NCBI GenBank assembly: GCA_034780895.1
Contig: JAUZTB010000127.1
Location: forward strand, 41,312,503 to 41,376,502
Origin: Rhynchobatus australiae
Lineage: Eukaryota
Reading direction: 5' to 3'
Length of the DNA stretch: 64,000 nt
Shown here: positions 1 through 64,000 of the stretch, in pieces
Layout of the letters: every line of letters starts with the position of its first letter
Position numbering within the stretch: the first letter of the stretch is position 1
Made by a program: the position numbers and the translations under genes
Notes under the pieces: generated by a model
The model's database searches: none
What the model was told of the DNA's origin: nothing
The model's input: the letters and a program-made list of their open reading frames with translations, nothing else

Positions 1-260
1 GTAGTAAACTATTTAAGTAATTGGAGTTGGGGTTAATTCATTGATTTTATTAGCACAGGAGGTGGACTTGAAAAGTAACACATGAGGAAATGTAACATTG
101 CATGTTTGTTAATTGATGCACTGTGTGGTGGTAACACATGGACTGTGGAGAGGGTCATTCAGTCTGCATGGGGGCAGTCATTGTTCAGGCTGTTCAGAAG
201 AATCATCTCTCTGAAGTAATCCCTTATTGCCAATCTGGATATTCATCTCCCTCTAAACAT

Positions 261-772
261 CATAGAAAGCATCCAATCCGGATGCATCACGGCAACTGCT
301 CTGCCCGTAACCACAAGAAACTGAAGAGAGTTGTGGACACAGCTCAGCACATCACGGAAACCATCCTCCCCTCCATGTCTACACTTCTCGCTGCCCCAGT
401 AAAACAGACAACATAATCACAGCCCTTACCCAGCCCAGTCAATCTCTCTTCTCCCCCCTCCCATCGCGCAGAAGATACNNNNNNNNNNCACTAAGCTCAA
501 GGACAGCTTCTACCCTGCTGTTATAAGACTATTGAATGGTCCCTTAGAACGATAAGATGGACTCTTGACCTCACAATCTGCCTCATCAGGGCCTTTCACC
601 TTATTATCTGTCTGCACTGCACTTTCTTTGTAACACTTTATTCTGCATTCTGTTATCGTTTTCCCTTTGTACTACCTCAATGCACTGTTGTAATGAAATG
701 ATCTGTATGGATGGCATGTAAAACAAAGTTTTTCATTGTACCTCAGTACATGTGACAATAATAAACCAATTT
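261..772 (+). mobile_element. Rex1/Babar-type LINE, 3' fragment
   Basis: Translates (with frameshifts) to GNCSARNHKKLKRVVDTAQHITET.LPS ... SLFSPLPSRRRY ... KLKDSFYPAVIRLLN, the typical Rex1/Babar ORF2 C-terminus. Ends in the tail ACATGTGACAATAATAAACCAAT, which recurs at ~13454 (+), ~3975 (-) and ~54661 (-). Confidence 0.75.
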
Positions 773-779
773 ACATCGT

Positions 780-1760
780 GATGTTGAGCATGAACATTCC
801 CCTTGAAAACTTCGTCATCCTCCGCTTCTTGCTCCAACTAGCCTTGTGCTTTCTGGCCCTCTGGCTTTATATCTCCTGGCTGCCTTTCCTCAGGCATCAG
901 CTTTCATCTTCTGTTTGGCAGATTATATAGAATGCAGGACACTACAATAAAGTCTCTACACCCGTTAGGTGTGCACTGATGAAGGCAGCACAATTTTATT
1001 TTCAGGAGACCAGCAGAATTTTTCACATCCATCTTGTACTTACACAGCAATCGTAATGTTACTCAGCTGGAGTGTGGACAGGAGTCAAAAGCTACAGAGG
1101 AAAGCACTTGCCTCCCAAGATCTGTCCCCCAGGGCTGTGCTGGCAGATGAAAACGTCAAGCAATGCAGACTTCTGAAGGATAGAGGAGTTGTGAAAGCTG
1201 ACCATCATTTTTCTAAGAATCCATGTCCTGGACAACCAGGAAGTGGAAACCCTTTCTATTATGAACAGATCCAGATTATTCAAGGAAGCCGTTATGGGAA
1301 TGTGATGTCAGCCAATGGCTGCCTGCTTTCCAGAGAAGCAAGCAATGCTGGTAAAATCCACCACCCAAGGTTCTAACCTCTTTTCACTGAAATGATAGCA
1401 AAGGAAGTCATTCCTCAATGAACACAGAGCCTGGTGACCTCTCTAATGCTGTGGTGAGCAGTAAACTGAGAAATGTGGCGATAATCAGCAGCAGCTGCTC
1501 GGAATGAACTGAAAAAGATGAAATTGTGAATTGTTATGACCTTGACATCTTCAGACAGACGGCCCAGTCATGAGAGTGCAGCCAGAGATTGTCCCCACAG
1601 AATGTCACAGATCTCTGTTACTACAGCTTTAGAAAACCTTGAGACTGTAAACACATTGCTCATCAGAGAGGCAATCTGAGTCTTCAAAGACTACCTGTTT
1701 GTAGTGGCTTTTCAGGTGAACATTTCTGCTCTGTAGCCCTCAACCCACCACGAGTTATTT
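780..1760 (-). mobile_element. Degraded RTE-clade LINE, endonuclease/5' region
   Basis: Reverse strand near 970-990 reads CAAFISAH, resembling the RTE endonuclease (A)TIISAYAPT motif; similar to the + strand RTE remnants at 32100-33600 and 55640-56890. Confidence 0.45.
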
Positions 1761-4339
1761 ATCCCAAGCCTTGGTAATTAAGTGCTGCCAATGGTATTAC
1801 CTATTGAATGAATGTCCCAGTAGCAAATGCTCCAACAAGCATTTCCTGCTGGTATAAGTACACTCTGTTGACTTAAGGAGGCTTTTGTGAGGCTGCAGCC
1901 AGTTCTGGACTGCCTTGTGAAACAGCCCAATGTCAGCAGTGCTACTTTAACCCCAAATAAATCAAGAATATAAGTATATGCTGCTCTTAGTTCTCCTGTG
2001 ATTACTCCATGATGGCTGTTTTCTGGAGCCAAGAGCTCTAATTTATGTCAAAAGGGGCTGAAACATGTGTTCCATATAGACAAACATTATTAGGTGCATG
2101 TCTGGCATTGTGAAAATGTCAGGTACAATAAAGCAGAAGTGCCCGGTCTAATTTCACAATTGGTATGATTTCACCTGGAAATGTTCACTAATGTGATTTG
2201 CTCTGCCTAAGATTGACTTTGGATTGTGTAGTGTTGGAAATAAAATAGCGCTTCACAATCCAATTTCTGAACAAGTAATTTCAGCGTTATGAGAGCAGAT
2301 TCAACAACTTGTGACCATATTATTTTCTTATGTATTTACTCTGCCAGTTCCACTAATGTAGTATTCCCTTGGTTCCACACTGGTGACATTGCCAGACTAT
2401 GGTACTGTTTGGAGGATCAAAGCCCTCATTCCCCTTTCCCACAGGTAAAGAATACTGGCTTCTGAGACAAGGCCTAATTCCAAGAAATATTTCAACAGCA
2501 AGAGTTTAACATGTAACAGTGTTATTTGCATAACAAAAAGGAAGGAGTGTAATTTAATGTTAACCTATTGACAAGTACAATTCGGTTCTACCTAAGAGGA
2601 AATCTTCATTTGGTTTTCCTACAGTTGAGGCTTTGCCATTGGTAACAAATTACAATAGGATTTGTATAATATTCAACACAAGGAGTACTTTGATTATTTT
2701 TTACAGCTCAATTGCAGTGTTAGTTTGTTGGTTANNNNNNNNNNNNNNNNNNNNNNNNNNNNNNNNNNNNNNNNNNNNNNNNNNNNNNNNNNNNNNNNNN
2801 NNNNNNNNNNNNNNNNNNNNNNNNNNNNNNNNNNNNNNNNNNNNNNNNNNNNNNNNNNNNNNNNNNNNNNNNNNNNNNNNNNNNNNNNNNNNNNNNNNNN
2901 NNNNNNNNNNNNNNAATTAGATATCTTTATTGCAAACCCTTTGATTTTACCTCCTTTCTTTGTAGTCAGGGCTTTGAACCCTTAGTCAAAATTATCGTCA
3001 AAAATATGCATGGTTGGGGCCCAGTGGCTGGTACCAGACTCACAACCCAGAGGCGTGGACTAACAGTCCAGATATGTCAGTGCAAGTATAATTATAGCTG
3101 TTGTGGAACTTAAATTCAATTAACAATCTGGAATTTAAAATAAACTCATGTTAGTAATGATAATTGTGAAACTACCAGATCATTGTTAAAACCCATCTAG
3201 TTCACTAATGCCCTTCAGGGGAGGAAATATGTCATCCTTATCTTGTTTGGCCTTGGATGACACCAGACTAGTGGCTGACTATTGAATGCCTTCCAACAAA
3301 CCATTCAGTTGCGACACATTAAAGCTGACCAAGAATGAAACCAGATGGACCATTCAACATCAAATTCGGACTCAACAAAGTCTTTCACAGTCCAGATGAG
3401 CTTGCAAGTTCCTCCTCACGTCAGGGAACTTTTGTCTAGATTGGAAGAGCCCTCCACACACTGTTCAAGCAACAGCTTGACATAGGTGTCCTCATAGAAT
3501 CACATCTTACAGACAACATCCCAGACTTGTCTGTCACAATCCCTGTGTTCTTCCTGCTTCCCAGCAGGACAGAATCAACAGATGGAACAGTACAGTGGGA
3601 AACAGGCAGGAAGGATTAATACCAACAGTCCTCATCATTGACTCCAAACCCCACAAACTTCCATGGCATTAGGGCAAATGTGAGAATGTAAACCAGCTTC
3701 TTATGAGTACCTACTTTCTTTAAGTAACATGACGAAAAAATGGACTCTGAGTGGGGGGCTTGAATATCCATCATCAAGAGTTGTTTAATAGCATCATCAC
3801 TAAGCAAGCTGGCTAAGTGAATGACATAACTTCTAGATTGGGTTGGTGGCAGGCAGAGAAAGCAACACAAAGGATAAACCTACTAGAACTCATTCTCACT
3901 GATCTACTGCAGGTTTTAAGTGACACAACTAGCATGAAAGTGACCACCACGTAGTCTGCGTGATTAATTGGAATTGGTTTACTATTGTCACATGTACTGA
4001 GGTACAGGTAAAACCTTGTCTTGCATGGATAGGATTAAAGTCCCATCCTCACACTGAAGGTACCACTGTGCTCGTGATAAATGAGGTAGATTCAGGAGAA
4101 ATCTGTTTGTTCAAAGTGGGCATCCATGAGGTGCTGTGAACCGTCAAGCAGCAGATGATGTACACCACTATGACCTGTAACTCATGGGCTAGAGGATCAA
4201 GCTGTATGGTTCAATGATAAGGGTCATGCTGGGAGCAGCACTTAAAAAATGAGGCTTAAACCTGGAAAATCTGTAACACAAGAATGCACACATGTTGGAC
4301 ACTAATAACACATGCAATTGGCAGATTCAAGTGATTCCT

Positions 4340-4810
4340 GATTCATTCTTCCACCTCTACCCTTCTCCCAACACCATGCCCTTGCAACTGCAGGTGAGGT
4401 GCAACACCTATCTTTTACCTCTCTCTCTTCCTCCATCCAAGGACCAAAATACTCATACCAGATGAAGCAGTGCTTCACATATTTCTTTCAATTTAGTGTA
4501 CTACATTCTGCACTTGTAATGTGGTCTCCTCTTCACTGGAGAAATCAAACATAAATCACTTTGCAGAACAATTCCATTCAGTCCACAAGGGCTCCTCTGA
4601 GTTTCCAGTCAGCTGTCACTTTCATCCTCAATCCCATGCTGACATCTGTCTTTGGCCTCTTACACTGTTCCAATGAAGCCCAACACAAGCTTAAGAAACA
4701 GGATCTTCAATGAAGCATGTTACAGCCTTCATGATATCATATTCAAGAATTTCAGATACCTAGCCTGGCCAGTTCTGATGAAAGGTCATCAACCTGCATG
4801 GTTGACTCTG

Positions 4811-4848
<38 letters not shown>

Positions 4849-4895
4849 GTTCTCTGACACTGAGTATTTCTGGCACATTCTTTTTATTTCGGATG
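4340..4895 (+). mobile_element. Penelope-like element remnant (GIY-YIG region plus hammerhead-bearing terminus)
   Basis: QMKQCFTY..FNLV.(Y)..CGLL.TGEIK..HFAE matches the GIY-YIG segment at 16387; followed by CTGATGAAAGGTCATCAACCTGCATG (degenerate hammerhead, 4775) and the shared terminal repeat. Confidence 0.7.
4814..4846. repeat. (CT)n microsatellite
   Basis: About 16 CT units, seen directly. Confidence 0.95.
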
Positions 4896-5044
4896 TATAG
4901 AGCAACTACAATTTTTNNNTGTAACAAGGCATGGGTGATAAGTGGCTAGTAACATTCACGCCACAAAGGGGCCAGGCAATGAACAGCTCCAACAAAAGAG
5001 AGACTATCCATCTCCTCTTGACTTTCAATGGTATTACCTTGCCA

Positions 5045-5119
5045 AGTCTGCCACCATCAATTTCATGGGTAGGGATTTGCCAGTCTGCCACCATCAATTT
5101 CATGGGTAGGGATTTGCCA
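5045..5119. repeat. 37-bp perfect tandem duplication
   Basis: AGTCTGCCACCATCAATTTCATGGGTAGGGATTTGCC occurs twice in tandem (5045 and 5082). Confidence 0.9.
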
Positions 5120-8100
5120 CTGAATAGAAACATAACTTGATATCACATACAAGAACAGGTCAGAGGCTGTGTAACCTCCACTGAGTGCCTCAACTCCTGC
5201 CATTGCAAAGCCTTTTCATAATCTCCATGTCACAAATCAGAGCAACAATACCCTCCACCTACCTGGATGAGTACAGTTCCACAACATTCAGGAAGTTCTA
5301 ACAACATGTAGGACTATCCACCATTCAAAGCATTCACTCCTTCCACACCAGTGTGCTGTAGACCAGCTACAAAATTTACTGCAGGTACTAGTCCAGGCTA
5401 CTTTGACAGCAACTCCACCATCAAGAAAGACAAGGGAAAAAGATGCACAAGAACACCAGTACCTGCAGGTTTCCCTCAAACTTGAACACCTTCCCGACCT
5501 GGAGATATGTCATCAGTTAATCATCATTTCTGTGGTCCATGCCCTTAGGCTCCTGTATCTTCTACCCGACGGGAGGGGGGAGAAGAGGGAATGTCCCGAG
5601 TGGGGCAGGCATGGTAGTGTAGTGGTTTAGATTCTCATCATTTTCAATATGTTCATCTTTTTTTGCGTGCTGTCCGTCAGTTTGTGGGGTTTGGGTCTAA
5701 ATTCTGGAACTCCCTCCCCAGTAGCTGTGTGGGAGTAACTTCACCAGAAGGACTGCAGCAGTTCCAGAAGGCAGCTCACCCCCAGCATTCTGAGGGTAAT
5801 TAGGGATGGGCAATAAATGCTGACCTTGCCAGCAACAATCACATCCTGATAAAATGATAAAGAAATAAATCACTTGCTGAAAGTTATGCAAGAACTAGTA
5901 AGAACTTGCTGAACTTTTGCCCTTGTGGTACCTGGTGCTGTGGACAGTAATTGATCAGCAGAACAGTGATTCCAAATTATCAGGACAGTTATTCCAGATG
6001 GACCCTAGACAATATTTCCAGCTGATCATCAAAGCACTAATCAGCAGCACAGGAATTCCAGTTTCCTGTGGGCATGTATTTGGCATCAATACTAGAATAG
6101 AGATCTGGAATGCAAATAACTCTTCAGGTTTGATCCTGGATTCTTCACTCTGTATGCATAGAGACCATAATGAACATTCCCCTAATAATTCTGATTCTAA
6201 AAAGAGATTCTGTGCNNNNNNNNNNNNNNNNNNNNNNNNNNNNNNNNNNNNNNNNNNNNNNNNNNNNNNNNNNNNNNNNNNNNNNNNNNNNNNNNNNNNN
6301 NNNNNNNNNNNNNNNGATTCTGTGCAACAATAATAATGAAACACAATAATAAAAATCAATAAAAATCAAATGATCTAACCTGAATTTTAATATGTAAAAG
6401 TCTACACTCAAAAAAAACTTTTGAAGTTAGAACTCCTGTATCATTGCCCACACTTCATTACAGATAAGGCACCAAGATGGAACCAAAGTACAACAATAAT
6501 GTTCTGCCGGAGATAAATGTGGTTCGATTTGCAAATTGTATACAATACTACATTTGTTAAAAGAGCTAATGACAGCACATTGATGCTGCACTTCCTTTTT
6601 AATTTATAATGACAGGTTATCCAATTTGGATCACTTCACTTACTTCTATTATGTGTAATTAGAATGTCAAAAAAGTACTGGACTTACATGGCTGGAACTA
6701 ACTCTGTTATTAACTGTAATCAAAATTGCCCATATCCCTGCAGCTCCACAATAATTAGATTTTTGCCTCCAAGGAACAGGGTCAACTTTTAACATATCTA
6801 TTCAAGTCCATTATGAATTTTTGGGTTTAGCCTGCAAGAGATCCTGGTGCACAGTACTTAATTAAACCATTTTGCCTCCTGAAATCTCAGAGGCTAAATA
6901 AAAAGTGCAGTGTAATCTATACAATATCTGGAAGGCTGCAGCTTCAGAGCCTTTGATGGACTGAGTTAACAAGCCTTAGCTGTGGCAACTGTCCAGAAAC
7001 CACAGGACTTTCCTTTGTCACATCCAATAGAATGGATAATAACATTTTCTGTTGGCACAGTTTGAACAACAAATCTGCTTCCTTGGAAAAGATATTAAAT
7101 TGCATTTTAAATACCCAGTAGATTTGAAGACAATAGCTTTGAGTCACAAGAAATATGACATTGGTTTGAGGATCTGTAAGAAGAGCAGAAAGGTGTGCAG
7201 CCACATTCTGTGCAGGGAGGCAGAGTGAGCTCAGCTGTATCAACAGCAGCTCAGAAGGGTTTGGTTCTTCAGGTGCCACACTACTCTTAGTAGACTTTTT
7301 ACCCACACCAAAAAATGGAAATGATGTAGGCCATTAAAATGCTTGAGGGATCTGCCATTCAGTTAGATCAAGACTGATCTGTGACATAACTCCATCTAAC
7401 CATCTTAGACAAGCTTCCATAAATGGAAGTCTTGAAGTCTGTCATGGTGACATCCAGAAGCGTATTAGAGGTAGGTAAATGACCTACCTCTGATTTTGAT
7501 ATGCCTTTTTGTTCTGGTCTCCCAATTAATAAACAATCAGAAATAGTTTCACCATGTCGACCCAACCAACTCTTTAAATCATTTTAAACAACATTAAAAC
7601 TAGATTCAATCACTCCATCATCTTCTAAGTGAAGGGGTTAAAGTCATCAAAAGTTAACCCTTCTGATCTCAGAACCTTCTCACCTCAAGATGTCAATCTT
7701 GGTAATGGATGAATTGCCTGATTGCCTTCAATTTATGAGCTTGATCGGTAGCTATTGAGGGGTTAAGAAGAAACGTAATGTGGATTTTGGTCAAAGCCTC
7801 TAAGATGGCAATGAAAGGCAAACTTCGAAGCCACTAATGGAGCAAATTAAATAATGATCAGATATGAGATCATTCCAAAATGCAAGAAAGACAATTTGGC
7901 TACATTAGAATGTTAGATAAATATTCACATAACATAGAACTTTTCAGGTTTAGTGGTTAACCAATAAAGAAGTGATTAAAAAGTTAAACAAGATAGGCTT
8001 ATTAACACTGCAGGAAGTCGAAGAATTATGTAGTAATGTGCTGCTGAGTAAAAGCAAATCATAAGCTGTAAAATTCCTGCAATTTTCTCTTCAATATTTA

Positions 8101-11100
8101 CTTTTTTAGTCATGGTACATATATATGCTGGTATTTTCTTCCATGTAATCATCTAATCTAATTCTACAATACTACTTGATCCACATAATTTTTAATATTC
8201 TTTTTATAAGTCATTAAAAAAGCACAGATTCTGCTTCAATGTTTTTGGCAGTGAAATGCTACAATCAAACCATCTGCTATGCAAAAACATTCCTGAAAGC
8301 TCCACTTGGAAGTCTTTTTGTGATTATCTTCAATCTATGCATTCTTGTTGCCATCTCATTGAAAATGACAACCCAGCAAAATCATAAAGACTTCTGTCAG
8401 ATTAACCCTTAACCTTCTCAGTTTCAGCAGAACAAAAACCCCTATTCCCTATCCATCTCTTCATTAGTGCAACCCTTCATCCTTGCTAACAACCTCATCC
8501 AAACTTTTCCATAAGAAACCTAATCCTGAATATAACAAGCAGTGAAGGGGATCCTTTTAGATATCCAACCTGTTATCCCAAAGCAATTCTCATTGCACTT
8601 TGCCATTTTAGATTCATTGACCAATTTTACATTACAATAATTTCTTTCCAAAGTACATATTCTCTTCTATATACTAAGAATGGCCTACTCAACACAGATA
8701 TCTGTGGAATATTACTATACATTAGTAAACTATAATTCTGAACTTTGATTTACTGTACTTTCAATACGTAACCTATAAACAGAAGGCAGATCAGGAACAG
8801 AAATAGGCCATTCAGTCCCATTTGTTTGCTGCATTATTTGAATGATCATGGCTAATCCACGCGTGAACACTACAGTCTGGAGGTTGAATCTNNNNNNNNN
8901 NNNNNNNNNNNNNNNNNNNNNNNNNNNNNNNNNNNNNNNNNCACTCAGTGTGATGGAATTAAATTAATGTGCTGTAATAATATATGTTATATATTAAAAT
9001 AATACTATTTATGCCAATGTAATATGCATGCATGTAAAACACACTTTACATTAGCAACCTGTCAACTACACTAACAGATCATTCATGGATGGTTTATTCC
9101 AGAGTGTGCCCCACTGGAGTAAGGGAAGGAATGGAGCCCAGAATGAAAGTGGGTAGCATGTAATTACCATTCTCTGACAATCAAATGCACCTCTGGAAAC
9201 GAATCACAAACAATCATAAATTATTTGTATTAAGGCATACTTAGTCACAGAGCAAAGGATCACAGGAACCGCATGAAGCCAAAGGGTAGGATAATCACCA
9301 GCAACTCAACTGGGAACTGCCAACTCAACAATGACCTCATAGACAGGACAGAAGAGAATATTAAGAACACTGGAGCATAGGTGCCACAAAAGAGAGTAAT
9401 AGTCCTTCTTGCTGGCTGACTTTCTTTCTCTAACCAACCTATTATTTGAAATTTATGGTATACCGGTTGCAACTTTGCTCATATAATGCTGACTGAAAAG
9501 CAAAAGTAATTGATTAAATGTCTCATGGATGTGAATGTGCTGCATAAACCAAAGGCCCAAAAATTATTACGTAGAGGGATGGGGAATACGTGATGTCCTG
9601 CTGCAAAGTTCTGTTGCTTATAGATGGAGCTATGCACTCATTTCAGTGGCTTCAAATCCATCTGGGCAATTTCACTTCCAGCCTACCTGAAGCAGACCTC
9701 ATATTCATAGCAAAGACCAGCCACTGCAGAAGTGGGTCATGTCACTTGTAGGCCATAGATGAACAACAGAATTTGCAGATGTGGCATTAAACAACATTTT
9801 ATGTCACTGGACATTTCTGCATGTAACCAGGCCCAGCACATCAAGTGCAAGGGGAGCTGTGCAGTAAATACTCGATCACCTTTCTTCTAAAATACTATAA
9901 TGTGGCACACTTAAACACTGTGCTATGCAATAGAATTTCCAGGCTAACTTCTTTCTAATTCCCACTGAAACCCAAGTAACATGTAAACAACTGGCAAGGT
10001 TTCCCAATACCAGCTAATAAAAAAACATCAAATGTTCTTAACTTCAAAATTATGCCTTTGCCTCCTGTTAGGGGGAGCTTCAGAATGCAAAGTGTGGGCA
10101 AGTCTGGAATCTTTCATCCATTATTTTGAGATGATTTGGCAACATTGTAGAAGAGGAGGAGTGAAAGGAGTCTCAAATTAAAGCAACATTCCCCTCAGGT
10201 GATTTTCTTCCTCAACAACAGAATTTTTCTTTTCACAAGGAGCCTGGTGGAGTGCCATTAATTTTAGGCTGAATGCTGCTGGGGGGATAATACACAACTA
10301 ATATATTTTACTGGTCTTTAATGGGCAGAGTTGCGCCTTGCCAATCTTTAATGGTACTTCTGAAGACACACAGTAACTTTGAAATTTATATCACCTGGAC
10401 AATTCCAGTATTACAAGGCTTGCACCTCCCTTTACAACACCACAGATGCTAATAAGTGATTCCAGATGTTTCATAAATAAGCTTGAGGAGAACAGATGAC
10501 AAGCCTTGACATGCAGAAGCAATGGCTGCAAAACTGATAAGAGTCTTGAGCAATTTTTTGAAAGTGGGGGTAGAGAGCTTTTGGGAGGGATTCTCAAAAT
10601 TTAATATTGAAAAGACTAAAGTTTCTGCCACTGGCGGTTGGACAAAAAGTGGCCGCATGTTATTTAAAAGTCCACAGTTAGAAGAATAAAATGTTTGCAA
10701 TAGCAGATTGGGATACAGAGGATTGAATGGGGCAAAGTCAGGGTGAGATTTTATAGATCCAAAAAAAACTTGCATTTCGATAGCACCTTTCAGGCCATCC
10801 GAGAGTGTTATACTGTCAATGAAGTACAACAACAATTACACAGAAAATTAAATGTGGGATATGAAGTAGCCATTTTATGCAAAGCAAAACACATCAAACA
10901 TCAATGTGATAATAATCAAGTAATTTTTAAAAATCTTGTATAATAAGGACAATTATTTTGAAATTAATGTATTGGGGACAAGGAGTCAATGCANNNNNNN
11001 NNNNNNNNNNNNNNNNNNNNNNNNNNNNNNNNNNNNNNNNNNNNNNNNNNNNNATTATGTACCAGAAGGCACCTGTAATATGTGCCGGATGGGAGATCTG

Positions 11101-11149
11101 CAAAGATTTAGAGGATTCAAGTATTAAGGTGACAAATACTTCATCATTC

Positions 11150-11370
11150 TAAATGTTTAAGGATTATATTCTATAATTCTCCTCCATGTTTTCAAATCAC
11201 AACATGGCCTTGCCAATTTGGCCTCTCACACATTCTATTTTTCATTATTCCACTATATTATGTATACTTAGGCCCAAAGGTCTTTTTCTTTAAGATTTGG
11301 CAGTTTGGTGTCAAATATTTTAGCTAACACTCCTGTTAAAGATGCTATAAAAATGGAAATGGTTGGTGTT
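11150..11370 (+). mobile_element. L2-type LINE 3' remnant
   Basis: Tail TTTGGTGTCAAATATTTT...ACTCCTGTTAAAGATGCTATAAAAATG resembles the L2-like tail at 13980-14060. Confidence 0.45.
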
Positions 11371-12319
11371 TTAGCTATGATTGGGTCGATGTATGATTGC
11401 AAGTGGCTTTGATATTAAGAATCAAGTCACACATATAGCTGAGTAGCCAGTTGTCTCTGCTGCCACCAACCTAATGACTTTCACAACAGATCCGAGCAGT
11501 AACAATTTACAGGTGTACTCCTGCCTTCTTGACATTTTTGCCAGGGAAATGGAATCAAATGAACAAAATGTAACTTTGGTCTTGTTAATCACCATCTGCA
11601 TTCTTGGAATACCAGATGGTGTGCATCCTGTTGGATCCCATATCCACTGTTCAAATATCACAGCCTCTGAGAAATGCCACTGACTGGGACAACTCCTTGG
11701 TCAAGGCCAGTGAGCCAACAATTCATGTGGAAAAGACTATGGCTGGAAATAAATTCAGAAATCCACTGGCCAGGTACATCTCGAACAAGTGTGGGGAGGG
11801 AGGAGGCGGGGAGAGGAGGGGATAGTCAAAGACAGTCCTCAGCTAGAGTGGGTTCCTTCACATTCAAAAGGAAGTAAAGATGATTAAAATTGAAGGAGCT
11901 TCCTTCAGCTATGGGGATATGTAGAGCTTACAGTGTTTATTATGGTCAACCTTGGCTGGTATTTATCCAAAAGGGATGCTATGTAACGAGTGTATATTGA
12001 AACTGATTTTGTTCCTGGATGCTCAGGCATCTCATTTTCTCTAGGAACATCTTGTGCTAAGCCATGGAGTGGCAAACTTCCAGATTTACCATCCATGTGC
12101 TTTAATGTTAGTTCAGTTTTCAGCTGTTCTTAGATGGGGGGGGGGGGGGGGGGGTCCGGGCACGNNNNNNNNNNNNNNNNNNNNNNNNNNNNNNNNNNNN
12201 NNNNNNNNNNNNNNNNNNNNNNNNNNNNNNNNNNNNNNNNNNNNNNNNNNNNNNNNNNNNNNNNGGTAAGGGAAAGGAAGGAAAAGGATGGCCAACTTGT
12301 CATCTGGGTTGAAAATCAA

Positions 12320-12480
12320 AGTAAGTGCAGATGTTGGAAATCTAAGATAAAAGTAGAAAATGATGGAAAGATACTAGATTAGGCTGCACCTGTAGTCTTC
12401 AACCTTAACTGTTAACTCTGTTTCTCTTACCACAGATGCAGCCTGACATGTTGGCGATTTCCAGCATTTTCTCTTTTTAT
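12320..12480. mobile_element. Degenerate inverted (fold-back) copy of the Penelope-derived short repeat
   Basis: TGCAGATGTTGGAAATCTAAGATAAAAGTAGAAAATG... on the left and ...CCACAGATGCAGCCTGACATGTTGGCGATTTCCAGCATTTTCT on the right are opposite orientations of the same terminus. Confidence 0.6.
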
Positions 12481-12886
12481 TATCATCTGTGTTCATGGAA
12501 GATGTACATGGGTAAAGAAGGTGAAGGGTCAGAAAAAGTGTAAAGATAAAAGGGTAAGGCATAATTGTATTTTAACACATCAAATTAATTCTAAGAGATA
12601 TTTTTTTTGAAAATGTACAATAAAGTCTTGATTATAGACTCTGATAAGTATTCAAATGATCTTTATGTTATTCTGTTATTTCTTTCTGATCAAAAAATTA
12701 AATTAAAACTAATGCTAAGCCTCACGCATAAAAATACTTAGTGGGGCACTCAGTCATATTGATTAAAAAGCTCCAGGCTCCTTCAGCTCTGACCTCTTAC
12801 ATATCCCTGATTTTCATTAGTCCATCATCAGCAGCCATTCCTTCAGCTTTCTAGACTATAAGCTCCATAATTTCATGAAACACCTT

Positions 12887-13350
12887 CAGTGGCACGCAAA
12901 ACTTTGGACATCCCTGTCAAAATTTCTGTTACTGTGAATAGCTAAGCGAGTAAAAGATGACCTGATTTCCAAAAGCCATAAAGTTAAAGATGACATATTT
13001 CTTTAATACTTTAAGCAAGATTACTTTTTTATTTCCATCTTTTACAGTTTCAAAATAACAGAAAAGGAAAAGGGCCCAAGCAAAAGTTTGGGCACCCTAC
13101 ATGGTCAGTACTTAGTAACACCCCCTTTGGCAAGTATCACAGCTTGTAAATGCTTTCTGTAGCCAGCTAAGAGTCTNNNNNNNNNNNNNNNNNNNNNNNN
13201 NNNNNNNNNNNNNNNNNNNNNNNNNNNNNNNNNNNNNNNNNNNNNNNNNNNNNNNNNNNNNNNNNNNNNNNNNNNNCATCTTTTACTCGCTTAGCTATTC
13301 ACAGTAACAGAAATTTTGACCAGGGGTGCCCAAACTTTTGCATGCCACTG
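12887..13350. mobile_element. Tc1/mariner transposon of IR/DR type (interior in an assembly gap)
   Basis: Starts CAGTGGCACGCAAAACTTTGG and ends CCAAACTTTTGCATGCCACTG followed by TA. About 70 bp of near-perfect inverted repeat is visible on both sides. Inner direct repeat CAAAAGTTTGGGCACCCT at 13081-13098; 100-N gap at 13177-13276. Confidence 0.9.
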
Positions 13351-13479
13351 TATCTCTCGTTCTTCCTTTAAGATACTCCTTAAACTTGTCTCTTTGACCA
13401 AGTTTTAATCACCTGCCCCAATATACTAATGAAGCCTCAAATGGAGGATTAAAGTGACAATAATAAACCAATACCAATT

Positions 13480-13965
13480 CTAATTGGCTCATTATATGAA
13501 TGACGTGAAGACACTAAAGAGGGCTCAGAAAAGATTTAGAATGGCTATTGAGATGAGCGACTTAGGTACAGGGACAGATTGGAGAGGTTCTAGCTGTTTC
13601 CTTTGGAGGTAAAAAAGGCTGAGGGAAGATCTGATAGAAGTATATAAAATGATGAGTCATCTGGACAGAGTAGATAGCTTCTGACTGGTGGAGGGGTTGA
13701 GGATTAGAGGTCACAGGTATAAGACATAGGCAAAGAGAATTAGCAATGACAAAGGAAAATCTTTCTTATGCAACATGTAGTTAGAATCAGCCGGCTGATG
13801 TAGTGAAGGTAAATTCCATTATGGCCTTCAAGAGAGAATTGGACTAGAATATGGTGGAGTAAATATATGCAAGGCTGCAGAGAAAGGGCAGTGGGTGAAA
13901 CTACAGCCAGTATAGACATACAATGAGCCAAACTGCCTCCTCCTGTCCTGTAACCATTCTATGAT
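13480..13965 (+). mobile_element. CR1 (HER1-like) LINE 3' fragment
   Basis: RLREDLIEVYKMM-type motif (AGGCTGAGGGAAGATCTGATAGAAGTATATAAAATGATG) and CR1 3' UTR ending CCATTCTATGATT. Confidence 0.8.
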
Positions 13966-14447
13966 TAAATCTCTTTACGTGGTTTGGTGTCAAATTTTGT
14001 CTGAAAACCTCATGTGAATTACCTGATAATGGTTTACTTTGTTAAAGATACTATTAAAAGGTAACATTGTCCTTTTGAACTTCTGAATGTGTTAATTGAT
14101 CTCAGCTAAACCGGGGGTAATAGAATCGTTATAAGTGCTCTTGAGGAAAAGAGTAGGAAGAAAGTTAATTCAGCGCCGGACTCCTCTCTTGATTAACGTC
14201 TATTAAATCATTAAATCTGGCCATAGAGAGTTAATAGAAAAGGCTCGACTCCGACTGTGACATTGCTCACGGCTGAATGATCTTCATTTACCCTCAAATT
14301 CCAGACAAAGATCAGTTGCATGCATTGGAACACAGCTGAAATCTGCAAACCATGTCCCAGAAAAGGTGAGAGAATAATGGAAGTAAATGCAGGCAATTAT
14401 AAGAAATCAAAACATAATTAAAGGACAACTTGAGTGAGCTTGAAAAA

Positions 14448-14498
14448 CAGTTTCTTTATATTAAGCAGTTTCTTTATATTAAGCAGTTTCTTTATATT
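14448..14498. repeat. 18-bp tandem repeat, about 2.8 copies
   Basis: CAGTTTCTTTATATTAAG repeated; explains the KQFLYI repeat in the spurious ORF at 14430. Confidence 0.9.
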
Positions 14499-14929
14499 TA
14501 CACCACTCAATATTTAGATCATATTTGCAAGGGGAACATAATATTAAACACAATGGCCTTTTGCTCCAGCAGACCTCAGCACAGACCAATTATTAAGTTA
14601 ATATTTTCAATTTTGCCTGGTAATTCCCCAAGCAGTGAGTTTAAATTGGCAGTGATCTATCTTACTGAAAGTCTACATACACCTGGAGTGTTATTAATTG
14701 AGATGACTTCCAACACAATAACTGGCAAAATGAAACTAGATTGCATATTTATTTCATACTGCTGCATTTTTTACATTATGACACTTCAAAAGTTATTCAT
14801 TTGGTGATCGGAAGCTGGGAAAAGCATTAACTACAAGTCTCACTTTCATTTCCTCATCACCAAGAAGTTTTTCTTTTCATCTCTGTCTCAACAAAATGTA
14901 GAGGGTCATCTGTTTTTCTTCCCAGACAA

Positions 14930-16200
14930 CATTTGTTGAGGGTTACAATCCCAGCAATAGACTAGGTCCTGTGTGCACTAAATCAACACAGTCAATTCCT
15001 GAATCTTTCAAGGACGGCAATAGGTGTTTAAATAGAATTTTGCACTTGAAGATTCCTCCCACTTGCCAAATTAAAAATTGTGGCAGAAGCAGAATAAAAA
15101 CTGCAACTAATAAAATTTGGTTACTAGAACACAGAATGTTTTTCGACAAAGAGGAAATTATGTCCAGAATTTCTACCAAGTTGCACTTGGTTTTCAAGAA
15201 CTACACAAGCAAGTTATAGTACAAAGTACATAATGAACCGTGAAGATGGACTAATTGTAAGAATCACACTGCACAAAAACTTTGAGCATGCCAGAAATTG
15301 GTAATGTTTCACAGAATGTTGTCTTCAAGGCCCTTTTGAAATTGTATCACATGACTGTAATCAACACACAGAGTGGGCCATGCAGGGAAGAAGGCTACAA
15401 ATGCAGGGTTATGCTGCATTAAAGCGATAATGAATCACTTGCAACTTATAGCAGAGTTATTTGGAACAGAGCTCAGTTTATTTCATAGGCCAGAAAATTG
15501 AAGCTGCCAAGCTGCTCCTGGTGTACAACTCTGCATGGAATAGCTGGACCGATTCCCAGGTCTCAAGAGCCATCTCTCAATGAAGATACGCATCCATGAT
15601 GAAATTCACTGCCTCTTTCAGCGTGCTAGCATGGCCTACAACTGTCTAAGGATAGATAAACATATCAAACCTTGGGCAGGCCATGCCTGTGGCCTACTGG
15701 TTAAGTGAATCACTATCAACATCCTCTATCAAACCAACATCCCCAGCTTTGATATCACATTTACACTCCATTGTACAGGCCACATTATTCACATACCTGA
15801 CAACAGATTCCAAAACCACTCTATGCCTAGCTATGTCAAGGCAAGTTGAACTTGTCGAATGGAGGAAAAGATTCAAGAGTGTTCTAAAAGTGTAACAATT
15901 TCACTGACGCATGGGAATCACTGACTCATGACCATTCAGAATGGACAAGGAGCATTCAGGATGGCATTGAGAACCTTGATTTCATTCACTGGGAGCACAC
16001 AGAAGTGCAATGTAAACGGCAGCAATGTTCCAACTCCCAATTACCCAGCCACTCCATCAAGAGTCTGCAGGTTGAGCAATGGACTCATCAGCCATATCTG
16101 AACACTCAGAACTGGAGAAGAAGAAAATCATCTATCCAAAGAATAAGACAACTATCACTGTACAGAGTAGGTCAACTTCTTTTAAAAAATGCAGCTTCGA
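14930..16200 (+). mobile_element. Highly degraded RTE-like LINE fragment
   Basis: Remnants such as D+..RF..ASMAY (ATCCATGATGAAATTCACTGCCTCTTTCAGCGTGCTAGCATGGCC) parallel the RTE copies at 50790 and 59310. Confidence 0.45.
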
Positions 16201-16259
16201 TGTCAGAGTTTACTGATTTTAGCAGAACCACAGAATCTGTTGCTTCACAACTCCATGGT

Positions 16260-16690
16260 CCACTCTTTCATCCTCACCTACCACTACTGGTCTTAGGGCA
16301 TTTTTCCATGCAACAGCAGGAGGTGCAACACCTGAGCTTTCACCTCTTGACTTCCTACCATCCAGGGACCCAAGCAGTCTTTCCAGGTGAAGCAAAGATT
16401 TGTATGCACTCCTTCCAATCTAGTGTACTGCATTCAATGTTCACAGTGTGGACTCCTCTGCACTCGGAAAACCAAACACAGATTGGGTGATCACTTTGCA
16501 AAGCACCCGTGGTCAGTCTGCAGGTGTAACCAAGAGCTTCCAGTTGCCTGCCACTTTTGTTCAGCGTCTACTCCCACTCTGATCTCTCTCTCTGAGTATA
16601 TCCTCCTGCACTGTTACAATGACACCGAATGCAAGTTTGAGGAACATCTCACCTTTCACATGGGCATATTGCAGCCTACAGGACTCCATA
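16260..16690 (+). mobile_element. Penelope-like element GIY-YIG endonuclease remnant
   Basis: ORF 16387: KQRFVCTPSNLVYCIQCSQCGLLCTRKTKHRLGDHFAKH...LPVACHF...HMGILQPTGLHIE fits the PLE GIY-YIG pattern N(L/V)VY.I.C..C...Y.GET.R.L..RF.EH ... P.G(L/M)N. Confidence 0.85.
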
Positions 16691-16691
16691 T

Positions 16692-16865
16692 TGAGCAACA
16701 CACAAAAAGTGCAAGAGCAACTCAGCAGGTCAGGCAGCACCTATGGGGGGAAATGAACAGTCGATGTTTCAGGCCAAGACCCTTCATCAGCACTGGAAAG
16801 AAAGAGGGCAGAAGCCAGAATAAAAGGAGGTGGGGGAGGAACATGAGCAGGCAGGTGACAGATGA
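16692..16865 (-). mobile_element. Penelope-derived terminal repeat, inverted relative to the adjacent GIY-YIG fragment
   Basis: CACACAAAAAGTGC..AGCAACTCAGCAGGTCAGGCAGCACCTATGG...GTTTCAGGCCAAGACCCTTCATCAG. A partial inverted copy (GATTCATCTATCACCTGCCAGCTTGTG) lies at ~16943-16975. Confidence 0.8.
16758..16795 (-). ncRNA. Minimal type-I hammerhead ribozyme motif
   Basis: Reverse strand: CAGUG CUGAUGA AGGGUCUUGGCCU GAAA CAUC GACUG. Intact core boxes, stem II, short stem III, AUC triplet, and stem I CAGU/ACUG with one mismatch next to the core. Confidence 0.7.
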
Positions 16866-17289
16866 ATCTTATCACCTCCATCACTTCCTCCAGCATTTTT
16901 TTAAGTTCCTCCAGCAATTTTTGTGTGTTACTCTCTCACCTGGATTCATCTATCACCTGCCAGCTTGTGTTCCTCCTTTTATTTGACTTTCCATCAACTC
17001 AACCGAGATCACCAACAAAGAAAAAATATCTCAGCAGGTCTTTTCATTTTATCAGTTAAAAATCTGGGAGGACATTACAGTCCCAAAGTGGGATTGGCTG
17101 GCTGATTTAGTTAGAATGGAAGTCTGAAATTACTCTCAAAAGTGCACTATTTTGGTAAATAAATTCCAAATTGGAAATAGCATTACATTGATATTATTAA
17201 ATTGAAACAGAATAAAAAAGCTTCCCTGTTTCAACTTGCAGAATTTCCATACTTGGTTCTCTCACTGAAATAACGTTAATGTTCTTGCT

Positions 17290-17405
17290 TCTGTTACAAT
17301 AACTACATTGCATTCCCTACTCACAAATTAACCACATTCCAAAAGTTCTACATTGGTTGTGAATGTTTTTCTGAATGAGCCAAGATTGTGAAAGGTGCTA
17401 TTTAC
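17290..17405 (+). mobile_element. Deu-SINE-like 3' remnant
   Basis: CATTCCAAAAGTTCTACATTGGTTGTGAATG...TTGTGAAAGGTGCTATTTA resembles the Deu-SINE/L2 tail. Confidence 0.45.
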
Positions 17406-18329
17406 TGACAGTTACTTATTTCAGCTGTAATAGCTTCTGTCTGAGATCCTGTAGCCAAGTCAAATATATGTCTCCACCTGGATACAGAACACATTAACAA
17501 CAAAGTAATGAAGTGCTGGAAAGTCTCTTGGAGTGACCAATAAATATATACCATTTGAAACGAGCAAAATTACAAATTGCTAACTGAGTTAGGATTGCTC
17601 ATGTAGTCTTAAGGCAGAAAAGGTTGAGAACAAAATATTACGAGCATCTCTAAAACACTGTGCTTGGAAGGAATATCAAAACTGCATTACATCAGGGGCA
17701 ATAAGGTTCTGTTAGGATGCGTTCTTGCAAGTTGTAGATCTTGTATTTAATATCATCATAAATATAAATTACAGCAATGACTCTTAATTAAAGAGCCATG
17801 CAAGCAAGAAAAGTTTTATTTAGCTCCTATGATAACCAAGTCCTTCCCAAATCATTTGATCTATGGAGTTCCTTCCATTATTTTTTCCTTCTTTTAAATT
17901 TCAGGGTCTGAATCTCTTTTTGAACCCTACTTAAGCACATTTCAGGATTCAGCTCATCTTTTCAGAGTGTGTTGTTCAATGAGCCTTACACAAAACTGTT
18001 CTTTGCAAATGCAATGCATCACTTATTTTAGCATTATACCATATTGCACTTCACGTGCTTCATGGCAAAATAAAAGCCATCCAGCTTCTCCTCTGACACG
18101 CTGCATGATAAGATGGCAAACATGCAGAGAGCCAGACACCAATGTCAGAACTCTGAAACAATGCTACAGGTATGTGCATGGGATACAGACTGCAAAGAAA
18201 AATACACTGCACTTTTCAGAACTTCAAAACATCCCACAAGCTTTTTACAATGAATGTGAAGTAATCACTGTTGTAATGTCACAGCAAATTAATTGGAAAT
18301 CAGGAAACTGCAGCTGTTCGAAATCTTAG

Positions 18330-18490
18330 ACAAACTGAAAATGCTGGAAGCACTCAGCAGGTCAGACAGCATCTGTGAAAAGACAAACAGAAAAAGGTCT
18401 GAAGAAGGATCTTGTACCTGAAACATTAACTCCTTCTCTTTCCACAGATGCTGTCTGATCTGCTGACTGTTTCCTGCATTTTCTGATTTT
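18330..18490. mobile_element. Fold-back Penelope-derived short element with central hammerhead motif, inserted in a Deu-SINE-like remnant
   Basis: About 50-bp imperfect inverted arms (GAAAATGCTGGAAGCACTCAGCAGGTCAGACAGCATCTGTG / CACAGATGCTGTCTGATCTGCTGACTGTTTCCTGCATTTTC) around CTGAAGAAGGATCTTGTACCTGAAACATT (18399-18427). Confidence 0.75.
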
Positions 18491-21400
18491 GAGCCAATTT
18501 ACTGGATTCACCCTAAACATGTCAGGTCTGTGAGAATCAAACAGGTAAAACCAGCAGCCAATTTATTACAGCAGTGCTCCCCACACACCAACATGATAAT
18601 GACCCTGAAATTACTTCTTAGTGATATATAATAAAATGGTACCGAAAATAATGATTAGCATGTTATACAGTTAAAGCAAAGCAGTTAATGGCATATTAAA
18701 GAACTATGCAACACATTTACATTGTCTAGACATCACACTTAATGAATAACAATACATTCAATTGACCCACGGTGCTGAATAATTAAACTGGCATTAATCG
18801 CCTCTGTGCTTAATGGTGTACAGATTGCAAAAATTATATTTTACCATAATAATCATCCTTGTATGCCTAAAATGATTTCAGAAAATGATTTTAACTGTCC
18901 AAAATTGTCCAGTTTATGTATTAAAGATGAGTATCACCTCAGGATAGACACTCAGCAAACAAACAAATTACATTTGCAATGCTTCATACATGCTTAAATT
19001 TCTTGGACCCGGGGGTTATGAAAATGCTGTTTTCAGTCCATTCACTCTAAACACTAGGTTTTCCAAAGAGTTAGATCTGTGAGAACCCAATGAATAAACT
19101 AGGAAAGTAGCAAATGTGAATACTAAATATAAGTGGGGAGTTGGAGCCATGCCAGGCAGCATGGAGCTACCATGTCTCAACCTTTAATGTAAAATTTCCC
19201 AAGATGCTTCACATGAGTGTAATCGGACCAAAAAGGGGGATGTTAGGATAAGAGACCAAAAGTTCCATTGAAAAGTTAGAATTTAAGCAGCAGCTCGGAG
19301 GGTTGTGAAGTTGAATTTTATCAGAACAACGCTCCAGAAGTTTAAAGGAACACCCTGAAATCAATGGGAGGAAGGAAAGTCAACAGACATCCTGAATCCT
19401 GGAGAACAGAATATAAGAGAGCAATTCAGGAGAAATAGGAATCACAAGCAGGAGGATGGGAAAGTTTGGGAAAGCTTGAAATTGAGTTGAGCCCTTGCTT
19501 ACTTGGCTCATGCCTGATGTTGCAAAGTATCTCTGTATTTATTAAGACCTCTGGCAAACAGCCCCGTTATACTTCAAGGTTACATTGTCAAACATCTTGT
19601 CAGATGCATTGCTACTAATAGCACTACTGTAACTAAATTCAGCCTTCATTTCTAAATCTAAATCTAGCCTATTTAGAATGCTTCTGTACTCCTTATAATC
19701 AATATCACAGCATTAATTCTGTATCAAAGAAGAAAAAACAGAGAATTTTCAGAACAAAATGTTCATTAATCTCTAACTATCCACTTCTACAATTTCAGAA
19801 AGAATGCTGCCTGTATTATAGGGATGTGTTATANNNNNNNNNNNNNNNNNNNNNNNNNNNNNNNNNNNNNNNNNNNNNNNNNNNNNNNNNNNNNNNTACA
19901 ACAATGAAAAAAAAATCATTGGACAACTTAAATTGGCAGAAGAGCTGCGACTCATTCAATGTGGTAAAGAGCAAGCCTTGAACTTGTGGCTATTAATATT
20001 TGATATGCAGAAACATACCTGGAAACATATATAAAATTTAATGACGGAGTTCAAAAAATATTTTAAAATACAGTCGCATGATTCACAAGCAACAGAGATT
20101 CCAAAAAGCAGAATGAAAGGTGATCATAATTTATTTTCAAAGAATATTCCCTGACGAGTGTAAGTAAAACAATGAAAATAATTCTCCTTGTAAAAAATTG
20201 ACACTAAGACTTATTCCTACAGGCCTAAGGATAATGCTCAATCAAGCACTTCACAAACCCCCATCATTTGAAACCTATCGATGTTCCTCCAGAGCAGATC
20301 GATTTGCAGAGATGCAGCTATTCACTTGAATTATTCTGTAATAGCCTGCAATGTTAACCAGTTCGCTGCATTAAGTGGAAGCACAGCTATCTAATCCAAA
20401 GACGTGAGGTCACGATTTGTAAAGAACCTTCGGGAAAATACCTATCTCCAAATTGAAATCCATTCTGAAAAGGCAACTGTGTTGTTCAACTTTGCTATGG
20501 GATCAGTGCAGAAAAACTTTCTAATGCTTTAATCCAGCAGTTCCCTAACTCCAGCACAGAATCTACAAGGGAACGCAAGAATTAACTAATTCAATGCAGG
20601 TTCCATCATAGTAATCAGATCAACGCATTTTCATTACCGCTGTTATGTCCTGACCTCATGAACTCCAAACCCGGCATTAACTCCCACCAATTTAGATTTA
20701 AGATTTAGCTTCACTCTCACTTTTTCCCCACTAGTTATAAAAGACATAAAGGGTAAGAAAGAGTCTTGTTACAAGCTTTGGGGAGCAGGCTGGGATAGAG
20801 GATCAAGTTAAATGTAATTTGGGGGTGCAACAATTTTTAAAGTAGATTCTTTTTTGGCTTCCATCTTGCCTTTTATTTCAGAGGCTCCAAAAGACAAGGT
20901 ATAATAGCTGAAAAGAATTTTAATCAACGACTGCTTGGAAGGATTATGCCCAATGAATGAGTTTCCAGTAAACGACTTGAATGCTATTGTACTAAACCAC
21001 TCATAAAAATTATTGATTTCAATTATTTTGGTGCCTGCAAGATCTAAATGATGAACACTAAAAGCACTAAACCAAATGAAGACTTGACCATAAAGTATCT
21101 TCTACACTTCACACCAATTTATAGCTAGCTAGATCTCTACTTCACACTGGACACAACAAAGTCAGTGACAAAGATCCATAAAGCTTCATGCTACATTCCA
21201 ACAGAAACAAGGAACTAAATGCAAGTCAGCAAGTTCCTTCAGCTAACAAGCCCGATCAATAGAAGATTCAACAAATAGAAATCTCTATTTATGGAGGAGT
21301 ATTGAGAATATGATCCTTTAAATTTTGTATGCAATTTTTACATTGGGTCAGGGATTGGAGCAAGTTTTTGAAGCACACTGAATAATCCTGAGGTACACAT

Positions 21401-21792
21401 CTGTGGAATTGATCTTTCATATTTCCTTACAAACAAATGGCCCTTTTCAAGAACTACCATCCAAGTACATTAATGAGTCTCAAGAGACACAGAATCTTTG
21501 TGGAATTCGCCAAACTGAAATTTCACATATTCCAAGTGATTAGGCTCACATTCAGTAAAAAAAGACAAAAAATTGAAGCATTAGAACATTATTGGTATAT
21601 TAATTACTTAAAGTGTGCTTTTTAACTGCGTTTTCTGGATATACCTGCAGCCATCTGGCTAATTCTTGGTCTATCAGATCTCCAAAGCAAAACTTATCCC
21701 TAATTACACATTTATATTTCAAGACAGAGCAAGTCCCAGGACAATGATACTTGCCAGCACATTAATATCTTAATAAAATATGTCACTAATTT

Positions 21793-21904
21793 GAGAGACA
21801 AGAGATTCTGTAGATGCTGGAATCTGGAGCAATACACACAAAATGTTGGAGGAGCTCAGCAGGTCAGGCAGCATCTACTGAGGGAAATAAACAACTGACG
21901 CTTC
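21793..21904 (-). mobile_element. Penelope-derived terminal repeat running into a gap
   Basis: GAGACAAGAGATTCTGTAGATGCTGGAATCTGGAGCAATACACACAAAATGTTGGAGGAGCTCAGCAGGTCAGGCAGCATC, same family as 47787 and 16692. Confidence 0.8.
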
Positions 21905-22369
21905 NNNNNNNNNNNNNNNNNNNNNNNNNNNNNNNNNNNNNNNNNNNNNNNNNNNNNNNNNNNNNNNNNNNNNNNNNNNNNNNNNNNNNNNNNNNNNNNN
22001 NNNNNNNNNNNNNNNNNNNNNNNNNNNNNNNNNNNNNNNNNNNNNNNNNNNNNNNNNNNNNNNNNNNNNNNNNNNNNNNNNNNNNNNNNNNNNNNNNNNN
22101 NNNNNNNNNNNNNNNNNNNNNNNNNNNNNNNNNNNNNNNNNNNNNNNNNNNNNNNNNNNNNNNNNNNNNNNNNNNNNNNNNNNNNNNNNNNNNNNNNNNN
22201 NNNNNNNNNNNNNNNNNNNNNTGCTACTTTTATTAAAGGTCTCAAGGGACCGATATTCTGATATGGATAACATCTGTAACACAGTGAGCATTAGAATTAA
22301 ACATTAGGGCCTGCAGTGATTCTCTCTCCCCTTTCTTAGCTTCATCCACTCCGATTTAGCAGGCTCTGA

Positions 22370-23060
22370 GGTGGTTGCTGGGACCAATGTGGGATTCAGA
22401 CTCTGTCACAGGTTGGGTAGAATGTGCCTGACAGGGTGGGGACAGTGAGTAATTTGGGAGGAGGTATGCTCTGCCCACTATCCTCAATTGGCTTCCAATG
22501 AAGATATTTGAAGTCACAGTGCTAACCCAGATGTTTATTCACCATTTTGATTGGTCACAGGTAGAAATTCTAACAACCCAATGAGAATGTTACACTTCTT
22601 CAAGGAGGTTTTAAGAACATTCCTGAAGCATTTCCTCTGTGCTCCTGGTAACCTCATGCTGTGACAGAACTTCGAATTGACTGCCTGCTTTAGAATCCTG
22701 CTGTTAGACATATGATAATGTGGCTGCTCATCAGAGCCAGCTGAGAGCATCAGAGGGTCGATACTGGGGATGGTGGGTTGGAAGAGGACATAGACATTGG
22801 TTTGTTTATCTGGACAGATAATTTGGAGAAGTTTGTAGAGATCTCTCCAGTGTTTTTAGATGTCTGCTACAAGGTAGTTCATGTCTCTGAAGCGTACAGG
22901 AAGGCAGGATCACTCATAACTGTTAGATCATGAGCTTTGAGTTTGATCTTCAAACACACTTTTCCTCAGCCAAAGTCAGTTGGTGCACTGAAGGCAGTAG
23001 TGAATTTCATTGTCGTCATCTGTCTTCATTCAAGTGGCTCCCAAGGTATGGAAAGTAGTT
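22370..23060 (-). mobile_element. RTE-clade LINE 3' fragment
   Basis: ORF 22535-22750: HMSNSRILKQAVNSKFCHSMRLPGAQRKCFRNVLKTSLKKC matches the RTE C-terminal RM...R.PKQ.....L..G.R..G.QRKRF.D.LK.SLK motif. Confidence 0.75.
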
Positions 23061-24959
23061 CTGGTTATCCAGGATCTCATAGCAGATCTTTAATGTTTTT
23101 TTGTGGGGGGTGGTGGTGGTTGTTGGGGAAGGGAAGATTGCCAATGGTGGGCAATGGGCAGGTTGGTGGAGGGCCTTTCTTAAATGTAAGGCTTCGGTGA
23201 AGGCTTGTAGGTATACTCATGCACAAACTGTCAGTAGGCCCTGCACCTGCTCCCACTATGGCACAGATAGGGCAGACATTCAAGAATTGGGAAGGGAAGT
23301 ATGGGGATTGTTGAGGTCAAAGTTAGGAGAGGATCAGCAGGAGATCAGTAGAAAGAAGGCTCTTGAGGGAAAGGTCATCAGTGGAAGGAATCTACTTCCA
23401 TTGCCCTCTCACACAGTGCAAAATACTCGAATATTGGGGGTCAGTATGACAAAAATAATCTGGCAGAGGCTTGATCGGCCAAACAGTGCTGCAACTTGCT
23501 AGGGTGCTAAGACAATCAATTTTCAGCAACACATGTATTTTATTTAAGAAGGAACCACTACTGAAGAAATGTCAGTTATGTTGTATTCATTTCATCTTTG
23601 CAATATTTTGAAGGTAATGCATATCATCTCAAAAAATGTAAATTAGAATCAACAGTTCTGCCACTGCACACTGTGACACGGCAATGAGATCCTTTCAGAA
23701 TCAAGCTATTTATAGACACTTTTTAGAACAGATTTTTTTTGAAAGCTGAAGTTAAATTGGATGCAGCTTCAGATCTGTACAGATGAATCCAATTCAACTG
23801 AATATTATTCAGTTGATATTCAGGAGACAAGGAAATGTCATTATATTTTGCGGACTGCGAATTAGAGTCAGCACACTTATTGATGTCCTTAGAAATGACA
23901 CCATAAAACAGACAGGAATAAAATGCAGAATGAATGATCAAATACAACACATTTCATTGAAGGAAGTTAATCTCTATGAAAATCAGGTTACCAACAGCTT
24001 TTCTAGTAAAGGTATAATTCTGGGAAAGAGAAAAAATGAGGCAATTTATTTAACTGAATAAAAGCAAAACTAAAGTGACCCACTTCATTGCTATAATTTA
24101 TTAGGAAATACAATAGTAGGAGATTATACAAATAGTACATCACTATGTGGGTTGATGCTACAATATTGTGATGCAAGTTGTTTGAGTTGAGAGAATTTCA
24201 TTTCTGTGGGACCACTTTAAAACACTGATACTTTCAACAAAAATGAAAACATAAAACATTCCAGTGTCAATGACCTGTGCCTTGGATTTAGACACTAACA
24301 GAAGACAAGCTAGCCTCTGGTCACTAGCACTAAAACTCTTCCACAAGTATTGGCCATCAATTATATTCACTCTCACAGATCCTGCATCAATGAGTTCAAT
24401 GGAGCTGAATGCACAAGGAGTACAACAGCAGCGAAACATTTCAAGATACCTCACCAAAGCTTGGTAAGAACAAAACAGACACCTAGCCACGTATGGAGAC
24501 ATTATGATAGGCATCAAAAGCTTTATCAAATGGTGTCAGTTTCAAGGATTACCTTAAAGGAAGGAAAAGGGAAAGAATGATCAAGATTTAGGGAAGGAAT
24601 TTCAGAGTTTGGGCAGTGGCAATTAGGGCTGTACAGGACAGAATTGGAGGAAATAAGAAATATGGCAGGCGTGACAATGGTGACTGCCTTCACAACTAAG
24701 GACAACATCTGGGAGCACACATGAGAGTCCTTTCCCTCATCAGGGAATGTCTTCTGTTAGGAATGCCAACTACGGAGATCTTGTATCACATTTCATAACC
24801 TTGACAGATTTTTTAAGCAACTTCCTTGTTATATAACAGAAGGACCTATATTAATACATTAAGGGCATAGTGATGGCTCAGTAAGAAACTACTTCATAAA
24901 AAAATCACTGGGATAGTCCTTGAAAGTCACTTGGTGTGGACTTAGGCACCGGCTTTAGA

Positions 24960-27900
24960 GACAGCAAAGTTAACTCCATAGCTCCTCACAAACATCTAAG
25001 AAACTGGAAGAGTTGTCTCACAGAATGGTCAAGCAATAGCCTGATATACTGACATTCACAGAATTAGATCTTACAGTTAACGTGCCTGATTTCTCCATCA
25101 CAATCCCTAGATATGCCCCATCCCACTGAGTTAACACAGCAGTCTTGGCACAGGAGGGAGTGGGTCCACAGCATTGGCTCTAGACGCGGGAATTGTCAGG
25201 GCATTAGGTCATACATGGGAAAAGGAAACCTTCTTATGACTAACACCTACATCCTTCCTTGTGAATCAGTGCTCCTCTGCATTGAACATGCAAGGAACAT
25301 TGAAAGTAATAAGGACACAGAATGTATTCCGGGTGGAGACTTCAATGTCTCACAAACAGGCTTGGCAGCACCACTGCTGATCGAGTCCCAAAGGATAAGG
25401 TTGCCAGACTGGTCTTGTGACAGATACTGAGAGAACCAACACAAGGATTCTTATCTTCAATAATCTGGCAGATGCAACTGTCCATTACAAAGTGGAAGAA
25501 GTGATCAGAGCACAGGTCTTATAGAGACAAGTCCTGTCCTCAGACCAACACCCTCTATCATGCTACTGCAATTGTGATTCAGAAAAGATCTGGCAGCTAA
25601 AAGCTGGGCATCCATGAAACACAAAGGACCATCAGCAGCAGCACAAATGTACAGTAACCTCATGGGTCCAGTTTATCCCTTGACTTACCATTACAATCAA
25701 ACCAGGTATCAACATAGCTCAAGGAGGAGTGCAAGAGGACAAGCCAAGAGCAGCACCAGAGCAACAAAATGAGGTAGCGTCCTGGTAAAGTTACAGGAGG
25801 ACTGCAAGTGTGTGACACACTAAAAGAAGCATGTAATAGACAAAGCTAAGAGATTTCATAAGACCATAAGACATAGGAGCAGACTTAGCTGTTCAGCCCA
25901 TCAAGTCTGCTCTGCCATTTGATTTATGGCTGATTTATTTTTCCCTCTCAACCCCATTCTCCTGTCTTCTCCCCATAACCTTTGATGGCCTTACGAATCA
26001 AGACCCTATCAACCTCTCAACCTCTGCTTTAAATATACCCAATGACTTGACCTCTACAGCCGTCTGTGGCAATGAATTCCACACATTCACCACTTTCTGG
26101 TTAAAGAAATTCCTCCTCATCTCTGTTCTAAAGGGACGTCCTTCTATTCTGAAGCTGTACCCTCTGGTCCTAGACTCTCCCACTACCAGAAACATCCTCT
26201 CCACTACCACTCTATTCAGGCTTTTCAATATTCAGTAGGTTTTAATCCTCTAACCCTTCTAAACTCCAGTGAGTACAGGCCCAGAGCCATCAAATGCTCC
26301 TCATATGTTAACCATTTCATTCACAAATAATGGGTCAGATCAAAGCATTGCATTATTGCTATATCTATGGTTATGTTAGNNNNNNNNNNNNNNNNNNNNN
26401 NNNNNNNNNNNNNNNNNNNNNNNNNNNNNNNNNNNNNNNNNNNNNNNNNNNNNNNNNNNNNNNNNNNNNNNNNNNNNNNCCCAGAGCCATCAAATGCTCC
26501 TCATATGTTAACCCTTTCATTCACAAATAATGGGTCAGATCAAAGCATTGCATTCTTGCTATATCTATGGTTATGTTAGGTATAGCATGGTGAACATTCA
26601 AACAAATAATGGAAAAAGGCTGCCTGAGAATAACTTATCTTCAAGGATGTTGGGCCCTGTATTAGAGCACTAAAGACAAGTTTGAAGCACTTGAACCATC
26701 ATCAGCCAGAAATGATAAGTGGATGCTCACCTTAGCTACCTCCTGAGATCCCCACCATTAAACAAGGCAGCTTCAGCTCACTCCTCATGATATTATGAAA
26801 TAGCTTTGAGCACTGGATGAAGTAAAGGATCTGGGACCAGACAATCTCCCGGCTGTAGTACTGAAGGTCTGTGTTCCAGTACTTCTTGTATCTCCAGCCA
26901 AACTGTTCTATTACAATTATAAAAGTGGCACTCATCCAATATTGTGGAAAATTGCCCAGGGATTCATTTTTCACAAAAATCAGGACCAATTTAATTTAGC
27001 TAAGTATTGCCCAAACAGTCAATTCTCAAAGGGATGTTAGGTGCTACTGTCAGTATTACCAAGTGCCACTTACTCAACGATAACTTGCTCACCAATGTCC
27101 AGTTTTAACTTGCTCACTTGGCTCTAGATCTCATCACAGCCTTGGTCCAAATGGCAGTCAATGGACATCAAAGAGCAAACACTGCAATGGTTGAATTTAT
27201 ACCTCACACAGAGGAAGATGATTATGTCGTTGGAGATCAATCATCCCAGACACAGACCATCTGCAGGAGTTCCTCAGACCCTAACCAACCATCTTCAGCT
27301 GCATCAATGACCTTCTGTCCATCAGAAGGTCAGAAGTGGGTCAGCCGGTATGGAAGACCTCGATAACATTCAGGAGTCAGCTAACAAGTAACGTTTGCAT
27401 GACAGAAGTGCCAGAAATATCTACATAATAAATTAAAAGAGGTTATGTTAGGATACAACTCATCAACAAGACAGAGTCTATCCACCTATTTATGATATTT
27501 AATAATACTGCTATCAATGAATTCCTGATCATCACATCCTAGGGTGTTAGCACTTACCAGACACAGAACTGGACTGGCTACATAAATATCATGATTACAA
27601 GATCAGAAACTGGGTAACCTGTGGTGAGTGATTCATCACCTGACAGCCTAAAGCTTTTCCACCACCTACAAAGCACAAGTCAGGAATGTAATAGAATGCT
27701 CTCCACTTGTCTGAAAAAGTGGAGCCAATTCCACTTAAGAAGATTGACACCATCCAGGATAGAAAAAGCCACTGGACTGGCAGCTCATCCACTATCCTAA
27801 AACATCTATTCCAGGGCACAGCTGGCTGTAGTGTATACCATCTATAAAATGCACTGCAATTTCACTAGCTGCATAAATAGCATGGTTACAACTGTAGGTC

Positions 27901-28442
27901 AGAGGTTGAATATCCTGCTGTGTAACTCATCTCCTGACATCCCAAGGACTTTCCACCATCTACAAGGCACAAGTCAGGAGTGCGATGGAATACTCTCCAT
28001 TTGTCTGGATGAGTGCAACTCCCAACACTCTCAAAAAGCTTAGCACTGTCCAGGACAAAGCAGCCCACAAGGTTGGTACTCAATCTGCCATCCAAAACAT
28101 TCAGTTACTTACCTTGGCTACACCAATCAACACCTTCAAAACCCGCCTCCTGTACTACCAAGAAGGACAAAAGCAGCAGCTACATTAGGACACCACCACC
28201 TGCAGGTTCCATTCCAAGTCATGCAGCATCCTGACTTGGAAATATGTCAATAGTCCTTCATCGTCATGGGGAGTCCATATCCTGGGACACCTTGTCCAAT
28301 AGCATCATAGGAGTACCTTCACCAGAAGGAATGCTATGTTTCAAGAAGGCAGCTTGTGAACAACTTTCTTGAGGCCATTGAGGGATGGGCAATAAATATC
28401 GGGCTTGCCATCAACATCCACATCCCAGAATTGAATATAAAA
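24960..28442 (+). mobile_element. CR1-group (CR1/L2-like) LINE remnant, interrupted by a CR1 insertion and carrying an internal duplication
   Basis: Endonuclease-like GGDFNV (~25330); YKAQVR..MEYSPFVWMSATPNTLKKLSTVQDKAA (27961-28065); 3' tail GGGATGGGCAATAAAT...CACATCCCAGAATTGAATATAAAAAAA. Confidence 0.75.
25856..26320 (-). mobile_element. CR1 (HER1-like) LINE 3' fragment, relatively young
   Basis: ORF 25998-26228: ESRTRGYSFRIEGRPFRTEMRRNFFNQKVVNVWNSLPQTAVE..SLGIFKAEVER is the canonical CR1 ORF2 C-terminus; terminal short repeats CATAAGACCATAAGAC. Confidence 0.9.
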
Positions 28443-28449
28443 AAAGATC

Positions 28450-28840
28450 TTTAGATTCCCTCACCAGAAGAAACTTCCTTTCAGCATCTACTTGTCAAGT
28501 CCCTGCATTTCAATAGGATCACCTCGTTTCCTTCTAAACTCTAGGGAGTATTGGCCCAATTGCTTCATCTTTCATTAGATAACATCTTCATAATTGGAAT
28601 CAATCTGGTGACCTTTCTTCACCTAGTAGGGAATTATATTCTACCTTAAATAAGGTTTCCAAAACTGTATTAGCAAAGTACTCCACAGTTACACTACAGA
28701 TTCCCTACTTCTGTACTCTGCTACCCCTTTGCAAAAAAGCCAACATCCCAATTTCCTTTCTCATTGCTTGGTTTACCTGCTTGCTTGCTTTGTATTTCTT
28801 GTATGCAGACACAAGGATCTCTCTGAAAACCAACATTCAA
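28450..28840 (-). mobile_element. Degraded CR1 LINE fragment
   Basis: AAACTTCCTTTCAGCATCTACTTGTCAAGTCCC...CTTCTAAACTCTAGGGAGTATTGGCCCAA parallels the CR1 copy at 26190-26290. Confidence 0.55.
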
Positions 28841-29089
28841 TAATTTCACACTATGCTCTGTTTTTCTATTCTCCTCTATCCTTTCACACCTTCCTGAAAG
28901 ATACAACTTTCAATTTTGATATCACCCTTGTGGTTTTGTTTTATANNNNNNNNNNNNNNNNNNNNNNNNNNNNNNNNNNNNNNNNNNNNNNNNNNNNNNN
29001 NNNNNNNNNNNNNNNNNNNNNNNNNNNNNNNNNNNNNNNNNNNNNTACGTTCTTTAATGCCTCTCTATCTTATATGCATGCACCTTAGC

Positions 29090-29235
29090 ACTTGGATGGG
29101 TACATGGGTAGGAAAAGTTTGGAGGGATATGGGCCAAACATGGTCATATGGGACTAGCTTAGAAGGGAATCTTGGTCAGCATGGACCAGTTGGGCTGAAG
29201 GACCTGTTTCCATGCTGCATTAATCTATGACTCCT
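29090..29235 (+). mobile_element. CR1 3' UTR remnant
   Basis: GGAGGGATATGGGCCAAAC...GGTCAGCATGGACCAGTTGGGCTGAAGGACCTGTTTCCATGCTG..TCTATGACT, same as 61260-61330. Confidence 0.75.
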
Positions 29236-29369
29236 AGGATCTGCTAATGCTGCACTCTTATTATAGAAAAATACATTTTGATTGTACAAAAAATCTGATC
29301 AGACTGCCATGCTAGTTTCACTTCACAGCACATCACCCTTTGCCATTTCTACTATATGCAATGCAATCC

Positions 29370-30000
29370 CACCACTAGCCACATTTTCTTCACCCCACCA
29401 TCTTCTGCAGGGATCACACCCTCTGTAACTCCCTGGTCCACTCATCCCTACTCACCAACCCCTCCTTGACCCCTGGCACTTTTCCTCTGCGACACTGGTC
29501 CCTACACCTCCTCCCTCACCACTATCCTGAGACCTAAACACCGTTTCAGGTCAGGCAAAGATTCATCTACGATTCCTCCAACCTAGTCTACTGCATTCAG
29601 TGCTCCCGATGTAGCCTCCTCTGCATCGGCGAGTCCAAGCGCAGACTCACAGTTTTGCAGAACATCCACGCTCTGTCACAGTGGCTATCCCAAGCTCCCA
29701 GTTGCATGCCATTTCAATTCTTCTTCCCATTCCCACACCAACCCGTCCATCCTCTGCCTTCTCCAATGCCAGGGTGAGGCCCAATGTAAATAAAGCCCTC
29801 CCCTAACTGGCCAGACCTGTCCGTCATCCTTCACCTCTCCTCAGTCCACCAATCACCTTGGGTGTGTGTCTCACCACTCCGATCTCCTCTTATACTGGTC
29901 ATCTCCCTTCGCTACTCTTAGTCCTGATGCAGGGTTTCGACCTGAAACATCAACAACTCCATTCCCCTCCCAGATGATGTTCAACCCGCTGACTTCATCT
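29370..30000 (+). mobile_element. Penelope-like element remnant (GIY-YIG plus hammerhead terminus)
   Basis: FQVRQRFIYDSSNLVYCIQCSRCSLLCIGESKRRL (29544-29648); downstream AGTCCTGATGCAGGGTTTCGACCTGAAACATC at 29920-29951. Confidence 0.85.
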
Positions 30001-31456
30001 GTTTAAAACTCTATCAACATTCAAGTCATGGAAGGGGAGCTAAATGTAAATGAAACAATTATTCTCTGTTCAACTGACTTCCATCCATTGATCCAATAAT
30101 GGATCAGCTGCAATCCTGCCAAAGAATTGCGTTCNNNNNNNNNNGTAATAGCAGAACACATCTAAACTATCCAAATAAATCTAGCAATCTTGCTGCTAAC
30201 TTTATTGAACCCCTCAATGTTCGTTCTAAGCAGATGATCATGAACTCAGTGGAACTGGACCTAATCACACAGTCCACATGGTATTCACATCCACACGACC
30301 CTCATTGATCCTTTCAGCCCTATTTGAAAATCTTTTCAATAGTAAAGATCAGGAAACAGAAGTAAAGCCACTATGATATTGATCCTTCCCATCAAAGCAC
30401 AATAAATTCCATTAATTCATTAAATCTTGTGCTGGCCCTTGAAACTGAACAGGTGGTTAAGGCTGAATTTACTCCACTAATGCAAAAAAAAATCCAGATC
30501 AGTGTGGTTAAAAAAAGCTCTTTAACAGGGCAACGTAATTAGCAGAGTTCTAAAATAGACTGGATTAAAATGGTTGGGGAGCTCATTAAATGTTTCTCAA
30601 TGGATATGCTCCCTCTGACTGAGATACATTAATTATCCAGCTACAAATTTACAAACTTAACATTAGAATGTTGAAAAAAAATTACACTGAAAAGCCTTTT
30701 ACCAGCTTGACTTGACAGGGAAAAGGATGTATCACTGGTTGTGCATGGGACTTATGTTGACATCATTCTTGTCATTTCAATTGCAATATTTGTTCAGGTA
30801 AGCAAGAGACAAGAAAGTAAAAGAGTGATGAATTTGAGAGTATTTAGTGGAGTACTACATTGGAGTGCCATTGTTGTATTCATGATGTGGTGAAATCCAG
30901 GTCTTGTCATTCATTCCANNNNNNNNNNNNNNNNNNNNNNNNNNNNNNNNNNNNNNNNNNNNNNNNNNNNNNNNNNNNNNNNNNNNNNNNNNNNNNNNNN
31001 NNNNNNNNNNNNNNNNNNATTTAGTACTGAAACAAAAAAGGACATAGTTTGGATCTGCAGATTTAGCTGATATCCAGAAAGGCATTAGGATCCCCTACAG
31101 GCTAAGAAAAGTAAGTCAGCTACTTTTGGTTATTTCCCAATGTCTCTTCACCACATCTCTCCCAGTCCCTTCTTTCCCCTTCCCCAATGGAAAGTGTGTA
31201 TGTAGAATGAGGGGGAAAAACTGGGCTTGACTGTTATACCTAACACAATTGTGGTCACAATGGTGGACACCCACTGCCACCTTCACAACCTCTCATGTGC
31301 CACATCTTNNNNNNNNNNGGTGGGGTGGGGGCAGGAGAAAAGTGTCCAATAAAAGAAAAAATATTTTAAAAATTTCATTTTGAAATTGTGGATTTTTTTT
31401 TTGTATATGTTTACAAAGCTTCCCCATTTCCAACACTTCTACTCTTTTCTCATCAG

Positions 31457-31652
31457 CTCCTTACATGGATTGCGGACCCACCAAGCACAGTTGCAATGAT
31501 GACAATCGCCCCTGATTTCCATGGAACACGCCATGAAGCTCTACTTACAGGCCTCAGGAAGTTCACAAAATACTACACATCTGTATTGTGTTTTACAACA
31601 CCAGGCGATGGTCCCAAGAGTCCACCCAAGATGATTCAGACCCATGAAGATA
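31457..31652 (+). CDS. SDK1: Sidekick cell adhesion molecule 1, internal fibronectin type III exon (196 nt, phase 0 start, phase 1 end)
   Basis: Pyrimidine tract plus CAG acceptor (31454-31456) and GTGAGT donor (31653). Encodes [65 protein letters not shown], matching the recalled SDK1 segment LLAW...TIAPDFHG...[21 protein letters not shown]...TQED. [8 protein letters not shown] favours SDK1 over SDK2. Confidence 0.9.
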
Positions 31653-32039
31653 GTGAGTACTTGAGGACTGTCGCTTGGATCTGTAGTCATTTTGCTCTGT
31701 AACTTCATTCACAGGGATGCTTGAAAAGGATCTGTAGCTCTGTCAGAGCCAATTTGAACTACAGGGTGATGAGGAAGATGGCCATGCAGTAAGTTGAAAG
31801 CAAGAAAGTGGCAAAAGTGAGAAAATGCAGAGTCTACAAAACCCAAGGAAGAAGCGAAACATTCCTTTGTTTAAATTTTTAGACAGGAAAGTCCAGAAGA
31901 GCACATTGATGTGCTGGTTTAAAGTTATCTTTACCTCATTCTTTGGTTTTGTCAATGTTCATAGTTACCTGTTTTTCCCTCATATATATAGCACCTTGAA
32001 CAAATTGAATAAATGTATCTGCATTGACTTATACATTAC

Positions 32040-33600
32040 ATGAGATTTCTTTAACATAAAAAAGTCACTACAGATCAGGCACCACAAGAACTTGATAGAG
32101 TAAGGTCTCGATCAAGGAATAGAGGAGTGCAAGATGATTGGAGCAACATGGACATTAGCACACATATGCAAGTAGGCATGCGAGTGGTCATCTGTCAGAA
32201 CATTCACGCTCTTGTGCACACGCAAGTGAGCTCAGGCACAGATCATCTTACCCATGTCATACTCCTCATGGACACCCCCAAGAGCTCTAGGACTGTACAT
32301 GACTCTAATATTATTGCTCTGGAAATCCAACACTTTGACATCACTATCCTAAGAGACACATGATGCGCAGGAGATGGCCAGGTCATAGGACAAGATGATT
32401 GATGAATTTAGGAGAAGACCTCCATCTTTCTAAGGTTGGTTTTACTGTCAAGAATGAGTTATTTTGTCATCTTAGTTTCTGCACCTGTGCAATATGTAAA
32501 TGTCTCATGACTCTTCAGCTCACCTGAATGAAAATCCAGCATACTACAGGCATCAATACATAACCAAAACCTTGGAAACAATGGATATGGGCAATGAGGA
32601 ATTCTACTCCAATCTGGATAAGCCCTCCCGCACATCCCAGAGAGAGACAAATTAATCTTCCTCAGTGATTTTTAATGATGTGATTGGCAAGAAGGAAGAA
32701 AGTAAGGCTACTCCAGTGGAGTCTACCTCCTTATGAAATGTTTAGAGCATGTTACTGTCATACCTAATACTCTGTAACACCAGAGAGACAAGCACATGAC
32801 CTCATGATATCAACTTTGTTCTGGGGCAGTCATCAGTTAAATAAGGGACACCAAAGTATGTCTACATCAGCTCCACCATGACAAGCACCTATGATTGTTG
32901 GATTGATCACCAACTAATCCATTCTATCACTTCCATCAACCTGGCCTCAAAAGAATGGCAGTGATAGAAACATTGCTGCAAGAAAATACATGTTGGAAGT
33001 TTCAAAGATCCCAGAAAGATAGCTCTTCTCAGACAGCCTTATGATACCCAAGTGACAAAAGCTAGAGGGTTGATGGTGTTTGGGCTTTCCAAGGTCTACC
33101 ATAATTAGAATCTATGAAGAGACAACAGCATCCTCTCACAGGTCAATAACCCCAACATTGAGGCCCCTATTACACGCTTTTCATTCCAACGGGCAGATGA
33201 CAAATTTGCAGCCCAACACCAGATACCCAAAACAAACATGATATTCCAAGCTCCATCTTGGCAAGAGATTACCAGATGAACAGCAAACAGATTCAAGGAT
33301 GTAATCAAAATTTTCACGACAAACTGCAACATCTCCATTGATTTGTGGGGACCCCTAACCCATGATTGCTCAAAATCGACAAGCAGAATTCAGGAAAACA
33401 TCGAGAACTCTTGAGTCTATGTGTCGGGAGCATACAGAAGCTCAGTGTAAATGGCAGAAAGAACAGCGCCTCCCAAAACACCTGACTTGTTAAACACCTC
33501 CTGCGCCTCAGTGGTCTCAGCAGCGACACTGCCCATAGAACTGGAGGGGAAACAAGTTATCATCAATATCCAGTGACTGCCTAAGACAGTGGATTTTGTC
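32040..33600 (+). mobile_element. Degraded, internally deleted RTE-clade LINE
   Basis: 5' endonuclease remnants (NIHALV.. / ..IIALEIQHFDITILRDT, RLMTL-like ATGTCTCATGACTCTTCAGC) followed by C-terminal remnants (DEQQTDSRM.SKFSRQTATS) like other RTE copies in the window. Confidence 0.6.
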
Positions 33601-34932
33601 CAAGTTACTTGGTGTTCCCAGAGTTGCCTCTTCAAATCAGCTAATCAAATTATTGGCAACTTTACCAATTTGCATTGAATATCTCAATCCAATTCATTAA
33701 TTTAAATCATGCTCCATGGTAGTTCCAAAAGCAATTGCTGGGAAATTCCACCCATCTCAAAGGTCTTATACTTTAAATTCCATCCACTTTATCTTTCATT
33801 CTCCAAGACACATCTTTAATCATCACCATTTTGAACTCTAAGTGCACCACATTGTAAAGATTTCCACAGCCCATATGGGTTGTCATTTCTTCAAAATGCC
33901 ATGTTTGGTCAAGTGCAATTTCTTTCCTTTTATGAGTGCTTGTAAGGTTGCTGTTATACAGATAATCACTCAATTTCATCTGCTAAGTGGTGTCAATTTG
34001 ATCAGTCTAAAGCAAGTTTAGTTCATTCTGCTACCTTTTTACAGGAGGAAAATGAACTAATTTTTTTTCCAGGTGAAATATGATTATATTAGTTAATTTC
34101 ATAAAGATGTAGAAATATAATTTCAGATTTCCACTGTGAGAGGTGTGTAGGGTCTAGTGCGTTACGAACCAAGCAAAAGGCTTAGTAAAGGACAATGCAG
34201 AATTTTAAGTCATTATGTCTTAGTTTCTCTTACTGAGAAATGCTCTAACTATAAATCACCTTTTATTACTTCCCTCTCAATCCTCGACAAGTGGGATTAA
34301 TTTTCTCTCACATATGTGCATCTGCTTCAGATTTCAGCTCTTCTAAGAATCAAACTTCCATGGATACAATTTTTAGAAAGATCACTTTTTAACAGCAACA
34401 ATTCGTGAGCACATGTTCCAGCACTGAACAAGCCTAAGAATCAGTCTCATCGGTGTCAGCCATGGCTGAGTACTAATGTTGCTTAGATATATGTCACTTG
34501 ATTCTTCCCTGACAATTGCTGTAATAAAGACTGCTGATACTACTAGAATTAATAATTAATAAATTAAGAGGCATCAACTACTCCTTGGCAAATGATCAAT
34601 GATGATAACGACAGTCAAAGATCTACAAAACTTAGCAGAACCATGAAGGGTGGATTTGAATGACAGACAGCCTTAAGACTATAACTGGTGGCAATCCTGA
34701 AATACAAGCTCCCATGTAACAACATGCCACTGAGAATCACAGAGCAATCTGAATCAACAGGAAAGGAAACCATCAACAAATAATTCTTATTAAAAATTAA
34801 ATTCCACTATTTTGTGGTAAGCATGGTGAATCTCAGCTGGAAACTAGTCTGTGACAAAGAGAAATAAAAACATTGCTTCAAATGCAACCTGTTCTGGCAA
34901 TGCTGCACTCTCCCCACTCCTTGCGCTCTTAC

Positions 34933-35123
34933 CTTGAACATCAGACAGTCATCCTGGTGNNNNNNNNNNNNNNNNNNNNNNNNNNNNNNNNNNNNNNNNN
35001 NNNNNNNNNNNNNNNNNNNNNNNNNNNNNNNNNNNNNNNNNNNNNNNNNNNNNNNNNNNNTCTGGAATACCTCCTTCAATCTTTGGTTCTTCAACTCTGC
35101 GCTGCTCACTTGCTTGCGCATCT
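34933..35123 (-). CDS. MAD1L1: Mitotic spindle assembly checkpoint protein MAD1, penultimate coding exon (191 nt, centre masked by 101 N)
   Basis: (E)MRKQVSSAELKNQRLKEVFQ-[34 codons]-HQDDCLMFK matches the recalled human ELKKQVESAELKNQRLKEVFQ-[34 aa]-HPGDCLIFK. GTAAGA donor follows directly (34932-34927). Pyrimidine tract upstream, but the expected acceptor reads CGG. Confidence 0.92.
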
Positions 35124-35850
35124 CCGAAGACAAAAATTGGGAAATATTATTTGATCATTGCTAAATGGTAGACATAAATCAATTTTGTGATTTAATGAAA
35201 GCTCCAGTGGCAATCAAATCTACAACATTTCAAAATTATAAATCTGCCATCTAATTGGATGGGCACTGATAGATTTTATGGAATAAAATGGATGCAAAGC
35301 TTTAACCTTATGAGCGGTTCAGACAACATATGAAACAAAGAACATAGACTCATTAACCAACTCAGTGTTGTCAATAAAAGGTTATTGTTACAGTTCAACA
35401 ATAGGTTATTAATCACATTGCAGGGCTTGAAGGCATAAAACATCCCCCAATCAGTCACAATTTTAATTTGGTTGCAGTTTCTATGGGGCCCAACATCCCT
35501 CTAAAGAATAAATTTCTTCCATTTCAGCACTGTCCCTTCAAACAAATGTCACAGATGTTTCCACTCAAATAGTAAAAACTGGAATCATATTTTAATTACA
35601 GCCAAAGATGGTGATGAGCCCAAACCACTGTAGAATTCCTTTATTGTTGGGTAACTTTGCATATATGCCAAGAAATGTGTGTTCCATGAACACAACTAGA
35701 GCTATAACAAGAAAGTGGTTCCTGGATATTAGAAACATCACAAGTTAATTTTCATGAATTAATCATTGGACCCATAAATAAATGATGATCATTAATAAAC
35801 CCAAGAGGAAGTTAAAGAGGAACTCCTTTATCCAGAGTGGTTAGAAAATG

Positions 35851-35945
35851 GCCCTGATGCAGGTTCTTGATTTGAGACATCGACTACATCTCTGTCTCCA
35901 CAGATGTTGCTTGACCTGCTGAGTTCCTCCAGCAGTTTGTTTTTT
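35851..35945 (+). mobile_element. Penelope-derived terminal repeat with degenerate hammerhead, inserted in an old CR1 3' remnant (~35800-36155)
   Basis: CCTGATGCAGGTTCTTGATTTGAGACATCGAC...CCACAGATGTTGCTTGACCTGCTGAGTTCCTCCAGCAG; the flanks (CAGAGTGGTTAGAA / TGAAACTTGGTACCACAAGG) are CR1-like. Confidence 0.65.
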
Positions 35946-36284
35946 GGCTGGAATATGAAACTTGGTACCACAAGGCATTGTTGAAGCAAGCAGTATTGGT
36001 ACACCTCAGATCAACACATAAGTAGGAGAAAGGAATAGAAGTATATGCTGACAGTGAACAATGGGAAAGATAGAAGGCAGCTTATGTGGTACATAAAACC
36101 AAGGAGGACCACTTGGGTGGAATAGCCTGATGGACACATATTATGTAATTTTATGCAGTAAAGTGACAGATGCAATCTGTTTTAAGACTAATCTCAACAT
36201 GATGTTTCCAAGACCTTGATTATTGTGCTGTTATTGATAGCCTGATAAAATATAAGAAACAGGAGCAGAGGTAGGCCAAATTAC

Positions 36285-36854
36285 ACTGGATTACTCCCAG
36301 TGCCACGTGCTAGCAAGGTCAGAAATAGAAAAATAAGCCAGATAAATTTGTGGCTGAGGGGCTGGTACAGGGGGCAGGGATTCAGGTTCTTGGACCATTG
36401 GGATCTCTTCTGGGGTAGAGGTGACCTGGTCAAGAGGGACTTGAACGAGAGAGGGACCAATATCCTTGCAGGGAAATTTGCAAGTGCTTCACAGGAGGGT
36501 TCAAACCAGATTGGCAGGGGGATGAGATTCTGAGCTGGAGCAAGTCATGGAATAAGGCTACAGCCAGTGAGAGCAAGCTTAGCAATCAGGATAGCCAGGG
36601 CATAGTAAAAGGAGGGAAAGGAATACCCAGTTAATCTGCATTTATTCAATGCACGAGGTTTAACATGTAAGGCAAATGAACTCAGAGCATGGATTGGCTC
36701 TTGAGGACTGGGATTTTATAGCCATAACAGAGACTTGGCTGAGAGAAGGGCAGGACTGGCAGCTCAGCTTTCCAGGATACAGATGCTACAGGCGCGACAG
36801 AGGTACAGGTAAATGAGGAGGGAGTGTTGTCTTTTCGATAAGGGAGGATGTAAC
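36285..36854 (+). mobile_element. CR1 LINE ORF1 end (SGNH esterase) and ORF2 start (APE endonuclease)
   Basis: LLPVPRASKVRNRKISQINLWLRGWYRGQGFRFLDHWDLFWGRGDL..RD.LNERGTNILAG, then NARGLTCKANELRAWI...DFIAITETWLREGQDWQLSFPGYRCYRRDR; runs into an 827-N gap. Confidence 0.9.
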
Positions 36855-37802
36855 NNNNNNNNNNNNNNNNNNNNNNNNNNNNNNNNNNNNNNNNNNNNNN
36901 NNNNNNNNNNNNNNNNNNNNNNNNNNNNNNNNNNNNNNNNNNNNNNNNNNNNNNNNNNNNNNNNNNNNNNNNNNNNNNNNNNNNNNNNNNNNNNNNNNNN
37001 NNNNNNNNNNNNNNNNNNNNNNNNNNNNNNNNNNNNNNNNNNNNNNNNNNNNNNNNNNNNNNNNNNNNNNNNNNNNNNNNNNNNNNNNNNNNNNNNNNNN
37101 NNNNNNNNNNNNNNNNNNNNNNNNNNNNNNNNNNNNNNNNNNNNNNNNNNNNNNNNNNNNNNNNNNNNNNNNNNNNNNNNNNNNNNNNNNNNNNNNNNNN
37201 NNNNNNNNNNNNNNNNNNNNNNNNNNNNNNNNNNNNNNNNNNNNNNNNNNNNNNNNNNNNNNNNNNNNNNNNNNNNNNNNNNNNNNNNNNNNNNNNNNNN
37301 NNNNNNNNNNNNNNNNNNNNNNNNNNNNNNNNNNNNNNNNNNNNNNNNNNNNNNNNNNNNNNNNNNNNNNNNNNNNNNNNNNNNNNNNNNNNNNNNNNNN
37401 NNNNNNNNNNNNNNNNNNNNNNNNNNNNNNNNNNNNNNNNNNNNNNNNNNNNNNNNNNNNNNNNNNNNNNNNNNNNNNNNNNNNNNNNNNNNNNNNNNNN
37501 NNNNNNNNNNNNNNNNNNNNNNNNNNNNNNNNNNNNNNNNNNNNNNNNNNNNNNNNNNNNNNNNNNNNNNNNNNNNNNNNNNNNNNNNNNNNNNNNNNNN
37601 NNNNNNNNNNNNNNNNNNNNNNNNNNNNNNNNNNNNNNNNNNNNNNNNNNNNNNNNNNNNNNNNNNNNNNNNNNNNNNNNNACAAGGCATAAATATCAAA
37701 AGGTCACTAATAAAATAACGGAATTCTTACAAGAACCTAAAATACTGATAACAACTATGAGAGTACAGCTTATGAGATAAGATTTCGAAAAATTCAAGGG
37801 TA

Positions 37803-38031
37803 CAGGTGACCCTCACATACAAGTGGTTGCATTCCTAGAAAGTGGCCCATAATGCAAAGCTGTATCATCTGTGCATACACCAAGAAATGAGTTGAAAAAA
37901 AAAAATCACCTGCCACAAATTCTGTTGAGAGAAAATGTTATTCTGCATCTCAAATTTTTGGTTGGTGAATGTGAATTCTATAATCACTACCCAAATTTCT
38001 ACTACCTGAACTGCTGCAACACTGTCACCTG
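37803..38031. mobile_element. Tigger/pogo-like MITE
   Basis: TA|CAGGTGAC ... GTCACCTG|TA: 8-bp perfect terminal inverted repeats with TA duplication, 229 bp, no ORF. Confidence 0.6.
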
Positions 38032-38486
38032 TAGTGACAAGTCACATAATTCAACTACCCAGCTCCACATCAATTAAAAAAAGGACATACAATTTAATGT
38101 CAATATACATTCTATATTGCATTCGTTTCAGTCACAGGGTCTAAGGAAATTTTCAAGCCCCAAGACAAGGTGGAAAAGACAGAGGCTAATTCTTAGTCTA
38201 AAATGTCCAAATTACATGAAAACGTCACAGCCATCTTAAAGGAAGATACACAAGAAACCAAGGATTTGAGGCTTAGTAGCTTAGGCACAAATTCAAAACA
38301 AAGCAAATCTCTTACTAAAATACTTGCCTAAAAGTGAATTTCCTTCAGAATGCATTAGAATGTGTGAGGACTTGCCACTTCTGCAATTCAATCTCAGAGG
38401 ACATTGTATGCAATTGCCAGCAAAACTGCAAGAAATTTATAGATGCCAAAAAAGAGGAAAAACAATTCTTAAAAAAAATCATGGAA

Positions 38487-38605
38487 TCAAGAACTGTGGA
38501 TGCTGGAAGTCTGAAATAAAAACAGAAAATGCAAGAAGCATTCAGCAAGTCAGGCAGCATCTGTAGAAAGAGATAGTTAATGTTTCAGGTTGAAGACTCT
38601 TTAAA
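38487..38605 (-). mobile_element. Penelope-derived terminal repeat
   Basis: ACTGTGGATGCTGGAAGTCTGAAATAAAAACAGAAAATGC...CAGGCAGCATCTGTAGA...GTTAATGTTTCAGGTTGAAGAC; the reverse strand retains CCTGAAACATTAAC (hammerhead 3' half). Confidence 0.7.
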
Positions 38606-39149
38606 GCTGGGTGGTATGAGGCCCAAGTTGCCTTGGGAATAAGCTATAAATTGAAGTCATCCATTCACCCACCAACCAAGTGACCATTACAACTTATCGC
38701 ATAGCAACCCAAGCCTCACCCTATGCTCTTTGATCCACCATCCCTTCCCCCACCTACTCTGCAACTTAAATTCATGTTCTTTCCCAGGGTTTTGCCACTT
38801 TCCCATTCAACTCACTAGAGTCCCAGTTCACACACTGTCCTTTAAACTACCTTTTCTGGACCCCAACTACAGCATTACTTCCATAAATTATAATGACTTT
38901 GTACCTTTTTTCCCCCCTAAGTGAATTAAATGTGGGATATTAATAGGAACAACATTCAATGGTCCAGAAAATCTGTCACTCCAAAAATCCCAAATATGCT
39001 GGATTAGAATTTTACTGGGTTGCAACCAGTGTTCTTATTGACAATGATGCACAAAGGCACCCTGTGATACAAGATGCAAATTCTAGATGGATTGCAGGCC
39101 AAGTGTAGAAGCAAAAGAAAATACTTTATGTTGTCAGTATTCAATAATG

Positions 39150-39860
39150 GACTTTGGGGGAGTGGAGCCAAAGCAAAACTAATTAATCATTCAGTGGCTG
39201 GAAAAGAATTGCCACATTGGGGGAAAAGTGTGCACGATGTGCATTTCATCCAGACAGATCACAAAGATGTCACAACTTTTATTTGGAAGAGTGCAGTAGC
39301 TGGGACCCCAAACAGGTACACCGTGACAGGATTATAAAGACTGATTCATTTGAGTTGGATTTTGAAGACTCAGGCAGAGATAAACCTGACAACCAAGGCA
39401 TCCAGCTTGGTGCATGCTGAAAAATTAAGCAAGCTGTGACTTTGTCTGGACCAAAGAAATTTTAATGGAGCTCTAGATGTGATCCATTACCCTATGAAGA
39501 TAATAGACAATCTTTACCCAGACTGAAGTAGACTAAAGTTGACTCAAGGAAATGCAAAGCATGCTTTGAGCAGTTTGAAGAGTCATATTTTGACTTGTTT
39601 CAACATCATTTGCTAGGATTCAACTGGAGAACACCACCATTTGGAATCAACACAGCACCAGGAGGAATTTCAGCACAAACGAGATGCTGTAAGCAGGGGC
39701 AAAGACCACAGTAAACAGCACGTTGATCTTCATCGAAACCATGGAAGTGCAGAATTAGACCATAACCACAATTTGAGAGCCTCAAGTAGATGCAAGTTGA
39801 AAGAGCAAATCTCTGCTGCAGTCCTGCTAGCACAGCTCCATCTTTCCCAAGTTTGAAGAC
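39150..39860 (+). mobile_element. Degraded RTE-like LINE 3' fragment
   Basis: Remnants resembling the RTE C-terminus and zinc-finger-like tail (TCTGCTGCAGTCCTGCTAGCAC), as at 33400-33520. Confidence 0.4.
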
Positions 39861-40179
39861 CAGATAATATTCTGGATGCAACCAACTCCCTATACAATTT
39901 CAGTAATATCTTCATTCTTAAACTCAAATCTTTGCAGTAAAGGCCAAATACTTAGTAATGAGAATACATGACACTCAAGTTTTTAAAAAAGTACACTTAT
40001 TTCCACTCCTCCTCCCCCCCCCCACAAACATGGACTTCACATTTTATTCTATCTACCACATCCTCTCCCATTTACTTAGCTTACCCATGCCTCCTTGTAG
40101 CCTAATGCCTCATATTGCAACTGTGCCTCACATACAATTTTTCTGAATAAATTTTGATACATTACACTTAATCCTCTCA

Positions 40180-41350
40180 CCAAATCACTAATGCAGACTG
40201 AAGAGCCAGGCCTCAACCTCCCAATTTATTCCCACTTTTTTTTAAATTACATCCATCAACAGTAGCACATTATCCCCAATCGTATGTACTCTAGATTAAC
40301 TTCAGTAACTTCTTGAGTGCACCTAATTGAAAAGCCTACCAAAAATCCAAATATACCACATTTACTGGTTCCCCTTCATCCATTCTGCTCATTACATCCT
40401 CAAAGAACTCAAACACTATTCCCTTTCATTAAATCACCTTGACTCTGTATTATGACTTTCTAAATGTCCTGTAATCACTTGCTCAATACTGCATTTTCCC
40501 AATGACAGGCTCCCCTACATTTTACTGCTCTCCCATGCACTCATCCACCACCTTCTTAAAAAACGCTGCTATATTTGCAGTTTTACAATGCTGTGACATC
40601 ACAACCAACGTAACTTTGTAGGTTGTAATTAATACATCCACTATTGTTGCAGACACTTTTAAAACATTAGGATTCAGGCAATCAAGTCCAGGGGACTTGT
40701 TAGCCATTAGACCCATTTGTTTGGTTAGAACCTTTTCTCTACTGATAATTCTTCAGAGTTCCTCCTCTCCTGCTTCCTCTGATTTTCTATTACTAGAATG
40801 CATTTCACATCTTCTAAGTTGATGGACACAAAATTTGAATTCTCTGCCATTTCCTTATTTCCCATTATTAATTCCTCACTCAACCTCTCGCCCTCAACTT
40901 CTTATTCTCTTTTCTTTAAATATTCACGTAGAAGCTTCTTTATATATATATTTTTTGCTAGTTTACTTTCATAATCTATTTTAACTTTCTTCAGTTTATC
41001 TGAATCACCCTTTGCTGGTTTTGAAAAACTTCCTAACCATCTGGTACACTATTAAATCTTCACAACATTGTATGCCTTTACTTTTAATTTGACACTGCAC
41101 TTAATTTCCTTTGTTAGTTACGGATGAATCACATTTCCCTTAACAGTATTTCCCAATGAAATATTTACTTATATGGCTTCCAATTCATCAGCTTTTAATC
41201 CACTGTTCCAGTCCACTTTAGACCTTTGCAATGATCTATATTTAAGTTTAAAGCACTAGTTTCTCACCCTCAAAGTGAATGTGAAATTCTACCAGGTTAT
41301 GAGCACTCTTCCCGAGAAGACCATTCTCTGTAACTAATTCACATGACCAG
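40180..41350 (-). mobile_element. Degraded CR1 LINE ORF2 (central part)
   Basis: ORF 40522-40716 MGLMANKSPGLDCLNPNVLK...KTANIAAFFKK matches CR1 KSPGPD..HPRVLKE...W..ANV.P.FKKG; VDVVYLDF-like TAAATGTGGTATATTTGGATTTT on the reverse strand near 40345-40365. Confidence 0.8.
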
Positions 41351-42532
41351 ATCTAAAATGGTGAATTCCATGGTTAATTCTGTAACATATTTTTCTAGGA
41401 AACTGCCGCAAATACAATACTAGCTCACCTTCGAGGTTGACTAGGCCAGGAACATTTATTTTAAATATAATACTCTGCCTTTCCAATGCAATGTATAAAC
41501 AATATTTAAACTCAATTAACATTTTTTGAAAAGGGGTTGCCCATTGACAGAAATGAAGAACAAATTACATGCATTTTTATATTGCAGATTTTGTGCAGTC
41601 AAAGCATTTGATATTTTATTTCAAGTACTATGAATTTTGTTTTCCATTCTTCAGATATTTGAAAGGAAATATTAATGCAAGTGCTTTTTAATAAATAATT
41701 AACAGAATATAATAAAGTGATCGAAAATATTTCCCCTCAGTCCAAGGATGTAACATCCAAAAGCAAAACTAGTTAGAAACTGTGATTAGTAAACATGGAA
41801 TTATATTTTATGACAATACACCATCACAGTGACAAGTCTGATGAAAAGAATTTATAACGCAAAAATTTGACATAAATAATGTGTCAACAACTTGACAACA
41901 GGATGTATATAGACCGAAGATTTTAATGTTATAAAAGCACCTGCATGCAATTCCAATTTGCACAAACTGATATTCTGTCACAATTTATTTTACACTACTG
42001 GTGTCATTTCCTCAAATGAAAATTTTTATGTCTGGTTTACAGTGAAAACAACGCATCTAAGCATGTCAATTTGTGAAATCTTGTCACTGGGTTCCAAACA
42101 ATGGTTGCTCCAAACAAACTTTTTCCTGAGTAACTGAAATTTCTAAATGTCCACATTTACAATTTAAACCAAATTGAACACTATGTTTCTAAAAGTCTAA
42201 ATTGATTTATCCATTCAGTGGTCACAGCCTTAAGATTGTTTCACACAAAGTCCTCTTATGGTGTCCCAATTGTGAAGCTGTTCATGTGAAATTGGGGCAG
42301 AGACATGACACTTTGACAGACATTTACACTTCTGTGAGCAAATTTGGATGCAGATAAAACTTTACTATTCTAAGCAAAATAGAGATTATGGAATTCTACC
42401 CCTATCTATTACCTCTGGATTAAATTGTGACAGGGACTGATTTTAGATATATTTCTAACATGCATCTAATCTCTGCTCACTCCATTTTGTTAGATCCCCC
42501 TTCGCCTACCATTTATTTAACTGATATGATTG

Positions 42533-42826
42533 AAGATAAGACATCTTTATTAGTCACATGTACATCGAAACACACAGTAAAATGCATCTTTTGCAACAAG
42601 TGCTCTGGGGGCAGCCCACAAGTGTCATCACGCTTCCAGTGCCAACATAGCATGCCCACAACTTCGTAACCCATATGTCTTTGGAATGTGGGAGGAAACC
42701 AGAGCACCTGGAGGAAACCCACGCAGACACAGGGAGAATGTACAAACTCCTTACTGACAGTGGTTGGAATTGAACCCGAGTCGCCGGCACTGTAATAGCA
42801 TGACACTAACCGCTACACTGTCGTGC
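42533..42826 (-). mobile_element. tRNA-derived V-SINE with Rex1-type 3' tail
   Basis: Reverse strand: A-box-like GTAGCGGTTAGTG, B-box GGTTCAATTCC, V-domain GTGGGTTTCCTCCAGGTGCTCTGGTTTCCTCCCACATTCCAAAGAC, tail TACATGTGACTAATAAAG. Confidence 0.85.
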
Positions 42827-43354
42827 AATAGAGAGAAGAGAAGTGGGGTGGAGCACCTCAGATGGGGAGTGGGAGTATGGATGAAGATGTGGGAAGGTGA
42901 GAGGGAGGACGACATAGAGGATTGAAGGGAGATTGGTACAGGAGGGAGGGGGCTGGCATGCAGGGGAAAGGGACAATAGCAAATGGGAGGGAGGTCAGCA
43001 TGACGTGGGAGAGGGAAGACAGAGTAGGGGGAGGGAAAGGAGGACTGTGAGGTGTGGTCAGTGGAGGAATCAATCAAGAAAATTATTGTGTAGAAGTTCA
43101 CATGTAGAATACGTCAGGAAGATACTTGGATGGAAGTGAGAGCATTATAGAATGATGGATCAAGAAACCAGTTGAGGTTGGGTGTCAGGGGACGATAGGG
43201 TCATAGGAAGACAGGTGGAGAGGTTGGGGATCTTTCAAAGAAATGGGACATCAGTTGGTAGGTAGAAGCATTCACACATAGACAAAATCTGCAAGACCCA
43301 GTGGTCTTACTGCATCTGACCTTCATTCAAATTAAGTGCCTGAAATAAAAAGAA

Positions 43355-43845
43355 GTGGCTATGGAGAGGATGCAGAAGAGGTTTACCAGGATGCTGCCTG
43401 GATTGGAGGGCAAGTACTACAAGGAGAGGTTGGACAAACTGGTGGACAAACTGGTGTTGCTTTCTCTAGAGTGGTGGAGGTTGAGGGGAGACCTGACATA
43501 AGTTTATAAAATTATGAGAGGTATAGAGTAGACAGTCAGAATCTTTTTCTCCAGGTTGAAATATCCAATACTGGAGGGCATGCATTTAAGGAGAGAGGGA
43601 AAAGTTCAAAGGACAAGTTTTTACACAGAGTGCTGGGTGCCTGGAATACACTGCCAGGGGTGGTGGTGGAGGCAGATTTGATAGAGACTTTTAAGAGGCT
43701 CTTAGGTAGGCACATGAATATGCAAAGAATGGAGGGATATGGACCATGCGCAGGCATAAGGGATTGGGTGTCATTAGTTCAATTAGTTCAGTACAACATC
43801 ATAGGCCGAAGGGCCTGTTCCTTAGCTGGACTGTTCTATGTTCTA
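43355..43845 (+). mobile_element. CR1 (HER1-like) LINE 3' fragment
   Basis: MERMQKRFTRMLPGLEG..YKERLDKL ... FTQ..LGAWNTLPGVVVEADLIETFKRLLGRHM; terminal CTGTTCTATGTTCTA. Confidence 0.9.
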
Positions 43846-46800
43846 AGTACACAGCTAGTGCATTAAATATTCGATTGCATTTAGTGTTGGGAGAAAGAAA
43901 AGTTCTGAAACTCTTAATAATCAAACCTTGCCCCATATTATAATACTGTTAAACTGTCCCATCCATATAGCTACTGGATGATCAATGGTACACACAGAGG
44001 TACAGACTTTTAAAAACTTATTTTTGTATATATGGATGACAGTGAGAGTTCATTATAGCTGAAGAACATTGAACTAATTGGCCTTAAATAGTTTATCTCA
44101 GTAACACATAGATGTGTTTCATGTCTCACATTTCATAATTTAGCTAATCAATGCAATCCATGGTGGTTCCACTTTACTGCAGAAGAAATCACCCGATTTG
44201 GCTTTCTTGTAAAACCTATACAATTTAGTGCTGCTGGTCGATGGGAGCAAATAACTGCAATTACATTGGAATCAAGATGTGATGAAAGAAAATATTACTC
44301 ACTGACATTCAGCACAGCCATTTAATGGTTAATCAATTGGAGGTTTGGAGCCCATAATTTACTCTAACAGATCTTACTTCAGTCAACATTTCAGATGTTA
44401 ATAGCTCCAGTCTTTTAAAGGGACTTTATCCATTTATCTTGTTCCTGTACTAATGATTTCCAACCCATTAAACACTTTTCCACAAAATCCAACAACTCAG
44501 GAGGTACACTTGGCCCACTGTGCCTGTGCCAGCATTCTCCTCTTCTTTTCCTGGCTGCTATTCTTGGGTCTCCAGACTGTGCTCCTACATTAGATATTCC
44601 AGCCCTCAAAGTCAGCAGCAGAGCTAATAGTTGTGCGTTTCCCCAGCCCTTGCACACAAATCTGGTTGTAGAACCTGTGCCAAATTAACCTGGCACAGAA
44701 CATCATCTCCATTCATTGGAATAGAAAGGGATAGCTGAGGGAGCAAGAAATTTAGTTAATGTATATTTTTTTCCAATCAACTGAATCACATGACTTAGTT
44801 GTTTACAAGTGTTATGTATTATTATGCTTCAGTTTTCTTTTACATTTCCAATAATTTTAAGGACTGATTCTTTGTTCTTCATAGCTTGTAGATGATTTTG
44901 AATGTTTCAGAAAGTCAGAAACAATATTTTTTTGACAGCTGGCTAAGCCCAGGTGGTGGGGGAAGGGTTGATTGGTATGGAGATGGCTTAGCTGTCTCTC
45001 AATATATTTTCAACTGGCTGATGGGTAGAGTTATTTTTGCAATTTCTTCATCATCCACTCACCAGATTGATGGTGTTTACCATACAGAGCTTTGTCATTG
45101 AGAATTGGGCTGATTTGGGAAGTCAAGCTGACAATGAATCTGCAAAAATTAATCCAAATGACCACTGACAAGGTCAACAGCAAGCATGGGTACCTAGTCA
45201 ATAGCAACAAATTCTGGTCCACTAAGTTTTTCCTGAGTCAAGCAACAAAAGCATACTGTTATTTCCCATTAAAAAACAAGAAAAAGGAAAGGATACAAAG
45301 CACATGATTGCACACAATACTGGGTGAAGCCTCATTGAACATGCATAGGTGACAAAATAAAATACTTGCAACTTTTGCTTCAACTTTAAGCTCCCTGTTA
45401 CAAAGTACACTTCACTAAGATCATAGTCACTCATTTCTCCAAAAGACTGCATTAGCTTTATTTCTTAACGTTATCCAGATTCATAAACATATAGAAAAAA
45501 ATATATATATATGACAATTATTAAAGTAAAATTAAACTGTGAAGTTCGACTACAGAGATGAAAAATGTAACAACTTTTAATGAGGCAGATTTGGAAAATC
45601 ATTTTTTATTAGTCAAACTGAAATTTTGAATAATTATTCATTTCTGAAGATTTCTTCTGCCGTGAGAATAAATTGTTTCTCAAGGACATAATGGCTTTAT
45701 CAGCTCCAAATTAATTATTATTTAAATTTTATAATGGCTAGTAAAATAAATGAAAGTTGGACCCAAATGAATACTAATTACATTATTTTTCAGATTAGTA
45801 TCTTATCACAAGTCAACTATGAGAACATTCAAATCCTCTTAAATAAATAATCAGCTTGCCAGAAATATTTTCCAACTTATGACAGGTAATCAGTTTATAT
45901 TAATTCCCAATTATCGCAACTCGAAGTGCTACATTAATTAATTTTTAATACAATCCCTCTTTCAGAAAAAGTAAAGTTGAGCCTCTCTCTATTTAAATTT
46001 GTGCTGGTGAAGAATATTGACTCTCCATTCTAGAAAACCTCCCCATTTCAAGCACTTAAAGTCCCCGCCAGTTATCTCTAGAGTTAGTGAATGGGGTTAT
46101 TCCTTAAGATGGTAAGTTTCAAAAGCTTTTATTATCCATCACTGAGATAAAGGAAATGATAATGACTATTGCCAGTAATCACACTGTTAGTTCACCTAAT
46201 ATGATAGCTCACTGGAAAATTCACAAAATATTGCTCTCAGAATTAATAAGATGGCTGACGAGGCCATTCTGACATATGATTTCCAAGTCTAGGTCAGACC
46301 TAGCAAAGTTTGCTGTAAAATAGAACAATTTCAGCTCTGAACCTAAAACACATCTCAAACAACACCATCCTTATGTGCCAATTACATGAATAGGGCTTCC
46401 TTTTTAAGTGCATTCACTTCTATGGACAGATGAGGAAAAAATGAGAAGTGACCACTTATCCAATTTCTGATGCAGTCAAATTTCTGCTTTAGGCTGGATT
46501 ATACCTAGTTTTGTTGTCAAAAGCAGTTATCTACCATTGAGACAACCAAGAATTCTTTATTTCCTATGACAATGGACCCATTAATATGGCATTTAGATTG
46601 ACAGCATATTTAGACGGACCCCAAATTATCAAATATGAGGAATTATTAAATAGGGGGAGATGAATAAGTATTTCATAATAGCTAGATAAAGGCCACAAAT
46701 GCAAAGAGAGGCAGAATGAGACTGAAGAACTGCTCTAGACAGAGCAGAAATCTCTGCTCACAACTTGCCAGCTAGACTGGAATCTGCCTGGGTGAGGATT

Positions 46801-47748
46801 GAGGAAATTGAATCATGTTATTGTGAAATATGCACTTTTTTTTAACCACGTGTTGTCTTTTTTTCTTGCACTATTGCCACCATTTTCTGCTTTGAATCAT
46901 CAATAAATCATTCCTGCCTCTCAACCTGTCACAACATTATTCAATTAATTTTGTCCTGGCTCAGTAACAGCCGAAAAAGTTAAACCTTTTGGCTGTGACT
47001 CAAGTTGTAGAATGGGGCTTGAATGCACAACATTCCTCTGATTCAGAGTAAGAGTTTTATTAAGTGAGCCAATTTGCTTTTGAAGACTGAAATAATAATT
47101 GAAATAATTTGATGCTGTGCACCCATTTACCTGAGCTGAATCCAAACTCAGGTCTTAGAAATGTGAAAGAAAAATGTGTCAATTCACTGCATTAACCACA
47201 GATTCAAAGATTCTACCTGACTACTCTTCTTCATATTCCCATGCCTTTCAAGTTAATTATGTCAATATGTTTCATTATATGGATTAATATTGGTAGAATC
47301 TGAATACACACTTCAAATAAAATTGTTCATCATTCTAAAGCAGACTGCCTGAAGAGTGAGGGAGATAATACCATGTCTTACTGAACAGAACCCTATAACT
47401 ACCACGATCAGATTACATTAATAATGCATTTAGTCATAAAATCCCTTATTAAAAAAGCATTTTAGTAGCACTGCTGATCAGGTAGGCTTGCTTGCTATCC
47501 CAGACTAGCATCCCTGCCAAATTTATTAGCTGCTCTCTTTATTTAACCTGTTTCTTAGAGCTCTCCTTGCTTCAGGAAAGTCCAGCCATAGCAATAGCTT
47601 AGTAACACAGGCTTCAAGAACCATATCTTTATGTTGCAGTACAGAAACAGAACCTAACAATAACCATTAAATTTGAGAAAGGCAATCACACTACAGCCAT
47701 TTGATGCTTCTCAAAATGGATTTAATCACAATCTCGAGTGATATTAAG

Positions 47749-47785
47749 GGTTCTGATGAAGGGTCCCAGACCTGAAATGTTAACT
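47749..47785 (+). ncRNA. Minimal type-I hammerhead ribozyme motif
   Basis: GGUU CUGAUGA AGGGUC-CCA-GACCU GAAA UGUU AACU: intact core, 4-5 bp stem II, stem I GGUU/AACU, GUU triplet. Confidence 0.7.
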
Positions 47786-47786
47786 G

Positions 47787-47966
47787 GAGACACAAGAGAT
47801 TCTGCAGATGTTGAAATAAATCTGGAGTAACACACATAAAAAGTGCCAGAGGAACTCAGCAGGTCAGGCAGCATCTATGGAGAGAAATAAACGTCGACGT
47901 TTCAGGGCGAGACCTTGAAATGCCTGACCTGCTGAGTTCCTCCAAAACTTTTTGTGTGTGTTGCTT
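47787..47966. mobile_element. Fold-back Penelope-derived element nested in a sibling copy (47749-48045), 15-bp target site duplication
   Basis: CTGAAATGTTAACTG at 47772-47786 and 47967-47981 flanks an insert with inverted arms GAGGAACTCAGCAGGTCAGGCA / TGCCTGACCTGCTGAGTTCCTC. Confidence 0.85.
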
Positions 47967-48224
47967 CTGAAATGTTAACTGTGACCTGACCAGCTGAGTG
48001 CTTCCAGCATTCTCTGTTATTTGTTTAAGATTTCCAGCAGTATTTTCATTTACTGTTGAATTCACTGCAACTTCTCTTCCAGGAATGCCAAGTTGGAAAT
48101 GTTCGTCTCTGTTCTCTGGTAGGACTTCCACCTGTTCCTCTTGCCTTGTTCACTCTCAGTGGTTTCTCTCACCCATCAAGTTTTCAAATGAGGTGCTGAC
48201 AAAAACTCCCTTCCATTGACGTGG

Positions 48225-48310
48225 CTATAATGAAAGGTCCCGGACTCAAAAGGTTAACTTTCATGGATGCTGATTGACCTGCTGAGTGTTTCTAGTATTT
48301 TGTGTTTTGT
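48225..48310 (+). mobile_element. Degenerate Penelope-derived terminal repeat
   Basis: ATGAAAGGTCCCGGACTCAAAAGGTTAAC...GATGCTGATTGACCTGCTGAGTGTTTCTAGTATTTTGTGT. Confidence 0.55.
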
Positions 48311-49989
48311 CTAGTGCGATTAATCTTGTTCTGCAATCCTGGAAGTTTGATAACAGTCTCCTAAAGGTTCACTTTATAAAAAGATCCTTGTCATTAAGAA
48401 TTCCAGGGCATTTTGCAGACTGTTTTCATTATGATGCAATTACACAACAGATCGTTTTACATTCACCATTTCCTGGTTGGGACGTCAGGCTGTAGTTTAA
48501 TACCCAGCAGCTACATGACCTCCCTGACAGCTATCCAAAATTACCCTACTTGGGTGGTGATAGTGGTTTTACAAGCTGTTATACACTACAAAAATGCAAA
48601 TAAAAACAAAGTAACATGCATGGAAGCAAAGCACCACCTCAAATAGTTCAAAGTCAAAAATTCTCATTTTTCATTCATGGCCTGACATTGTGGCTGAGAC
48701 CCACACTCTACCTCTTGCACGTTTTGGCAGGCTCATTATATATTCCTGGATCCCTTCATTATGTTGACTTTATTTTCATCCAAAATCTCTCCTTCCTGAT
48801 TTTCTTTCTTTCTCAGTGTGAAACCCAAGAAAACAATATAAATGGCAAAGTATTTAGAATTTATCTGGCCTTGTTGAAGATTAAAAATTGCCTTATTTGG
48901 AGTAATCAATTTGGCCTTGCATTACGCTACTATAATTTCACTGGAATGCCAAGCATTAGCTTTAATTAGATTTTGTAGAGGGAAATATGTTCATTTCTAA
49001 TTGAATATAGAAATGAGACAAAAAACTTTGACACATACTATAAATATAACCCAAAAATGTACTTATACCAACATTGTTTTGCTTAAGAACACCTTGTGAT
49101 AAACAGTTCCAAAAGAACACATTTTTGGTTTCTGGTATGGAGTCTCAGCTTTTCGCTACTGGTGTAATGAATTGTAATGAAATATATCCTTTGAAAAGAG
49201 ATTGGAAATTATGCGTTTTTTCTAACTGATTATAAGCATACCATAAACTGCAATACTGTTTTGGAGAACCAGTTTTAACATTTCTGATACTTTTGGATAT
49301 TGCTGTTAATTAGGAAAACAGAACAATCAGCAATTAAAATGTATCAGTGTCGCAAGTGTCACTCAATGCATCAATTTTTTCAATAGGACCAAAAACAAAG
49401 GCTTAACAAGCATTAACAATTAGAACAAAATTAATGACATAGTCACAGGAAATCACATATAGTGCGTGGTATATATATACCAATGCTGCCAATCGTGGAT
49501 CGAATGAGACTATCAGCTTTATTAACAGTTTAGTTTATATTTAAAAAAAATCATGCTTCAGTTTCCATTATTTCATACTGTGGCACAATTCAATACATTT
49601 CCACCTCACATCACTTCACTGCCTCCAAATCACTACACTTGACAGCTTGACTATTTGAACCTTCCACTCACACGAAGCTTTCATTTAGTAATAACTAAAG
49701 TTCCTTTAACATAGTTTGTTTTGAAAATTCAGTTGCTGGGCATACCAAAGGAATTTTAAATAACCCACTGTAGATGAAATCTAAGGGCTAGTAGAACTCA
49801 TGATTTACATTTTGTCCACTGATTTTAATGGAGTGTAAACTTAGATTGTTAAACCAACATTCACATGGGCAAGATTCCTTCTGGTTCCTTCAGACACACA
49901 GATTAGGATTTTTTGTTTGCTTAAGAAGAATAACCCAGTAGTTTTATCATCAGTCCAATGCTTGTTGCCAAGTTATTCTTAAAATGGAT

Positions 49990-51490
49990 TGTTGACCCAT
50001 GACCAAGCATTGCCATAAAGGTTCTCTCCTCAAACCAGCTGCATTTTCACCACTGAAGCAGAAGTTACAATGGACGCACAAAAGTCATCACCAGGGTCCT
50101 CCACTTCTGTCTCCTCCCAGTGGTAGCAGTGGTTCTGAATCACAGTGTGGATTTCATCCATCTACAGGCACAACAGGAAAGATCTTCACCATGCAACAGC
50201 TCAAAGAGAAATGCAGGGAGTAGCATCCACCATGATGTATGCAACTTTTGACCTCTTAAAAATCCTTGGCTCTGCCAATCAACAGGGAATGTGGAGTTTT
50301 CTACTCAAATTTCATAGCCTGGAGAAATGCGTCTCAATTTTACATCCAATCGTGTTGTGCTCTTAACTAGCAGGTTGACAACAGACCCAATCTCACTGCA
50401 GACTGGTGTTAAGCAAGGCTGTGTCATGGCCCCAACACTATTTTCATACATTCTCACTTTTTCACCTCCAACAAGCTTCCCATTGTGGTGGAACTAATCT
50501 ACAGAACAAGTAGGAGAAACTGCTCAGAACAAGTTGCCTCACTCCAAATACAAGATTGATCCCCAATTTCGGTCATCAAGTTATCTGCACAAGTTTGGAG
50601 GCCAAGTCATTGTCAACTCATTCACTGAAGCATAGGAGAGAATAAGCACTTACAAACTGCCAAAGGCCTCCAACAAACATGAGCCCACTGAACAATACTG
50701 CCCTATGACAACAGAGGTCTACAACAAGAATCTGGAATACATGGACAATTTCCCCTATTTCAGGAGCCACTTTTTAGCAAAGGTAGACATGACTGATGAA
50801 ATATTCCATCACCCTCATTGCATCAGCAGAGTCTTTCACCATCTGAGAAAAAAAAATGTTTTTGGAGAAAGAAAGCAGAAAACCTCAGACTTCGAACAAA
50901 GCCCATTGCTTACCAGGCTTCAATGATCGTTCCAGTACACACCTTAAAGCACTTAAGAGATTCCAGCTGCTCATTGTCTGCAAAAATCCATTGGTAGGAT
51001 AAGTGAACCAATGTTAGTGCCCTTTCCCAGGCCAATGCCATCAGCATTGAAGCACTGATTATACGGAACTGGCACTGGTGGGCAAGTCACATTGTTTCAT
51101 GTCTGATGCCAGATTCTGGAAACAGACACACTAGTGCAAGCTCTGTCATGGAAAGAGATCATCATGTAAACAGAGAATAAGATTGAATGGTGTTCTCAAA
51201 GCCTTCTTGAAAATGTGTATCTTTCCCACTGACTCATGAGAAGCTTTAGCTCAATACAGAGCATCCAGGTTACCATTGACAACCTCGAGTCCATACATCA
51301 GAAACACAAAGCAGCCCATCCCATGCCAAAAAAGAACAGCCACCCTAAACTACCCTCACCTAGTCAAGCACCCCCTGTGACAGTGTCCAGGGTCCCACAT
51401 TGACCTCATCAACCACCTCAGAATTCACAGAAGTGGCATGGAAGCAAGTCATCCTTGATTCCAAAAGACTACAGAACCAAAAGAGGAGAA
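49990..51490 (+). mobile_element. RTE-clade LINE RT and C-terminal fragment
   Basis: MDFIHLQ-like, KIFTMQQLKEKCRE, ATFDL, QTGVKQGCVMAPTLFS, LEYMDNFPYFRSH (RTE RT motifs GFR..R, DMIF..RQLQEKCRE, GVKQGCVLAPTLF). Confidence 0.85.
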
Positions 51491-52214
51491 ATAACTAATG
51501 CAACTGCAAAAGTCCCTGCATGAAAGAACACCAAACTCCCAACCTGATGTTTATTTTTAAATCACAAAGGAACATTGACAAGAAAGAATCAAGTATGCTT
51601 TGGAGAAGTTGCAGGTTCAAAAATGCTTCAGATAGCATCATGACAATGGACCAGTCATCGACAATGACACCCAGCAAAGAATATATAACTATTTCAAGAC
51701 CCAGCAAGGAGTGCCAATGAAGAAAGTGGCCATTTCTGATGGGTTTCAATGCATTCCTTCTCACCCATCAAGTGATGTCATATATAACTTTTGTCAGAAT
51801 ATGTTTATTTTTCAGGAGCTAGCTTCAAAGATGCAGCAAGAGATCCCAGCAGGTGTCACAAAAGGAAGAAAAAATGTTACTACTACATTTAAAATCAATA
51901 GCATCAATTAATTGTAATATCATAACCGAAGTCATGATATTTTCAAATTTGCAGAGTTCTGGATCAGGAAGATTATGATGACATCAAATTGATTATCTGT
52001 GGAGACTGTGGTGTGACTGTTTAGCACCACTAGTAGCATGATACAAACAGAATCTTTTCACTTTATCACCAAGAACACTGGTAATGTTATTGATTTAGTC
52101 TTTGCAAATAAAGATTTAATGAATACAATGGAACACAATAATAACTGATCCAAAACAAATGCAAAAGTCAAATAAAAAATTGTAACAAATGGAGTCTAAT
52201 AATATCCTGAAATA

Positions 52215-52950
52215 GAGTCACTGAGTCATACAGCAAAGAAAGAGGCCCTTCAGCACACCATGTCCATGCTGACCTTCATGTACCTATCTACACTAATCCT
52301 ATTTACCAGCACTTTTTGTGTTGGCAATTAAGTGATCGTCTAGATACTTCTTGAATGTTGCGAGAGTATTTGCCTCCATTAACCACTCAGGCAACATCAT
52401 CTAGGTTCCAACTATTCTCTGGGTGAAAAGTTCTTCCTTAAGTCTCCTCAAAACCTCTTACCGTTTACCCTAAACCGATGTCCTTCAGTTTTAAATACCT
52501 CTAGTATAGGGAAAAGTTTCCTATCTACCCTATCCATGCCCTAAATAATTTTGTACATCTCTATAGTCCCCTCTACTACAATAAAATAAGCCCAGCCGAT
52601 ACAGTCTCTCTTTATAACTGATGTTCCAACTGAGGCAACATCCAGTCAATCTTTTCTACACCCTCTTCAATGCAATCATTCCCACTATAGTGTGGGGACC
52701 AAAACTGAACACAGTTCTCCAGCTGTGGTCTAACCAAGCATTTTATAAAGTTGTACTATAACCTCCCTGCTCTTATATTCTATACCCCAGCTAATGAAGG
52801 CAGGAATTTCATATGATTTCTTTACCACCTCATCTACCTGTGCTGCCACCTTCATGGATCCTTGCATTTACACACCAAAGTTCCACTGTTCCTCAACGTT
52901 CCAATACTCCCTAGCACCCTACCATTCATTGTCTATGTCCTCGCGTTAGT
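52215..52950 (-). mobile_element. CR1 (HER1-like) LINE 3' fragment
   Basis: Reverse strand gives LVRPQLENCVQFWSPHY (CR1 LVRPHLEYCVQFWSP); 3' end GAGTCATACAGCAAAGAAAGAGGCCCTTCAGC. Confidence 0.85.
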
Positions 52951-52974
52951 CATTTTTTTGTGGTATGTATTAAT

Positions 52975-53155
52975 GATTTGGAACTGTGTACAGAACACAA
53001 TTTCCAAATTTGCAGATGATGCAAAACTAAGAGGCAGAGTGAACAGTGAGGAGATGGTAATAGATCAAGGAGATACAGACAGGTTGGTGGAATGGGCAGT
53101 TAAGTGGCAGATAGAATTTGATGCTGAGGAATGGGACATGTTACAAGGGAAGTTT
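52975..53155 (+). mobile_element. CR1 RT fragment
   Basis: TISKFADDAKLRGRVNSEE...QGDTDRLVEWAVKWQIEFDAE (RT FADD motif). Confidence 0.85.
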
Positions 53156-53539
53156 NNNNNNNNNNNNNNNNNNNNNNNNNNNNNNNNNNNNNNNNNNNNN
53201 NNNNNNNNNNNNNNNNNNNNNNNNNNNNNNNNNNNNNNNNNNNNNNNNNNNNNNNNNNNNNNNNNNNNNNNNNNNNNNNNNNNNNNNNNNNNNNNNNNNN
53301 NNNNNNNNNNNNNNNNNNNNNNNNNNNNNNNNNNNNNNATGAGCAAAACCATCCTCATTTTAAGTCACACAGCATGGAAATAAGCCTTTTACTCCTCCCA
53401 AATCGACACCCACCATCATAATTGCCTTAAACAGTTGTGATTTTTGATATGCCCTTCAATGAATTAGACACCTGAAAATAAGAAATTCATCCCCAGTCAT
53501 CAACATTAATAGTGTACAATGATATTAACTGCCAGATGT

Positions 53540-54010
53540 GCTCACCTCCACAAATTCAGTTCCAAAGAACTCGATGTGTAGAAGTGTACAACCATCCACT
53601 AATATTTGCAGTCATCTTTAGCATCTCCTCACAGTTCACTCTGCCTCATAATTTTGCATCATCTGCAAATTTGGAAATTTTGTCCCATACATAAAATTGT
53701 ATTATATTACAAAAAGCGATCAATCCCCAGGGAACTCCATTGTTCACTTCTCTTCAGATGAATAAACAACCTTTCATGGCGACTTTTATTTTCTGGTACT
53801 TAGCCAATTTTCTCTGTGTGCTGCAATCCCTTTTATTCCATGGTCTTCAATCTTGATGTCCATTCCATTATGTGGTACTTTATTAAATGTCTTTTAGAAG
53901 TCCATATATACATCAATTGCATTTCCTTCATCATTTCTCTGTTATTTCATTTTAAAAAATTATCAAGTTAATTATATGATCAACCATCCATGCTGACTTT
54001 CTTTAATCTA
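53540..54010 (-). mobile_element. CR1 RT fragment (opposite orientation)
   Basis: Reverse strand ISKFADDAKL at ~53645-53680 and YMDF.KTFNKVPH at ~53870-53915. Confidence 0.75.
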
Positions 54011-54709
54011 CCCACACTCTCTAAATGATCGCCTGATTATTGTTTCTGGAATTTCCCCCATCATTAACATTAAGTAACTTTTTTTTTACAGACACTGGGC
54101 TCACCCTTACATGCTTTTGTAAACAAGGTCATAACCTATGTAATTCTCCAATCCCAAGACANNNNNNNNNNTGGGACAAAAAGATTACAGAATTTTTTTT
54201 TACAGTTGATATAATCAATTTAAATACAGAGATTCTTTGTCCTAAAGGTTCAGGATTTAACCTTTCAGAATGTGATCACTTTGCTGTGCACTATCCTATA
54301 GCTAAAATGAGTCTTGAAATAGGTGGTTGTGGCTAGATATGTCTACTTGTACAAGCAAGCTACTTTATGAAATATAATGAATCCAATTTCAGTGTAGACA
54401 TGTAAACTTTAGCCAATGAATAGTAACAACTTCTTTGACCAGAACAATAAAAAAATCATTATTGCGATGTTTGGCTATTCACTAAATAATGATTGGGGAA
54501 TGAACATGTTTAAAGCACAAACTCACAAAGCCTTGATTATCATTTATTATGAAACAAAGGAACAGAAACCATACTTGCCCTGTCTCTGATTAAATTTTAT
54601 AGTGTTGATTGTTTCATTATCCTTTAATCTGGCAACATAAGTGTGTACAAGAAAGGCAAAGGTTTATCATCGTCACATTCCAAGGTACAGTGAAAAACTT
54701 TGGAATACT

Positions 54710-55575
54710 TATGTGGGGGCATTAATAAACCAGGTAGCAGAGGTTAGTTTCCAGCAGACTTGGGCATCGTTGCCACAGGACCATGAATTTATGATGTGAA
54801 GCCTGTGAAGAAGTCCATGGAAGTCAAGCAGAGTCAACTTCCACTCCATGATATGAAGTTCATCATCAAGAATACTCTTGGACAATCCCAAAAGCAACAG
54901 ACCTGAAGGTTACTATTGACCAGAACAATATCCTGGGGGTTACCACTGACCAGCAACTGAACTGGAGGAGCCATATATACAATGTAGCTACAAGAGTAGG
55001 TCACAGCTTAGGAATCTTGTGGCAAATAACTCACTTCCTAACTCCTGAAAGTCTACTCACTATCTACAAAGCTCAAGTCAGGAGTGCAATGGTATAATCT
55101 CCACTTGCCCAGATGAATACAGCTTCAACAACACTCAATAAGCTCAACACTATACAGGACACAGCAGCCCACTGAACAGGCACCCCATCTACAACCAATG
55201 ATGCACAGTAACAGCAGTTTGAACCACATACAGGATGCACTGCAGCAACTCACCAAGACCCCTTAGACAGCACCTTCTGAACTGATGAAATCTACAGTTA
55301 GAAGGACTAGGGCAGCAAAAGCAGGGGAACACTACCACGTGGAAATTGAACTCCAAGCCACACTCTATCATGACTTGGAAATATATCACTGCTCCTTCAC
55401 CACTGCTGGGTCAAAATCCTGGAACTCCCTCCCTAACAGTATTGTGGTTATATGCAAACCCCCTGACTGCAGCAGTTCAAGGTGGCAGCTCACCAACACC
55501 TTCACAAGGGCAAGTCAGGAGTGGCAATTCAATGCTGGCTCAGCCTGCAAAGCCCTCATCCCATGAATAAAAAAG
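54710..55575 (+). mobile_element. CR1-group (CR1/L2-like) LINE 3' fragment
   Basis: ILGVTTDQQLNWRSHI...IYKAQVRSAMV.SPLAQMNTASTTLNKLNTIQDTAA; same family and tail as 27890-28440. Confidence 0.8.
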
Positions 55576-56891
55576 ACCCAAATACTGCTTTGCTATCAGA
55601 GTTCAGGAACTCAGATGATTTGACATCAATATCACTTTACTGAATGAGACATAGCAGCCAAGAAAATGCCAATTTAGAGCAAGTTCAGTAGCGAAACCTA
55701 CTTTTTGAGAAGCAAACGGGAAGCAGGACATTGCCTTTTTGGAGTGAGCTTCACCCTCAAGGCTGAGCTAGTCCAGAATCTCAGGGACTCAACTGCCGAG
55801 AGAACAGCTCATGACTCTTCAGTTCATTCTAACACAGAACCAGCATCCCACAACCATCAGTGCATGTGCCCAAATCCCGGGAAACTTCAGATGAGGCAGA
55901 GAGGACTACTACTATGACTATAAAAGTATTCTGATTTACATCCCAAAGGGGGACTAACTAATCACCCTGGGCAAAATTCAATGTCAGAATGGGAAGGGAT
56001 GCATCCTCTGGCACAGGAAAGGTGAACTCCAACATGGCGAACTTCACAAAATGCTTGGAGCATCACCTCATCATCACAAATGCCTTGTTTCTTCAGAGAG
56101 GCAAGCAGAAGGTGTCATGACAACAACATAAATCCATGAAGTAGCACCTGCTACATCATAATGGGGGGCCGCAAAAAGATGTCAACATCATCAGCTATGA
56201 TGGACAACAATAACTTCTGGACTGTCCAGCACCTAATTCACTTTTTTAATCTCCTTCAATCTGGCTCTAAAACATCAGAAGCATTGTCACTAGAATATCA
56301 ATATCAAAGATCTGAGGAACTCCACAAAGCTGACTATTCTTAGAATCAGCTCACTCAAATTCTAACCAATAGGAACCGCCAAGTGTCTGCAACTTATTGA
56401 TTGCTCTGAAGTCCACTATAATTGACACCTGTGAAGAGACGTTTGGCTTTTCTGTCAAGAATCACTTGGATTAGTTTCTTGGGAATGACCAAGAGATTGA
56501 AGAGTTAATTAACGGCAAATGTAATGCATTTTAGAAGTGGAAGCACCACGTTTCCTGAAGGAGAGGGAAACAGCTTTATGAGCACCAAATAGCAGAGGTC
56601 CAGCAGAAGCCCAAAGACCAAAAGAAGATGAATGATAGATAGAGTGGAGAAGGTTCAACAACTCACTGATAGCCATGGCATGTGCAGATTCCACAGCACA
56701 GCAAAAGCCATCTACACCCCCAACATGCAAGGCCTCCACCCCACTGAGAGCTGGGATCGGGGGCAAACTTATCAGAGCACAGAGGCAGAGAACAACTGCT
56801 GGAAGGAACACTTGAAAGACCACCTCAACTATGACTCTTTCCATGATGAAAGCACCTTGACTCCACCCAAACAATCTGTCCAACAAAGCCA

Positions 56892-58431
56892 CATCACAGA
56901 TAGTTCAGTCATACAACATGGAAACAGGCCTTTCGACCCAAGATGACGATCTATGATAATCCCATTTCTTATATTTGATCCATATCCCTCTCAACCTTTA
57001 CTATCCATGTACCTATCCAAAATTCTTTTCAATACTGTAATTGCACCTGCCTCTACCACTTCCTCTAGCAACATGTTCCATATACCCCCCATCCTCTGTG
57101 TGGAAANNNNNNNNNNNNNNNNNNNNNNNNNNNNNNNNNNNNNNNNNNNNNNNNNNNNNNNNNNNNNNNNNNNNNNNNNNNNNNNNNNNNNNNNNNNNNN
57201 NNNNNNNNNNNNNNNNNNNNNNNNNNNNNNNNNNNNNNNNNNNNNNNNNNNNNNNNNNNNNNNNNNNNNNNNNNNNNNNNNNNNNNNNNNNNNNNNNNNN
57301 NNNNNNNNNNNNNNNNNNNNNNNNNNNNNNNNNNNNNNNNNNNNNNNNNNNNNNNNNNNNNNNNNNNNNNNNNNATTACCATCCTTCCTTTTATGTAGTG
57401 ACCAGAACTGCACACAATACTCCAGGTGCTATGTTGTACAGTTGTAATATGACGTACAAACTCCTATACTCAATGGCTCAGCTGATGAAGGCAGGTATAC
57501 CAAATGCCTTCTTCACACTCTGTGACCTGTGCTGTCACTTTTAAAGAACTATGTACTTGTACCCCAAGGTCTCACTGTTCAGTAACAATCCCCAGGGCTC
57601 TGCTTTTCAATGTGTATGTCCTGCCCTGGTTTAACTTCCCAAAGTACATCACTTTGCACTTGTCTACATTCAATAACGTCTGTCATTCCCTTACCCACTT
57701 TCCCAGTTGATCTAGATCCTGTTATAACCTTAGACAACCTTCTTCATTGTCCACTATGCCACCAATTTTGGTGTAATCTGCAAATTTACTAATCATGCCA
57801 CCTAATCTCTTCCAAATTATTACAATGTATGATGAATAATAAAGGACCCAGCACCAATCCCTGTAGCACACCGGTGGTTACAGGTCTTCAATCTGAAAAA
57901 CAACCCTCCACCCTTCTTATTTCTAAGTTCTACCCATTTAGCCTCATTGCACTATTGTTACGTTCTCCCTAATCAATATTACAACTCCCTCTCCTCTCTT
58001 ACCTCCACCTCTTCACCCATCAGACTTTCTACACTCCTTTCTACTCGCCCTCCCCATTTTCTGCAACTGCTCAGAAACATCCTAGCACCAGGGAGGCAAC
58101 ATACCATCTTGGAATCTCATTCGTGACACAGAATCTCCTGTCTGTCCCCCTAAGTATTGATTCTCCTATCACTGCAGCTCCCTTGGACTCCACCCTCCCC
58201 TGCCGTGCATCAGAGCCAGTCATGGTGCCACATGACTGTTGCTGCTCTCCCCTGAAAGGTCATTTCCACAAAACAGTATCCAAAAAGATATCTTTGTTAT
58301 TGAGGGAAATGGCCACAAGGATATCTTTCAATCCCTGTCTACCCTTTCTACCTTTCCTGATGTCATCCAACCATTTGTTGTCTATATCCTCAGAATGACC
58401 ATCTCAATGAAGCTCCTGTCTATGATGCTCT
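56892..58431 (-). mobile_element. CR1 LINE with internal deletion (ORF1 esterase remnant plus ORF2 3' part)
   Basis: 3' part STQRMGGIWNMLLEEVVEAGAITVLKRILDRYM, SKFADYTKIGG, GVLQGLVLGPLLF. ORF1 remnant AAVIGESILRGTDRRFC (SGNH GDS block) at ~58125-58180. Confidence 0.85.
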
Positions 58432-59507
58432 NNNNTCCCAACTGAAAATCGCCTCAGGAGCAAATGGTATCCCTGCTAAAATCCTAAAACTCACTGGTGA
58501 AATGCTTCAAATGCATGTCCACCATTTCTTCATCCACATTTGAGGAGGATATTCCAGGGAATCTCAGACACTGAAACATGCTCAAGAAAGAAGACTGGGT
58601 TTAATGTGGTAACAACAAAGGGATCTTGCTGCTGTCTGCCACAGGAAAAGTCATCACCAGGATCCTCTCAACCAGCAACACCCAGTTGCTGAAGAGCTAC
58701 TCCCCAAATTAGTGTGGATTCTCTTCATCCAGAGATAGTGGATGGACAACTTTTACTGCACAACAACTCTAAGAAAACCACTGGGAGCAGCACCAGCCAC
58801 TACAGTGCATCTTTCGACCTCACTAAAGCTGACTCCATGAGGTGGGAGGGATTGTGGATAACCCTCCTCAAAGTTGCAGCCCACAGAAATTTGTTTCCAT
58901 CTTACTCTTGCTCTGCAATGGTATGCAAGCTGTGATAGTACCAATGTGCCCACACAAGAATCAGTCTCAGTGAAGGCCAATGTCAAACAAGACTGTGTCA
59001 TTGCCCCAACACTATTCTCAATTTTTCTTGCTACAATGTTGCATCTCACCTCTGACATGAGTGGAGCTAACCTTCAGAACTAATGGGAGGTTGTTCAACC
59101 TACAGTGACTAGACTTCAGAACCAGGGTTACCCAAACCTCAGCAGTCAAGAAGGAAATATGCAGGTGATGCATTCGTCTGTGCATGCTCCATACTGACCT
59201 GCTCCTTCTGCAATACACTGCCATCTGACAAGAAAGAATCACCAGGAGACACCGGAAAATGTAGACCACTTCCAATATTCAGAAGCCACCTCTTTCTGAA
59301 AGTAGACATTAGTGATGAAATTCATTGTCGCTTTCAGTATACCAGGACAGCTTTTGGCTCAATGTTGAAAAGGGTGCTTGAAATTGAAATCTCAGATCTT
59401 GCAGTGATCCCTGCCCTCCTATACAGTTCTGAGCCTACCTGCAGCAGACAGCACTGGAAAAATATCACCAATACTACCTCAGCAAAGTCATATTTTCTTA
59501 TGATATA

Positions 59508-59815
59508 AAGGAGATCATTCAGCCTATCAACTATACACTGGCTTTTAGAGTAAATCCATCAATCTCATCCCCCCCACATTTCCCTGTAACCTATTCTCCT
59601 TCACATGCCCATCAACTCCACCTTGATTATCCTATTGCCCCTCCTATACTGGAGTAATTTACAGTGGCCAATTAACCAACACATTTTTGAGATGTGGGAA
59701 GAAACTGGAACACCCAGAAAAACCTGCATGATCACAAGAAGAACATACAAACGCAAACAGACAGCACCAAAGCTCAAGTGGGAGAGCTGTGAGGCAGTAG
59801 CACCACAGATGCCAT
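59508..59815 (-). mobile_element. V-SINE (HE1-like) with CR1-type tail
   Basis: Reverse strand V-domain GCAGGTTTTTCTGGGTGTTCCAGTTTCTTCCCACATCTC; tail GTTGATAGGCTGAATGATCTCCTT resembles the CR1 3' UTR. Confidence 0.7.
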
Positions 59816-60519
59816 CTAATTCCCCAGATTTGCTGGAAGGATGAATAACCAATGTCAATGCCCTCTCCCGGACTAATTCAGTCAGCTTTATTGGGCCAGC
59901 CATGGCATTCACATGCCCAACACCAGACTCCTGAGACAGACACTCTATTCCAAGCAGAGAAAGAAAAGCATGTGCCCGAAGCTTCCTTCAAGAAATGCAA
60001 ATATCCCCATCAAATCCTGCGAATCTCTAGCTCATGTCCGCTTGAAGTAGAGAAGAACCACACCGAGGCCCTATGTAAGCAGTGGAAAGAGTACACTATC
60101 TCTCAAACTTACTATGCACCCACCAATCAGCTAACTCCTGTCCCATGTATAGAAGAATTCTCACACTGGCCTCGTCAGCACCTCAGAACCCACAAAACCA
60201 GATTTCTCATTGTTGACCCCAAGGAACTATCTAAGAAGTTACCATTTGATTATGCAGGGAAACATCAGCAGTTCTAGGCAAATGCCAGCAAATTCGGTGC
60301 TTGTATGTGCAAATGGAAAAGTCCCAAATTTGCTCACAGATGTTTGCCAGCATTCCAATGACTGCATCTGATACTGAATTCCTGAATGAGGCTACACAAA
60401 TAGAGTGTAAAGTTGCATCAACTTCCTACCACTCATAGTTGGGCCTGTCCTAGATGTTCTCCTCCATTAACTTACAATAGTTTTGTAATTCTTTTAATAG
60501 ATCATTTAAGCGTCTACAC

Positions 60520-61332
60520 AAACTGGGGAAGTGGCCAAGAAGTGGCAGACGGAATTTAACTCGGACAAATACGAGGTGATGTATTGTGGCAAGTTAAACC
60601 AGGGCAGAACTTGTACAGTAAATGGTAGGGCCCTGAGGGGTGTTATGGAACAGAGTGATCGAGGGGTAACGGTACATAGTTCCCTGAAAGTAGTGACACA
60701 CGTAGACAGGGTGGTAAAAAAGGCGTTTGGTCTTCATCTGTCAGGGCATTGAGCAACAGGAGTTGGAATGTCATGTTGCAACTGTAGAAGTCGTTGGTGA
60801 GACCACACTTGGAGCATTGTGTGCAGTTCTGGTTGCCCAGCTTTAGGAAGGATGTCATTAAGTTGGAAAGGGTACAAAAAAATTGATGAGGACATTACCA
60901 GGACTGGAGGGTTTGAGTTATAAGGAGAAGCTGAATATGCTTGAAGAGTAGGAGGCTGAGGGGTGATCTTATAGAGGCATATAAAATCAAGAGGGGTATA
61001 AATAAAGTGGATGGTCAGTCACATTGTTTTCCAGAAGGTAGGGGAGTGTAAAACTAGAGGAGTAAGGGGAAAAATTTTAAAGGGACCTGATGCAAAACTG
61101 TTTCACACAGAGGGTGATGGGCATATGGAACAAGTTGCCAGAGGAAGCAGCAGAAGCGGGTACAATTGCAATGTTTAAAAGGCATTCAGACAGGTACATG
61201 AATAGTAAAGATTAAGAGAGATTTGGGACAAATGCAGCAAATGGCACGAGCTCAGAGAGATAGCTTGATCAGTGTAGACAAGTTGGGCTGAAGGGCCAGT
61301 TCTTGTGCTGTATAACTCTATGATTCTGACTC
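60520..61332 (+). mobile_element. CR1 (HER1-like) LINE 3' fragment
   Basis: AKKWQTEFNSDKYEVM...[29 protein letters not shown]...FTQRVMGIWNKLPEE; terminal ACTCTATGATTCT. Confidence 0.9.
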
Positions 61333-63229
61333 CAGATTAATTAACTTTCAGTACTTTTGGGATGCTTCTAAATGTTTCTAAGGGAGCTTTGACAGTCAGC
61401 TGGGCCTGGAGTTTGGCTTAGCTGGGCATCAAAAATGTTTTGCAGTGTTTTTTTTTCCAGAGAGTGCAGACCCTGTTCTGGACTCTTACCACCCCCACAT
61501 GCTCTTAAGTCCTGATAACTCCATCACTGACAGCCATGCTTTCAGTGGCTTTGATGTGCAGTTCAACAACTCTCTCCCTTAAATTTTCTACCTTTCCTTT
61601 TCTTAAAACCTAATTTCAGTGGAGAGTTGTTGATGTCAGCAAGAGGCCACCAATCTATCCTGCCTGTGGGGTCCCCTGATAGCACCACTATTTATTCACA
61701 TACCCCTGGCTTTTCCTCATGGTCATCTTAACTCATCCCGAGGTTTTCATCCAATCCCCTTTTGAAAGTTACTGAATGTGCTTCTACAGCCCTTTCAGGG
61801 AACTGTATTCCTGATCAAAACAACTCGTTGCACAACGTATTGTGCACATAAGTAGCAACTATCACCCATTTTTGTTTTCCAGTTGTATTAGAGTGTTGTG
61901 TAAGTTGACCAGTTTCACGGACAATGAAGCATTCACTGTCATGTGGCCATCACCAACCACATCATTTTCATAGAATTGGAAAAAAAAAGCTAAATTTTAT
62001 TGAGTATTGCTCGTCTTGGAATCTGAAGATTGTGGATTCAAACCTCATTCACAATGTGATCAGATTACCTAAGCTGACACCAAGGGGATTCAGTTAAAAA
62101 GCAAGGAAGTTTTGCTCCTGTAATAAAGGGCTTTTGTGAAACCACATAGGGAGAACCTTGTGGTGTCTANNNNNNNNNNNNNNNNNNNNNNNNNNNNNNN
62201 NNNNNNNNNNNNNNNNNNNNNNNNNNNNNNNNNNNNNNNNNNNNNNNNNNNNNNNNNNNNNNNNNNNNNNNNNNNNNNNNNNNNNNNNNNNNNNNNNNNN
62301 NNNNNNNNNNNNNNNNNNNNNNNNNNNNNNNNNNNNNNNNNNNNNNNNNNNNNNNNNNNNNNNNNNNNNNNNNNNNNNNNNNNNNNNNNNNNNNNNNNNN
62401 NNNNNNNNNNNNNNNNNNNNNNNNNNNNNNNNNNNNNNNNNNNNNNNNNNNNNNNNNNNNNNNNNNNNNNNNNNNNNNNNNNNNNNNNNNNNNNNNNNNN
62501 NNNNNNNNNNNNNNNNNNNNNNNNNNNNNNNNNNNNNNNNNNNNNNNNNNNNNNNNNNNNNNNNNNNNNNNNNNNNNNNNNNNNNNNNNNNNNNNNNNNN
62601 NNNNNNNNNNNNNNNNNNNNNNNNNNNNNNNNNNNNNNNNNNNNNNNNNNNNNNNNNNNNNNNNNNNNNNNNNNNNNNNNNNNNNNNNNNNNNNNNNNNN
62701 NNNNNNNNNNNNNNNNNNNNNNNNNNNNNNNNNNNNNNNNNNNNNNNNNNGACTTTGGTTTAGGAGACAAAAGGGTACGTTCTCCTTTCCAATTAAACAT
62801 TTCCATTCATTTAGCCCAATGTGTCTCCAAGGCAGTAAAAAAAAAAGCAGTATCTACTGGATTCCAGACAGAACACCTATTGGAAGCCATGTGTGAAATT
62901 AAGACCTCTTCTTTTGAGCTGTCGAGCAGGGAGAACATTGTGAGGAAGCATCAACCTGTGCAGTTCCCAGCAAATGCTACATTATCAGCCCAACATTAAA
63001 AAAAGAGCTGAGAAGAATTTCTTGACTGATCTTGTGTATGATATACAAATGATTCTCAAAAAACATGGGGTGAAGAGAGCTTGATCCTTTCCTTTGAGTT
63101 TAGCAGGGCAGAGGCAAGGGTAAAGGAATTACTACAGTACCAAACCGCTAAACATTTCCTTGTTTGCGACTTGACAGTGGTTTCATTTATGAGCACCAAG
63201 TCTTTCTCAGTGCTAGTATGAAGGGTCAC

Positions 63230-63500
63230 CAGAGACCCAAGTTTACCTGACACTCTGTAGAATACTGAAGGAAAGCTGCACTGTTGGATGCGTTATCTTT
63301 AAGATGGTTTTTAAGACTCAGATATAAAATATACAATATCCTACCTTGGAAAAGAAATCAGGATTTAGCGAGTTGCTTCATCAACATTTATCATTCAGAT
63401 AAACATTACTATATTACCTGATCATTGATTTAATTGTGCAAGCTTGCTGTGCACAAACTGATTGCTGTGCTTCCCTACATTACAACAACTATTTCTTTGA
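63230..63500 (+). mobile_element. Deu-SINE (SacSINE1-like) remnant
   Basis: TACTGAAGGAAAGCTGCACTGTTGGATG and Deu-domain-like GCTTGCTGTGCACAAACTGATTGCTGTGCTTCCCTACATTACAACA. Confidence 0.65.
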
Positions 63501-64000
63501 AAGCCTTCAGCTTCCCATGACGCAGTTTAGCAGATCTTGAGGATAGAATGGATATTTTGAATTCCTCCTTTGAATCTGAATCTAGTGTGTATCAAAATGT
63601 TGCTCTAAGCATAGGCTGAATTGATTCCAAAAAGTTTTCCCAAAGCCTTCGAATTGGCACTTGTACTGAGTGTAATAATTCTTAAAAAGAAGTAAAAGTA
63701 GCTGATTACATCATGCTTTGAAAGCAGCTGAAAAGCTCACTGATGTGAATATATCCAATAAGTGTAAANNNCTGAGGCATTAGCCAATAGATAACCTGAA
63801 TAATTATAGTAAAACCAAAATATGTGGACAAGAAAACCTTTTCAAAACCTCTCCCATTGAGTTTCTCATCTCATTGGAGACCTGTCACTGCATATCTCTT
63901 CTCAGTAACAAACTGCTCAGCTTATACCTGCCGTGGGAACATCAGCAGTTAGTTCCATGAGCAACTCTAAAGATTACCATTTTCAGGACCTGGGTGCCAA

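Follow-up and report, generated by a model that had tools for sequence, protein, structure and literature searches.

The hammerhead system of Penelope-like elements (PLEs) dates from 2014 in the literature, and the minimal PLE hammerheads described in PMC4209133 share with the repeats analysed here the CUGANGA box, one extra nucleotide before stem II, a G10.1-C11.1 pair, a stem I of 4-5 bp and a palindromic 15.2-16.2 stem without loop 3. They too are reported mostly as single dispersed motifs from truncated PLEs, with opposite-strand pairs and several families per genome. In contrast, no shark or ray host was found in that paper's account, two subfamilies here depart from the hammerheads it describes, position 4 being A or position 9 being C, and its descriptor hits number 4,000-9,000 in coelacanth and Xenopus compared with an extrapolated ~185,000 hammerhead-spanning copies here, counts that come from different methods. 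For the Poseidon PLE of Anolis carolinensis, the account by Frangieh et al. (2024, PMC11167929) gives uncut RNA as the template in vitro and a protein-dependent hammerhead whose mutants still insert, and in RNA-seq no reads terminate where the hammerhead would cut. Poseidon resembles the present family in an optional tail arising from two reverse transcriptase (RT) start points; its ORF starts within the hammerhead, whereas subfamily B here lacks an AUG in that place and, judged by its linker motif, the present clade is Neptune-type, and we found no description of a 5′-end pile-up or promoter in that account. Neptune PLEs, as presented by Craig et al. (2021, PMC8557442), are alike in having an RT, a CX2-5CxxC linker and, at the C terminus, a GIY-YIG endonuclease (EN) with CCHH, and in being heavily truncated at the 5′ end, with inverted 5′ copies, a tail of 30-40 bp and target-site duplications that are often not discernible. 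Non-LTR retrozymes (Cervera and de la Peña 2020, PMC7229834) are likewise short, non-coding and pLTR-related with a type-I hammerhead, and retrozymes are reported in the one chondrichthyan sampled by Li et al. (2026, bioRxiv 10.64898/2026.07.22.740005); as these two sources describe them, retrozymes consist of 150-450-bp units arrayed in tandem, every unit holding a complete hammerhead, whereas the copies here are dispersed, mostly broken and continuous with a PLE ORF. Our literature search returned nothing relevant on PLE hammerheads of sharks or other elasmobranchs, on a TATA start site, or on A9C/U4A; A4 and C9 variants may be among the core variants that Lünse et al. 2017 covered alongside dimer cleavage, as summarised in PMC6765202.

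Within the window, a 64,000-nt stretch of the Rhynchobatus australiae genome, nhmmer found 14 segments of one repeat at about 10 loci, and none in the reversed window or in 40 reversed control regions. All eleven positions at which a sequence-only reading had placed copies contain pieces of this repeat. The features are as follows.

4432..4707, plus strand: GIY-YIG EN remnant, frameshifted and weak (tblastn E 2e-4 to 9e-3; translation)
4764..4890, plus strand: pLTR end of old subfamily C with short 3′ UTR; C3 at 4775, GAAA box destroyed, internal (TC)16
12317..12480, unstranded: degenerate fold-back of the subfamily C 3′ part, no CUGANGA box
16351..16695, plus strand: GIY-YIG EN remnant with CxxC...H...H, 29% identity to the EN of the RT+EN protein P0010
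16687..16870, minus strand: subfamily A pLTR, inverted relative to the EN remnant; both boxes present with C3 at 16790, stem III reading ACAU and the first stem I pair G.G
18299..18492, unstranded: subfamily C fold-back, inverted 3′ arm (18299-18383) plus a sense copy beginning at the hammerhead (C3 at 18399, both boxes, stem III ACAU, weak stems)
21783..21904, minus strand: tail-bearing 3′ end of subfamily A, its 5′ portion obscured by an assembly gap from 21905
29544..29808, plus strand: GIY-YIG EN remnant, frameshifted
29830..29998, plus strand: subfamily D pLTR with a CAG-like start and an upstream TTATA resembling a TATA box; core CUGAUGC (C at 9) with C3 at 29924, and ACAU in stem III
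35851..35945, plus strand: subfamily D2 short copy beginning at the hammerhead; C3 at 35854, CUGAUGC, GAAA box broken (GAGA)
38487..38601, minus strand: tail-bearing 3′ end of subfamily C that has lost its CUGANGA box
47749..47786, plus strand: best-preserved hammerhead of the window; C3 at 47753, both boxes, stem I 4 bp, stem II 5 bp, stem III AUGU in place of ACGU; truncated by the next insertion
47779..47962, unstranded: subfamily A fold-back; minus copy 47916-47779 with intact GAAACGUC (47890-47900) but ending within stem II, sense arm 47921-47962
47968..48039, plus strand: subfamily C 3′ fragment
48225..48310, plus strand: subfamily C copy, both boxes broken

The GIY-YIG remnants seen earlier beside three copies were confirmed (16351-16695, with the copy inverted; 29544-29808; and 4432-4707, weak at E 2e-4), as were fold-backs at 12317-12480, 18299-18492 and 47779-47962 and the ancestral ACGU noticed near 47890-47900, where GAAACGTCGAC lies on the minus strand. 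Both boxes described for the best copies, CUGANGA and GAAA, are present in only three of the 14 segments (16790 minus, 18399 plus and 47753 plus); none of these three has ACGU, stem III reading ACAU, ACAU and AUGU, respectively. The copy quoted as best, at 16758-16795, opens stem I with a G.G mismatch. Elsewhere the core is CUGAUGC instead of CUGAUGA (29924 and 35854), the CUGANGA box is missing (47890), a box is broken or lost (4775, 12320, 38487 and 48225), or the copy is interrupted by an assembly gap (21793). No host gene was identified within the 64-kb window; 40600-41800 has the appearance, by eye, of a LINE fragment.

Genome-wide, these repeats are very probably pLTR fragments of a very abundant PLE with RT and GIY-YIG domains, each carrying the known minimal hammerhead motif, mutated and likely inert in nearly all copies. 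The high abundance proposed earlier was borne out by a density of 0.21 per kb, which extrapolates to ~340,000 loci; first-look candidates decreased from ~400,000 pLTR segments to 34,705 for EN, 20,108 for the RT core and 4,172 for the RT N-part. In EN-bearing copies the hammerhead motif lies ~260-330 nt downstream of the endonuclease stop, and EN was directly upstream in 18 of 216 sampled segments. Broken genomic copies (L028, L032 and L056) have RT followed by EN, and the homologues P0010 and P0022 combine RVT_1 and GIY-YIG in one protein. A C-HR-C-NT-C linker precedes EN, with CxxC...H...H inside EN; the clade would accordingly be Neptune-type by this motif, a finger also found in Nematis, rather than by a tree with reference elements. 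No intact full-length element or ORF was found in this genome, Pfam gave nothing above cut-off for the window EN remnants or genomic RT pieces, a PDB sequence search with RT gave 0 matches, and a search for longer homologues gave one weak match. The copies themselves bear the marks of PLEs: their 5′ ends vary, some copies are inverted at the 5′ side, and 3′ ends fall at one of two points, with or without a tail of ~35 nt. Roughly one segment in three belongs to a head-to-head fold-back. By eye, about 20 of 30 subfamily A copies have the tail, 9 lack it and 1 is hidden. Target-site duplications flank 6 of 44 short non-fold-back copies, compared with 2 of 44 in the control.

The 5′ ends are concentrated just before the motif. 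Counting the subfamilies other than C, which makes up 98 of the 216 segments, 33 of 89 copies start between -10 and +4 of core C3; of the 61 copies at risk this is 33, where the background rate is 0.10-0.14 per 15 nt (p 1e-13); the control, subfamily B copies in ORF-selected loci, gave 1 of 30. The starts are scattered across ~15 nt instead of falling on a single base, and there is no peak at the cut site (2 of 89 in +25 to +29, neither a clean start at +28). An AT-rich box begins -32 to -29 from the A of CAGU in all six subfamily consensuses, within a C/T-rich stretch; the short-UTR branch of subfamily C has no box at -30. Because starts cluster behind this TATA-like box at about -30 without a cut-site peak, templates are likely uncut RNAs beginning at the ribozyme, and copies starting just before the motif likely mark the start of the element RNA, a start site placed solely from copy ends. 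Starts of RNA reads from a related organism do not pile up at this site. As a rather unlikely alternative, the same pile-up could reflect a 3′ splice site, or RT stopping at the folded hammerhead, in the same element. Every subfamily has a pyrimidine tract followed by CAG, letters that are also compatible with a 3′ splice site; the Penelope of D. virilis has a TATA-less promoter and an intron that runs up to the 5′ edge of helix I; and the same interval holds the starts of 16 of 30 fold-back arms, which use micro-hairpins such as TCAG/CTGA or CCTG/CAGG. Against this, short copies share no upstream exon (their flanks are unrelated, with loose-end consensus agreement of 0.35-0.5) and many retain the AG, while a hairpin that stalls the RT should halt it on entry, on the 3′ side, where no peak was seen.

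If transcription is the source of the pile-up, the element RNA would start on, or close to, the A in the conserved CAGU, which precedes C3 by 4 nt, driven by a putative TATA and initiator promoter in the pLTR, which would make the hammerhead the first ~36 nt of the transcript. The element RT would then prime at the tail on uncut RNA, for which the Anolis PLE offers an in vitro precedent, and priming at the leader copy of the tail would yield a promoterless stub of ~130 nt. A cDNA reaching the 5′ end of the RNA may often snap back on short inverted repeats to give a fold-back, and longer copies would be ordinary 5′-truncated cDNAs. In master elements, cutting after GUC/GUU by a canonical hammerhead would depend on dimerisation or on help from a protein, and insertion would not require cutting. 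The hundreds of thousands of copy ends amount to a natural experiment on the role of PLE hammerheads, one that points to uncut templates begun at the ribozyme.

The common start-to-tail form of ~130 nt had been taken for a non-autonomous, retrozyme-like family in its own right; it is most readily explained as a by-product of this element RNA. A unit of that length that is transcribed, self-cleaved, circularised and moved by a Penelope partner could account for the frequency of short copies that favour one 5′ edge and have fixed 3′ ends (the 33 of 89 above), three copies have the -5 to +128 unit flanked by target duplications of 12-16 nt, and in 198 of the 216 segments the 600 nt upstream contain no EN. 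We nonetheless regard such an element as very unlikely: the unit starts upstream of the cut site rather than at it, the putative promoter is missing from short copies, fold-back junctions vary copy by copy, and every subfamily also has copies with the long upstream pLTR. A retrozyme identity is not supported, since the repeat is the element's own pLTR, continuing upstream into EN and RT coding sequence, and no head-to-tail arrays occur in the window or among the 216 sampled segments, where short-read gaps could hide some; the same-strand neighbours within 500 nt (44 of 216 segments) are irregularly spaced. Among the joints listed (15 of 51, and 2 in another set), from libraries ill-suited to short circles, no recurrent back-joint at the cut site was seen.

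The identification as a Penelope minimal type-I hammerhead with a palindromic ACGU stem III was upheld, the minimal motif being that of Cervera and De la Peña 2014. Consensuses of subfamilies A, B and C have both boxes, whereas A2 (CAGAUGA) and D/D2 (CUGAUGC) deviate. Every subfamily has the extra A between 9 and 10.1; in A, A2, B, D and D2 the 10.1-11.1 pair is either G-C or the G-U that CpG decay makes of it, and in C it is A-U or G-U; and the 15.2-16.2 palindrome, without loop 3, is ACGU in young copies, with CA, TG and TA decay products in old ones. Stem II had been said to keep its pairing while its loops differ between copies. Most apparent covariation is CpG decay, including the CCU of 'GGG/CCU', mostly decayed CCCG; the part that stands is a single two-sided change between subfamilies, pair 2.1-1.1 from C-G to U-A in subfamily C, where A-U at 10.1-11.1 in 20 of 51 copies is a partial compensatory change. 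Other stem changes are one-sided (U-A/U-G and C-G/U-G), and stem I has just 3 bp in B, D and D2. Single-strand folding z-scores were -1.6 to +0.9, the best self-duplex predicted for an intact copy forms an extended, inactive-looking helix (the ACGU duplex alone is at -3.1 kcal/mol), and an Rfam scan returned no hammerhead family at E<=5. Rfam matches to psbJ and MIR1507 were fold-back hairpins.

Decay is extensive. Both boxes and ACGU are retained in 3 of 100 sampled hammerhead-spanning copies and in none in the window, and nearly every copy is worn and probably incapable of cutting; some thousands retain the full motif (2,825 exact matches, 0 in the control). CpG sites, including G12 and the C-G of stem III, are changed in 41%. 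Non-CpG core positions are changed in 6.9% compared with 9.9% in the downstream block (p 1e-4), and in 3.7% versus 3.3% in the homogeneous subfamily B; the slightly lower core value was counted against the decayed-hammerhead explanation.

That many copies would lie inside host pre-mRNAs had also been anticipated; the alarm this raises is corrected by almost all copies being broken. That dispersed intronic copies cut or fold host pre-mRNAs at scale we consider extremely improbable, even with ~340,000 loci, thousands of full-motif copies and about 0.1-0.25% of reads touching the repeat in three RNA runs of the related organism. The implied effect is weak because the motif is no longer intact in 97 of 100 copies and RNA reads span the cut site, in both orientations; moreover, the motif requires a dimer or protein, read depth shows no change over the cut site, and reads in the sense of the element are undepleted (56-62% if libraries are stranded in the usual way). 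Read ends do not pile up at the cut site in these standard RNA-seq data, a result that says little for or against cleavage.

In 37 of 100 copies, mostly from two large subfamilies, the core departs from the canonical letters, with A at 4 or C at 9. Such substitutions (A9C/U4A) would impair cleavage. We propose tentatively, as one possible reading, that the TATA/initiator-driven transcript of elasmobranch Neptune elements has the hammerhead as its very first structure and that this hammerhead has become catalytically dispensable, its fold being kept as a 5′-leader or dimerisation signal for the element protein, with stubs and fold-backs as a fossil map of the RNA 5′ end. The dispensability part draws on two independent subfamilies, one with U4 changed to A and one with C replacing, or inserted before, A9. 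As natural core variants of successful subfamilies, A4 and C9 hammerheads can be assayed alongside canonical ones. These subfamilies yielded over a third of copies, with stem II and the ACGU palindrome kept.

The repeat matches the minimal hammerheads of metazoan Penelope-like elements (PLEs). The sequence-only reading had proposed a separate non-autonomous, retrozyme-like family, a proposal that fails on the definition of retrozymes as tandem arrays, which the window repeat does not form. Our literature coverage, itself incomplete, yielded no published work on elasmobranch PLE hammerheads or on the start site proposed here.

Searching the gap-rich 2.23-Gb assembly with the GIY-YIG endonuclease (EN) remnant at window 16351-16695 gave 34,705 first-look candidates, and in the best 30 of these 34,705 loci the repeat usually lies ~260-330 nt 3′ of the EN stop, across pyrimidine-rich sequence. 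Reverse transcriptase (RT) sequence lies upstream of EN in EN-bearing loci, and its homologues (53-65% identity) are named from rays and sharks, which makes an elasmobranch host likely; two of them carry RVT_1 and GIY-YIG within one protein, and the window remnant aligns to the EN of such a protein. A C-x2-C-x2-C linker and an EN containing CxxC...H...H fit the Neptune clade, a placement by motif following the definition in PMC8557442. No intact ORF of the element was found among the genome loci searched. At one locus (L024), RT and EN lie on opposite strands (2-793 and 873-1496), a 5′ inversion inside the ORF. Three ray and skate protein models (P0002, P0004, P0012) consist largely of this element's RT/EN, named as isoforms of divergent protein kinase domain 1C, chitinase domain protein 1 and nicotinamide riboside kinase 1, and reflect either exonisation or an annotation artefact.

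Searching with a profile of 68 genomic copies found 14 repeat segments in the window and none in the reversed sequence; the 14 cover all positions listed in the sequence-only reading, and the three EN remnants described beside copies are indeed present and flank them. An Rfam scan of the window returned no hammerhead matches, and a plain scan found both catalytic boxes in only three segments:

16790, minus strand: both boxes, stem III ACAU
18399, plus strand: both boxes, stem III ACAU
47753, plus strand: both boxes, stem III AUGU

The intact GAAACGUC at 47890-47900 sits in a different copy, one that a fold-back truncates within stem II.

Near-identical duplications flank 100-N gaps (window 26280-26579 and 12916-13320; L167/L168 and L180/L181 elsewhere in the genome) and are likely short-read assembly artefacts mimicking tandem or inverted copies. 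Another dispersed family with at least 3 copies at 60-80% identity (5424-5814, 27629-28354, 55027-55528) spans repeat clusters D1, D5, D13, D14 and D20, and broken minus-strand frames at 40600-41800 resemble, by eye, a LINE RT region.

To estimate abundance, 120 stretches of 10 kb (1,011,382 non-N bases) were sampled from large scaffolds, starting at round-number coordinates. They held 216 segments (0.21 per kb), 100 of which span the hammerhead, extrapolating to ~400,000 segments and ~340,000 loci genome-wide. Clustering of sequence downstream of the ribozyme gave subfamilies A, B, C, D and D2, with A2 split by upstream sequence; C is the oldest (~20% diverged). Between subfamilies there is a single clean compensatory pair (2.1-1.1, C-G versus U-A in C), alongside a partial change at 10.1-11.1 and additional wobble changes; the CCU variant of the sequence-only reading is largely CpG decay. 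One branch of C has only ~45-70 nt between EN end and hammerhead (window 4700-4790; L121:4054, L323:3892, L303:1435), its own stem II (AGGUC-AUC-AACC) and no -30 AT-rich box.

Two groups have non-canonical core letters, at hammerhead positions 4 and 9, changes that are expected to impair cutting. C at position 9 occurred in 27 of the 100 sampled segments spanning the hammerhead; the D/D2 core CUGAUGC-A has 470 exact genomic matches (window copies at 29924 and 35854), and its C could be a bulge, the following A serving as A9. Subfamily A2 carries CAGAUGA (11/100), and non-U at position 4 has 721 matches genome-wide (82 A, 14 C and 4 G among the first 100 listed). Each of the two variants is also preceded by EN at a few loci. 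CUGANGA plus GAAACGUH survives in 3/100 copies and both boxes with any stem III in 20/100; the whole genome contains 2,825 exact canonical patterns, against 0 in the control. Change has reached 41% at CpG positions, G12 and the stem III C-G among them. At the remaining core positions it is 6.9% versus 9.9% in a downstream block, a difference open to ascertainment bias and absent from homogeneous subfamily B. From box loss, CpG change and these rates, the copies therefore decay essentially neutrally.

At their 3′ ends copies either include a ~35-nt tail or stop directly in front of it, a PLE signature that PMC11167929 attributes to two internal RT start points. Head-to-head pairs account for 67/216 segments, irregularly spaced same-strand neighbours within 500 nt for 44/216, and EN lies upstream of 18/216. 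The 5′-end count covered the 98 sampled A/A2/B/D/D2 segments except 9 excluded because of gaps; the 98 segments of subfamily C and 20 others were set aside. Of the remaining 89, 33 start within -10..+4 of the core C (C3), a four- to fivefold excess over background (p 1e-13; method control, 1/30), and 2 within +25..+29, neither clean at the cut (+28). Target duplications of at least 10 nt surround 6/44 short copies versus 2/44 controls. Fold-back junctions often sit on 4-nt inverted repeats at the core, TCAG/CTGA or CCTG/CAGG (L253, L255, L273, L276, L277; window 18299-18492), a plausible snap-back priming signature; the latter repeat arises from the C at position 9.

An AT-rich box starts 29-32 nt before the A of the conserved CAGU in each of the 6 subfamily consensuses that extend upstream; this is TATA-to-initiator spacing. 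The letters at the hammerhead's 5′ edge also fit a splice acceptor, with precedent in D. virilis, but the short copies share no upstream exon. Under a transcription start, pLTR transcripts would begin at the hammerhead and RT would use the tail of the uncut RNA as its priming site. Use of the leader tail instead would leave ~130-nt promoterless stubs, and fold-backs would arise when a cDNA that has reached the RNA's 5′ end snaps back on micro-hairpins. Published work on PLE hammerheads describes low, dimer- or protein-dependent cleavage; by analogy, master elements here may cleave at a low level with dimer or protein.

Three raw RNA runs from one study, whose source organism may not be this species, were mapped to a subfamily B copy at 82% likeness. 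They gave 12,043 reads of 11.1 M, 16,020, and 32,828 of 12.9 M; the reads run in both orientations and include fold-back joints beginning close to the hammerhead 5′ edge. In these runs neither the cut nor the presumed start shows a pile-up of read starts or read ends, and coverage of a subfamily A copy stays level across the cut; as evidence on cutting and start site these results are weak because library type is not established. Most RNA reads fall on a ~32-nt block 3′ of the ribozyme (consensus +49..+120 from C3; window 47849-47880), also the most conserved across subfamilies. This block is able to pair with the tail and may be the protein-binding or RT-priming structure; for the full 141 nt the folding z-score was 0.2.
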